Positions 1-64,000 of a stretch of DNA of 64,000 nt are shown here, in pieces (position 1 is the stretch's first letter; the number at the start of each line of letters is the position of its first letter). Both the position numbers and the translations under genes were made by a program. This DNA comes from Squalus acanthias (lineage: Eukaryota): positions 95,482,001 through 95,546,000 of the forward strand of contig CM059431.1 in assembly GCA_030390025.1 (NCBI GenBank), in the 5' to 3' direction. Below the pieces are notes generated by a model that saw nothing but the letters and a program-made list of their open reading frames with translations, was not told the origin of the DNA and did not search any database.

Positions 1-1249
1 CCTACTGGAGTTTTTTGAGGATGTAACTGGTAGAATAGATAAGGGAGAACCAGTGGATGTGGTGTATTTGGATTTTCAGAAGGCCTTTGTTAAAGTCCCA
101 CATAAGAGGTTAATGTGCAAAATTAAAGCACATGGGATTGGGGGTAATATACATGAATTGAAAATTGGTTAACAGACAGGAAACAGAGAGTAAGAATAAA
201 TGGGTCTTTTTCGGGGTGGCAGGCGGTGACTAGTGGGGTACCGCAGGGATCAGTGCTTGGGCCCCAGCTATTCACAATATATATCAATGATTTGGATGAG
301 GCAACCAAATGTAATATTTCCAAGTTTGCTGACGACACGAAACTAGGTGGGATTGTGAGTTGTGAGGAGGATGCAAAGAGGGTTCCACGTGATTTAGACA
401 AGTTGAGTGAGTGGGCAAATACATGGCAGATGCAGTATAACGTGGATAAATGTGAAGTTATCCACTTCATTAGGAAAAACAAAAAGGCAGAGTATTATTT
501 AAATGGTGATAGATTGGGAAATGTTGATGTACAGAGGGACCTGGGTGTTCTTGTACACCAGTCACTGAAAGCAAACATGCAGGTGCAGCAGTTAGGAAAG
601 CAAATGGTATGTTGGCCTTCATTGCAAGAGGATTTGAGTACAGGAGCAAGGATGTCTTACTACAGTTGTACAGGGCCTTGGTGAGACCACACCTGGAGTA
701 CTGTGTGCATTTTTGGTCTCCTTATCTAAGAAAGGATATACTTGCCATAGAGAGAGTGCAGCGAAGGTTCACCAGACTGATTCCTGGGATGGCAGGACTG
801 TCGAATGAGGAGAGATTGGGTTGACTAGACCTGTATTCACTAGAGTTTAGAAGAATGAGAGAGGATCTCATTGAAATGTATAAAATTCTGACAGGGCTAG
901 ACAGACTGGATGCAGGGAGGATATTTCCCCTGGCTGGGGGGTCTAGAACGAGGGGTCACAGTCTCAGGATACAGGGTAGGACATTTAGGACTGAGATGAG
1001 GAGAACTTTCTTTACTCAGGGGGTGGTGAACCTGTGGAATTCTCTACCACAGAAGGCTGTGGATGCCAAGTCACTGAATATATTTAAGAAGGAGATAGAT
1101 AGATTTCTAGACACAAAAGGCATCAAGGGATATGGGGAGAGAGCAGGAATATGATATTGAGATAGAGCATCAGCCATGATCATATTGAATATTGGAGCAG
1201 GCTCGAAGGGCCGAATGGCCTACTCCTGCTCCTATTTTTCTATGTTTCT
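1..1249 (+). mobile_element. CR1-clade LINE, 3' part of ORF2 (RT) with 3' UTR and tail; frameshifted
   Basis: ORFs 226-684, 609-824 and 855-1154 contain [25 protein letters not shown] and WNSLP. Ends in a GGGCC..GGCCT stem and ctatgtttcta tail. Confidence 0.95.
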
Positions 1250-1370
1250 AAACTTCCATGACATTTCTTTTGGTGGGGGAGAGGGGAAAATAGTGAGAAG
1301 ATGCATCCTGGACTCCACAATCAGCATCAGCTGAGAGCCTCCTACAAGTCAAAATTAAGAGTAAATTGAA

Positions 1371-2087
1371 GACATAGGAACATAAGAAATAGGAGCAGGA
1401 GTAGGCCATTTGGCCCCTCGAGCCTGCTCCACCATTCAATAATATCATGGCTGATCTTCTACCTCAACTCCACTTTCCTGCACTATCCCCATATCCCTTG
1501 ATTCCCTTAATATCCAAAAATCTTTTGATCTCTTTCTTGAATGTACTCAACAGCCCTCTGGGGCAGAGAATTCCACAGATTCACCACCCTCAGTGAATAA
1601 ATTTCTCCTCATTTCAGTCCTAAATGGCCGACCCCTTATTCTGAGACTGGTTCTAGACTCCCCAGCCAGGGGAAACATTCTCCCTGCATCTACCCTGTCA
1701 AGCCCTGTAAGAATTTTGTATGTTTCAAAGAGATCACCTCTCATTCATCTAAACTCCAGAAAATATAGGCCTAGTCTACGCAATCTGTCCTCATAGGACA
1801 ATCCCCCAAATCCCAGGAACCAGTCTGGTGAACCTTCGTTGCACTCCTTCTATGGCAAGTATATCCTTCCTTAGGTAAGGACTATTTCCGGGAAGTTTTT
1901 TGCGTCTTCTTCCGTGAAGACAGACACAAAGTATTTGTTTAATTTCTCTGCCATTTCCTTATTCCCCATTATGATTTCTCCTGTCTCAGCCTGTAAGGGA
2001 CCCACATTTACTTTTGCTAATCTTTTCCTTTTTACATACCTATAGAAGCTTTTACAGTCTGTTTTTATGTCTCTCGCTAGTTTACTC
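1371..2087 (-). mobile_element. CR1 LINE fragments: 3' end 1371-1872 and internal ORF2 piece about 1880-2087
   Basis: Minus ORFs MRGDLFETYKIL.. and [24 protein letters not shown]; tail acataggaacataag. Confidence 0.9.
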
Positions 2088-2781
2088 CAAAAGGTGCTGC
2101 TAGCCAACATATGCAGAGACACTAGCTATGCCCAAGAGCCAGTTTGGAAACCTGACGGCTGGTTGGGGAACTATAACTTTGAGGCAAGAGGTTCCTGCAT
2201 CATTAGGCATCCTTATGACTAAGAGTTTAGCCATAAAATCTTTGTAAGTAGAAGACAGTACCTAATCCTGAATATGACCTAATTGGTGCCCATCAATAGC
2301 TAGAAGAAGAAACGGCAAAGCCTTAGATACCTCAATGCTTTTTCCTGGTTAGGAGACAATATGGAAATCACTTTCAGCAGTGCTCTTGAAACTCTATCGT
2401 AACCAACTGCCAATCCAATACCCTCAGCAAACCTTTTGAGTGCTTACAGTTTTCAAATTTGAAGTATAAGGACCAACAACCAATTCCCAAAAATGAGAGA
2501 AAAAGAGAGGTCGAGTGATAAGGTACATCACCTGCTTCTTGCAAGACTTGAGTACAAAATATCTGGAGGACTCTCACCCAGTGAATCATGAACATATCTT
2601 GAAGTAGGTAAGTTGAAGGGTGAACAATGAGGATAATCTGAATCAATATCTCGATTAGTGAGTGAGACACATTCTGTGTGGTATCAGAACTTGTGTTTTA
2701 TCAGACAGTATCATGAGGTATTACTGCAATGCATCATCATAAAAATTAGAAAGTAACATGTTCAACAAATGTTGGGCATTC

Positions 2782-2880
2782 AAAATAAAATACAGAAAAT
2801 GCTGGAGCAGGTCTGTTAGTATCTGAAAAGAGAGAAGGTAGGTTAACGTTTTGGGTGTAGCCCCTTCATCGGAAACTGAA
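2782..2880 (-). mobile_element. Degenerate Penelope-type terminal repeat fragment (family B)
   Basis: Similar to 38910-39045 and 52399-52547. The hammerhead-like motif is decayed (CCGATGA..AAAACGTT). Confidence 0.55.
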
Positions 2881-3169
2881 TGATAAGCAAATCCCTTAAT
2901 AGAGTTGAATAATAAAAGGAAAGGGGTTCAAAACAATCAGAGATAAGACATCAATAGGTTGAATGAGCTTTCAAACTGTTTAATACATGATGGATATAAA
3001 AGATGTATAAAATGACGGTTTTCATACAATTATATGATAATTGCATCATTATTATATTGAGGTGTGCTTCCCAACCCAGACCATAGGATTTTAACAATTA
3101 CTGTAACAGTCAGACCACTGAATGTGTGATCACACATTAACACAAAAGATAGTGACAACCACCATTATA

Positions 3170-4166
3170 AGAAACAATATATTTTATTTTATCTTTCAAC
3201 ACCACAGCCCTGGCAAGTGGTTCTGTACCAAAGTTCACGGAGTACACATAATAGTTTAAGATGGGGGAGGAGAAAATAAAAAAGACACAAATAAACCTGG
3301 ATTTTTAATATTCGCTTTCCACTCCCACAGAAAACGTCACTTGGGGTTTATTATAAATGATAAACAATAACATAGGATAAAAATTATACTGCTGCATGGT
3401 ATCATGGCACAACATGAAACAGAAAACGTAACCCAACACTCCACTGTCAACGTGGGATAATGCTTAAAATGAGGTACATCATTTGTCTACTCCCTCCCGA
3501 GTTAGGAAAGTTGCAGAGGTACCAGAGGACAAACAGCTTTTCATAAAAATTTCCATAGTCCATGGTTTGTCCAATGTATAGAACAATGAAAATTCTTATT
3601 TGACTTAATAACTTGCCTTTTTGTGCTTTTTTGTTAATATTTTTCTGTCAGAGATTGTAATTTGGTTTAATATATACTGGAATTGCAAAAGATTTTTTTT
3701 TAAAAAGGCATATAACAAACATGAACACGTAAACAGGACTGATGCTTTGGGAATCATGATGCTCACCTCCCTCAAACACGAAGTCACAGTTGAAATCCTT
3801 TTACAATGTAGTACAATACACAATGAGAAAAAGGTTCTGGAGAAATAGTCCACAAAAGTAAACATAAACGGGTGCAACTTGCAATGAACTGCGAGCCACA
3901 TATTATGGGTGCAGTTTTCAGAAGTGGGAGCTAAACATGCTACCCAGGTTCACTAGATATGATTAAAAACCTAAAAACCACTGACCTAGCAATGCAAATT
4001 TCATTTTGAAGACTCTTGTACATTCTAAACTTTCTCAAGCTTTGTTTTTTGTATGAACAGTTATCAGTTTGTCTTGCACATGCACAGAAATCCTAGTGCA
4101 TTTCAAACACCTCTGTATGTGTCGCAGCATAAGGACAACTTTTCCAACTCTAATGTCTGTAAGCAG
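3170..4166 (-). other. BCL9: Probable BCL9 3' UTR
   Basis: TE-free, AT-rich unique sequence between the stop codon and the AATAAA. Confidence 0.55.
3183..3188 (-). promoter_or_regulatory. Candidate BCL9 polyadenylation signal (AATAAA)
   Basis: AATAAA on the minus strand about 1 kb past the stop, followed by GT/T-rich sequence. Confidence 0.5.
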
Positions 4167-5308
4167 CTAAAACATCATATTCCCTGGATTGCCTGGTCCT
4201 TGATTAAATCCCATGCCTATGTCAGCAGCCATACCTCTAGGCCTCATTTGGGGTGGAATAATCATATTCTGCTGAGGTCCCACCATCCCTTGTAGTGACA
4301 TCATCATGTTGTGCTGAGGAGAGCCTACTGGGCCAGGATGACTGTACATACTTCCAGGGATTCTTTCCTTTCCTTGAATCATAATTGCATTTGGGTTGTT
4401 CATCTGTGAGGGCATGCCACCTTGTGGCGGTGACATTATCCGATGCTGAGGACCCATCATGCTTTGATGCATAAAGCCAGATGGTCTCATGGGATTATGT
4501 CCTGGCATAGAAGCAGGATTACCCATGCCCATTTCCTGCATGCCAACATTATGTCCTCCCACATTAGGCATAGTTAATCCCATTCTGGCTGGATTTGGTT
4601 CTCCCATCAATCCTTGCATGTGTGAAAAACCAGGATTGGGAACTTGTAGCTGCTTGCGACCCTGAGCATCACCATGGGGAAAATATTGCAGCGTCTGGCT
4701 AGGCTTCTCTGATGGAATGATTCTGGACAGGTCAAATTCAGGGATTCCAGAAGCACCAGGGCGGATGACATCCTGCAATTCAGGGTCACTGTAGACTCGA
4801 GGCATGTTATTTCCCATAGCAGTGAAAGGGTCTGAAACACCTGGTGGCACTGATTTACAAAGACTTTGGTCTGGAGAAGGCCGAGTAATGTTATTCGGAC
4901 GCCCAAGTATTCCTCCTTCCCCAGAAAAAGCCATTCCAGGTGGAAAACCTCCCTGCGGGCCAGGGCCATTTGATGGAAAGGGAACTTGATGAGGTGGTGA
5001 CTGCACTGACGGGAAAACTTGTTGTCCTTGAGGAAAACCCATGCGTCCTTGATGTAACATCTGTGGATTAGTCATTGATGGGTCCTGGGTACTGTGTGGC
5101 ATCAAGGGACCATGAGCTATCATGCCGGGTCCCATAGGGCCATGTGATGAAATGTTAGGCCCCATGGGATTTGGAGAAGAAATTTGGTTTCTCAGATGAT
5201 GAGAAAGAGGCTGTCCTCCAAGAACATTCATTCCCATTGGGCTCAGAGATGTCATTTGTCCAGCTGAATTAGGGACCGACAATCGTGGTTGGTTTAGATG
5301 ACTGACAC
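4167..5308 (-). CDS. BCL9: BCL9 Wnt/beta-catenin coactivator, terminal coding exon
   Basis: Contains VIRPGASGIPEFDLSRIIPSEKPSQTLQYFP and ends GPGNPGNMMF*, matching the vertebrate BCL9 C-terminus. Acceptor tttctgtttacag|GT, phase 1. Confidence 0.95.
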
Positions 5309-6946
5309 CTGTAAACAGAAACAAAGCAAACCTTCAGCATTCACTTTTTTATAGTTGGACAGACATAAAACAAGGTACAAGAATGATGTGAGATGTACAG
5401 ACCAGCTTTCACCACCATTTCCCTCCTTTATTACTTCAGTACTTGCAAGTTTAAAGATCCTAAAGTACTTCAGAAGTTTAACTGTAGTTAAATTGAATTT
5501 TGGCAGCATCCTACACTAAGAGGTTAATTACTCTTCAGCTTGTATTTCCTGTAAATGAGTTGGAGAATGATAAAGACAGCAGGTGCATTTGTAAGGTGAG
5601 GGAGAGAGATGTTTAGCTACAGGAGATCAGAGAGATGATTTGAAGGAACAAAGCCAAGCAAGAGAGGCAACAGAATGAGTGGATCGGATGTTCAGAGTAG
5701 GAAGTTGGGAAATTGGAAGAAGGAGGAAGCAGAAAAGAGGAGGAAGCTGGATATCTTGTTGACAGTCCTCTGTCCACTGGGGCTTCCATTCATCTAATGC
5801 CTTCAATAATTCTTCAGATTTTATGAACATACATTTCTAACTCTGCATTTTAGAAAGGGAACAAGTTTTTATTTGGGAAAATTCTGGCATTTTGAAACTG
5901 CTTCCAAAATGTTAATGGAGGCTCTCAGATCTCCCTGTGCCATTAATAGCTAAGTCCTTTTTACAAATTGTGTCGAACATCATTCCCAATAGTAAAGTCA
6001 GATTAAATTAATATTAAAACCTGCACCAAAAGCTTCAGCTACAAGAAAAAAATAAAGGTTTCCAAAAATCACTAAAAAGAAAACTTTGGCTGGCAGTAAT
6101 ACTGAAGTGCTAAATATGAGCTTGCTGAAAACATGCCAACTTACAAGCTGTTCTGATTTGGGAGACGTCTGTATTATATTTTTAATGTTATAAATTTACA
6201 GGCGAATTATGCTTCTGAAACAACTACAGTTAAGGTGAAAGTCATGCTTCTCTATTAAACTTCAAAATGGAGACAGGATCCAGGGTGGGAATGTTGATGT
6301 TTAGAGCCGGCGGGAGCGGGGAGGCCTGGTGAAGCACGAGCCCCGGGGAGAGATCGGACTCTGGGGGGGGTCTGAGGGTTCGATACCTCACTCACACAAG
6401 ATAAGGGTACAAGCTTCAGTTTATAAGCAGATCTGGACTCCTATGAAGTCTACCTCTCTATTTTGATTGCAAGGTAAAAAGGTGCAAAAAGCCCAAATCA
6501 TAACTCAAACATTATATTTGCACTCTACTACTTCACCTAAAACATCAACAATTCACATTTCTCTAACCTCCATACATTTATTATTTTGTAAGTAAATTTT
6601 CAACAAAAAGAAAAAGTATCTTTTTGAAATTCTAAATGCAGCCAATATTTTTCACTAGGAAAAAATATATTGGCCGGAATTTTCTTTACCTGGGCGGGGC
6701 CAGTGCGGGTCGTGAGCCTGTTGCTGGCTCCCTCCCGCTCCACAGAATGATTTTACATTAATAGGGCCTATTAAGCCCACCCTGCGCGTTACCCGGCCCA
6801 ATTAAATGGAGCGGGTCTGCTGACGTCATTCATGACTCATTTTCAGCTGGGATCTTTAAAGGGGCCATGGCCACATTACATTTCAAGGTTGATGTAGCAT
6901 AGTGCTGTCAGTGCACTACAGCATTGGAGTGCTGCAAACACTGACA

Positions 6947-8440
6947 ATGACTGCACAGAATCAGAGGGCTGCATCCAGGTTCTCCGATGACTCCCTCCAT
7001 ATGCTTATGGAGGGAGTCAGAGCATGCAGGGAGGTCCTCTTCCCTTTCCAATGGGTGGAAGAGACCTCCCCAACAGACCAAAACAATCTGGTTGGAGATT
7101 GCAGAGGAGGTCAACAGCAAGGATGTGGTCAGGAGGACCTGGGTGCAGTGCTGAAAACATTTCAATTATCTCATTAGATCAGGAAAGGGGAGTACAAAGC
7201 CACACTCAACTTCATCCTGCTGTGCCTCTCATCACATCCCCATCACTCTGCCTTCCCAACCCTACTCCTGCACATCCTTACTCACACCAACTTACCTTGC
7301 ACGTCCTCCCATCCCTCTCTCTCTATCTACATTATCACATCCCCATCTCACTAGCCACCCCTCACACTCACCCTCATCCTAATGCAATCATACCAACTAA
7401 CAACACACAAGGAGGCCACTTGGCTTTGCCACCCCACTCCATCATAGTCTCCCTCTAAAGATGTAACCCATCCATTCCTTACACTCATTCCATCACTCTC
7501 ACTCAAACTTCTCTTCTTTCCCTCCTTGCAGGAGAAGAGAGCCCAAAATAAGAGGGAGAGGAAGAGAATTGGAAATGGCCCTCCATCATTTGCAAACCGT
7601 ACAACAGCAGAGGAGGCTGCTTTAGAAATATCTGGAGTCGCCGAGCAGCTGGAGGTGGGAGACAGAGAGAGGGGAAAATCTCAGCAACCTGGTGACAAAA
7701 TTACATATCATACAGCTACATGGCATACATCAGTCATTCATATGGGGACTGATGTCAGCAGCCAGTGAATGGTCATCATGTGCATAATGATATCTGTACC
7801 CAATCTTCATATGACATATCTAACTCATCTCTTTACTCTCCCACAGGTCCATCAAGAGCCCCTTGCTCCCCCCCCCCACCCACTGTCCAGGAGGAAGAGG
7901 AAGACGACTCCTCATAGGAGCCTCCGGCCTCTGAGGGAGCACCGTCACCAGACATAAGTGCACCCAGCACCAGCGTAGATACACACACCTGGGTGGGTCC
8001 CACACGAGATAGAATAGTGTTGTCACCTGGTGAACAAGAGCAGATGGTGGAGACAGGGACAGCAGTGGAGAGTCCTCGCTCTGCTCCACTGCATGTAGAC
8101 GCTGAGCCATCCAGAAAGAGGGCGATCCTGGAGGTGCAGCAAGAAGTGCAGGGGGCTTTGACAAGTTTTGTGAGCCCGATGTCTGCAAATGTTCAGAGAA
8201 TGAAGGAGTCCATCTCCAACATGAGCACCACTGTGTCGTAGGTGATGGCGACTGTAAGCTCCTCCATGGAAAGGATGACCACCTACATGGAGCAGCAAAT
8301 GCACCACTCACAGGAGCACATGGTCTCTATGGAGAATAGATGGCTATCTATGGAGGATAGAAGGCAGAGGCTCGTACACCTTCTCTCTAGGAGGGCTGTC
8401 AGCGTAGACGTGGGTCTGCATGGCCTCACTGATGTGCAGC
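6947..8440 (+). pseudogene. Harbinger Myb/SANT-like DNA-binding gene remnant (3 exons)
   Basis: MTAQNQRAASRFSDDSLHMLMEGV..WLEIAEEV..RTWVQC, then exon 2 EKRAQNKRERKRIGNG; stops and frameshifts. Confidence 0.8.
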
Positions 8441-8447
8441 AAGATAC

Positions 8448-8931
8448 AAGGTGCAGAGGAGATTCACCAGGATGTTACCTGGGCTGCAGCGCTTCAGCTA
8501 TGAAGAGAGACTGGACAGGCTGGGGTTGTTTTCCTTAGAGCAGAGAAGGCTGAGGGGGGACCTGATTGAGGTGTACAAAATTATGAGGGGCATAGATAGG
8601 GTAGATAGAAAGGAACTTTTCCCCTTAGTAGAGGGGTCAATAACCAGGGGCATAGTTTCAAGGTAAGGGGCAGGAGGTTTAGAGGGGATTTGAGGAAAAA
8701 CTTTTTCACTCAGAGGGTGGTTGGAATCTGGAACTCACTGCCTGAAAGGGTGGTAGAGGCAGGAACCCTCACAACATTCAAAAGCATTTAGATGAGCACT
8801 TGAAGCGCCATAGCACACAAGGCTACGGACCAAGTGCTGGAAAATGGGATTAGAATAGACAGGGCTTGATGGCCGGCGCAGACACGATGGGCCGAAGGGC
8901 CTCTTTCTGTGCTGTATAACTCTATGACTCT
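8448..8931 (+). mobile_element. 5'-truncated CR1 3' end nested in Harbinger A
   Basis: QRRFTRMLPGL..RLRGDLIEVYKIM; ctctatgactct tail. Confidence 0.9.
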
Positions 8932-9339
8932 ACTCTCCAGCTCCTTGGCAACAGAGAAGTGAGCTGGCTGCCTCTACCTCTGCTGAAGCCACAGGGCTAG
9001 CACCTCGTAGAAGCACGTGGGAGAGAAAGATGACGCACAGGTAGATTCACAAGTGTAGCCAGTTGGGTGTTTTATCCAATGTTTATATCAAGTTTCCGTT
9101 AATGTGCTGTCAAACATAAAAATCTTTATTTTCACCACTTTCCTGTCTTGGACCCATTTGTGTGCACGTTTGGAAGTGGCTTAGTGAATTTCAGTGAATG
9201 ATGAGACATAACGGTACCTCCAGCAATGGTGGTGAGTGTGAAAGGAATGGCTTGGTCATTGCAGGGATGCTTTCTAGTGTTGGTGTGAGGTGGTGCCAAC
9301 CTGGTGCATCGTGTGGCAGCCATATGGGTGTACAGCTTC

Positions 9340-9545
9340 AAGTGAAGTAAATCTGGCCATGATGAGGCTATCCTTGGCCTCCCGGGCAGCAATGTGCTCG
9401 GGTGCTGATGCCCTGTGTCCTGTGCAGCATCAGGTGAGTGCGGAGAAGGTTGGTGTTGTTGTTGGTGCTGCTGGTGCAGCTGATGTTGGGGCTCATCGTG
9501 GTCCGATTCTGAGGACCAAGGTGAGACAGTATAAACGGCGCCCAT
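9340..9545 (-). pseudogene. Harbinger transposase remnant with the catalytic core deleted
   Basis: N-terminal ..PDAAQ..HQ block resembles element B and is joined near 9397 to HIAAREAKDSLIMARF, comparable to the element B C-terminus [13 protein letters not shown]. Confidence 0.7.
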
Positions 9546-10574
9546 GTTGATAGAATAGATGGCAGGTGAAGTACAGATGACAGAAGCATTCTGTCAATGG
9601 TGAGAGAGGTTCTTCCAATGTGGTGACACTGGATGGAGACTTTGCTGGAGAGACTTGCAGCCTGCAGAATCTGTGCTAGGAATGCAGTGAGCAACAGCTC
9701 CTGCCTGAGGAAAGTGATCAGCTGTCAGGTGGGAGCTTTTACTGTACATTTCCTGCTGTCAACTAATCAGCTGGAGCAATGGCCACTCAACTCCCGCCTC
9801 AGGTTGACAGATGTGGTTCCCGAGCAGTGTGGTTCCCGTGGCCATCCAGGTCAATTTAAAATGTAGGGGGAAAAAGGCTCTTAAGTGTCTGTAAACAAGT
9901 TATAATGATTTCAATTAGGTTGCCCGCCTGTGCCAGTCGGGTCGCTGCCGCACCAGCAAACACGCCCGACGGAAAGACGCGTGGGGGCGGGATGATGGCG
10001 GATTTCTGACCCGCTCCCACTTTGTTCAAATTTCCCACCCGACCTGCCTCCGATCGCGCCCGCATGGACCCCAGAAAATTCCGGCCATTGTCTCGACTGA
10101 CAAGGACTAATAATGGCAATACATTTCTTAAAAATGCAGTCATATGAAGTTTAGGGTGAAATGTGGATATTATAAACATCTGCAGATGTTAAATTAGTCA
10201 TTTCAAATGGACATTTTACAAACAAGAGCAATACCACTAATTGCCTACAGGTGGCACACGTGTCTTGTAAAATGAGCCATCTGCAGGAAATTGGTGGGAA
10301 AAGAAAAAACTTGAATTAACGTAGCATTATATCACATACTCAGAACAATCCATGGTGCATCAGAACCAATTCATTACTTTTTCCAAGTGCAATCACTGCT
10401 GTTATGTTGGGAAACAGGTTAGCTAACCTGTCTATTATGTGGACAAACAGTGATGAGAAAAATACCAATTAATCTTTTTATTTGGTACTGTTTAACAGTA
10501 GCCAGTATTCGATTCCATTTTTTGTCATATTTGCATGATTTAATTTCTAGGATGGAAAGTTCACTGGGTCATCA

Positions 10575-10660
10575 GTGCCAGCTCAGCTCAGCTGGTAGCA
10601 ACCATTTGAATCAGAAGGTTGCAGTTTCAAGCCCAACTACAGGACTTGAACAAAAAAATC
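10575..10660 (+). mobile_element. tRNA-derived SINE head, degraded
   Basis: A-box-like agctcagctggtagc and B-box-like ggttgcagtttcaagccc. Confidence 0.55.
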
Positions 10661-10988
10661 CCATCCATAGTTGCCCTGAGAAGGTGGTGGTGGGCCTTCT
10701 CCTTCAACTGCTGTAGTCATATGCTGATGATGGTTAAATGATTGTGTTCAGGGAGGGAATTTCAGGATATTTACTTAGTGACAATGTGCAGGTCAAGATG
10801 ATGCGTGACTTGGAGGCGAATCACAAAATCATAGAATGATACAGCACAGAAGGAGGCCTAATCTTTGAAAGAGCTATCCAATTAGGCCCACTACCCTGCT
10901 CTTTCCCCATAGCCCTGCAAATTTTTCCCCTTCAAGTATTTATCCAACTCCCTTTTGAAAGTTACTATTGAATCCACTTCCACTACCT

Positions 10989-11025
10989 TTACCTGACGAA
11001 GGAGCAGCGCTCCGAAAGCTTGTGA
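10989..11025 (+). ncRNA. Minimal type I hammerhead ribozyme motif
   Basis: TTAC-CTGACGA-A-GGAGC-AGC-GCTCC-GAAA-GCTT-GTGA. Confidence 0.75.
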
Positions 11026-11115
11026 TTTCAAATAAAACTGTTGGACTATAACCTGGTGTTGTGCGACTTCTCACTTTTGTCCACCCCAGTCCAACACCAG
11101 CATCTCCGCATCATG
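10991..11115 (+). mobile_element. Short Penelope-type insert (family A) carrying a hammerhead motif
   Basis: Interrupts a CR1; TSD ACTACCTTT at 10982-10990 and 11116-11124. Confidence 0.8.
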
Positions 11116-13066
11116 ACTACCTTTTCAGGCAGTGCATTCCAGATCATAACAACTTGCTGCATAAAAAATTCTCATCTTGCCTCTGGTTCTTTTGCCAATT
11201 ACTTTAAATCTGTGTCCACTGGTTACTGAGACTTCTGCCACTAGAAACAGTTTCTCCTTACTTACTCCATCAAAACCCTTCATGATTGTGAACACCTCTA
11301 TTAAATTTCTCCTTAACCTTCTCTGCTCTAAGAACAACCCCAGTTTCTCTAGTCTCGCCACGTAACTGAAGACCCGCATCCCTGTTACCATTCTAGTAAA
11401 TCTCATCTGCACCCTCTCTAAGCCCTTGACATCCTTCCTAAAGTGTGGAGTCCATAAATGGACAAAATACTCCATCTAAGGCTTAACCAGTGCTTTATAA
11501 AGATTTAGCATAACTCCCTTGCTTTTGCCTCTGTTTATAAAGCCAAGGATCTCGTGTGCTTTTTTAACAGCCTTCTCAACTTGCCCTGCCACCTTCAAAG
11601 ATTTGTGAACATACACCCCCAGGTCTCTCTGCTCCTACACCCCTTTTTAAAATTGTATCATTCAGTTTCTATTGCCTCTCCTCATCCTTCCAATAAAATG
11701 CATTGCTTCACACTTCTCTGTGTTAAATTGCATCTGCCATGTGTCTGCCCATTTCACCAGTCTGTCTATGACCTGCTGAAGTCTGTTACCATCCTCCTGA
11801 CAGTTTACTACATTTCTGAGTTTCATGTCATCTGCAAATGTTGAAATTATGCCCTGTATACCCAAGTCCATTAATATACATCAGAAAGCCCAGTGGTCCT
11901 AATACCGACCCCTGTGGTACACCACTGTACACTTCCCACCAGTCTGAAGAACAGTCGTTCGGTCTCTTAGCCAATTTCATTTCCATGCTACCACTGTCCC
12001 ATTAATCCCATAGGCTTCAGTTTTGCTAACCTGTCTATTATGTGGTATTTTATCAAAAGCCTTTTGAAAGTTCATATGCACAACATCAACCGCACTACCT
12101 TCATCAACCCTCGCCGTTACTTCATCAAAGAACTCAATTAAGTTAGTCAGACACGATTTACCTTTAACAAATCCATGCTGGCTGTCATTTATTATCCCAT
12201 ATTTTTCCAAGTGACAATTAATTTTGTCTCGACTTATGGTCTCTAAAAGTTTCCCCACCACTGACGTTAGGCTGACTGGGCTGCAGTTGCTGGGTTTATC
12301 CCTCTCCCCTTTTTTGAATAGGGATGTAACATTTGTAATCCTCCAGTCCTCTGGCACCACTCCCATATCTAAGGAGGGTTGGAAGATTGTGGTTAAAGCC
12401 TCTGCTATCTCCACCCTTACTTCCCTCAGCAACACAGGATGCATCCCATCCAGAGCAGGTGACTTTCCTACTTTGACCTCTGCCAACCTATTTAATACCT
12501 CCTCTTTATCTATTTTGATCCTATCCAATTTCTCTATTACCTCCTCCTTTACTGTGACATTGGCAGCATCCTCTTCTTTAGTGAAGACAGATGTAAAGTA
12601 CTCATTTAGTAACTCAGCCATGCATTCTGTCTCCACAAGAAGATCTCCTTTTTGGTCGCTAATCAACCACACCCTTCCTTTGACTACCCTTTTACTATTT
12701 ATATGTTTATTAAAGACTTTTTGGTTCCCTTTTATGTTACCCGCTATTCTAATCTCATGTACTCTCTTTGCCCATAATTTCCTTTTTCAGTTCTCCTCAT
12801 ACTTTCTGTATTCAGCTTGTGCTTGCACAATCCACTGTAAACCGAGGGGCTAAATTGTGAACCTTTGCACTGATAGCTATTTATTGTTACTTTCTGTTGC
12901 TGTGCCAACCAATGATAAACACAAAAGTGCCGATTTTATGAATGCAAGCTCCTGGCATGGAGTCTCACTCAGGTGGGAGCATCTATCAGGAAATCAAGGG
13001 CATGCTCTCCACGATTTTCCATCCATTTACAGGAGTGCCAGGGAGCATATATTTGTGCAAGATATA

Positions 13067-13407
13067 GGCCCAGAAATTCGAGTCTCCGGCTTGCCGCGGG
13101 GGTAAGGATCACGCGCGCTCTTACCTACCGCGCCTGCCGTTGTGTTTTGGGCCCACGGGAACTTCGGGTCCTGGGCCTGTTCCAACTGCCGGCGCGCAGT
13201 GCTTGCGTGTCCCAGGGGCGCAGTTAGTGCGATGCGACCCCTGGGATCACGTGGGCCATGGAGAGCCAATGGCAGCAGACCATCTTTCATTCATAGATTT
13301 GACAGGAGACCTGTCAAATCTGTGAATTGAAATCGGCCCCAAAAGAACAGCTAAACTTAAAATAAATTTTTAAAAAACCATCACATTTAGGGCCGAATTT
13401 TTGGGCC
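13067..13407. mobile_element. Harbinger-type MITE family M2, internally deleted copy
   Basis: Ends GGCCCAGAAATT / AATTTTTGGGCC; homologous to the left half of 13766-14466. Confidence 0.75.
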
Positions 13408-13765
13408 ATCGGCTAAAAGTTTAGAATTTGAACAAATCTTTGAAATAGCAACACAAAGGTTTTTTTAAATTCTTTTTGCCATTTTAGAAAGTGTACTTGG
13501 CCCGAGGGCAGCAACCTCAAACTCCTGTGATTGAGTGATTGGGTTTTTTGTTAAAAAAAAGAAACTCCAACATCAAAGGGACATTTTTATGTTCATATGG
13601 GGAAATTATAACATTTTCAATCAAGGGTTGAGAGGCTGTGGAAAATATTCAGTTCATCATATTTTGTTTTCAGGATGTACTGCCCCTGAAATCTTGCAAT
13701 GCCATGTTATCTATTTCTGTGCACAACTGTAGACTGGAAGTGTGCTTATTGCTGAAACAGTTATC

Positions 13766-14466
13766 GGCCCAGAAATTAAACACTGAGTGTTCACGCGGGG
13801 GTAAGGCTTCCCCGCGATATCTCACTCCGCGCCTACCTTTTTCCTCCGGGCCCACACGAACTTTAGTTTCAAGGCTGCAGCTGTGCAGTGCTTGCGTGAT
13901 TCAGTTAGAGCCAATGGCAGCACACCATCTTTCATTCATAGTTTTGACAGGAAGACCTGTCAAAGCTATGAATACTATACCCCCCAAAAGAACAGCTAAA
14001 CCTCAATTAAATTTTTTTAAAAAGCCATCACATTAATAAAATAAGTATAGTTAAATAAATTAACCACTTTAAACAAAAAATTAAATTTTTGAAAAAATTT
14101 AAAATCTTTTTAAAAGTTATAAAAATAAACTTACCTTTCTTTAAAGTCTCTAAAAAAGATAAACCTGTTGAAAAAAATGTAAAATAATACTTAATTAACT
14201 ACTTACCTTGTTAAAAGAGGGTCTTACGCCTCCTTTCTTTATGTGTAAAATCTTCCATGCTTACCTGCGCATTCAAAGCACTAAGTGCACTGCGTGCACA
14301 CAGCCTGTAGCGCGCACGCGGTTCACTTAGGAACCGCCCCCTTTTGAATTCACGAAGTGCCGGTTTCCTGCGCATGCGCAGTGCATGCTGGAAACCGGCA
14401 ATTGGAGACCTAAAACGCGAGAGTACACAGTGCGTACTCTCGCGTATTAGATCTAATTTTCGGGCC
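13766..14466. mobile_element. Harbinger-type MITE family M2
   Basis: TIR GGCCCAGAAATT / AATTTTCGGGCC; TSD ATC. Confidence 0.88.
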
Positions 14467-15984
14467 ATCATCTTACCATCTGCACTGTGATCAGTCCATC
14501 CTTATACCACATGCTTGAAGTAAGGGAAGTGATTGGTTCACCTAAGGAATGGTCCTCCTTAGTCTTGGAATGTAACTCAAACTTCCAAATCCAATAGCGA
14601 AGACGGAGGGGGAATAAATTAACTGGGGACAGCATTCCTTTAAATGTTTAGCATTATAAAGTGGCTAATTTGTTTAGCTGGAGTTGTCCCTCTCCCCCCA
14701 GGTGTACAGAATAGCCTTATTCTTAGCCATGCCTCTTCCTCATGACTGAGGGATGCAGCAGAGAGATAAACCTGAAATAAGGAAGCTTATTCAAAGTTAC
14801 ACCACAGAATAAAACCCACGGCAGAAAGGGCAAGAGAGTATGGAAGTTGAACTACATGCAAACAGTAAGGTAACTCATACAATATTGTTCTTTAGTCATT
14901 CAGGCTCGGCATACAATCAAATTATGCCAAAGTAATTGAAATACTGGACAGGGCAAATAAATGACCTAGTATTAAGACTGGTTTGGAGCACAGCAGCAGT
15001 AAATGATTCCTCATGAGTACCATCAAGACTACAACACTTGGTTAAAGTATACAAATTATGTCATGTAGCAAACAGGCTGATAGCAGTGTAAATTTTCAGA
15101 GAGTCACAGTAATCTCGTATTGGAGAAATGGGAGAGGAAGTTAGTATCCCTGAGTTTCCAATCATTAATGATCAGCAAATCAGAAACATCACAAATCAGG
15201 TGTGCTAAGCTCTGCACTGAGACTTTGTGCTGGGAGCAGTTTCCAAACATTTGTCCCACGCACGTGGACTCAAGATTTGTCAGCAGCACAAATGAAATTT
15301 TAGCTGCACATCTCTCCCGACAACACCTGACCAGTAAAGGAATAACCAAAGAAGATACCTTCTGCAATACAAATTTATTGACATCTTTATTCGTACCAAA
15401 AGATCTAATTGAGAGAATGCTTTTCTACCTAAACTGAATGCCGAGGTTTTGTAAACGTCAACAGTATAAATTCTCTGCAAAGGTGCTTGTAATGGCAGGT
15501 CAAACTTTGGCCAAGCCAGGCACTACTTAAGTAAATCAAGGCTTATAGTTTGCACAGGAAAATGGATGGGATCACAAACCACCACCACATAAGTTAAAAT
15601 CCTGGAATCTCATATAGTAAAAGCGGAATTTGATTTATTATGGGTAATTTTGTGATACTCCAGGTACTCTGGTGCGAAGCCTTGCCAGCACTAGGTATGA
15701 ATCATGGCTGCAGTGCATTAGCCCCATCTACAACCTGCGTTCATGTCTAACAAGGCTTCACACTGGCAGCAAAGCCTTACAAAATTACCAGTCATAGGAA
15801 ACCAGTGAACTGGATTATAATTTAACTTTTTCCCTGAGGGAAAGTGGGTTTGGTTCATGGCCTGCAATAGTTCACACTTACATGCATATAGAACCAAGGG
15901 AAGCTTCAATAGATCCATAAATTTGGAGTTTAGTAATTCTTTCTTACTTCTCCCACATTTTTCTACAATAACTACATTTCAGCC

Positions 15985-16105
15985 ACTGCTTCAACCTACA
16001 TTACAATAGTGACTACACTTCAAAAAGTACTTCATTGGCTGTGAAGCGCTTTGGGATGTCCTGTGGTTATGAAAGGTGCTATATAAACGCAAGTCTTTAC
16101 TTTTT
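15985..16105 (+). mobile_element. 3' fragment of Deu-type SINE with L2-like tail
   Basis: Matches 47890-47983 (acattaca..tacttcattggctgt..aaggtgctatataaa). Confidence 0.7.
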
Positions 16106-16270
16106 TTCTAAACAACAGCATTCTTTACACAAACATTTCCAAGGATGCAGCCCAAGCAATAGACATGAAAAAATAACCAAGCTTCCATTGAAAGCATCTC
16201 TCAGAAAAATGCTACTGTCCCAATTAACTTGTTAGTGTAGCTGATACCAAGAGGATCGCTGAATATTCAC

Positions 16271-16522
16271 CTGGCACATGATTTATGGATTGAAGGTTTG
16301 GCGACCGTACAGGTGGTGAGTCATCGTCTGAGCTGGCAACTGTCTTAATTGCATCATGGTATAGTGGTGTGGAACTAGGCATGGCAAACTTTGACATACG
16401 CGACATCATGATGGATAAGGGATTCTGGGAAAGGCTTGGCTCGGGGGGCACTGAATATGGACTGTTGGACGGAAGACTTCCAGAAAGATCCATAGAACCC
16501 GACTGCCCCGAAACTGGAACAC
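16271..16522 (-). CDS. BCL9: BCL9 penultimate coding exon (252 bp)
   Basis: PPEPSLSQNPLSIMMSRMSKFAMPSSTPLYHDAIKTVASSDDDSPP. Acceptor ccccag|GT and donor CAG|gtgaat; phase 1 joins in frame to the 5308 exon. Confidence 0.95.
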
Positions 16523-16888
16523 CTGGGGGTGGGGAAAAAACACAATACATATGAGCACTGGAGTGTTACTGAAACCTTCCAGAAGCAGAGACTGCACATT
16601 AGGTTGTAATGGAACATAGAAAGATTATTGTCAAAGCAGGTCATAGACTGCATTGTCTTTGTTCCATCTTCACATCACACATAAGCTGTAAATGTATGTG
16701 TTGCAATATTTGGGTTAAACTACAGGAAATTTAACTTGGCTGTTTCACAGGGCACATACTGGTTAGGATGTTATACTATGTCAATGTACCCTCAGAGTGC
16801 ATTTTTGGTAAAACCTATTTCTTGAGCTGTACAACTCATGAGATATAAACAAATTAACTGCATCAGGAGCAAATATAGCAAACACATC

Positions 16889-18600
16889 GGCCTAGAGTCT
16901 CTGCTTTGGTGCAATCAGGAAATTACGCCCCAAACGCACTTCAAATTGCACTGTTTTTCCTAATAGAAGTTATGGTTCAAATTTCCACCTAAACTCATTT
17001 GCATAACGTTGAATGTAAAATTTCCCTCAAATCAGTGCAATCAAGCAGCGTAAATGGGTGTGACTGATCTTGCGACTGGGAACAGAGCCAATCTGCCTCA
17101 AGTATCTGGGGAGATGTCATATAAAAGCCACTGTGAAATTGTTTTCTTCAGAGTGAGGCTGAAGACATAAAAGGTAAGAGGATACTCCTCTCTTTCTGCT
17201 AAAAATGACATGTGGCCTGACTTATCTGATTGATTGATTTAATGCATAAGTTTTAAAAGCAGCAGTGAGTGATTTCAATATGAGCAGTGTGCAAATTGAT
17301 TTAAGGAACTGCGTTGAGCTGATTGATTTAAATTAATTTTAATTTATTAATGCCAAACAGTCTGAAAGTGTATAGTTTTTCCCCTGCTGCAGATGACTGA
17401 TCAAAATCTATCTAAAGATGGTCGCAAGAAGGCTTATAATTTAATTGATGAGGACCTCCAGGCCCTCGGCGAAGGAGTCTGGTTGCCTTGTCTGAGGTCC
17501 AGCCTTCACAGGCAGTGAGGAGGTGTGCCTAGAGGGAGGTGGTGCAGGCATAAGTGGTCCAGCGGACCAGTGCCGGAAGAAATTCAATGACTTGACAAGG
17601 TCAGGAAAGTTGAGAAATTTATTTCTATTCCTTCTGCCACGCCCATTCTGTAAGACTCAAACGAAGCAGCTAGACCCGCAATCTGTCGGAGAGGACTAAA
17701 CTCTCCTCTCCCAATATATGCATAGCAGAAGCTTGCTGCAATTGCTCATAACAAATGTTGATCTTTTCCATTTGTCTTTGTAGGCCAAGTGTGTGCAAAA
17801 TGCCCGGGAAAGGGTGTAGAGTGGTGGGGGCATCCTAACCCTCAGGGTAATGACCCATGAGCAGAAGACAGTGGAGCTGCTGGGGAGCCACACTGTCACT
17901 AATGAGGCGGGTTTGGAGAGTCCAACAACTGCTGAGTACCTACCCTTTGGCCATTCAATGCTTCTGTACAGAGGGTTGCCACCCATACCCACATCCCTGT
18001 GAAAGCCACTGGGAAAATGTTTCCTTCAGAGTGAGGCTGAAGACTGAAAGGTAAGAGGACACTGATCGCTTTCTACAAAAAGGACTGAATTATCTGATTG
18101 ATTGATTTAATGCATAAGTTTTAAAAGCAGCAGTGAGTGATTTCAATCTGTGCAGTGTGCAAATTGATTTAAGGAACTGCGTTGATCTGGTTGATTGATT
18201 TAAATTAATTTTAATTTATTAATGCATAAGTTTCAAGAGCAGTGAGTGATTTCAATCTGTGCAGTGTGCAAATTGATTTAACTATTATTCCACCCTCCTG
18301 GCAATATAATTCTAATCATCTGGCTTTCTCCTCGCAGCAAAGAAGAGAAGATCGAAGGCGGTTCCGCTGGAGGAGCCAAAGGGGGAAGACTCAGAGGGGG
18401 AGATGGAGGTGGAGGAGGGGGCGAGAGCAGCCCCAACAGGAGATGGTGAGGAGGGCCTGGCTCCTTCTCTACAATGAGGGACTGATGGAAAACCACAGCT
18501 CCTCACCAACGCTCCTTCCTGGGACTGAACCCTCAACCTCACCCCCAGGCCACCCCAAGCAGAAACAGCCTGACACCAGTGCGCACACACATGACCGTTT
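16889..18600 (+). mobile_element. Old Harbinger remnant with Myb/SANT exons and an internal direct repeat
   Basis: QCRKKFNDLTRSGK at about 17568-17610, exon-2-like AKCVQNARER at about 17783, repeats 17124-17353 and 18002-18225. Confidence 0.6.
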
Positions 18601-18984
18601 GAATGTTTTTCTACTTTTCCATGTGTACATTTTTTGAATAAATCTTCCCACTCTTGTTGATTGTAAAATGTTACAAATTTTTAATACAATATTATGAAAG
18701 AAAAAAATCAATGTTTTCTGCAAAACCAACTCCCCCCCTGCCATGTATTCTATCTATCTATTCTACAATTTTGATTTTTTCTCTCTTCCTGTAATCATAC
18801 AGTCACCCACAACTACCACTTGCTTGTTCTTATGAGATTTACTTTATTCCCCATGGATAGCCAATTGCTCCATTGTGCCAGTGTTTACCCTCCTCCATTT
18901 CATTGAACTTGTCTGCATCACAGGCATCCATCACAGTATACTTGTTAGACAATGTATGACTCACAAGGGATTCCTGTACCTGCT

Positions 18985-19150
18985 ATTCCTGCCTCCTCTT
19001 CCTTTCTCCATGAACAGTCACCCATTGCCCCTTCTCTATGTCATGCCTGCTCGTTACCTGTGGGGTGACCATTTCCTGGTTTGTACTTTCCAGGAACCCG
19101 TCTTCCTCATGTTTATGGAACATCTCCAACTGTTGCTCTCCATCTGGAGA
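18985..19150 (-). mobile_element. CR1 ORF1-like fragment, inverted relative to the adjacent CR1
   Basis: FLESTNQEMVTPQV..QWVTV resembles CR1 ORF1 linker motifs. Confidence 0.5.
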
Positions 19151-21696
19151 CATTAAACTAAATATTGGGGGCATGGGATCAAATTTGGGAAGATGTGGTA
19201 ATTCAAAGATTAGAGACAAGGCAATAGAGAAAGGTATCAATATGGGAAATGATAAACAGACCATGACAGGAAGGGATAGAGAGTACAAATCTAAGAGTAA
19301 ATCAACAGATAAGGCTAGAGGTTACAAAAATAATAAAAGGGCAAAACTAAAGGCTCTGCATCTGAATGCACGTAGCATTCGAAACAAAACAGATGAACTG
19401 ATAGCGCAAATAGAAATAAATAAATATGATCTGATAGCCATTACAGAAACATGGCTGCAGGATGACATAGATTGGGACCTGAATATTGAAGGGTACATGA
19501 CATTTCGGAAGGACAGAAAGGTGGGAAAAGGTGGAGGGGTGGCTTTGTTAATTAATGATGGTATTAGCACAATAGAGAGGGATGACCTAAGTTCAGGAAA
19601 CCAGGATGTAGAAGTGGTTTGGGTACAGATGAGAAATAATAAAGGCAAGAAGTCACTTGTGGGAGTGGTGTACAGGCCCCCTAACAGTAACCACATGGTA
19701 GGATGGAGTATAAAGGAAGAAATAATGGGAGCTTGTCAGAAGGGTACGGCAATAATCATGGGGGATTTTAATCTGCATATAGACTGGAAAAATCAGATGG
19801 GCAAAGGTAGCATAGATGAGGAGTGCATGGAATGTTTTCGGGATAGTTTCTTACAACAGCACGTTCTGGAACCAACCAGAGAGCAGGCTATACTAGACCT
19901 GGTATTGTGCAATGAGATAGGATTAATTAATGACCTCATAGTGAAGGCGCCCCTAGGTAGCAGCGATCATAATATGATTGAATTTTACATTCAGTTTGAG
20001 AGAGAGAAGAGTGGGTCCAAGACTAGTATTTTAAACTTAAATAAGGGCAATTATGAGGGCATGAAAGCAGAGCTAGCTAAAGTGAACTGGCAAATCAGGT
20101 TAAAGGATAGGTCAATAGAGTTGCAGTGGCAGACATTTAAGGGGATATTTCAAAATACACAGAATATATACATTCCAACAAGAAAGAAAAATTCCAAGGG
20201 GAGGACCCACCAACTGTGGTTAACTAAAAAAATTAAAGATAGTATTAAACTTAAAGAAAAAGCATATAATTGCGCAAAGATTGGTGGCAGGTCAGAAGAT
20301 TGGACAGAATATAAAAAACAGATTAAAAGATTAATAAGGAGAGAAAAATTAGAGTACGAGAGAAAGCTAGCTAGAAATATAAAAACAGATAATAAGAGTT
20401 TCTATAGATATTTAAAAAAGAAAAGAGTTAACAAAGTGAGCATTGGTCCTATAAAAAGTGAGTCTGGGGAATTAATAATGGAAAATAAGGAGATGGCAGT
20501 TGAATTGAACAGGTATTTTGCATCGGTCTTCACTATAGAGGATACAAGTAACATCCCAGAAATAGCTGTAAATCAGGAAATGGAAGGGGGAGAGGAACTC
20601 AAGAAAATTATAATCACCAAGGAAGTGGTACTGAGCAAATTGTTGGAGCTGCGGGCTGACAAGTCCCCGGGTCCTGATGGACTTCATCCGAGGGTCTTAA
20701 AAGAAGTGGCTAGTGAGACAGTTGATGCGTTGGTTTTAATTTTCCAAAATTCCCTAGATTCGGGGAAGGTTCCATTAGATTGGAAAATAGCAAATGTAAC
20801 TCCTTTATTCAAAAACGGAGGGAGACAGAAAGCAGGAAACTACAGGCCAGTTAGCTTAACATCTGTCATAGGGAAGATGTTAGAAGCTATTATTAAAGAC
20901 AGGGCATTTAGAAAAGTTCAAAGTAATCAGGCAGAGTCAACATGGTTTTGTGCAAGGGAAATCATGTTTAACCAATTTATTAGAGTTCTTTGAGGAAGTA
21001 ACATGTGCTGTGGATAAAGGGGAACCGGTGGATGTACTGTACTTAGATTTCCAGAAGGTATTTGATAAGGTGCCACATCAAAGGTTATTGCGGAAAATAA
21101 AAGCTCATGGTGTAGGGGTAACATATTGGCATGGATAGAAGATTGGCTAGCTAACAGGAAACAGAGAGGAGGCATAAATGGGTCATTTCTGATTGGCAAG
21201 ATGTAACGAGTGGTTTGCCACAGGGATCAGTGCTGGGGCCTCAACTTTTTACAATTTATATAAATGACTTGGATGAAGGGACCGAAGGTATGGTTGCTAA
21301 ATTTGCTGATGACACAAAGATAGGTAGGAAAGTAAATTGTGAAGAGGACATAAGGAGGCTACAAAGGGATATAGATAAGTTAAGTGAGTGGGCAAAGATC
21401 TGGCAAATGGAGTATAATGTGGGAAAATGTGAAGTTGTCCATTTTGGCAGGAAGAATAAAAAAGAGGCATATTATCTAAATGGTGAGAGGTTGCAGAGCT
21501 CTGAGATGCAGAGGGATCTGGGTGTCCTAGTGCATGAATCGCAAAAGGTTACGATGCAGGTACAGCAAGTAATTAGGAAAGCTAATAGAATGTTATCGTT
21601 TATTGCGAGGGGAATTGAATACAAAAGTAGGGAGGTTATGCTTCAGTTATACAGGGCATTGGTGAGACCACATCTGGAGTACTGTGTACAGTATTG

Positions 21697-22591
21697 GGGG
21701 GGAAAATTCAGTTGGTTTGCGCCTCCCGTTAGCGCCTTAAGAGGGCGCTAATGGGGCGCAAAGCAACTAGCGCCCGTGCACGGCGATGTTTGCGTCGCTC
21801 ACGAAATTAACAAGACATTTTGCGGCAACGCTAAACACTACCGCCACGATCTCCTGCGCCGGCAGATCGTGACGTTAGTCGAGTGTGCAACGCCCCGGTA
21901 GCGCCCGGGACCGGATATTGAGTGGCGCCCCCTGCCTTACCGCCTGCTGCTAGGAACGACAGGTTGAGGGGAGCGTTTTGCAGTCAGGAAGGGACTGGGG
22001 GAGCGCTATTTAAAGGCGACCGCTTCCTGCCTTTTTTTGTTGGTGACATTTTTGCACCACGCATTCTGAGAGAGAGAGAGAGAGAGACTTCTGGAGAGAT
22101 TCAACGCTGTGTGAAGGAGATTTGGGTACTGAGCAGCACTTTGCAGGTTCATTTTGATTTGCCCTTCCTTCTATCGATTTAGAAGAGACTGTGGGGCTGC
22201 ACTCTGAGCTCTTTCCCTGGGACTCTCCATTGTTCTTTCCAGCAGATTTGATGTACAGGTCTCTCCAGGCCGAGATTCAAGGCTGCAATGAGCAGGATGT
22301 GGATGGAAAGCAAGATCAACCCTCCCCTTTAAGAACTGGCTGGCGCCATTGTGTGTGTGTTCCATTGCTGACTGACATCACATGAGCTTCGCCAGCGCTC
22401 TGAGGTAGCGCCTCACTCCTCGGCCTTTGCATCTTAAGACAGTTGTGAAGCGCCTGATTTAGCACTCCAATCACCTCCAGGGGCAATAAAAGCCAATTTT
22501 GCAGTCGGAGGCAATAATTAGCGCCAGGCGCTAATCTTTGCGCCCAACCGATAATTGCGCCCCAAATGGGGCGATACTGAATTTCTCCCCC
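21697..22591. mobile_element. Harbinger-type MITE family M1
   Basis: 15-bp imperfect TIR GGGGGRRAAATTCAG; TSD TTG; splits the CR1 codons QYW/SPY. Confidence 0.92.
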
Positions 22592-22751
22592 TTGGTCTCC
22601 TTATTTAAGGAAGGATGTAAATGCGTTGGAAGCAGTTCAGAGAAGGTTTACTAGACTAATACCTGGAATGGGCGGGTTGTCTTATGAGGAAAGGTTGGAC
22701 AGGCTAGGCTTGTATCCGCTGGAGTTTAGAAGAATAAGAGGTGACTTGATT

Positions 22752-23759
22752 AGAAGCATAGAAACATAGAAGATAGGAGCAGGAGTAGGCCATTCGGCCC
22801 CTCGAGCCTGCTCGGCCATTTAATGAGATCATGGCTGATCATCCAAATTCAGTACCCTGTCCCTGCTTTCTCCCCATATCCCTTGATCCCTTTAGCCTTA
22901 AGAAATATATCTATCTCCTTCTTGAATATATTTAATGAATTGGCCTCAACTGCCTTGTGGTAGAGAATTCCACAGGTTCACCACTCTCTGGGTGAAGAAA
23001 TCCCTCCTCATCTCAGTTCTAAATGGCTTACCCCTAATCCTTAGACTGTGACCTCTGGTTCTGGACTGCCCCGCCATCGGGAACATCCTTCTTGCATCTA
23101 GTCTGTCTAGTCCTGTTAGAATTTTATAAGTTTCAATGAGATCCCCTCTCATTCTTCTAAACTCTAGCGAATATAAGCCTAATCGACTCAATCTCTCTTC
23201 ATACGTCATTCCTGCCATCCCAGGTATCAGTCTGGTAAATCTTCGCTGCACTCCCTCTATGGCAAGGACATCCTTCCTCAGTTAAGGCGACCAAACCTGC
23301 ACACAATACTCAAGGTGTGGTCTCACCAAGGCCCTGTACAACTGCAGCAAGACATCCTTGCTCCTGTACTCGAATCCTCTCGCTATGAAGGCCAACATAC
23401 CATTTGCCTTCTTAACCGCCTGCTGCACCTGCATGCTTACCTTCAGCGACTGGTGCACAAGGACTCCCAGGTCTCGTTGCACTTCCCCTTTTCCCAATCT
23501 ATTGCCATTCAGATAATAATCTGACTTCCTGTTTTTGCCACCGAAGTGGATAACCTCGCATTTATCCACATTATACTGCATCTGCCATGCATCTGCCCAA
23601 TCACCTAACCTGTCCAAATCATACTGGAGTTTCTCTGCATCCTCCTCACAGCACACACGCCCACCCAGCTTTGTGTTGTCTGCAAACTTGGAGATATGAC
23701 ATCTAGTTCCCTCGTCTAGATCATTAATATATATTGTGAATAGCTGGGGTCCTAGCACC
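22752..23759 (-). mobile_element. 5'-truncated CR1 nested in CR1
   Basis: Minus ORFs 23282-23770 and 22946-23251; TSD GATT. Confidence 0.92.
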
Positions 23760-24453
23760 GATTGAAACATATAAGATCCTGAGGGGTCTGGACAGGGTGG
23801 ATGTGGAGAGGATGTTTCCTCTTGTGGGAGAATCTAGAACTAGGGGTTACTGTTTAAAAATAAGGGGTCGCCCATTTAAGACAGAGATGAGGAGAAATTT
23901 TTTCTCACAGAGGGTCGTGAGTCTTTGGAACTCACTTCCTCAGAGGGCGGTGGAAGCAGAGTCTTTGAATATTTTTAAGGCAGAGGTAGGTAGATTATTG
24001 GTAAGCAAGGGGGTGAAAAGTTATCAGGGGTAGGCGGGAATGTGGAGTAATCGGATCAGCCATGATCTTATTGAATGGCAGAGCAGGCTCGAAGGGCCGA
24101 GTGGCCTATTCCTGCTCCGAATTCGTATGTTCGTATGTTCTTCCATTTGTGATTGCCCTGGACCCTCGTAGAATCCAAAATCACCCACATAATGCAAATT
24201 CTACACAATGCTGGCCTAGCCTAACCCACCATACTAATTAGTTGGCAACTACTTCTTTGCTGACCTACTCTGATGGATCATCTCTACCCTCAGTACCTGA
24301 GCCCTACTCAGACCAAACTCCTCCTAAGTTCATCTCACTTTGTTGCTCTCACATCGTATTCAAAGACAAAAGCCACCAGTGCTACCATTTCCATTCAGAA
24401 GCGTTGAATTATGATTCTGGGTGATTAAGTTCAACTTCTGGGCTGGAATCTAT

Positions 24454-25201
24454 GGGCTAGAAATTTGGTGCATTTGCGCCTCTCATTAGCGCAACAGGGC
24501 GCAAAAGACTTTTCACCCGGGCACGGCGTCGCTAACGAATCCGCTAAATTCAGTGGGAGTTTAGTGGCGGCGGTAAACAGTAGCGCCCCGCTCCGCTGCG
24601 CAGGCGATGCCGATGTCATCACCGTGCGTAGCGCCCTGTTTTCGCTCCGCCTGCAAAATTGGCCCGTGCCCCCTGAATCTGCGTCGGGCGATGACAGCGA
24701 CCGATTCAGAGGGCGGGAACGGAGTGGCAGGAGGCTCACGGGGTGGTAAGTAAAGGGGAGGTGGCGGGCGGGGAAAAATAAAATCGGCCGACTTACTTGT
24801 CGCGGCCCATAGTGTCTTTGAACTTGTCGCGGCCCATAGTGTCTGTGCCGCGATCTGGCAGCCTGGCACTCCTCTTGTGTGCTGGGCTGCTGGCACAGCA
24901 CCCCGCTCCAGGTAGGGCCACGCAGAGTTGTGGGCTTGGGCCCTCCCCTTTAATGAGGGGAAGAGCCCTTCCATGCGGCAGCGCTACGTGGCCCAGTGTG
25001 TAGCGCTGCAGAACGCACCGCCCTGATATTCGGGGTTAGCGCTTTAACAAGGAAGTGGAGCGCTTGTATTAGCGCTCCACCTCCCTCTTGGGGCACTAAA
25101 ACTGAATTTAACGATCGCTGGTGCTATTTTTTGCCGGGCGCTAAATTTAGCGCCCAGGCGATGTTAGCGACCCAAAATGGTCGCTAGTGAATTTTTCCCC
25201 C
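24454..25201. mobile_element. Harbinger-type MITE (M3)
   Basis: GGGCTAGAAATT / AATTTTTCCCCC ends; GC-rich with TAGCGCCC repeats; TSD unclear. Confidence 0.8.
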
Positions 25202-25254
25202 ATAGTTTATGAGGCAATGCATTTTTCCAAATTATTTTCAATAAATAGGATTTA

Positions 25255-25973
25255 GGGGGAAAAATTCGGTTGATTTGCGCCTCCCATTAGCGCTTAAGAG
25301 GGCGCTAACGGGGTGCAAAGCAACTAGCGCCCAGGCGCAGCACCGCTAATGGCTCCCGCAAAATTCAGCAGGAGGTTAGTGGCGGCAATAACCATTAGCG
25401 CCCCGCGGCACTGCGCTTCTGGCAATGACGTCATCGCCGTGCGCAGCGCCCCACTCGCGCCCCGGCCGCAATCTTCGGCAGCGCCCCCAACTTACCTCCC
25501 AACGCTATGTCCGACCAGGTCAGGGGGGCCTCCCTGCAGCCGGGGCAGCGCAAATTAAAGGGGCAGCCATTTTTGTTGCTTGCTGCCTGCCAGCACCTGC
25601 CCCCATTGCTGTCCCTGGCCTCCTGAGCAGCCCCCCCGCAGGGTGCCGGCTGCGCTCCGTGAGCCCGGCACTTCTCTTGAGTGCTGGGCTCTTTTGCCGG
25701 CACTCTGATCCTTGGTGGCCTAGCTGGGTCCCGGGTCGCGCTGCACTAGGCCCCTCCCCTTTAATAAGGGGAGGAAGGCCTGCAGTACCATGGCGCGACG
25801 TGCCGCAGTGCGTGCCAATGCTGCACGTAGCGTCGCGATATTCGCTCGCAGCGCCCCAAGAAGGAGGCGGGGTGCTTCCAGTAGTGCCCCGCCTCCCTCT
25901 TGGGGCGCTAACAGTGAATTTCGGGTGCGGGGGCACTAACTAACCAAAGGGAGCGCGACCCAATTTTGCCCCC
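25255..25973. mobile_element. Harbinger-type MITE (M4)
   Basis: GGGGGAAAAATT / AATTTTGCCCCC ends; TTA/TAA flanks; inverted homolog at 51425-52060. Confidence 0.85.
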
Positions 25974-26108
25974 TAACTGTCCATTAAAATTGTTGGATGG
26001 AAAATATTGTAGTGCCAACCAACCTCTGTGCGGAATTACGTTAAGTGCACCCAGTGGGTGAAGCTCCACGCCAGGTGTGCAAATTTGCAAAACATACCCT
26101 ATAAAAGT

Positions 26109-26136
26109 TGGACTATAACCTGGTGTTGTGCGACTT
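26109..26136 (+). mobile_element. 28-bp ultra-truncated family A insert
   Basis: tggactataacctggtgttgtgcgactt flanked by CTATAAAAGT direct repeats (26099-26108, 26137-26146). Confidence 0.75.
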
Positions 26137-26389
26137 CTATAAAAGTATGTAATGGGAAGAATACCTGACTGATTGAGCACCCCTTGCTGACCACATACAA
26201 CATTCTAGACCTGAGATAAACAACCAAAGGCAAAACTTCCAAAATGATAAAAAGGTAATTAATGAAAATTCCAGTACATTATTCTCACTTTACAATCTGT
26301 AGATTCAGTTGTGACTAGTGCACTATGTACATGACAGCTCCACAATTCCAGCAACAAAACAACCAATTTAATCACCTCCATCTATGCTT

Positions 26390-26810
26390 ATCTTTATAAC
26401 ATTTGTCCAACTTCTTTTTAAAAGTAGCCAATTGATATAGCAGTAATTGATTTTGATGGGAGTGTATTCCACACATGTACTACTCATGAGGTGGGAGAAT
26501 TTTACCCCCACTCTCCAGCCCTACATGATACACGTCACCTTTAATTATGGTGTTGCAGGTTAATTGCTTACATCGACATTACCAAAGCCTTTGAAAATTT
26601 TACAGATCTATATCATATCTCTTTTAAACTTTTCTCTTGTAAAAACATTCAATTCTGTGAACCTCAGTTCACAACTTAACAGTTGTTCTTTAAACCATGC
26701 CCAATACATCAGGATCATTTAAAGTTGTGTCCAAAATTGCACACAATATGTCAATTTTGGTCTTATGAGTGAATGTTACAGGATTAGAATAATTTGCTTT
26801 GAGATGATGA
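26390..26810 (-). mobile_element. Ancient CR1 3' remnant
   Basis: Patchy similarity to the reverse complement of CR1 3' regions. Confidence 0.45.
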
Positions 26811-29475
26811 TAAAGCTCGAAATACATGCCCGCAGCCTCACATCGATTGGGTACTTTCAGTATACAGTGGTTTTCCTGTTCCACCTTCTCTAATGGATAT
26901 TTATTCATTGTGATTCATTTTTGGGTGTGCTGGACCCTCACTTAATTTTAGTGGCGTAGTCCCTTTGAGAGGAGTCACTTGTACAAATTCCTCTGAGGTT
27001 AGGCTTACCTAGCCCCATGGTTCTCAATTTTGCTTAATTCTGTATGTAGCTTTATAGTCATCATGCTAAAATCACATTTTCTCATTCTCTCCATGCCCCA
27101 GACAGCATTGGAAGCAACCCAAATAACCATTCCACTTTGAACGTGCCCATCATACCTTTATATTCTTTTAGTTCTTCCGACCTTCTGTCCATGTTATCAT
27201 TTGTTCTCACATGTAATGCTGCGACTGGTTCAATCACCTCGCCCTCATCAGTCCTCATTTCTAGATCCCTTGCCCTTGGCCCTGGAAAATAAAAAAAAGA
27301 TCCCATTAGTGTTATTCTCGCTGCACAATCCACATACCTCACTACTGAGCCCTCTATTACAAAGTCTTTTCCAGCTGGATCAAACCTTTCTATCATCTGT
27401 AACATTCCACCCTTAGATGCTACCATCTCATTTACTTTACTTGCCTTTTCTCTTCATTTCAGGTGTTAGTTTCTATCATCTTACACAACATTTGATATCT
27501 CAGCAACAGCAATACTTTCCCTTTGGTCTGGGGTACAGCAAATAAATACTATTGACTTGCTAAAGTGCATAATTTGTACAATATTTCTGCAATCTAGCAT
27601 GGCTCCAATCAACAGCCAGAAGTAGTCCTTGGGTGCTTTGACTTGAGGTGCTGAAAGAGGTCATATAATAGGTACTCCATGTTGACACAAATCAATCTTC
27701 CACCCAAGGGAGTAGTTCTCTGTTTAGCCCTTCCTCAGGTGAAGCAAGTATCAAACTGTTCTTGCCTCCAGTTTGTGAATTATACAAATGGAATGACTAG
27801 GCCTCTTGTAACCATAAGTGATAAGAGGATAGGAAATTAAAGGTGGAAACTGATGCCACGTTTTCTGTGACTTCTGTAGAAGTGCAGTTTACTTTTAGAC
27901 ACAAACAAAATGGCTTTTCTGAGAAAAGAATTTAAAAAAAGGGAATTCAAAATGGCTGACAGTAGGAGTCACCATAATAAGTAAATCATTCTAATTAGCT
28001 ACAAGGATGGGACAACTCAGAATTCCTTATCTAAGAAAAGCTTAGCAAAATAAGGCATCAATTAGTTCTAACCAGCTCAGGATGAGATAAGGTAAGCCAT
28101 CAACCCACAGATTAGAGAATGAACATTGAACAAAGGGATCCCACAAGGAAGGTCTGGTTATCTGATCTTTAAGGAATTTCTGCTCGTTATTATAACGAAA
28201 ACCTATGCAATAACTCACAAGTTTGTGCATCATTAATCAGGATGTTTAATGTTATGTCATATGGCCTGTTCTGTGTTCTTTTTTGTATAAAGTATGTTCA
28301 AATCTTGTAAGATTTGAAGCATTCTGACATAGCAACTTGACTGTGTCAGAACCTTCCCTTGTAACAAGTAAACTTTATTAAAAAGCCTTCTTTGACACGA
28401 TTCTATGTTTAAAAAGAGTTCTACTCGGCATGTAAAACTTCGACACTTCCACATCCACAGCATTAATTCTCGTTAAAGGGGAATACCGTGCAGAGAATTT
28501 TCAGTATAGGGTGTTCTCTCTTCTCTTTAACTTCCCCTATCTACAATTTCAGGAAGAATTCAGTATCATTATGCCTTGTTTCTGTTATGTGACCTCTCCA
28601 TAATAGAAGGGAGTGTCTGGCCAGCCTCAGTTGGACTGAAACCTGTATTTATTTCCTGAAAATATTGGGGTAGAAAATGGCATGTGTTGCACCCGTTTCT
28701 TCCAATCTGCATAGGCGGTGAACCCACTGATAAATTCATGGGGCCCATTTTTTAGGTGTCCCAGGCAGACACCTAAAACAGCTGTTAGGCCCTTTGATTA
28801 TGTAAATTAGAGGTCTGACACCTGTTGAAGGACCCAATCAAAATTAGTCAGTGATGAGCAGGGCAGGTGTCGGGCCACCAATGAAAAGCAAGTTGCAAAA
28901 ATATCTTCTTAAAAAAACAATTTCCTGTGGAGCCAGGAGGAGGAGGAGTGTTCCTAACTCCATAGACATCTCAGATAATCCACCACCCAACCCCCCTCCC
29001 CCACCAGGGATTGAACTCAAAGCTTCCTGGTCCATGTAGCTCAACTACCCACTGTATAAACTCACTAAAGCAGTAGTGGAGATTGAAATAATGCATTTTA
29101 AACATGTTGCAGTTTATTAGCTAAATATGAATGACACATTCAAATAATGGAACCTGCTTTGGTCTTCTACATAGGATAATGTGATTTGCTATGTTAAAAG
29201 TCATTGGGCTGGATTTTCCGCCTGGAGGCGGGACGGTGGCGGGTTTGCTCTTCAGCAGGTTCTGGTCCCGCTCCCGGTTGCAGCCGGCCTCCATTAAGGA
29301 TTTTCCCTTGATTGGCCTCATTAAGGCCGACGTGCGCGCTAGCCAGTCCAATCGGTGGGTGCGGGTCGGCTGCTCATGCTTGATGACGCATTAGGAGCCT
29401 GGATAATTAAGAGGGCCATGTCCCCTTTACTTTTCACTTGCTTTCTTCTGCTTCCGAATACTGGTTGCTACAAGC

Positions 29476-31342
29476 ATGGCAGCTTAACGATCCAAGGCTG
29501 CTCCCCGTTTTGATGATGACTCTCTCCATGCTCTTGTGGAGGGAGTAAGAGGATGAAAGGAGGTCCTCTTCCCCTCCGATGGACGGAGGAAGCCTCCTCA
29601 GCACACAAAGGCAGCCTGGCTGCAAATTACTGAGGAGGTAAGTGCAAGGTCATTGTGTACACGCACCTGGGTGCAGTGTAGAAAAAGGTTCAATGATCTG
29701 ATGCGCTCAGCATAAGTGAGTATAACATTACACTTACCTTCAGTCTGCTTCCCATCTCTTCTCATCCCCATCACTCTGCATTGGCAACCTACTCCTGCAC
29801 ATCCCAACTGACCCTAACATCCCTTGCACCCTCACCCATCCATCTCTCTATGTACAGAATCACTTCGCCATCCTACACCCCTCACACTCGCTCTCACTGT
29901 TCTGCAATGACAACAACTAACAACGCACAGGGAGGTACCTTGGTATTGGCACCTCACTCCATCTTTGTCTCCCTCTAAACATCTATGTTATCCATTCCGT
30001 ACACTAACTCCATCAATCTCGCTGAAACTCCACTTGTGTCCCTCATTACAGGAAAAGAGAGCCCACAATAAGAGAGAGAGAGAGAGAGAGGACAGGAGGA
30101 GGCCCACCATCCCTGGCGCATCTAACAAATGCTGAGGAGGCAGCTCTGGAGATCGTCGGAGGTGCAGCGGAGCTGGAAGTGGGGGACAGAGAGACGGGCA
30201 CAGTACAGCAAGCTGGTGACAGAATTGATTTGCAACCCTATTATTTTGCTTTCATGAGTGACTAATATGGCATCTGATGCTAATAGAAATTGAGTTATGA
30301 TCATCTGCACCTAAATATCACATGTCTATAACTCATGCCTTTACTCCCCCACAGGAACATCGAGAGCCCCCCTCCCCACTGTCAATGAGGAAGAGCCGGA
30401 CAACTCCTCAGAGGAACCTGCAGCCTCTGAGGGAGCAGCATCAGCAGAAATGATCACACCCAGCACCAGCGCAGAGACGCACACCTCGGTGGGTAGTTTA
30501 CGAGATAGAGTAGTGTTGTCACCTGGTGTATCTCAGCTCACAAGTGAGCATCAGCAGATGGTGGAGACAGGGACAGCAGTGGAGAGTCCTTGTCGGAGGC
30601 CACAGGACACTCCTAGCTCTGCTCAGCTGCATGTGGACCCTGTGCCTCTGGGGCCATCCAGAAAGAGAGCGGTGATGGAACTCCAGGAACAAGTGCAGGA
30701 GGCTCTGACTGGGTTTGCAACCACGGTAACTGCAGGTGTGTAGAGAATGGAGGAATTCATGTCAAACAAGAGCAATGCCATGGTGCACGCATTGGCGAAT
30801 GTAGGTTCCGCCATGGAAAGGATGGCAACCTCCATAGAGGACATAAATCGCCAGACTCAGGAGAACTTGGTAACACTTCTAAATAGATGGGCATCTATTG
30901 AGGAGTGAAACCAAAGGTTCATGGACATCCTTGTTATGAGGAATGTCAGCACAGAAATGGGTCCTCATGGCACCACTGATGTGCAGCAAGGTGCTCTCCA
31001 GCTACTAGCAGTGAAGTGTGGGTGACCCATGAGAGGAATGGTGGTGGTCGACAACAAGGAAGTGGGGGCTCCTCTCCAAGTGCTCACACTCCCATGCTAC
31101 TGCGGAGGCATCGGTCAGAGCCCCAGATGCCCTACCCAACTGAGATAGCTGTCTCTGCCCCTGCACAGCCGCAGGAGGAGCAGACTGTTGTGGAGCCCTC
31201 CAAGGCTTCCAAACTCAGAGGACGACCGCCAAAGGCGTCTAAACAGGCGCAGCAGGGAAGTGAACATGCTGCCTCTACATCTGCTGAAGCCACAGGGGAA
31301 GCACCATGTAGAAGCACGCGTAAGAGAAAGTTAAAACACAAA
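29476..31342 (+). pseudogene. Harbinger Myb/SANT-like protein gene; exons about 29476-29715, 30052-30215 and 30356-31342
   Basis: KAAPRFDDDSLHALVEGV..AWLQITEEVSA..RTWVQCRKRFNDL; GT/AG sites; in-frame stops; C-terminal RSTRKRK basic patch. Confidence 0.85.
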
Positions 31343-32235
31343 GGGGGAAAAATTCAGTATCGCCCCATTTGGGGCGCAATTATCGGCCGGGCGCAAAGAT
31401 TAGCGCCTGCCGCTAATTATCGCCTCCGACTGCAAACTTGGCTTTTATTGCCCCTGGAGGTGATTGGAGCGCTAAATCAGGCGCATCACACCTGTCTGAA
31501 GGCGCAAAGGCCAAGGAGCGAGGCGCTACCTCAGAGCACTGGCGAAGCTCATGTGATGTCAGTCAGCATTGGACCAAAGACACAATGGCGCCGGCCAGTT
31601 CTTAAAGGGAAGGATTGATCTTGCTCTCCATCCACATCCTGCTCATTGCAGCCTTGAATCTCGGCCTGGAGGAACCTGTACATCAAATCTGCTGGAAAGA
31701 ACAATGGAGAGTCCCAGGGAAAGAGCTCAGAGTGCAGCCCCCACAGTCTCTTCTAAATAAATGCAAGGAAGGGCAAATCAAAATGAACCTGCAAAGTGCT
31801 GCTCAGTACCCAAAACTCCTTCGCACAGCGTTGAATCTCTCCAGAAGTCTCTCTCTCTCTCTCTCAGAATGCGTGGTGCAAAAATCTCACCAACAAAAGA
31901 AGGCAGGAAGCGGTCGCCTTTAAATAGCGCTCCCCCAGTCCCTTCCTGACTGCAAAACGCTCCCCTCAACCTGTTGTTGCTAGCGGCAGGCGGTAAGGCA
32001 GGGGGCGCCACTCAATATCCACTCTGGGGCGCTACCGGGGCGTTGCGCACTCGACTGACGTCACGATCTGCCGGCGCAGGAGATCGTGGTGGTAGTGTTT
32101 AGCGCTGCCGCAAAATGTCTAGTTAATTTCGCGAGCGGCGCAAACATTGCCACGCCCGGGCGCTAGTTACTTTGCGCCCCATTAGCGCCCTCTTAAGGTG
32201 CTAATGGGAGGCGCAACCAACTGAATTTTTCCCCC
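31343..32235. mobile_element. MITE family M1, second copy, inverted relative to 21697-22591
   Basis: Perfect TIR GGGGGAAAAATTCAG; TSD AAA. Confidence 0.93.
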
Positions 32236-32527
32236 AAATAGCCACAAGGGTAGTCACTTAAGTGATTTCATAGTATACCAATTTACGTTTGTGATGTTTA
32301 TTTCTAGTATATTAAAGTAATGCGATGTCAATGATTCAATGCGTTGCCCTATGTGTGCTCAGAATTGGAAGTGTCACAGTGATGGGTGAGGGCGCCTTTC
32401 ATCTGCAGTGATGGTGGGGACAGTGATAGGAATGCATAGTTCATTGTTCAGATGCTGCATTGTGTGGAATGGAGGTCCTGCCAACCCTCATGTGCATGTG
32501 CCAGCCACATGTATGTACAGCGTAAAG

Positions 32528-33795
32528 TTACACGAATCTGGCATGGAATAGTCCATCCCTTGCCTGACGGCCAGTAATGAGGTCGCGTGCTGGTAGCACT
32601 GGGACAGCCGCCTCCGCCAGGTGTTCCTCATCGACCGTCTCATTCGACTCTTCCTCCGGCTGCTCCTCCTCCTCTGAGGAGGAGGAGGTTGTGCGCTGAG
32701 CCACTTGTTCCTCAGGTAGCGGTAAGCCACGCTGCAGTGCGATGTGCAGTGCACAGCAGACCACGATGATTCTGGACAACCTGGCTGGTGCATACTGTAG
32801 GGCTCCACTAGATCTGTCCAGGCATCTGAAGCGCATTTTGAGCAAGCCTATGGTTTGCTCTATGATGCTTCTGGTGGAAATGTGGCTATCATTGTAATGC
32901 TCCTCAACTTCATTTGATGGCCTCCTCATTGGTGTCATTAGCCACGTCTTCAGGGGATAGCGCTTGTCTTCAAGTAGCCATCCGGAGAGTTGGGTTGGCG
33001 GATTGAAGAGCTGAGGCACAGTGGACTGTCACAGGATGTACGAGTCATGGCAGCTGCAAGGGAACTTTGCGCACACATGCATAATGTTCTTCCTGTGGTT
33101 ACACACCAGCTGCACTTTAAGGGAGTAGAAGCCCTTGCAGTTCACAAATACAGCTGGGTTGTGATGGGGTGCCCTGATGGCCACATGTCTGCAGTCGATG
33201 ACACCCTGCACCCTTGGGAAGCCTGCCATATTGGCAAACAAACTGCCCGCGCGGTGACACTTGCTTCATCCGTTGAGAAGTGGATGTAATTATCCGACTT
33301 GCCAAACAGGGCATCAGTAACCTGCGCTATGCATTTGTGGGCGGCCGACTGGGAGATGCTGCTGATGTTTGATGCTGATCCCTGGAAGGAGCCTGAAGCA
33401 AAAAAGTTGAGGGCGGTGGTGACTTTGACAGCCACTGGTAAGGAGTGTCCACACACTCCTCTGGGCTCCAGGTGTTGGTGCAGCATTGCGCAGATGTCTG
33501 TGACTACCTCTCGCGAAAGTCTCAGCCTCCTTTGGCACTGCTGCTCAGTCATGTTGAGGAAGCTCATCCTCGGCCTGTAAACCCTGTGTTGGGGGTATCT
33601 CCTGCGTCGAGGTGCAGCCCTGCGCTGATGCCTTCTGCCCTGTGCAGCATCAGGTGGCTCAGGAGAGGTTGGTGCTCTTGTTGTCGGTGCTGCTGGTGTG
33701 CCTGGTTCTGCTGCTGCTGCGCTGCTCGTCCTCCGAATCTGAGGACCAGGATGAGAGAATATAAATGGTTCCCATTCTGCTGGTGAAAATGTCAC
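32528..33795 (-). pseudogene. Harbinger (HARBI1-like) DDE transposase, frameshifted
   Basis: [86 protein letters not shown]. Confidence 0.93.
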
Positions 33796-34600
33796 TTGAG
33801 GATGAAATGTTATAAGCGCTCAGTCAAAGTAGATCTCACAACACACACTTACAACCTCAATACACCTCAAAAATGTCTTCAACATCCTGCAATCAGAAAG
33901 TTCTGGCTTTTGAAATTGAACTGATGTGGCAGGTTAGCTTTAATGCTGCAGTTGCAGCTGTCAACTATTCAGCTTGTTGGAACACCCGACACAATCAACT
34001 GCCATGTTTCTGGAACACCGTAGAACACGCTGAAAATGTTGCAAAATTGAAAAGCCCTCTCAAAATAGCATTAAACAGGTAGTTAACAATTAACTACCTT
34101 AACTGCCTCTTCCTGCCTCTTGGTGTCGGGTCTGATCAGGAGTTGCAGACCCGACATTTTGGAAAGTCGCGTGGAGGTGGGTTTGCGGCCGGTTCGCAAC
34201 CCACCGTCAATCATCTTGGATTTAACTCCTGACCCGCCTCCAAACCCGCCCTCTGAGCGCCGGCAAAATCGCGGCCATTGTGTCACACGAATTTTCATCA
34301 TTACTATTGTAGAGCTTTACAAATAAGCATTCATTTTTAGCATAGAATACTGCTGTCCAATTGTTACACCAGCATACTGTTAATATTCAATCTGCAATGC
34401 CTAGACATGTTGAAGAGCTTAGCTACTCCAAGGAATTAGCTTTGTCACATCTAGTGCCTGTTGTATGATCTACTGCAATTCCTGTACTGCATTTATTATT
34501 CAAACCAGGCCCAGTGTCTCCACATATACAATAACATTTGTATAATTATTTATCCTATAAAGCAACCACTTTAAAATATTGATCACCATTCTGATACATT

Positions 34601-35344
34601 GGCCCAGAAATTGATCTCGCTCTGTTCCCGCGGGGGTAAGCCTTCCCCGCGATGTCTCACCTCGCTTGTGCTTTTTCAGATCCAGCTCGCACGAACTTGA
34701 TGTTCCAGACATCAGCTGTGCTGGGCTTGCGTATCCCAGCGGCGTAGTGAATTCGTGCGAGCTGTGGGATCACGTGACTCAGTTAGAGCCAATGGCAGCA
34801 CACCATCTTCCATTCATAAGTTTCACAGACCTGCTGTGAAATCTATGAATCTTACACCCCCCCAAAATAACAGCTAAACCTCAATTAAATTTAAAAAAAA
34901 AACCATCACATTAATAAAATAAGTATAGTTAATTAAATTAACCATTTTAAATAAAAAATTAAATTTTTGAAAAAATTTAAAATCTTTTAAAAAGTTATAA
35001 AAATAAACTTACCTGTCTTTAAAGTCTCTAAAAAAGATATACCTGTAAAAAAAAATTCAAAAAAATACTTAATTCACTACTTACCTTCTTAAAAGCGGGT
35101 CTTACTCCTCCTTTTTACATTTCCAAAATCTTCCCTACTTACCTGCGCGTCCAAAGCATGAAGTGCACAGCGTGCGCGCAGCCTGTAGCGCGCACGCGAT
35201 GCACCCAGGACCCGCCCCCTTTTCAGAAGAGCAATTGCCGGTTTTCAGCGCATGCGCAGGGCATGCAGAAAACCGGCAATTGGAGTGGGAATACGCGAGA
35301 GTACGCAGTGCGTACTCTCGCGTCCCGGGATCAATTTTCGGCCC
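34601..35344. mobile_element. Harbinger-type MITE family M2
   Basis: TIR GGCCCAGAAATT / AATTTTCGGCCC; TSD ATT; colinear with 13766-14466. Confidence 0.88.
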
Positions 35345-35397
35345 ATTATCATTCTCTTTGATGCAGAAACGTTTATTATTTTCAGTGCTTTAGTGAC

Positions 35398-35502
35398 TTG
35401 CATCAGGTGTCCTATATTTGCATCAGGTGTCCTATATTTGCATCAGGTGTCCTATATTTGCATCAGGTGTCCTATATTTGCATCAGGTGTCCTATATTTG
35501 CA
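35398..35502. repeat. 20-bp tandem repeat, 5 perfect copies
   Basis: (CATCAGGTGTCCTATATTTG)x5 at 35401-35500. Confidence 0.97.
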
Positions 35503-37691
35503 AGTGTCCTTATTTTCAAAATGGTCATTGTATGTACAGTAAACCAGATGAACGAAATATCCTGGGATTGACTGTATCTCCTGTAGTGTTCCTTATTTTT
35601 TTTGCCCTCACCTGGATCATGCCTAATTTTGGAGCCATGACAGAGGGATGTGATTTCAGTTCATTTTCTGTTCCTTGAGTTTCCCAATTCATTACCATCC
35701 TTTTCCATTGAGGTAGGGATGTCCTTGATCCTGGGATCTGTTACGTTGGCAACATGCAGAGGACAAGGTGGCTGCTGTAGAGCCAGAATACCTGGGAGAT
35801 CCCAGCCAAATTGGGGGGATTAATGTCCTGCAGACCCCTGTCCAGGACCCTCTCCTTCCGTGTGCTGCAGCTGCTAATGTTTGAAGTAGGTAGGTTTTGG
35901 GGTAGGTAGGGGGCTGTCAGAAGCTCATCAGTACCTGACGTACTGGTGGAGTGAGATGTCTTGGGTTGCCAACTCTGGTTGGAGGCATTCCTTGAGGTTT
36001 GATCACATGATATTCTGACCACATGACTTCTGACCACATACCATCTGACCATAGAGTCATTATGGCAGAAGGAGGCCATACGGCCCATCAAGTCCATGCC
36101 GGCTTTCTGTAGAGCAATCCAGTCAGTCTCAATCCCCCGCTCTATCCCCGTAGCCCTGCAAGTTTATTTCCCTCAAGTGCCTATCCAATTTTCTTTTGAA
36201 AACATTGAGTGTCTCCGCTTCCACCACTTCTGTCGGCAGTGAGTTCCAGGTCATTATCACTTGCTGCATAAAAAAGTTCTTCCTCACATCCCCCCTGTAT
36301 TTCTTGCCCAAAACCTTAAATCTGTGTTCCCTAGTACTTGTACCATCAGCTAATGGGAACAGCCTTTCTCTGTCTACCTTATCCAAACCTGTCATAATCT
36401 TGTACGACTCTATCAAATTTCCCCTCAACCTCCTTTACTCCACGGAGAACAACCCCAGCTTCACCAACCTAACCTTGTAGCTAAAATCCCTCATCCCTGG
36501 AATCATTCTGGTAAATCTCCTCTGCACCCTCTCAAGGACCTTCACATCCTTCCTAAAGTGTGGTGACCAGAACTGGATGCAATATTCTAGTTGTGGCCTA
36601 ACCAGCGCTTTATAAAGGTTCAGCATAACTTCCCTGCTTTTGTACTCAACACCTCTATTTATGAAGCCCAAGATCCCATATGCTTTGCTAACTACTCTCT
36701 CAATATGTCCCGCCACCTTCAAAGATCTATGCACATGAACTCCCAGGTCCCTCTGTCCCTGCACACTCTTTAGAACTGTGCCATTAAGTTTATATTGCCT
36801 CTCCCTATCCCTTCTGCCAAAATGCATCACCTCACACTTCTCTGTATTAAATTCCATCTGCCACTTGTCTGCCCGTTCTGCTAGCCTTTCTATGTCCTAT
36901 TGCAGTCGATTGGTATCATCCTCACTGTTTGCCACACCTCCAAGTTTGGTATCATCGGCAAACTTTGAAATTTTACTCTGTATTCCAATATTCAAGTCAT
37001 TTATATATATCAAAAAAAGCAGTGGTCCTAGCACTGACCATCCACCAGTCTGAAAAACAACCATTTGCCACGACTCGCTGTTTTCTGTCCTTATGCCAAT
37101 TTCTTATTCAAGCTGCCACTGACCCTCCTATTCCATGAGCCTCAATTTTGTTAACCAGCCTTTTATGTAGTACTTTGTCAAACACTTTCTCAAAATCCAT
37201 ATAGACAACATCCATTGCATTCCCTTCATCAACCTTCTCTGTTACTTCATCAAAAAATTCAATTAGGTTAGTCAAACACGATCTGCCTTTTACAAATCCG
37301 TGCTGACTCTCCTTAATTCTCTCCAAGTGCCTATTTAATTTTTTCCCTGTTTATTGTTTCTAAAACCTTACCAACCACTGATGTTAAACTGACTAGCCTG
37401 TAGTTACTAGGACTGTCCTTACACACTTTCTTGAGCAATGGTCTCACATTTGCCACTTTCCAATCCTCTGGCACCTCCCCCGTATCTAGGGAAGATTGGA
37501 AGATTATGGCAAGCCTTTCTGCTTTCTCCACCCCCACTTCCCTTAGCAACCTGGGTGCAAGCCATCCGGACCAGGCGACTTATCCACTCTAAGCATACCC
37601 AGCCTGTCCAGTACATCTCGCCTATCAATTTTCAACCCATGCATTACCTCTACCATCTCCACTTCTACCGATATTTCGTCAGCATCCTCTT

Positions 37692-37831
37692 ATCATAGAA
37701 AGTTACAGCACGGAAGGAGGCCATTTTGGCCCATCGTTTCCGCGCCGGAAATCAAATGGCCCGTATGGGGATTGAACCCGCGATTTTGGCGTCATTAGCA
37801 CCACGCTCTAACCAACTGAGCTAACCGGCCT
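37692..37831 (-). mobile_element. tRNA-Ile head plus CR1 3' tail retroposon (minimal SINE)
   Basis: TSD TCCTCTT at 37685-37691 and 37832-37838; tail gatgggccaaaatggcctccttccgtgctgtaactttctatga. Confidence 0.8.
37757..37830 (-). tRNA. tRNA-Ile(AAT), probable pseudogene
   Basis: GGCCGGTTAGCTCAGTTGGTTAGAGCGTGGTGCTAATGACGCCAAAATCGCGGGTTCAATCCCCATACGGGCCA; 74 nt, a few G>A/A>G changes relative to canonical vertebrate tRNA-Ile-AAT. Confidence 0.88.
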
Positions 37832-38054
37832 TCCTCTTCTTTGGTAAACACCGATACAAAGTACTCATTAAGTATTCCAGCATTGCCCTGCGCCTCTAAG
37901 CATATATCAACTTCTTTGTCCCTAATAGGCCCCGCCCCACCTCTTACTAGCCGCTTACTATTTACATGCTGGTAGAAGATTTTTGGGTTCCCTTTTACGT
38001 CACATGGCACCTGATCATGAGCCTCATTCTCCTGTCTTTCCATTTCTCCTCGAG

Positions 38055-38550
38055 CCACCAGTCCCCAGTCTCCCTCTCTCCCAAACCCCCATTCCTGAGT
38101 CTCCCTCTCTCCCCAGACCCCATTCCCAGTCTCCATCTTTCCTCAACCCCCATTCCTGAGTCTCCCTCTTTCCCCAGCCCCCATTCCCAGTCTCCATCTT
38201 TCCTCAGCCCCCATTCCTGAGTCTCCCTCTCTCCCCAGACCCCATTCCCAGTCTCCATCTTTCCTCAGCCCCCATTCCTGAGTCTCCCTCTTTCCCCAGC
38301 CCCCATTCCCAGTCTCCATCTTTCCTCAACCCCCATTCCCCAGTTGACATCTCTCCCCGAATCCTGAGGCCCCCCATTGCTGATTCCTGAGCTCCCCTGA
38401 CTCCTGAGACTCCTGATTGCCAACTTCTGAGCATCCGATTCTTGAGGCCCCCCGATTCCTGACTCCTGAGGCCCCCTTATTCCCAAGGCGGCCTGATTCC
38501 CGACTCCTGAGCTCCCTTCAATTCCCGTGCTCCTCCTGATTCCTGACTCT
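38055..38550. repeat. Pyrimidine-rich minisatellite (about 59-bp dimeric unit) grading into ctcctgag repeats
   Basis: Repeated ccccattcctgagtctccctct.. / ccccattcccagtctccatctttcctca. Confidence 0.9.
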
Positions 38551-38739
38551 CAATTGTTCCTGACACCAGTGCTTGGGCAGCTCATTATTCCCCAGAATCC
38601 CAAACAGCTGGTCTCGGCTCTCTGCAGTGGTGGGGGTGATATTACTGGGCTGGAGTCAGGAAGTTCCACAGTGGAGCCCAGTGCAACGGGCAACTGAATG
38701 TAAACTGAAGGTAATGTAGAATGGAGAGTTCTTTTGTTT

Positions 38740-39045
38740 CTTACTTGTCCCATTACCATCTCCTTTTGCTTTGTACAATCATACTTTTTGTCATTTAATC
38801 TCTCCTGCCTTCCACCCTATCACAGACCTTCCCTTTTGTTCTTTCCTCCCCTCCCCCCTTTCCCTGCCCCTGCACTTGCTTAAAACCTGTTACATCTCTA
38901 ACTTTTTCCAGTTCTGACAAAGGGTCATAGACCTGAAACGTTAACTCTGTTTCTCTCTCCACAGATGCTGCCTGACCTGCTGAGTATTTCCAGCATTTTC
39001 TGTTTTTATTTCAGATTTCCAGCTTCGGCAGTATTTTGCTTTTCT
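38740..39045 (+). mobile_element. Penelope-type terminal repeat (family B)
   Basis: Pyrimidine-rich leader, hammerhead motif and tail shared with 52399-52547. Confidence 0.7.
38910..38946 (+). ncRNA. Minimal hammerhead motif, family B (G8>A variant)
   Basis: AGTT-CTGACAA-A-GGGTC-ATA-GACCT-GAAA-CGTT-AACT. Confidence 0.6.
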
Positions 39046-39229
39046 ATGGAGAGTTCTTTACCCACCATCCATAGCAGCAGAAAAATCCCTCTATCCTTGT
39101 GAGAGCCGTGCAACCATTCAATCGCAGAGATAAAGTGGTTTATTTGCCGCTATGGATGCAGGGTAAAGAGATCTCCAGCCCAATGTTGTGCCCATTTTGC
39201 CAATGACAAGTTACACCCAAGTGTCCTCC

Positions 39230-41495
39230 CAATGATATGATAGAATTTTATATTGAGTTTGAAAGTGATTTAGTTAAATCCGAAACTAGGGTCTTAAATC
39301 TAAACAAAGCAATCTACGTAGGTATGAGGGGCAAGTTGGTTACGGCAGATTGGGAAACTACATGAAAAGGTATGATGGCAGCGAAGCAATGGCTCGCACT
39401 TAAAGAATTAATACATAATTTACAACAAATATACATTCCTTTAAGGCACAAAAACCCCACAGGAAAAGTGGTCCAACCGTGGCTAACAAGAGAAGTTAAA
39501 GATAGTATTAGATCAAAGGAAGAGGCTTATAATGTTGCCAAAAAGAGTAGTAAGCCTGAGGATTGGGAGGATTTTAGAATTCAGCAAAGGAGGACCAAAA
39601 AATTGATAAAGAAAGGGAAAACAGAATCTGAGAATAAACTAGCGAGAGACATAAAAACAGACTGTTAAAGCTTCTATTGGTATGTAAAAAGGAAAAGATT
39701 AGCGAAAGTAAACATGGGTCCCTTACAGGCTGAGACAGGAGAAATTATAATGGGAAATAAGGAAATGGCAGAGAAATTAAACAAATACTTTGTATCTGTC
39801 TTCACGGAAGAAGACTCAAAAAACTTTCCGGAAATAGTGGAGAACAAAGGGTCTAGCGAGAATGAGGGACTGAAAGAAATTAGTATTAGTAAAAATATTG
39901 TACTGAAGAAATTAATGGGACTGAAAGCCGATAAATCATCTGGATCTGATAGCTTATATCCTAGGGTTTTGAAAGAGGTGGCTATAGAGATAGTGGATGC
40001 ATTGGTTGTCATTTTCCAAAATTCCATAGATTCTAGAACGGTTCCCGCAGATTGGAAGGTAGCAAATGTAACCCCACTATTTAAGAAAGGAGGAAGAGAG
40101 AAAATGGGGAACTACAGACCAGTTAGTCTGACATTAGTAGTAGGGAAAATGCTAGAATCTATTATTAAGGATGTGGTAACAGGGCACTTAGAAAATAATA
40201 ATAGGATTGGGCAGAGTCAACACAGATTTATGAAAGTGAAATCATGTTTGACTAATCTGTTAGAGTTTTTTGAGGTTGTAACTAGCAGAATAGATAAGGG
40301 GGAAACAGTGGATGTGGTGTATTTGGATTTTCAGAAGGCATTCAATAAGGTGCCACACAAGAGGTTATTAAACAAAATTAGGGCTCATGGGATTGGGGGT
40401 AATATACTAGCATGGATAGAGGATTGGTTAATGGACAGAAAACAGAGAGTAGGGATAAACGGGTCATTTTCGGGTTGGCAGGCTGTAACTAGTGGGGTAC
40501 CGCAAGGATCAGTGCTTGGGCCTCAGCTATTCACAATCTATATCAATGATTTGGATGAGGGGACCAAATGTCTTAGTTTGCTGAAGATACAAAGCTGGGT
40601 GGGAATGTAAGTTGTGAGGATAGGGGACAGAGACAAGCTAAGTGAGTGGGCAAGAACATGGCAAATTAAATATAATGTGGCAAAATATGAAGTTATCCAC
40701 TTTGGTAGGAAAAATAGAAAAGCAGAGTATTTTTTACATGGTGGGAGATTGGGAAATGTTGGTGTTCAGAGGGACCTGGGTGGCCTTGTACACAAATCAC
40801 TGAAAGTTAACATGCAGGTACAGCAAGCAATTAGGAAAGCAAATGGTATGTTGGCCTTTATTACAAGAGGATTTGAGTATAAGAGTAAAGACATCTTACT
40901 GCAATTATATAGGGCCCTGGTGAGACCACACCTGCAGTATTGTGCACAGTTTGGGTCTCCTTACATAAGGAAGGGTATACTTGCCATAGAGGGAATGCAA
41001 CCAAGGTACACCAAACTGATTCCTGGGATGGGGGGATTGTCCTATGAGGACAGATTGAGTAGATTAGGCCTATATTCTCTAGAGTTTAGAAGAATGAGAG
41101 GTGATCTCATTGAAACATACAACATTCTTACAGGGCTTGACAGTGTAGATGCAGGGAGGATGTTTCCTCTGGCTGGGGAGTCTAGAACTAGGGGTCACAT
41201 TCTCAGAATAAGGGGTCGGCCATTTAGGACTGAGATGAGGAAAAATTTCTTCACTCAGAGGGTGGTGAAACTTTGGAATTCTCTACCCCAGAGGGCTGTG
41301 GAGGCTCAGTCGTTGAGTATATTCCAGACAGAGATTGATAGACTTTTGGACATTAAGGGACTCAAAGGATCTGGGGATAGTGCAGGAAAGTGAAGTTGAG
41401 GTAGAAGATTAGCCATGATCTTATTGAATGGCGGAGCAGGCTCGAGGGGCTGAATGGAAACCTCCTGCTCCTATTTCTTATGTTCTTATGTTCAA
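39230..41495 (+). mobile_element. 5'-truncated CR1 LINE
   Basis: ORFs 39714-40610 and 40614-41393 (RT); tail cttatgttcttatgttc. Confidence 0.95.
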
Positions 41496-42016
41496 TCTCA
41501 TTAGGATACTCCCGATTTAAATTGGATGTAAATGGCCATAAATCAGTATAAACAATCGAGACCCAAGTAAACGCCAAACTTACATCAGTATATTTCTTCT
41601 TTCATAAAATTTAAGTTTCAACTCATTCAACCATCATTCATGCATATCGGGCACAATGTTTAGGAACCTGCTTTTCAATTTTTAATGTGATTATATTCAC
41701 GCCACAAAAATGCATTAAAGAAACAGAAAATACACAGCAGGTTTCAGTGAGGATACATTTTTTTTTAAATGCTCAAAGAATTGCAATTAAAAGACCTGAA
41801 AAGTGACTGCACCTTAGAATCTGGTCACAATGTTGGGACATCCCCTTCAACAAGCGCCAGTTTTGTGGGCGGGGATTTGTTCAGATGTTTGATGAATGGA
41901 TGTAAAAGATTGAGGAGACTTGAGGGTATTGTAGTTATGCCGCTAACTCACTTACGCGCAACATTTGCCGACCTTTTAAGCCTCATAATTAATCTGCACC
42001 CAGATTACGTCTGTGT

Positions 42017-42890
42017 TATGATTTGGACAGGTTGTGTGATTGGGGAGATGCATGGCAAATGCAGTATAATGTGGATAAATGCGAGGTTATCCACTTCGGT
42101 GGCAAAAACAGGAAGACAGATTATTATCTGAATGGCAATAGATTGGGAAAAGGGGAAGTGCAACGAGACCTGGGTGTCCTTGTGCACCAGTCGCTGAAGG
42201 TAAGCATGCAGGTGCAGCAGGCGGTTAAGAAGGCAAATGGTATGTTGGCCTTCATAGCGAGAGGATTCGAGTACAGGAGCAAGGATGTCTTGCTGCAGTT
42301 GTACAGGGCCTTGGTGAGACCACACCTTGAGTATTGTGTGCAGTTTTGGTCGCCTTATCTGAGGAAGGATGTTCTTGCCATGGAGAGAGTGCAGCGAAGA
42401 TTCACCAGACTGATACCTGGGATGGCAGGAATGATGTATGAAGAGAGATTGGGTCGATTAGGCTTATATTCGCTAGAGTTTAGAAGAATGAGAGGGGATC
42501 TCATTGAAACTTATAAAATTCTAACAGGACTAGACAGACTAGATGCAGGAAGGATGTTCCCGATGGTGGAGGAGTCCGGAACCAGGGGTCACAGTCTAAG
42601 GATAAGGGGTAAGCCATTTAGGACTGAGATGAGGAGGAATTTCTTCACCCAGAGAGTGGTGAACCTGTGGAATTCTCTACCACACAAGGCAGTTGAGGCC
42701 AATTCATTAAATATATTCAAGAAAGAATTAGATATATTTCTTAAGGCTAAAGGGATCAAGGGATATGGGGAGAAATCAGGGACAGGGTACTGAATTTTGA
42801 TGATCAGCCATGATCTCATTAAATGGTGGAACAGGCTTGAGGGGCCAAATGGCCTACTCCTGCTCCTATCTTCTTTGTTTCTATGTTTCC
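42017..42890 (+). mobile_element. CR1 3' end
   Basis: 256-aa ORF; very similar to 22752-23759 in the opposite orientation. Confidence 0.95.
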
Positions 42891-43242
42891 ATAGTTAGCT
42901 GAATTTGCCTATTTAGACAATGGCCTTAAAAGGCACAGATGAAGTTCGCAGCGCAAAGTTACAACCATGCTCTGGACTCGAGATTACATGTCAGCAATGC
43001 CACACAAGATCTGTTAGAGCATTCATGTATGTTTAATGGTGGTGCTATGTACTTTACAGGCGAACCCCAATACATTTTGGTAAGAAGAACGAGGAGAGGC
43101 AATAGAAGCTAAATGGTACAATTTCAAAGGGGGTGTAAGAAGAGAGACCTGGGGGTGTTTGGTCACAAATCTTTGAAGGTGGCAGGATAGGTTAACAAAA
43201 TAGTTATAAAGCATATGGGAGCCTGGGCTTTATAAATAGAGG

Positions 43243-43363
43243 TCATGATGCGGAGATGCCGGTGTTGGACTTCACCTGAGGAAGGAGCAATCGATAGCTC
43301 CGAAAGCTTGTGATTTCAAATAAAACTGTTGGACTATAACCTGGTGTTGTGCGACCTCTCAAT
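43243..43363 (+). mobile_element. Family A Penelope-type insert with inverted terminal segment
   Basis: 14-bp TSD TTTATAAATAGAGG (43229-43242, 43364-43377). Confidence 0.85.
43272..43313 (+). ncRNA. Minimal type I hammerhead ribozyme motif
   Basis: TCAC-CTGAGGA-A-GGAGC-AATCGATA-GCTCC-GAAA-GCTT-GTGA. Confidence 0.78.
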
Positions 43364-43692
43364 TTTATAAATAGAGGCAGAGAGTACAAAAGCCAGGAAG
43401 TTATGCTAAATCTATATGAAACACTAGTTTGGCCCCAGTTGGATTATTGTGTCAATTCTGGGCACCACACTTTATGAAGGACATGAAGGCTTTGGAGAGG
43501 GTACAGAAGAGTCTTACTAGAATTATTCCACAGATGAGTGATTACATTTATGTGGACAGACTGGAGAAGCTGGGGTTCTCCTTAGAGTAGTGAAGGCTAA
43601 GAGGAGATTTGATAGTGGTGTCAGCCAGTGGCTCAGCTGGTAGCATCTGTGCCTCTGAGTCATAAGGTTGAGGGGTCAAGTTCCACTCCAGG

Positions 43693-46600
43693 ACTCCACT
43701 CCCGTCTCGGAGCGGCTACAGAACATTTTGGAGGGGGAGGGCGAACAGTCAGTTGTCGTGGTGCACATAGGCATCAACGATATAGGTAAAAACGGGATGA
43801 GGTCCTAAAAGCAGAATATAGGGAGTTAGGAGGTAAATTAAAAAATAGGACCTCAAAGGTAGTAATCTCAGGATTGCTACCAGTGCCACGTGCTAGTCAG
43901 AGTAGAAATAGAAGGATATTTCAAATGAATACGTGGCTAGAGGAATGGTGCAAGGGGGAGGGATTCAAATTCCTTGGACATTGGAACCAGGTTCTGGGGG
44001 AGGTGGGACCAGTACAAATGGGACGGTCTGCACCTGGGCAGGGCAGGGACCGATGTCCTAGGGGGAGTGTTTGCTAGTGCTTTTGGGGAGGGTTTAAACT
44101 AAAGTGGCAGGGGGTTGGGAACCTGAGCAGGGAGACAGAGGAAAGGGAAACAAGGATAAAAGCAAAAGACAGGAAGGAGAAAAAGAAAAGTAGAAGGCAA
44201 AGAAGTCAATGGTTTAAATCAAACATGGTCACAGTAAATAATAATTCATATAGGTCTGAGAGCGTTAAAAAAAACAAGCCTGAAGGCTTTGTGTCTTAAT
44301 GCAAGTTGCATTCGGAACAAGGTGGATGAATTAGCTGCACAAATAGAGGTAAATGAATATGATTTGATTGGGATTACAGAAACATGGCTCCAGGGTGGCC
44401 AAGGCTGGGAACTCAACATCCAGGGGTATTCAATATTTAGGAAAGATAGGCAAAAAAGAAAGGGAGGTGGGGTAGCATTGCTGGTTAAAGAGGGGATTAA
44501 CACAATTGAGAGGAAGGATATTAGCTCTGATGATGCGGAATCTGTATGGGTGGAACTGAGAAATAACAAGGGGCAGAAAACGTTAGTGGGAGTGGTATAT
44601 AGACCTCCAAACAGTAATACGGAGGTTGGGGACGGCATTAAAAGGGAAATTAGAGAAGCATGCAGTAAGGGCACTGCAGTCATCATGGGTGACTTTAATT
44701 TACATATAGATTGGGCTAACGAAATTAGTAAAAATACTGTGGAGGAGAAATTCCTAGAATGTTTACGGGATGGTTTTCTGGAACAATATGTCGAGGACCC
44801 AACCAGAGATCAGGTCATCTTAGACTGAGTATTATGTAACGAGAAAGGATTAATTGGCAATCTTGTTGTACGAGGCCCCTTGGGTCAGAGTGATCATAAT
44901 ATGATAGAATTCTTCATTAGGATGGAGAGTGAAGTAGTTAAATCAGAGACTAGGGTCCTGAATTTAAATAAAGAAAACTATGATGGTATGAGGCGCAAAT
45001 TGGGGAGGAAAGATTGGGGAATGTCACTCAAAGGGTTGACGGTGGATAGGCAATGGCAAACATTCAAAGACTGCATGGATGAACTACAGAATTTGTTCAT
45101 CCCAGTGTGGCATAAGAATAAAACAAAAAGGGTGACTCAACTGTGGCTAACAAGGGAAATTAGGGATAGCATAAGATCAAAGGAGAGGCCATATAAATTG
45201 GCCAGAAAAAGCAGTAACCCTGAGGATTGGGAGCAGTCTAGGATTCAACAAAGGAGGACAAAGGGATTAATTAAGAAGGGGAAAATAGAATATGAAAGTA
45301 AGCTTGCGGAGAACATAAAAGCTGACAGTAAGAGCTTTTATAGATATGTGAAGAGAAAAAGATTAGTGAAATCAAGTGTAGGTCCCTTGCAGTCAGAAGC
45401 GGGGGCTGTTATAATGGGGAACAAAGAAATGGCAGCTCAATTAAATGCATATTTTGGTTCTGTCTTCACAAAGGAGGACACAAATAACCTCCCAGAGATG
45501 TTGGAGAACATAGGGACTGATGAAAGGGAGGAACTGAAAGAAATCAGTATTAGTAGGGAAATGGTGTTAGGGAAATGGACGGGATTGAAGGCTGATAAAT
45601 CCCATGGGCCTGATATTCTACATCCTTAGGGTACTTAAGGAAGTGGCCCTAGAAATAGTAGATGCATTGCTGATCATCTTCCAACATTCGATGGAATCTG
45701 GAACTGTACCCATGGATTGGAGGGTAGCTAATGTTACCCCACTATTCAAAAAGGGTGGTAGAGAGAAAGCGGGGAATTACAGACCGTTAAGCCTGACATC
45801 AGTAGTGGGGAAAATGCTAGAGTCCATTATAAAGGATGTAATAGCTGAGCACTTGAAAAACAGTGACAGGATCGGACAAAGTCAACATGGATTTACAAAA
45901 GGTAAATCGTGCTTGACTAATCTACTGGAATTTTTTGAGGATGTAACTGGGAAAATAGATAAGGGAGAACCAGTAGATGTGGTGTATTTGGACTTTCAAA
46001 AGGCTTTCGATAAGGTCCCGCATAAGAGATTAGCGTGTAAAGTTAAGGCACATGGGATTGGGGGCAAGGTATTGACTTGGATAGAGAACTGGTTGGCGGA
46101 CAGAAAGCAGAGAGTAGGAATTAATGGGTCTTTTTCCGAGTGGCAGGCAGTGACTAGTGGGGTACCGCAGGGATCGGTCCTTGGACCCCAGCTATTCACA
46201 ATATACATTAATGATCTGGATAACCGGAACAAGTTTGCAGATGACACAAAGCTGGGTGGGCGTGTGTGCTCCGAGGACGATACTGAGAAACTCCTGGATG
46301 ATTTGGACAGGTTGGGTGAGTGGGCAGAAGCGTGGCAGATGCAATATAACGTGGATAAATGCGAGGTTATCCACTTTGGTGTCAAAAACAGAAAGGTAGA
46401 CTATTATCTGAATGGCAACAGATTGGGAGAAGGGGAAGTGCAACGAGACCTGGGTGTCCTTGTGCACCAGTCGCTGAAGGTAAGCATGCAGGTGCAGCAG
46501 GCGGTGAAGAAGGCAAATGGTATGTTGGCCTTCATAGCGAAAGGGTTTGAGTATAGGAACAGGGATGTCCTGCTGCAGTTGTACAGGGCCTTGGTGAGAC

Positions 46601-47608
46601 CACACCTTGAGTACTGTGTGCAGTTTTGGTCACCTTATCTGAGGAAGGATGTTCTTGCCATAAAGGAGTTCAGCGAAGATTCACAAGGCTGATACCTGGG
46701 ATGGCAGGAATGACATATGAGGAGAGATTGGGTCGATTGGGCTTATACTCGCTGGAGTATAGAAGAATGAGAGGGGATCTCATCAAAACATATAAAATTC
46801 TGACAGGTCTGGACAAACTAGATGCAGGAAGAATGTTCCCGATGGTCGGAGAGTCCAGAACCAGGGGTCATAATCTAAGGATAAGGGGTAAGCCATTTAG
46901 GACAGAAATGAGGAAGAATTTCTTCACCCAGAGAGTGGTGAACCTGTGGAATTCTCTACCACAGAAGGTAGTTGAGGCCAAGTCATTAAATATATTCAAG
47001 AATGAGTTAGATATATTTCTTAATGCTAACGGTATCAAGGGATATGGGGAGAAGGCAGGTACAGGGTACTGAGTTTGGATGATCAGCCATGATCTCATCG
47101 AAACATAGAAACATAGAATCTAGGAGCAGGAGTAGGCCATTCGGCCCGTCGAGCCTGCTCCACCATTCAATACGATCATGGCTGATCATCCAAATCCAGT
47201 ACCCTGTCCCTGCTTTAATCCCCACAGTACACATATCCCACCCTACCCCCATAACCCCACATATTTAATTCCCCCTAACATATCCCATCCTATACCCATA
47301 ACCCCACATATTTAATCCCCCCCTAACACTAAGGGTCAATTTTTTATCATAGCCAAATCAACCTAACCCGCACATTTTTGGACTGTGGGAGGAAACCGGA
47401 GCACCCGGAGGAAACCCACGCAGACACGGGGAGAATGTGCAAACTCCACACAGACAGTCACCCGAGGTCAGATTCGAACCCGGGTCCCTGGCGCTGTGAG
47501 GCACCGGTGCTAACCACTATGCCACCATGTTGTCGAATGGCAGAGCAGGCTTGAGTGGCCGAATGACCTACTCCTGCTCCTATCTTCTATGTTTCTAGGT
47601 TTCTATGT
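43693..47608 (+). mobile_element. Long CR1: ORF1 SGNH-esterase C-terminus plus complete decayed ORF2
   Basis: VVVHIGINDIG, SGLLPVPRAS..NTWLEEWC..GFKFLGHW, DGLHL; EN and RT ORFs 44289-47072. Confidence 0.95.
47101..47530 (-). mobile_element. HE1-type V-SINE with CR1-derived 3' tail
   Basis: tRNA head and ggagtttgcacattctccccgtgtctgcgtgggtttcctccgggtgctccggtttcctccca core on minus; tail matches local CR1 3' UTR; TCGAA at both flanks. Confidence 0.88.
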
Positions 47609-48914
47609 TGAGTACAAAAATCTAGGCTGACACTTAGTACAGTACCAACGGGGTGCTGCACTGTCGGAAGTGCCATCTTTCGGATGAGACGTTAAACCGA
47701 GGCCCAGTCTGCCCTCTCAGGTGAATGTTAAAGATCCCATGGCACTATTTTGAAGAAGAGCAGGGGAGATATCCCCAGTGTCCTGGCCAATATTTATCCC
47801 TCAACCACTAAAGCAGATTATCTGGTCATTATCACATTGCTATTTGTGAGAGCTTGCTGTGCACAAATTGGCTACCGCATTTCCAACATTACAACAGTGA
47901 CTCCACTTCAAAAAAGTACTTCATTGGCTGTAAAGCGCTTTGGGATGAAAGGCGCTGTATAAGTGCAAGCCTTTCTTTCTTTTTAAAATCATGAAGGGTT
48001 TAGATAGAGTTTTACTTGCAATGGCTGAATGGTCCATAACCAGAGGGCACAGATTTAAGGTGATTGGCAAAAGAACCAGAGGCGACACAAGGAAAGACTT
48101 TTTTATGCAACAAGTGGCTAGGATTTGAAATGCACTGCCTGATAAGTTGGTGGATACAGATTCAATAGTAGCCTTCAAAAGGGAATTGGATAAATACTTG
48201 AAAGAGAAACAATTGCAGGGATATGGGGAAAGAGTGGGGAAGTGGGACGAACTGGATTGCTCTTCGAAAGACCCAGCACAGACTCGATGTGCTGTACTAT
48301 TCTATGATGCTGTGATGATCTGGTAACACAAAGCTTGTCTTTAGAAAGACATGTAACAACACTCCCCCACGTTACAGCAGCCCTGAAGGCGTGCCCCTCA
48401 TTATTTACAATGGAATCGCACGTTGACGTATGGGGAGGCGGCGGGGGTGAGGTGTTCCCTGTCACTGACATCACTGGCTTGTCCAGCAAGGAAGGAGATC
48501 CCACTCAGGGTCTCACTGGCAGCAGTAAGATTGAAGTTTTGGGGGGGAAATTGGTAAGAGTATCATTTTTTTCAGTAAAAAGGGTGAACACTTTGGATTA
48601 AACAATATTCCCCTTAAACTTTCTTTGCCCTTAAATGTCAACATCTCAAAACCAGTTTTGCACAAGTGCCACCCAATGTAAATACTACCTTGATAAACTT
48701 TTGCTTCAACAATGAATGAGCTCAAGCCCTCATGGATTAGAAACCCTCCTTCCTTCTGTGACCGAAACAGAAGTAATGAGATTTACTTGACAGGCTGTTA
48801 AAAAGGTTCAAAATTTGACCAAGCGAAGCGAACTGTAATACTATATGAGAACAATGACAAAATGACATAGCGTAGGCTTAGCTAACATCTGAAAGAAGCA
48901 AAGGAGCAATTCAA

Positions 48915-51424
48915 CATGAGGCAGAAAAGGAGCAGAAACTGCTAGGGTTGCACAAAGTGTAGAAATAATAGGGTAATAATAGTGGGGGATTTCAACTTCC
49001 CCAATATTAACTGGGATAGTCAGAGTGTGAAAGGCTTAGAGGGTGCGGAATTCTTAAAGTGCATCCAGGAGAGCTTTTTGAGCTAGCATGTAGAAAGTCC
49101 TACAAGAGAGGGGGCGGTACTGGATCTAATTCTAGGTAGAAGTGTCAGTAGGAGAGCATTTTCGTGACAGTGGCCATAATTCGGTGAGATTTAAGGTAGT
49201 CATGGAAAAGGACAAAGATGTACTGGAGATAAAGGTTCTAAATTGGGGGAAGGCTTATTTTAATATGATAAGGCAGGATCTGGCCAAAGTGGACTGGGAT
49301 CAGCTACTTGTAGGAAAATCCACATCAGAGCAGTGGGAGTCTTTCAGAAAGGAAACAGAGAAAGTACAACGCCAACATGTTCCCGTAAAGGTCAAGGGTG
49401 GGACCAACAAGCCCAGGGAACCCTGAATGTCAAGGGATATACAAGAATGGATTAGGAAAAAAAGGGAGGCTTTTGGCAGATACAAAGGACTAAAAACAGT
49501 GGAAGCCCTAGAGGAGTATAGAAAGTGCAGGGGGGTAATTAAAAAAGAAATTCGGAGAGCGAAGACGGGGCATGAATAAACACGAGCGGGCAAAATAAAG
49601 GAAAATCCCAAGGTGTTTTATAAGTATATTAAGGGCAAGAGGATAACCAGGGAAAGAGTAGGGCCCATTATGGACCAAAGTGGAAATCTGTGTGCAGAGC
49701 CGGAAGATTTGGGTGAGGTTTTCAATAAATATTTTGCATCTGTGTTCACTATGGAGAAGGACGATGTAGGCATAGAAATCAGGCAGAGGGATTGCGATAT
49801 ACTTGAACAAATTAGTATTGAAAGGGAAGAGGTACAAGCAGTTTTAGAGGGCTTAAAAGTGGATAAATCCCCAGGCCCAGACGAGATGTATCCCAGGCTG
49901 CTGTGTGAGGCCAGGGAGGAGATTGCAGGGGCTCTGACACAAATTTTCAGAACCTCTCTGGCCACAGGGGAGGTGCCAGAGGACTGCAGAACAGCTAACG
50001 TAGTATCATTATTCAAGAAGGGTAGTAGGGATAAACCAGGGAATTACAGACCAGTGAGCCTAACATCAGTGGTAGGGAAATTATTGGAAAACATTCTGAG
50101 GGACAGAATTAGTCTCCACTTGGAGATACAAGGATTAATCAAGGATAGTCAGCATGGCTTTGTCAGGGGGAGATCATGTCTAACCAATTTGATTGAATTT
50201 TTCGAGGGGCTGACTAGGTGTGTGGATGAGGGTAGTGCAGTTGATGTAGCCTACATGGACTTCAGTAAGGCTTTTGACAAAGTCCCGCATGGGAGACTGG
50301 TCAAGAAGGTAAGAGCCCATGGGATCCAAGGCAATTTGGCACATTGGATCCAAAATTGGCTTAGTGGCAGGAGGCAGAGGGTGATGGTCAAAGGTTGATT
50401 TTGTGACTGGAAGCCTGTGTCCAGTGGTGTACCGCAGGGATCGGTGCTGGGTCCTTTGCTGTTTGTAGTGTACATTCATGATTTAGATATGAATGTAGGA
50501 GGTATGATCAGTAAGTTCGCAGATGACACGGAAATTGGTGATGGAGTAAATAGCGAGGAGGGAACCCTCAGGCTACAGAACGATATTGACGGGTTGGTCA
50601 GATGGGCAGACAGTGGCAAATGGAATTTAACCCTGAAAAGTGTGAGGTGATGCATTTTGGGAGGACTAAAAAGGCAAGGGAATACACAATGAATGGTAGG
50701 ATCCTCGGACGGACAGAGGATCAGAGGGACCTTGGTGTGCATGTACATAGATCCCTGAAGGCAGCAGGACAGGTAGATAAGGTGGTTAAAAAGGCATATG
50801 GATACTTGCCTTCATTAACCGAGGCATAGATTATAAGAGCAGGGAGGTTATGATGGAGCTGTACAAAACACTAGTTAGGCCACAGCTGGAATACTGTGTG
50901 CAGTTCTGGTCGCCACACTATAGGAGGGATGTGATTGCATTGGAGAGGGTGCAGAGGAGATTCACCAGGATGTTACCTGGGCTGGAGCGCTTCAGCTATG
51001 AAGAGAGACTGGACAGGCTGGGGTTGTTTTCCTTAGAGCAGAGAAGGCTGAGAGGGGACATGATTGAGGTGTACAAAATTATGAGGGGCATAGATAGGGT
51101 AGATAGAAAGGAACTTTTCCCTTAGTAGAGGGGTCAATAACCAGGGGGCATAGTTTCAGGGTAAGGGGCAGGCGGTTTAGAGGGGATTTGAGGAAAAACT
51201 TTTTCACCCAGAGGGTGGTTGGAATCTGGAACTCACTACTTGAAAGGGTGGTAGCGGCAGGAACCCTCACAACATTCAAGAAGCATTTAGATGAGCACTT
51301 GAAACGCCATAGCTTACAAGGCTATGGACCAAGTGCTGGAAAATGGGATTAGAATAGACAGGGCTTGATGGCCAGCGCAGACACGATGGGCCGAAGGGCC
51401 TCTTTCTGTGCTGTAAAGCTCTAT
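48915..51424 (+). mobile_element. 5'-truncated CR1 LINE; tail continues after the MITE to about 52070
   Basis: GDFN.., ORFs 49613-50398, 50417-50650 and 50850-51125. Confidence 0.95.
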
Positions 51425-52060
51425 GGGGTAAAAATTGAGTCGCGCCCCCTTTGGGGCGCTAACTTTGCCAGGGTGCTACCTTTAGCGCCCCATAAAAATT
51501 AGCGCCCCCCCGCCGGAAATTGAGTGGTTGCGCCGCAAGACGGAAGTGGGGCACTACTGGAAGCGCCCCGCATCCGCTTGGGGCGCTGTGAGTCAATATC
51601 GTGGCGTTACGTGCTGCACCTTCTTAAAGGGGAGGAGCCTTGAGCAGCGAGAACCCCCCTGGGGATCGGGAGTGCCGGCAAAAGAGCCCGGCACTCAAGA
51701 GAAGTGCCGGGCTCTTGGAGTGCAGCCGGCACTTTGTGGGGGGGTGGGGGTCTTCACGGGGGCCGGGGACAGCAACGGGGGCAGGTGCTGGCAGGCGGCC
51801 AGCAACAAAAATGGCTGCCCGCCACCTCCCCTTTAACTAGCGCCGCCCCGGCTGCAGATAGGCCCCCCTGACCCCATCGGACATAGCGTCCGGCGGTAAG
51901 TCAAAGGGCGCTACCGAAGATCGCCGCCGGAGCGCTAACCTCCCACTGAATTTCGCGGGAGGCGTGGGCGCCGCCGCACCCGGGCGCTAGTTGCTTTGCG
52001 CCCCATTAGCGCCCTCTTAAGGCACTAACGGGAGGAGCAAACCAACTGAATTTTTCCCCC
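51425..52060. mobile_element. MITE M4-like copy inserted in a CR1 tail
   Basis: GGGGTAAAAATT / AATTTTTCCCCC; TAT/TGT flanks. Confidence 0.85.
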
Positions 52061-52398
52061 TGTGACTCTAAAATGGAGACAAAGGGAAGTTGGGACCAGC
52101 AAGAGTCTGAATGGCCCAAAATCGAGCTGACATCAGAAGAGTAAGCACCAACATGGAAGAATGGACTTGCATTTACATACTGACTTGGCACATCCTCAGG
52201 AGATCCCAAAGCATTTCATAACCAACCAATTACTTTTTTTTTAAGTGCAGTTACTGTTATGAAGGCAAAAATTATAAGAGAAAAGCGCAAGCACACGAAG
52301 GAGATGGAGGACAAAAAAATGTGATCCTTAACAGGATAATGAATCAATCAACTACAAGAAGAAGATATGCAGAAGGAGAGCAGTGGTAATATGATAGT

Positions 52399-52547
52399 AC
52401 GATAGCAAAATACTGCCGATGCTGGAAATCCGAAATAACAACAGAAAACGCTGGAAAAACTCAGCAGGCCAGGCAACATCCGTGGAGAGAGAAAGAGAGT
52501 TAACGTTTCAGGTCGAAACCCTTCGTCGGAACTGAAAGAGCAAGAAA
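52399..52547 (-). mobile_element. Short Penelope-type insert (family B)
   Basis: 12-bp TSD TAATATGATAGT (52387-52398, 52548-52559). Confidence 0.8.
52498..52533 (-). ncRNA. Minimal hammerhead motif, family B (U4>C variant)
   Basis: AGTT-CCGACGA-A-GGGT-TTCG-ACCT-GAAA-CGTT-AACT. Confidence 0.62.
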
Positions 52548-53212
52548 TAATATGATAGTGTTGTGTTAAAGACTGTCCATAAGATATTTACATGATATAT
52601 TTATTGATCATCTAGATTTTAAAGGAAGTTGATGACATTAATGCATACTTAAAGGCATTATGTATTGAGAAGCTGGGACTGTCACTTTGCAATACTATAA
52701 CTGTATAGAATTGGCATTATAAATGTAAGGCTTGTGGAAAAGATGAATTTACAGGTGCAGTTACTGGACATTATGAGGCCTCAAGCTTCAGGGAGACAGT
52801 GAGCAAGTGGGACAATTGGTATTCCACACTGGATAGTTAGTGGATGATTCACCCAACCAGGTGATTGGTCATAATACCAAGAGCCAGAGACTACACAACA
52901 CAACAAGCCTCAAAGGTTCAGCTCCAGGGACAATCTAAGGTCCAATTGTAATAAGGGGAGATGGGGAATATGTGAATATTGGTCGAGGCCAAAGAATGAA
53001 AGAGCAAATAAAAGATGCAAGCATGAACTGACTGGTTGGTAGGGAGGTTAAAAATTTAGTGTGAACTGAGGAAGGGGGAGCAGAAGAGTGGCAGTATGAA
53101 CTGGAGGGGGTAAAACGAGCTTAGACGGAGGAGTGCCAATATGAACTAGGGTGGGGGACGAAGGATGTTGGTGGGAGATGATTAGAGTAAGAGACATGTG
53201 TGTAGAATCATA

Positions 53213-54836
53213 GGGCTAGAAACTCATTATAGCCAAGGAATGGGCAGTGTTTAGACTAAAAATGGTTAAGTAGCGCCAGGTGAAAATCGTCTAGGCTGCA
53301 CGCAAAATTCGTCCTCGCACCTCATTAAAATGATTACAGCCATGATTCTCGTCTAAAAATCAAAGCTGATTGGCGTTACACTGAAAAGACGGACCAATAT
53401 CGTGTGTAGTCTAAACTCAATTAATGATTGCCATCGGCTTTTCCTTGATGCTGCAGCACTTCATTCTCAGCATTGTTGGATGTGCAGCTGCCTCAGTAAC
53501 CATAAGAAGAAGGATAAGGAGAAGGAACACTTATTTACAAGTCTTGATGGCAGATCGCCACCCCAGGAAGAGAGCCCGGAGGTTTTCCGATGAAGCTTTG
53601 GAGGCATTGGTTTTAGTGATGGAGAGAAGGCCCTTTACCTGCTAACTGGCAGGAGGCCCTCGCCACAAGTCTGCCAGGACTATGTGGAGGGAGGTGACAC
53701 ACCACGTCAGGGGCAGCACTGTGGTCCCCAGGACCCACACCCAGTGCAGGAGGAAGTTTAACGAGCTCACAAGGGTGGTCAGGGTGAGTGAAGGCTTCAA
53801 CAAAAGCTACATACCACCATCTGTACCACAAGCTTCACACACTGCTTAATGCACCACACCCCCAGCACTCACCCAACAACAATCTCTACATAGCAACACT
53901 CACACCCACATCTCACACCTTGCACACAATGACAGCTATTCAACTATGGCAGGCACAAGGGTCATTAATTATTAGAATTCATGTCATATGTGAGATACGT
54001 TTATAGATACATTTATTAGGTGTGTCTGGAATATTTTGTGGTCTCTCTCATTTCACCTTTTTGCCCAGGAGGACACTGTGATACGCCATGAGACAGGGAT
54101 TGTATGATGGCAATGTGCTGAGCTATGGGGATCTGGGGTTTCATTCATGTGAATCGGAGTCTGATGAGCCGATCATGGACAGCCCGTCCAGAAAGGCTGA
54201 TTGTCTTGCTGCCTCCGCCCTCCCTCCTGTTCCTCCTCCTCATCCTTCTCCTCCTCATTCTCCTCCTTCTCATCCTCTTCCTCCTCGTTCTCTTCCTCCT
54301 CATCCTCCTCTGCCTCGTAGTCCTCCTGAGGTAATTCCACAATCCCGCAGCCCCCATGATTGTGAGGAAGTGTTGTGAGCAGAAGCCTTTAACAAATAAT
54401 GAGTGACTTCTGCACTTGAATCAACACTCCTTGTCACCAAAAAAACTTGAAATAACTAAAGAGAGCTGTTTCAGTTGCAGGAAGTAGCAAAGAGGCATTG
54501 AAACTGCAAAACCCTGTCAGGTACAGCTGATTGAGAATGGTGCCTTCTGCTGGTAGATGCCAGCTCTCCCTATCTTTGTTCTGCGCTGCCATTAAGGTAA
54601 GTGGCTAAATCCAGTGTTGGAGATTGGACGTCCAGTGAGCGTTGCACACTCACTGATGTCACGATCTCCATGATGGCGAGGTCCCTGGCAATCGAGTTTA
54701 CCAGCAGCACTACTGGCAACACCGACATGTTGTGTGGTGCTGGAACCGGCATAAGCTGTTGTTACAGCTGTCAACTGTGTTTTACCACCATCTTGTGGTG
54801 TTAACGTGTACCGCAAATGACATGAATTTCAAGCCC
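53213..54836. mobile_element. Harbinger deletion derivative (element C)
   Basis: TIR GGGCTAGAAACTCAT / ATGAATTTCAAGCCC; TSD ATA; Myb exon MADRHPRKRARRFSDEALEAL..QCRRKFNEL on plus; acidic-repeat transposase N-terminal remnant on minus. Confidence 0.85.
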
Positions 54837-55070
54837 ATAGAATCTTACAGCACAGAAGGAGGCTACTAGGACCATTGTGCCTGTGCCAACTCTTTGAAAG
54901 AGCTATACAATTAATCCCACTCCCTCACTCATAGCCCTGCAAATTTTTGTTTTCAAGAATATATCCAATTCCTTTTTGATAGTTACTAATGAATCTGCTT
55001 CCACCACCCTTTCAGGTAGTGTATTCCAGATCGTAACAACTCACTGAGTAAAACAAAAATCTCCTTATCT
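54837..55070 (-). mobile_element. CR1 3' fragment; its tail was split by element C
   Basis: tagaatc[element C]atagaatcttacagcacagaaggaggc. Confidence 0.8.
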
Positions 55071-57616
55071 GTATGAAGGGGATGGGGTAGGGGGAAAAAT
55101 GACTGTTGAGGTAACCATTAGCGAAGTGATGGTCTGGTTGGGAGAAATATATCATTTGTATAAAGTATGTACAATTTTAGATTTGCTTCCTACACACCTG
55201 ATCTTAAATTGTTCATTTTTGAAAAGTCAATGCTTGGGTCATTGAGCCATCTTTATATGATGTATTATTAAAAACAATTTAGATTCTAATATGGAAGTTT
55301 TATGTCTAGTTGCTTGAAGAGAACTGAAAAGCACAGCCAAAGGTGATGGCCTGCTAGAAATGTTTTCACTGATAGAATTCTGAGAAGAAGTTCTGGCTGA
55401 TCGGGGTGTTATAATTCAGGTCAACGTCCTATCACTTTTCAATGATGCTCAAAAGGCAATTCCTATAAGCAGACAAAGTTATGACCATCATTTAACTCTA
55501 CAATTATGGTAGAACGCATGTGGGATGCCCACTACTCTCTCCTGATCAATACGAAAAACAGTCACTACCACACTGTCAGGCCGTTATAAGGACTAAATCT
55601 AATATTCAGATTTATTTACAAGATAATTACACAGAAGCACAAAAACAAAGAAACCGTTGGTACAGATTTTTAGGAAACAAAGACTGAATCAGTCTGTAGG
55701 AATTCTTCAACTTACACAGTCCAATATTCTGCAAAATACTGGAGGAAAGTCCTTTTAAATTACCTGAAACGATATTTGTTGTATTTGTGTTGTGTGATTT
55801 CTGAGCTGGGTCACAGAGTCCATTTCTCATTAGCTATACTGGTGCTATTATGCCAAAAGAAACCATTCATGATCACAGGTGTAAATCTTGAGCCATTAAT
55901 TGTGTTTCTCTCCACATATCCCCTTGATGTTTACAAATAATAATTTGTTGTACTTCCCCCATTAGAAACCTTGCATATATTAACATTTTACAGAAATAAT
56001 GGCCTAAGCATCAAACAGGCTTGACCTAATACACTTCTCAATATACAGTGTTACCAATAAATGAAGCCTGTAGATTCTGATTGAAACTGAAGGAACTTAG
56101 ATTGATCCCTGGGTCGCAGAGACAAAAATTTGAATTACCGCCCATAAGCTTATGGAGAGGTACTGTAGGAGTAATCAACCTTTGGGCCACTATATGGATG
56201 CTGAGTATCTAGACTACTATCATTGATCAAAGAGTTTTCTCAAGGAAATCCCCTGGTAAAACTGTGGTGGAGTGTGTGTGCTCAGCTCGAGAATTAACTT
56301 GACCACTATGGCAGAACATACCTAGGATTGAGGAGTGTGTGCAAAGTCACCAGAAGTTCTGGTTTGACCATAACACAAGGACACGAGACTGCTGCGCCGG
56401 CCACAGAGTGCAAGTTTTACTACTGATGAGGCCAGAAAAATTACAAACTTACATTTAAGATCTTTAGATAGTTGTGAGAAAACACAATGCTACATGATGT
56501 GGACTTTTCACCTACCCAAATAGTACATGGCCAACCTTGATGAATCTTCCTGGTGTTGGCCCTAATTAGATATTCATCATGAGCTCCCAGCATGCAATAG
56601 ATCAATTAGTAGAAGCTCGCAGGGTTGGCGGCAAAAAATCTGGCTCTGCTGCCACAATTTAAAGGGGAGCAGCAACCTTTCAAAGGAATGGTCTTAGATT
56701 AGCAAAATTGATATTATGGAGCAGCATCAAGAAGGAACACTTAGGTTTACAGATGTAGTGGTTGAGTTATTAATGCAAGACATGAGGGAAAGGAGGATTA
56801 CTGAGTTTGGCTCCAGAGCACAAATTGCAGCTGCAACTCATCAATTAACTCTTGGCACACTCACATTGTAAAAGTGTTACACATAATAAATCTTGCCAAA
56901 AAAATGTAGTTGCATGATGAATGTTCATGTACCCACATCCAGGATGTGCTGCACGATGGGTGTCAATTTATGTGTTTCTGACACTTCCAACATCTGAGCA
57001 CTACTTCTCTGTTTGTAGAACAAGGCAATACATAATAGGACGGAACAGACCAAACATGCAGCAGGTGTCTTCATAATATTGAGTGCCTTTCAAGAGGTGA
57101 CCTTAGAAACAAAACAGAGGGAATGAATTAAAGTCGAGGCTGAGACCTCCTCCAAGCTTAGAGCTTGTATCATCCCTCTCGTGTTTTTCTATCTACTCAT
57201 TCAACACTCAGGTATGTAAACCTCCTTGCTGCTCATGGGTGTGTTCCCACATAAGGGATGTCCAGGCACATGGTTGAAATATGTAAGTAATATTTGAAGG
57301 GGTGACATGCAGCCAGCGCGTTCCAACATATTTCTGCTTTTTTTCTGTAGGTATGCCCCAAGAACCAGCTACAGAAGAAGCCAACACATGACAGCACCCA
57401 GCATCACTCACTTCACCCTGTCACAAGTACCAGCACAGACACATCCACCCTGGGGAAATTTAGGTAGTGAGTTTCAGGTGGGAGCCCTATGTGAAGCACT
57501 GAGCATGAGTGAGAAGGAGCAAGTGGAGGAGCAGTAACTTATCTAGGGGGCCTGTTTGCATTGTTCCGCAGCTGCAGAGCCGAAGGATTCAGACATCATG
57601 GTCTGCTTTATAAAAG

Positions 57617-57937
57617 TGAGAAGTCGCACAACACCAGGTTATAGTCCAACAGTTTTATTTGAAATCACAAGCTTTCGGAGCTGCTGCCCCTTCGTCAGGT
57701 GAAGTAAAGGAATACGAATCGGCACAGCATATATAGACAGAGAACAATGCCTGTGTAGCGTACAATGTCAGACGACTACAGTTAATCTTTCTGACTGCCT
57801 TTTATCACACCTCGGCAGAGAAACAATCAGGTCAGGAAGGCATTATATCAAAGACCTAGCAAGATACAGCTAAGACAATGAGGTGGGGTCACAGGGGGTC
57901 TAATGTGTCAAATGCAGTCTGTATGGAAAACCATAAA
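57617..57937 (-). mobile_element. Longest family A Penelope-type insert
   Basis: Direct repeat CTTTATAAAAG at 57606-57616 and 57938-57948. Confidence 0.8.
57665..57702 (-). ncRNA. Minimal type I hammerhead ribozyme motif on the BCL9 sense strand
   Basis: TCAC-CTGACGA-A-GGGGC-AGCA-GCTCC-GAAA-GCTT-GTGA. Confidence 0.78.
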
Positions 57938-58550
57938 CTTTATAAAAGGTTGCTGTTGGAGCATAATCATCTTATGCAGTCATTTGAGAGTCTCCAAAAC
58001 AACCTACAAGGTCTGGCAGAAACTGAGGGGTCCTCCACCCAAACATATACAATACTGCACGATGGCTTATCAGGATTGAAGTCCACCATTGAGTATGTGG
58101 CAACTCCACAGGCTTCTGCAGTGGAGCTCCCACAGTGGGTGTATCTGAGTGCTCATAGTGCTGCTATGGAAGCTTTGTGCTTTAATGTACAGCAGGGTCA
58201 CTTATCCACCTTCCATATGCTGGAATGCAGAGGCAGTGAGCCATTATGCAGGGCTTCACCAAGCTCTTTGCTGCTCCTATGTGGGGGAGCTTCCAGTCCT
58301 ATGGTTGGATGAGTCTGGAGTCTCTTACGGCAACACCAAATATTAGCCATCCAGAATCCACGGCCCCGACACTAATGAAAGCAAGTAAGTCCTTCCAGTC
58401 ACTGCAACATCCGATATGGTGGAACCAACTGCAGAACCATCTCATGGCTCAGCACAGGGAGGTACCACAATCTTGAAGGGCTCCCATAGATAACTAGCTC
58501 CCAAGTAATTCACTTGCTCCCTTCACTGGGGAAGTACCTGGAAGGAGCAC

Positions 58551-59280
58551 AAGAATCATAGAATCATAGAATAGTACAGCACGGATGGAGGCCATTCGGC
58601 CCATCGAGTCTGCACCGGCTCTTTCGAAGAGTAATCCAGTTAGTCCCACTTGCCCCGCTTTTTCCACAAATCCCTGCAATTTTCTCTCCTTCAAGTATTT
58701 AACCAATTCCCTTTTGAAGGCTACTATTGTATCTGTATCCACCATCCTATCAGGCAATCCTAACCACTCATTGCGTAAAAATGTTTTTCCTCATGTCCCC
58801 TTTGGTTCTTTTGTCAATCACTTTAAATCTGTGCCCTCTCGTTATCACACCTTCAGCCACTGGAAACAGTTACTCTTTATTTACTCTAAACTCTTCATGA
58901 TTTTAAATACCTCTATCAAATCTCCTGTTAGCCTCTCTGTTCTAATCAGAACAAGCCCAGCTTCTCCAGTCTATCCACGTAACTGTATTCCCTCATCCCT
59001 GGAACATTCTAGTAAACCTCTTCTGTACTCTCTCCAAAGCCTTCACGTCCTTCCTAAAGTGTGGTGCCCAGAATTGGACACAATACTCCAGCTGGGGCCG
59101 AACTAGTGTTTTAGATAGGTTTAGCATAACTTCTTTTGTACTCACACCTCTATTTATAGAATAGACTAGTACAGCACAGAAGGAGGCCATTCAGCCAATC
59201 GACTGCGCCGGTTCTTTCGAAGAGCAATCCAGTTAGTCCCACTCCCCTGCTCTTCCCTCATATCCCTGCAATTTTTTTTC
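58551..59280 (-). mobile_element. Two CR1 3' fragments
   Basis: agaatcatagaatcatagaa tail; LVRPQLEYCVQFWAP; second tail at 59165-59280. Confidence 0.88.
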
Positions 59281-59281
59281 A

Positions 59282-59750
59282 GACAAAATTTGACACCGAG
59301 CCACATAAGGAGATATTAGGACAGGTGACCAAAAGCTTAGTCAAAGACATAGGTTTTAAGGAGTGACTTAAAGGAGAGAGAGGTGGAGAGGTTTAGGGAG
59401 GGAATTCCAGAGCTTAGAGCCTAGGCAGCTGAAGGCATGGCCGCCAACGGTGGAGCGATGGAAATCGGGGGATGCGCAAGCGGCAAGAATTGGAGAAGCG
59501 CAGAGATCTCAGAGGGTTGTAGGGCTGCAGGAGGTTACGGAGATGGGGGTGGGGCCATGAAGGGATTTGAACACGAGGATGAGAATTTTAAAATCAAAGC
59601 GTTGCTGGACGGGGAGCCAATGTAGGTCAGCGAGCACAGGGGGTGAAGGGTGAACTGGATTTGGTGCAAGTTAGGATACGGGCAGCAGAGGTTTGGATGA
59701 GCTCAGGTTTACAGAGGGTGGAAGGTGGGAGGACGGCCAGGAGAGCAAGG
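59282..59750 (-). mobile_element. L2 LINE 3' fragment, with a second short piece at about 60210-60300
   Basis: Minus strand encodes a GGRAF..KLWNSLPKPL L2-type C-terminal motif. Confidence 0.7.
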
Positions 59751-59830
59751 CGGACACAACAGTGCAGAAAGTGAGTTACACAGAGGCTAATGCTGCCATC
59801 TGAACATCCTGAACCTCAACCCAAGTTAGA

Positions 59831-60210
59831 AGAAAGAATTTGCACTTCTATAGCAACTTTCACCACTTCAGGATGATGCAAAACACCTCACAGCCAATGA
59901 AGTACTTTTTGAAGTGTAATGTAGGAAACTCGGGAGCCAAGTTGCGCACAGCAAAGTCCCACAAACAGCAATGTGATAATGACCAGATAGTCTGTTTTTT
60001 TAGTGATGTTGGTTGAGGGATAAATATTGGCACAGGACCCCGGAGAGAACTCCCCTGCTCTTCTTGAAAATAGTGGCCGTGGGATCTTTTACGTCCACCT
60101 AAGGGGGAAGACGGGGCCTTGATTCAAAGTCTCATCCAAAAGACGGCACTTCTTACAGTGCAGCACTCTCTCAGTACCACACGGCAGTGTCAGCCTGGAA
60201 TATGGACTTA
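59831..60210 (-). mobile_element. Deu-type SINE body
   Basis: Reverse-complement similarity to 47607-47983. Confidence 0.8.
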
Positions 60211-60295
60211 AAAGGAGGAGAGAGCGGCAGAGAGGTTTAGGGAGGGAATTCCAGAGCTTAGTGCCCAGGCATCTGAAGGCACGGCCACCAATGGT

Positions 60296-61745
60296 GGAGT
60301 ACAAAGCCTATGATCCTATATGCTTTATTAACTGCTTTGCTTACCTGTCCTGCCAGCTTCAATGATTTATGCACAAACACCCTCAGGTCTTTCTGTTCTT
60401 GTACCCACCCCCCTCCTTTTAAAATTGTACCATTTAGCTTGTATTGAGAGCTGTGGATGCTCAGTCGTTGAGTATATTCAAGACAGAGGTCGATACATTT
60501 TTGGGAACTAAGGGAATTAAGGGATATAGGGATAGTGGGGGAAGGTGGAGTTGAGGTTGAAGATCAGCCATGATCTTACTGAATGGCGGAGCAGGCTCGA
60601 AGGGCCAAATGGCCTACTCCAGCTCCTATTTCTTATGTTCCTATGTTCTCATTCTTCCTACCGATATGTATCACCATGCAGTTTTCTGCATTGAATTTCA
60701 TCTGCCATGTGTTTGCCCATTCCACCAGCCTGTCTATGTCCTCTTGAAGTGTATTACTATCTTCCCTGTTGTTTACTACACTTCCAAGTTTCGTATCATC
60801 TGCAAATTTTGAAATTGTGCCCTGTACCCCACAAGTCCAAGTCATTAATCTATATCAAAAACAGCAGTGGTTCTAGTACTGAACCCTGGGGAACACTACT
60901 TTGTACCTCCCTCCAGTCTGAAAAACAGCCATTCACCACAGCTTTCTGTTTTCTATGGATTAGCCAATAGATACTGCAACTGCTGCTACTGCCCCTTTTA
61001 TCCCATGGGCTTCAATTTTGCTAACAAGCCTAATATTTGGTACTTTATCAAATACCTTTTGAAAATCCATATACACAATATCAACTGCACTGCCCTCATC
61101 CACCCTCTTAGTTACCTCATCAAAAAACTCAATCAAGTTACCAAACACGACTTGCTCTTAACAAATCTGTGCTGGCTCTCCTTTATTAGTCCATGCTTAT
61201 ACAAGCAACTGTAAATTTTCTCCTGGCTTATTATTTTTAAAAGCTTCCCCACCACTGACGTTAAACTGACTGGCCTGCAATTGTCAGGTTTATCCTTCTC
61301 CCCACTTTTTAGAACAAGGGTGCAACATTTGCAATCATCCAATCCTCTGGCACCAGCCCTGTATCTAAGGAGGATTGGAAGATTGTGGCCAGCACCTCTG
61401 CAATTTCTACCCTTACTTCCCTCAGCAACCTAGGATGCATCCCATCAGGACCGGGTGACTTAAAGTACTGCCAGCCTTTCTAGTTCCTCCTCTGTATCTA
61501 TTTTTTATCTCATCCAGTATCCCGACAACCTCATAGTTTACTGTAGCTTTGGCAAAGTCCTCTTCTTTGGTAAACACTGATGCAAAGTACTCATATAGTA
61601 CCTCAGCCATGCCTTCTGCCTCCACCAATAGATCTCCATTTTGGTCTGTAATTGGCCCCACCACTCCTCTGACAACATTCTCACTATTAATATGCCTGTA
61701 GAAGACCTTCGGATTCCCTTTTATGTTAGCCGCAAATCTATTCCC
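60296..61745 (-). mobile_element. Truncated CR1 with a nested plus-strand CR1 3' end (about 60446-60650)
   Basis: Minus RT ORFs 60633-61664; plus-strand tail cttatgttcctatgttc. Confidence 0.88.
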
Positions 61746-61849
61746 TCAGGTGAATGTCTCATCTATGAGCCATACCCCTAAGGGGCAAGAGCTCTATTTT
61801 ACAAAAAATTGCCATGGGTGACAAAAGTGGTATGGGACAACATAAAACT

Positions 61850-62730
61850 AAGAAAGAAGAAAGCTGCAGACTGCAGGAAGATATCAATGGACTCATCAGG
61901 TGGGCAGAACTGTGGCAAATGGAATTCAATCCGGAGAAATGTGAGGTAATGCATTTGGGGAGGGCTAACAAGACAAGGGAATACACTATAAATGGTAGGA
62001 CACTGAGAAGTGTAGAAGATCAGAGGGACCTTGGAGTGCATGTCTACAGATCCCTGAAGGTAGCAGGACAGGTAGATAAGGTGGTTAAGAAGGCATACGG
62101 GATACTTACCTTTATTAGCCGAGGCATAGAATATAAGACCAGGGAGGTTATGCTTGAACTGTATAAAACACTAGTTAGGCCACAGCTAGAATACTGCGTG
62201 CAGTTCTGGTCACCACATTACAGGAAGGATGTGATTGCACTAGAGGGGGTGTAGAGGAGATTTACGAGGATGTTGCCTGGGCTGGGGAATTTTAGCTATG
62301 AAGAAAAATTGGATAGGCTGGGGATGTTTTCTTTGGAACAGAGGAGGCTGAGGGGAGGCCTAATTGAGGTGTATAAAATTATGAGGGGCCTAGAGTGGAT
62401 AGGAAGGACTTATTTCCCTTAGCAGAAGGGTCAATAATCAGAGGGGATAGATTTAAAGTAATTGGTCGGAAGTTTAGAGGGGATTTGAGGAGAAATGTTT
62501 TCACCTAGAGGGTGGTGGGGGTCTGAAACTCACTGCCTGAAAGGGTAGTAGAGGCAGAGACCCTCATCAGATTTAAAAAGTACTTGGATATGCACTTGAA
62601 GTGCCATAACCTACAAGGCTACGGACCAAGTGCTGGAAAGTGGGATTAGGGTGGATAGCTCTTTGTCGGCTGGCACGGACAAGATCGGCTGAATGGCCCC
62701 CTTCGGTGCTGTAAATTTCTATGATTCTAT
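61850..62730 (+). mobile_element. CR1 3' end
   Basis: ORF 61814-62254 WQMEFNPEKCEV..; tail ctatgattctatg. Confidence 0.92.
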
Positions 62731-62817
62731 GAAAATAAAAAGCATACAAGAATGTAAAAAATAGCACAGATCCTGGCGAATGGGAGAGATACAAAGAACA
62801 GCAAAAGGTAACAAAAT

Positions 62818-64000
62818 AATCCGAAACTAGGGTCCTAAATCTAATCAAAGGAAACTACGAAGGTATGAGGAGTGAGTTGGCTATGATAGATTGGGGAACT
62901 TCATTAAAAGGCATGACGGTGGATAGGCAATGGCTAACATTTAAGGAATTAATGCATAAATTGCAACATATATACATTCCTTTCTGGTGCAAAAACACAA
63001 AAGGTAAAGCGGCCCAACCATGGCTAACAAAAGAAATTAAGCATAGTATTAGATCCAAAGAGGAGTCACAGAAAAAGTAGCAAGCCTGAGGATTGGGAGC
63101 AGTTTAGAGTTCAGCAAAAAAGCACCAAGAGATTGATTAAGAGGGGAAAAATAGAGTATGAGAGTAAACTTTCAAGGAACATAAAAGCGGACTGTAAAAG
63201 CTTCTACAAGTATGTAAAATGAAAAAGATTAGTGAAGACAAATGTAGGTCCCTTACAGTCAGAAACGGGAGAATTTATAATGGGGAACAAGGAAATGGCT
63301 GAGCAATTAAACAAATACTTTGGTTCTGTCTTCACGGAAGAGGACACAAATAACTTCCCAGAAATGCTAGGGAACCAAGGGTCTAGTGAGAAGGAGGAAT
63401 TAAAGGAAATTAGTATTAGTAAAAAAATAGTGCTGGAGAAATTAATGGGACTGAAAGCTGATAAATCCCCAGGGCCTGATAATCTGCATCCCAGAGTACT
63501 AAAAGAGGTTGCCATGGAAATAGTGGATGCATTGGTTGTCATCTTCCAAAATTCTATTGGTTATGGAACAGCTCCTGCAAATTGGAGGGTGGCAAATGTA
63601 ACCCCACTATTTAAAAAAGGAGGGAGAGAGAAAACAGGGAACTACAGACTATAGTCCTATAGCCTAACATCAGTAGTAGGGAAAATACTAGAGTCTATTA
63701 TAAAGGATGTGATAACAGGACACTTAGAAAATATCAACGGGATTAGACAAAGTCAACATGGATTTATGAATGGGAAATTGTGTTTGACAAACCTACTGGA
63801 GTTTTTTGAGGATGTAACTGTTAGAATAGATAAGGGATAACCAGTGGATGTGGTGTATTTGGATTTTCAGAAGGCCTTTGATAAAGTCCCACATAAGAGG
63901 TTAGTGTGCAAAATTAAAGCAGATGGGATTGGGGGTAATATACTGGCATGGATTGAAAATTGGTTAACAGACAGGAAACAGAGAGTAGGAATAAATGGGT
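62818..64000 (+). mobile_element. CR1 ORF2 fragment running off the window end
   Basis: KSPGPDNLHPRVLKE..NYR. Confidence 0.93.

What the first reader, a model, noticed from the sequence alone, without database searches (positions are those of the whole stretch)
10989..57937. Family of tiny mobile inserts carrying a minimal hammerhead ribozyme (family A)
Seen: three related non-coding inserts (10991-11115 +, 43243-43363 +, 57617-57937 -), each with a 9-14 bp TSD. Each reads stem I (TCAC/GTGA; TTAC in the truncated copy), CTGANGA, an extra A, stem II (GGRGC/GCTCC), GAAA, GCTT. Variation is confined to N7, the stem II loop and G.U wobbles, and AATAAA follows closely. Known: Penelope-like elements carry minimal type I hammerheads whose palindromic stem III (here AAGCTT) allows dimeric folding. 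Inference: a ribozyme-bearing, non-coding, retrozyme-like unit mobilised by a Penelope-type RT. The motif class is known, but this family may be uncharacterised.
Basis: partly seen in the sequence, partly recalled or inferred. Interest (0 to 1): 0.8.

Follow-up and report, generated by a model that had tools for sequence, protein, structure and literature searches.

The report
Penelope-type mini-retroposons carrying minimal hammerhead

Summary
Three inserts carry an intact minimal type I hammerhead (CUGANGA, one extra A, a 5-bp helix II, GAAA, palindromic AGCU, U17, a 4-bp helix I), each flanked by a 9-14 bp target-site duplication (TSD). For two of them, uninterrupted paralogous sites in the window prove insertion. 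I found a fourth copy (26108-26137), cut down to 30 bp.

The motif shows every extra trait published for Penelope-like-element (PLE) min-hammerheads. The inserts also show the PLE insertion signature:
- 5' truncation and variable TSDs, with AT-rich targets in 3 of 4.
- Two alternative 3' ends, 53 and 94 nt after the cut site, separated by an optional 41-nt AC-rich "tail".
- In copy 2, a 29-nt inverted tail fragment at the 5' end.

Public-run contigs suggest roughly 10^5 copies and show the family in at least three coded organisms. A marine-metagenome contig carries a homologous module with one compensatory change in helix I.

Not shown:
- Self-cleavage.
- A parent with reverse transcriptase and GIY-YIG endonuclease: 0 of 149 window ORFs, and no genome is held.
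- Tandem or circular retrozyme behaviour.
- More conservation in the ribozyme than in the adjacent 3' region.

Verdict: a new member of a known kind. This scan has flagged PLE hammerheads before in other genomes.

The parts
10991..11115 (+). Copy 1. It is 5'-truncated inside helix I; only AC remains before CUGA, and the flank happens to supply UU. It runs through the hammerhead and a 53-nt 3' region, and carries the 41-nt tail.
   Evidence: TSD ACTACCTTT at 10982-10990 and 11116-11124. Empty paralogous site at 55003-55012.
10993..11025 (+). Hammerhead of copy 1: CUGACGA, an extra A, helix II GGAGC/GCUCC with loop AGC, GAAA, AGCU, U17 (predicted cut after 11021), and the helix I 3' strand GUGA.
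11075..11115 (+). The optional 'tail': 41 nt, A+C fraction 0.70 without the leading T run. It contains AGUCCAAC, which can pair with GUUGGACU at 11040-11047. It ends at the distal 3' terminus (E2), 94 nt after the cut site.
   Evidence: Run contigs show the same continuation in other genomic copies (loose ends at 57612).
43243..43271 (-). 29 nt of the tail in inverted orientation, forming the 5' end of insert 2. Its outer end is the same E2 terminus as in copy 1.
   Evidence: 96.7% over 30 nt to 11088-11117, reverse strand.
43272..43363 (+). Direct part of copy 2. It starts exactly at the helix I 5' strand (UCAC), holds a complete hammerhead (N7 = G, 8-nt loop II; predicted cut after 43309), and ends at the proximal 3' terminus (E1).
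   Evidence: TSD TTTATAAATAGAGG at 43229-43242 and 43364-43377. Empty paralogous site at 36652-36665.
57617..57937 (-). Copy 3, the longest at 321 bp. It has a roughly 235-nt non-coding body, a complete hammerhead (57665-57702; helix II has a G.U pair; predicted cut after 57669) and the 3' region, ending at E1.
   Evidence: stops in all six frames; run contigs pile up sharply between about 57612 and about 57940. TSD CTTTTATAAAG at 57606-57616 and 57938-57948.
26108..26137 (+). Copy 4. Extreme 5' truncation leaves 30 bp of the 3' region (GUUGGACU...GACUUC), ending 4 nt short of E1. It has no hammerhead.
   Evidence: 31.8 bits, E 5e-05. Flanked by TATAAAAG at 26100-26107 and 26138-26145. The 5' junction is ambiguous because the element's own AUAAAAC resembles the target.

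Best explanation
The inserts are dispersed, mostly 5'-truncated copies of a very high-copy retroposon family mobilised by a Penelope-like element (PLE) reverse transcriptase and GIY-YIG endonuclease.

Conserved unit. It is a 3' module of about 95-135 nt: a PLE-type minimal type I hammerhead, a 53-nt region with a conserved GUUGGACUAUAAC(C)UGGUGUU block, and an optional 41-nt AC-rich tail whose AGUCCAA pairs back to GUUGGACU.

Inferred mechanism, by analogy with the anole PLE studied in vitro:
- The PLE protein binds this module on an uncleaved transcript and nicks AT-rich DNA.
- Reverse transcription starts inside the RNA at one of two sites. E1 is at the U run after CUCAC; E2 is about 41 nt further on. 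This gives copies without and with the tail.
- Copying usually aborts early, which gives the 5' truncation.
- Priming on the second DNA strand can add a short inverted copy at the 5' end, as in copy 2.

The hammerhead can fold helices I and II alone. It has no helix III of its own, so it could cut (after CUU) only when two copies pair through AGCU, and probably only weakly or with protein help. It does not define the ends of these inserts.

What is shown: the insertions, TSDs, alternative ends, inverted fragment, motif architecture, abundance, and an outside homologue. What is inferred: the PLE enzyme, internal initiation, and any cleavage.

The 321-bp copy 3 probably represents a discrete non-coding (SINE-like) full-length unit, at about 55%. 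The alternative is the truncated end of a coding PLE.
For: 1. Motif. It has the full core, the unpaired nucleotide between A9 and 10.1, G10.1-C11.1, palindromic AGCU and a 4-bp helix I. These are the traits listed for PLE min-hammerheads in PMC4209133.

2. Fold. The minimum-free-energy fold of the isolated 54-58 nt is helices I plus II.

3. Insertion proof. TSDs of 8-14 bp, plus empty paralogous sites for 2 of 4 copies.

4. Ends. There is a shared 3' region with four different 5' ends. The two 3' termini lie 53 and 94 nt after the cut site, separated by a 41-nt tail with A+C 0.70. In the anole element PAc the tail is an optional 30-40 bp stretch between two internal RT start sites in an AC-rich stem-loop. 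From the paper's numbers, those sites lie 85-92 nt after the hammerhead cut, and targets are AT-rich.

5. Inverted fragment. A tail fragment sits inverted at the 5' end of copy 2. This matches the 'inverted 5'-truncated copy' and 'tail at either end' described for PLEs, and PAc extending both DNA strands.

6. Targets. 3 of 4 TSDs are 71-88% A+T.

7. Abundance. Summed contig depth reaches 5.6 million in the module, against about 6-59 in the flanks (run X1). The family is present without its flanks in runs of organisms B and D. Four copies in 64 kb fits the same order of magnitude.

8. Outside homologue. L001 aligns from helix I to AGUCCAA at 72-80% identity. Helix I carries an A-U to U-A swap, and the GUUGGACU and AGUCCAA blocks were not imposed by the search pattern. 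All 52 of 52 pair cells are standard pairs.
Against: - No RT/GIY-YIG ORF is linked to the module. The genome is not held.
- Rfam finds no hammerhead, at gathering score or at E up to 10 on two of the copies.
- Covariation support is statistically weak: 4 sequences, 1 compensatory pair, and 128 of 500 shuffles do as well.
- Across the family the ribozyme is no better conserved than the adjacent 3' region. 57614-57652 shows no listed variant, and a helix I-breaking G to A occurs in 23% of X1 depth. That table also omits 9 rows.
- The 41-nt tail is slightly outside the published 30-40 bp range.
- Junctions at E1 show 1-5 nt of microhomology with the target, whereas PAc initiation was reported as non-homologous.
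- The fold of the tail region is not better than shuffles (z = -1.25).
- Depth from contigs is not a copy count, by the tool's own caveat.
Confidence: 0.78

Rival explanations
1. The inserts are ordinary 5'-truncated ends (pseudo-LTR or UTR plus hammerhead) of a coding, autonomous PLE, not a separate non-coding family. Copy 3 would then be a longer truncation product. The mechanism is the same as in the best explanation; only the source element differs.
For: - Cervera and de la Pena state that most min-hammerheads occur as single dispersed motifs, 'probably related to truncated PLEs'.
- PLE copies are heavily 5'-truncated.
- The 5' ends of the four copies all differ.
Against: - In X1, depth over the body does not decline steadily: 0.86 million at 57709-57727 against 1.05 million at 57880-57898. 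Copies that pass the hammerhead mostly run to near the 5' end of copy 3.
- Contigs from two organisms stop at about 57942 (table 8, records 7 and 32). This suggests a discrete unit of about 320 nt.
- The body has stops in all frames.
- Both points rest on contig summaries with many rows hidden.
Confidence: 0.35
2. The inserts are solo monomers shed by a non-LTR retrozyme. That would be a tandem repeat whose transcripts self-cleave at successive hammerheads, circularise, and are copied by a PLE or LINE reverse transcriptase.
For: - The 2026 preprint (10.64898/2026.07.22.740005; abstract, Results and passages read) reports vertebrate retrozyme families with minimal or canonical hammerheads, many monomers, and kinship to PLE pseudo-LTRs.
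- Three low-depth 'go-back' junctions in X1 (depth 8-27) show that occasional head-to-tail arrangements exist (table 5c).
Against: - No tandem array contains the motif in this window.
- The go-back junctions are negligible beside depths in the millions.
- The hammerhead lacks the 6-bp helix I and loop-loop contacts of retrozyme hammerheads.
- The copies end at E1 or E2, not at the cut site, and all three ribozyme-bearing copies were copied across the cut site.
Confidence: 0.1
3. The family is a LINE-dependent SINE or LINE tail in which a hammerhead-like string arose by chance and has no ribozyme meaning.
For: - The window is packed with APE-plus-RT LINE fragments.
- Rfam hammerhead models do not match.
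- The motif is no better conserved than the tail.
Against: - No LINE in the window shares the 3' region.
- No tRNA, 5S or 7SL-like head appears in copy 3 at E up to 10.
- The inverted piece in copy 2 comes from downstream of the direct part's end. As I recall LINE-1 twin priming, the inverted piece there comes from further upstream.
- The optional tail and the two termini are a PLE hallmark.
- The strict descriptor scored 0 of 1500 simulated windows.
- The motif, including a compensatory helix I change, persists in a diverged homologue.
Confidence: 0.05

Closest known systems
Minimal hammerheads of Penelope-like elements (Cervera and de la Pena 2014, PMC4209133; dimer cleavage by Lunse et al. 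2017, seen only as cited in PMC6765202)
   Same: The type I topology, the full catalytic core, an unpaired nucleotide between A9 and 10.1, G10.1-C11.1, no helix III loop with palindromic 15.x-16.x, a short 4-5 bp helix I, and occurrence mostly as single dispersed copies.
   Different: - Helix II is 5 bp here, against 7-8 bp in the schistosome families described.
- No linkage to an RT/GIY-YIG ORF is shown.
- The apparent copy number, of order 10^5, is well above the 4,000 (coelacanth) and 9,000 (Xenopus) quoted in that paper. My figure is only a depth-based hint.
PAc (Poseidon of Anolis carolinensis) and the PLE 'tail' (Frangieh et al. 2024, PMC11167929; Craig et al. 2021, PMC8557442)
   Same: - Two alternative 3' termini separated by a short optional tail in an AC-rich, stem-forming region downstream of the hammerhead.
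- The distal site is a similar distance from the cut: 94 nt here, 85-92 nt in PAc from the paper's numbers.
- AT-rich targets.
- Inverted fragments consistent with extension of both DNA strands.
- Inserts copied from uncleaved RNA.
   Different: - In PAc the hammerhead and the RT start sites lie within the start of the ORF. Here the module has stops in all frames.
- The tail is 41 bp, not 30-40 bp.
- E1 junctions show 1-5 nt of microhomology with the target.
- No biochemistry exists for this family.
Sm-alpha / Sj-alpha SINE-like elements of schistosomes (Ferbeyre et al. 1998; Laha et al. 2000; seen as described in PMC6765202)
   Same: Short, non-coding, very abundant retroposons that each carry a hammerhead.
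   Different: Those elements carry canonical, active hammerheads and a Pol III promoter, and often lie in tandem. Here the hammerhead is the minimal type, no Pol III head is detected, and the copies are dispersed.
Metazoan non-LTR retrozymes (Cervera and de la Pena 2020, PMC7229834; Li, Clavereau and Pollet 2026 preprint)
   Same: Non-coding, a few hundred nucleotides long, hammerhead-bearing, thought to depend on PLEs, with solo monomers scattered in genomes.
   Different: Retrozymes are defined by tandem units and circular RNAs, and mostly by canonical hammerheads. None of these was seen here.

Membership tests
PLE minimal hammerhead (min-HHR) | Catalytic core CUGANGA ... GAAA, with H (not G) at position 17. 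| tested here: met
   3 of 3 ribozyme-bearing copies. No variant of 5% or more is listed in CUGA, GA or GAAA in the run contigs (9 rows hidden). U17 changes to C in 22% of X1 depth, which is still H.
PLE minimal hammerhead (min-HHR) | An unpaired nucleotide between A9 and 10.1, and a G10.1-C11.1 pair. | tested here: met
   An extra A, then G...C closing helix II, in all 3 copies and in L001. The trait is listed in PMC4209133.
PLE minimal hammerhead (min-HHR) | No stable helix III, and palindromic 15.x-16.x that allows a dimer. | tested here: met
   AGCU directly between GAA and U17. Dimer formation itself was not tested; cofold gave only the trivial full duplex.
PLE minimal hammerhead (min-HHR) | Helices supported by covariation within consensus families. 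| tested here: inconclusive
   52 of 52 cells paired, 1 compensatory pair (helix I A-U to U-A in L001) and 3 wobble changes. With only 4 sequences, 128 of 500 shuffles do as well.
PLE minimal hammerhead (min-HHR) | Self-cleavage, as a dimer or with protein help. | not testable with these tools
The runs laid were contigs, which cannot show RNA ends.
Penelope-like element insertion | 5' truncation with TSDs of variable length. | tested here: met
   Four copies have four different 5' ends. TSDs are 9, 14, 11 and 8 bp. Empty sites were found for 2 of 4.
Penelope-like element insertion | An optional 30-40 bp tail at one end, corresponding to two internal RT start sites. | tested here: met
   Copy 1 has a 41-nt extension and copies 2-4 lack it. 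Run contigs show the same continuation past E1. The length is 1 nt over the published range.
Penelope-like element insertion | An inverted 5'-truncated copy adjoining the 5' end. | tested here: met
   Copy 2 only (1 of 4): 29 nt of inverted tail at 43243-43271.
Penelope-like element insertion | Partial tandems or pseudo-LTRs. | tested here: not met
   No tandem arrangement of the unit in the window. Only three low-depth go-back junctions appear in X1.
Penelope-like element insertion | An ORF with a telomerase-like RT and a GIY-YIG endonuclease in the same family. | tested here: inconclusive
   0 of 149 window ORFs of 85 aa or more hit GIY-YIG. The genome is not held, so the parent could not be sought.
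Non-LTR retrozyme | Two or more tandem units, each with a hammerhead, giving circular RNA. | tested here: not met
   TRF finds no array containing the motif. Each insert has a single hammerhead. Circular RNA is not testable here.
Rfam hammerhead families | A match to a curated hammerhead covariance model. | tested here: not met
   No hammerhead hit at gathering score, nor at E up to 10 on 43200-43400 or 57590-57960. This fits min-hammerheads lacking helix III; PMC4209133 found them only with a dedicated relaxed descriptor.
LINE-dependent SINE | A Pol III head (tRNA, 5S or 7SL) and a 3' tail shared with a partner LINE. | tested here: not met
   No Rfam hit of any kind in copy 3 at E up to 10. 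No LINE in the window shares the 3' region. Partner LINEs elsewhere in the genome could not be searched.

The most novel reading that the evidence does not exclude
The roughly 95-135-nt module (hammerhead, conserved stem, tail) may itself be the unit that spreads. It would be a promoter-less 'nano-SINE' of Penelope-like elements, re-mobilised whenever it is transcribed inside a host RNA, and would have reached about 10^5 copies across several related species.

On this reading the hammerhead marks the 5' edge of the module. Three things coincide there: homology with the outside relative begins, family depth steps down about three-fold, and copies 1 and 2 begin. The hammerhead would then act mainly as a protein-binding or RT-stopping structure, not as an RNA-processing ribozyme.
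Probability: 0.2. Interest if true: 0.6.

Novelty: new member of a known kind. Interest (0 to 1): 0.35.

Why it matters
PLE transposition is the least understood retrotransposition route. The 'tail' was explained only in 2024, from in vitro work on one lizard element.

This family offers a natural, very large set of short insertions. Within 64 kb they already display both RT start sites, an inverted second-strand product, AT-rich targets and an intact min-hammerhead.

A genome-wide census of its termini could test three things in vivo:
- Whether internal initiation is general among PLEs.
- Whether microhomology with the target helps choose the start site.
- Whether hammerhead cleavage ever defines insert ends.

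The family is also a practical marker for repeat annotation, because these copies could be mislabelled as SINEs or left unclassified.

Tried and rejected
- Rfam, at gathering score on the whole window and at E up to 10 on two copies: no hammerhead. Read as a limit of the models, not as evidence against the motif.
- Own-genome search: no genome is held for this window.
- Exact 20-mer scans of metagenome, prokaryote-genome and viral collections: 0 hits each.
- Earlier findings of this scan, by sequence and by place: nothing.
- Supplements of PMC4209133 searched for the motif strings and for shark names: 0 occurrences. One file could not be searched.
- Lunse et al. 2017 (PMC5785218) is not held. 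It is cited only through the review PMC6765202.
- Protein Atlas on a LINE ORF and on the 388-aa ORF, to guess the taxon or find a PLE: uninformative. The organism was not determined.
- RNA evidence: no RNA holder was listed. Two runs guessed to be RNA hold the repeat, but as contigs they show neither transcription nor RNA ends.
- RNAcofold of two copies gives the trivial full duplex, which says nothing about the hammerhead dimer.
- The fold of the 94-nt post-cleavage region is not better than shuffles (z = -1.25).
- AATAAA as a poly(A) signal: rejected as a conserved feature. It is absent from L001 and overlaps variable sites 57653 and 57657.
- Reverse-strand reading (element transcribed the other way): rejected. 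The shared end and the depth maximum lie at the 3' side in the hammerhead orientation.
- DNA transposon or MITE: rejected, because TSD length varies from 8 to 14 bp and there are no terminal inverted repeats.

Full report
**1. What is there**

The three inserts are as described. A hammerhead-shaped pattern (CTGANGA, a spacer, GAAAGCTT) occurs at 10993-11021 (+), 43276-43309 (+) and 57669-57698 (-), and in none of 100 shuffles. The next 30 nt are identical in all three copies.

Each insert is bounded by a direct repeat:
- Copy 1: ACTACCTTT, 9 bp.
- Copy 2: TTTATAAATAGAGG, 14 bp.
- Copy 3: CTTTTATAAAG, 11 bp.

Copies 1 and 2 sit inside other repeats that have paralogues in the window. In those paralogues the target occurs once and uninterrupted, at 55003-55012 and at 36652-36665 (-). 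The alignments of the left and right flanks overlap by exactly 9 and 14 bp. These two are therefore proven insertions with target-site duplications (TSDs).

BLAST and a covariance model built from the copies find a fourth member at 26108-26137 (+). It is 30 bp of the 3' region only, between two TATAAAAG repeats.

A home-made descriptor finds only these three hammerheads in the window. With helix II >=5 bp and helix I >=4 bp, 55 of 1500 simulated windows gave at least one hit. None also had G10.1-C11.1 and a palindromic helix III. The copies share descent, so this is one unlikely event rather than three.

**2. The ribozyme motif**

Reading 5' to 3', the motif is:
- Helix I 5' strand, UCAC.
- C3-A9, as CUGA(C/G)GA.
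- One extra A.
- Helix II, GG(A/G)GC with GCUCC, enclosing loops of 3, 4 and 8 nt.
- G12 A13 A14.
- A15.1-G-C-U16.1.
- U17, the predicted cut site.
- Helix I 3' strand, GUGA.

Cervera and de la Pena 2014 (PMC4209133; I read parts 1-2 of the text) describe PLE min-hammerheads with a short helix I of 4-5 bp. They list four traits that their search descriptor did not impose:
- Consensus families with covariation.
- A conserved G10.1-C11.1 pair.
- Palindromic 15.2-16.2.

The last three are met here in every copy. The first can only be touched on (see section 4).

The isolated 54-58 nt folds into helices I and II as its minimum-energy structure. Rfam's hammerhead models do not see the motif at any threshold tried. 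This fits a motif without helix III: the authors needed a dedicated relaxed descriptor.

Activity is unknown. The literature reports weak, dimer-dependent cleavage for such motifs (review PMC6765202). For the anole element it reports protein-assisted cleavage that is not needed for insertion (PMC11167929).

**3. The insertion signature**

All copies share the 3' region but have different 5' ends:
- Copy 4 begins inside the 3' region.
- Copy 1 begins 2 nt before C3.
- The direct part of copy 2 begins at the first base of helix I.
- Copy 3 begins about 235 nt upstream.

There are two 3' ends. Copies 2 and 3 stop at CUCAC or CUCAA, just before a U run, 53 nt after the cut site (E1); copy 4 stops 4 nt short of that point. 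Copy 1 runs 41 nt further, through an AC-rich stretch (A+C 0.70), and ends 94 nt after the cut (E2).

Copy 2 begins with 29 nt of that same extension in inverted orientation. Its outer end is again E2.

These features match published PLE traits:
- Craig et al. 2021 (PMC8557442, passages) list heavy 5' truncation, an inverted 5'-truncated copy adjoining the 5' end, and a 30-40 bp 'tail' at either end of the unit.
- Frangieh et al. 2024 (PMC11167929, main text) show for the anole element PAc that reverse transcription starts at two adjacent internal sites in an AC-rich stem-loop.
- In PAc the tail is the stretch between those two sites, both DNA strands are cut and extended, and targets are AT-rich.
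- From their numbers (cut at +26, start sites at +111 to +118), the start sites lie 85-92 nt after the cut. E2 here is at 94 nt.

Three of the four TSDs here are 71-88% A+T.

The tail's AGUCCAAC can pair with GUUGGACU in the 3' region. The fold as a whole is not better than shuffles (z = -1.25).

Differences from PAc:
- The module is non-coding.
- The tail is 41 nt.
- E1 junctions share 5, 3 and 1 nt with the target. In principle the A-rich 3' end of the nicked DNA could anneal to the U run.

**4. Beyond the window**

No genome is held for this window, so I used public runs.

The 751-nt stretch around copy 3 is held nearly whole by 5 runs of one coded organism. Many other runs, of organisms B to H, hold about a quarter of it.

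I laid four runs on 57500-58050 at 80% likeness or more. Summed contig depth is about 6-59 in the flanks. It jumps to 0.15-5.6 million between about 57612 and about 57940 in the DNA run X1. The runs of organisms B and D cover the element but not its flanks.

The tool warns that summed contig depth is not a copy number. As a rough hint it suggests 10^5 copies, and four copies in 64 kb points the same way.

The 3' 90 nt is about five times deeper than the body. Depth over the body does not fall steadily toward its 5' end, and contigs from two organisms stop near 57942. This fits many module-only copies plus a discrete unit of about 320 nt, but most rows of those tables were hidden.

Contigs that cross E1 continue with the tail sequence seen in copy 1.

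Variants at 5% or more within the hammerhead, as X1 depth shares:
- 57688: helix II A-U or G.U, 53%.
- 57669: U17 to C, 22%. This is still an allowed base at position 17.
- 57666: helix I G to A, 23%. This breaks a pair.

However, 57614-57652 in the 3' region shows no listed variant at all. The ribozyme is therefore not specially conserved, and 9 rows of the table were not shown.

One degenerate-pattern scan of metagenomes returned a marine contig, L001. It aligns with the module from helix I to AGUCCAA at 72-80% identity. The GUUGGACUAUAAC...UGGUGUU and AGUCCAA blocks, which the pattern did not impose, are conserved. Helix I reads UCUC/GAGA instead of UCAC/GUGA, a compensatory A-U to U-A change.

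On the four-sequence alignment, all 52 pair cells are standard pairs, against 27-42% when partners are slid. With four sequences the shuffle control is not significant (128 of 500). Upstream of helix I, L001 and copy 3 show no significant similarity.

**5. What it is, and what it is not**

The best reading is a family of PLE-mobilised retroposon copies whose conserved functional unit is the 3' module. All three ribozyme-bearing copies were reverse-transcribed across the cut site, so their templates were uncleaved. This matches the PAc result that cleavage is dispensable for insertion.

Alternatives considered:
- A retrozyme reading (tandem units, circular RNA) finds no support in this window (criteria from PMC7229834 passages, and from the 2026 preprint).
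- A LINE-dependent SINE is unlikely. No LINE in the window shares the tail, and copy 3 shows no Pol III-type head. The inverted piece also comes from downstream of the direct part's end, which is not the geometry of twin priming as I recall it.
- A parent with RT and GIY-YIG was not found: 0 of 149 window ORFs. It could not be sought elsewhere.

I could not tell whether copy 3 is a full-length non-coding element or a truncated end of a coding PLE. I lean to the former, at about 55%.

**6. Novelty**

All of the following are in print:
- Min-hammerheads in PLEs.
- Their mass occurrence as solo copies.
- The tail and internal initiation.
- Non-coding PLE-dependent relatives.

Three full-text searches did not turn up this family or any description of min-hammerhead families in a cartilaginous fish.

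The organism of this window was not determined. I file the finding as a new member of a known kind.

This scan has flagged PLE hammerheads before in other genomes, such as rotifers and a foraminiferan, but nothing in this genome.

Noticed in passing
window 38910-38946 (+), and 52399-52547 (-) with its hammerhead-like part at 52498-52533: A second, unrelated family of min-hammerhead-like modules. It reads helix I AGUU/AACU, an extra A, helix II GGGUC/GACCU, GAAA, and a palindromic ACGU. Both window copies have a core change: G8 to A at 38914-38920 and U4 to C at 52523-52529. The 52399-52547 copy is flanked by a 12-bp TSD, ACTATCATATTA. Both are followed by a shared region of about 100 nt.
   Followed up: partly
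window 57657, as seen in runs X6 and X10: A+strand A>G at this site is 7.6% and 2.4% of depth in the two runs guessed to be RNA, but 0.08% and 0.01% in the two DNA runs (table 3). It could be an expressed subfamily, RNA editing, or an assembly effect. I have no explanation.
   Followed up: no
L001 477-827 (-): The marine-metagenome contig that holds the homologous module also encodes, on the other strand, only the first 65 profile positions of deoxyhypusine synthase (PF01916, E 2e-16). Homology stops abruptly there. This would fit an exon of a eukaryotic gene with the element in the adjoining intron, or a chimeric contig.
   Followed up: partly
window 37757-37830 (-) and 38039-38549: A tRNA gene by Rfam (52.1 bits) lies next to a 30/61-bp C-rich tandem array of about 300-500 bp.
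   Followed up: no
window 32531-33028 (-): A fragment of a PIF/Harbinger-type DDE transposase (DDE_Tnp_4, E 1.8e-16). It is the only DNA-transposon protein hit among the 149 ORFs.
   Followed up: no
window 4170-5333 (-): A 388-aa open frame with no Pfam family. Its only Atlas look-alikes are weak and of low-complexity type (BCL9, NCOA6 or mastermind-like; best score 0.87, recognition below threshold). It could be a low-complexity exon or chance.
   Followed up: partly
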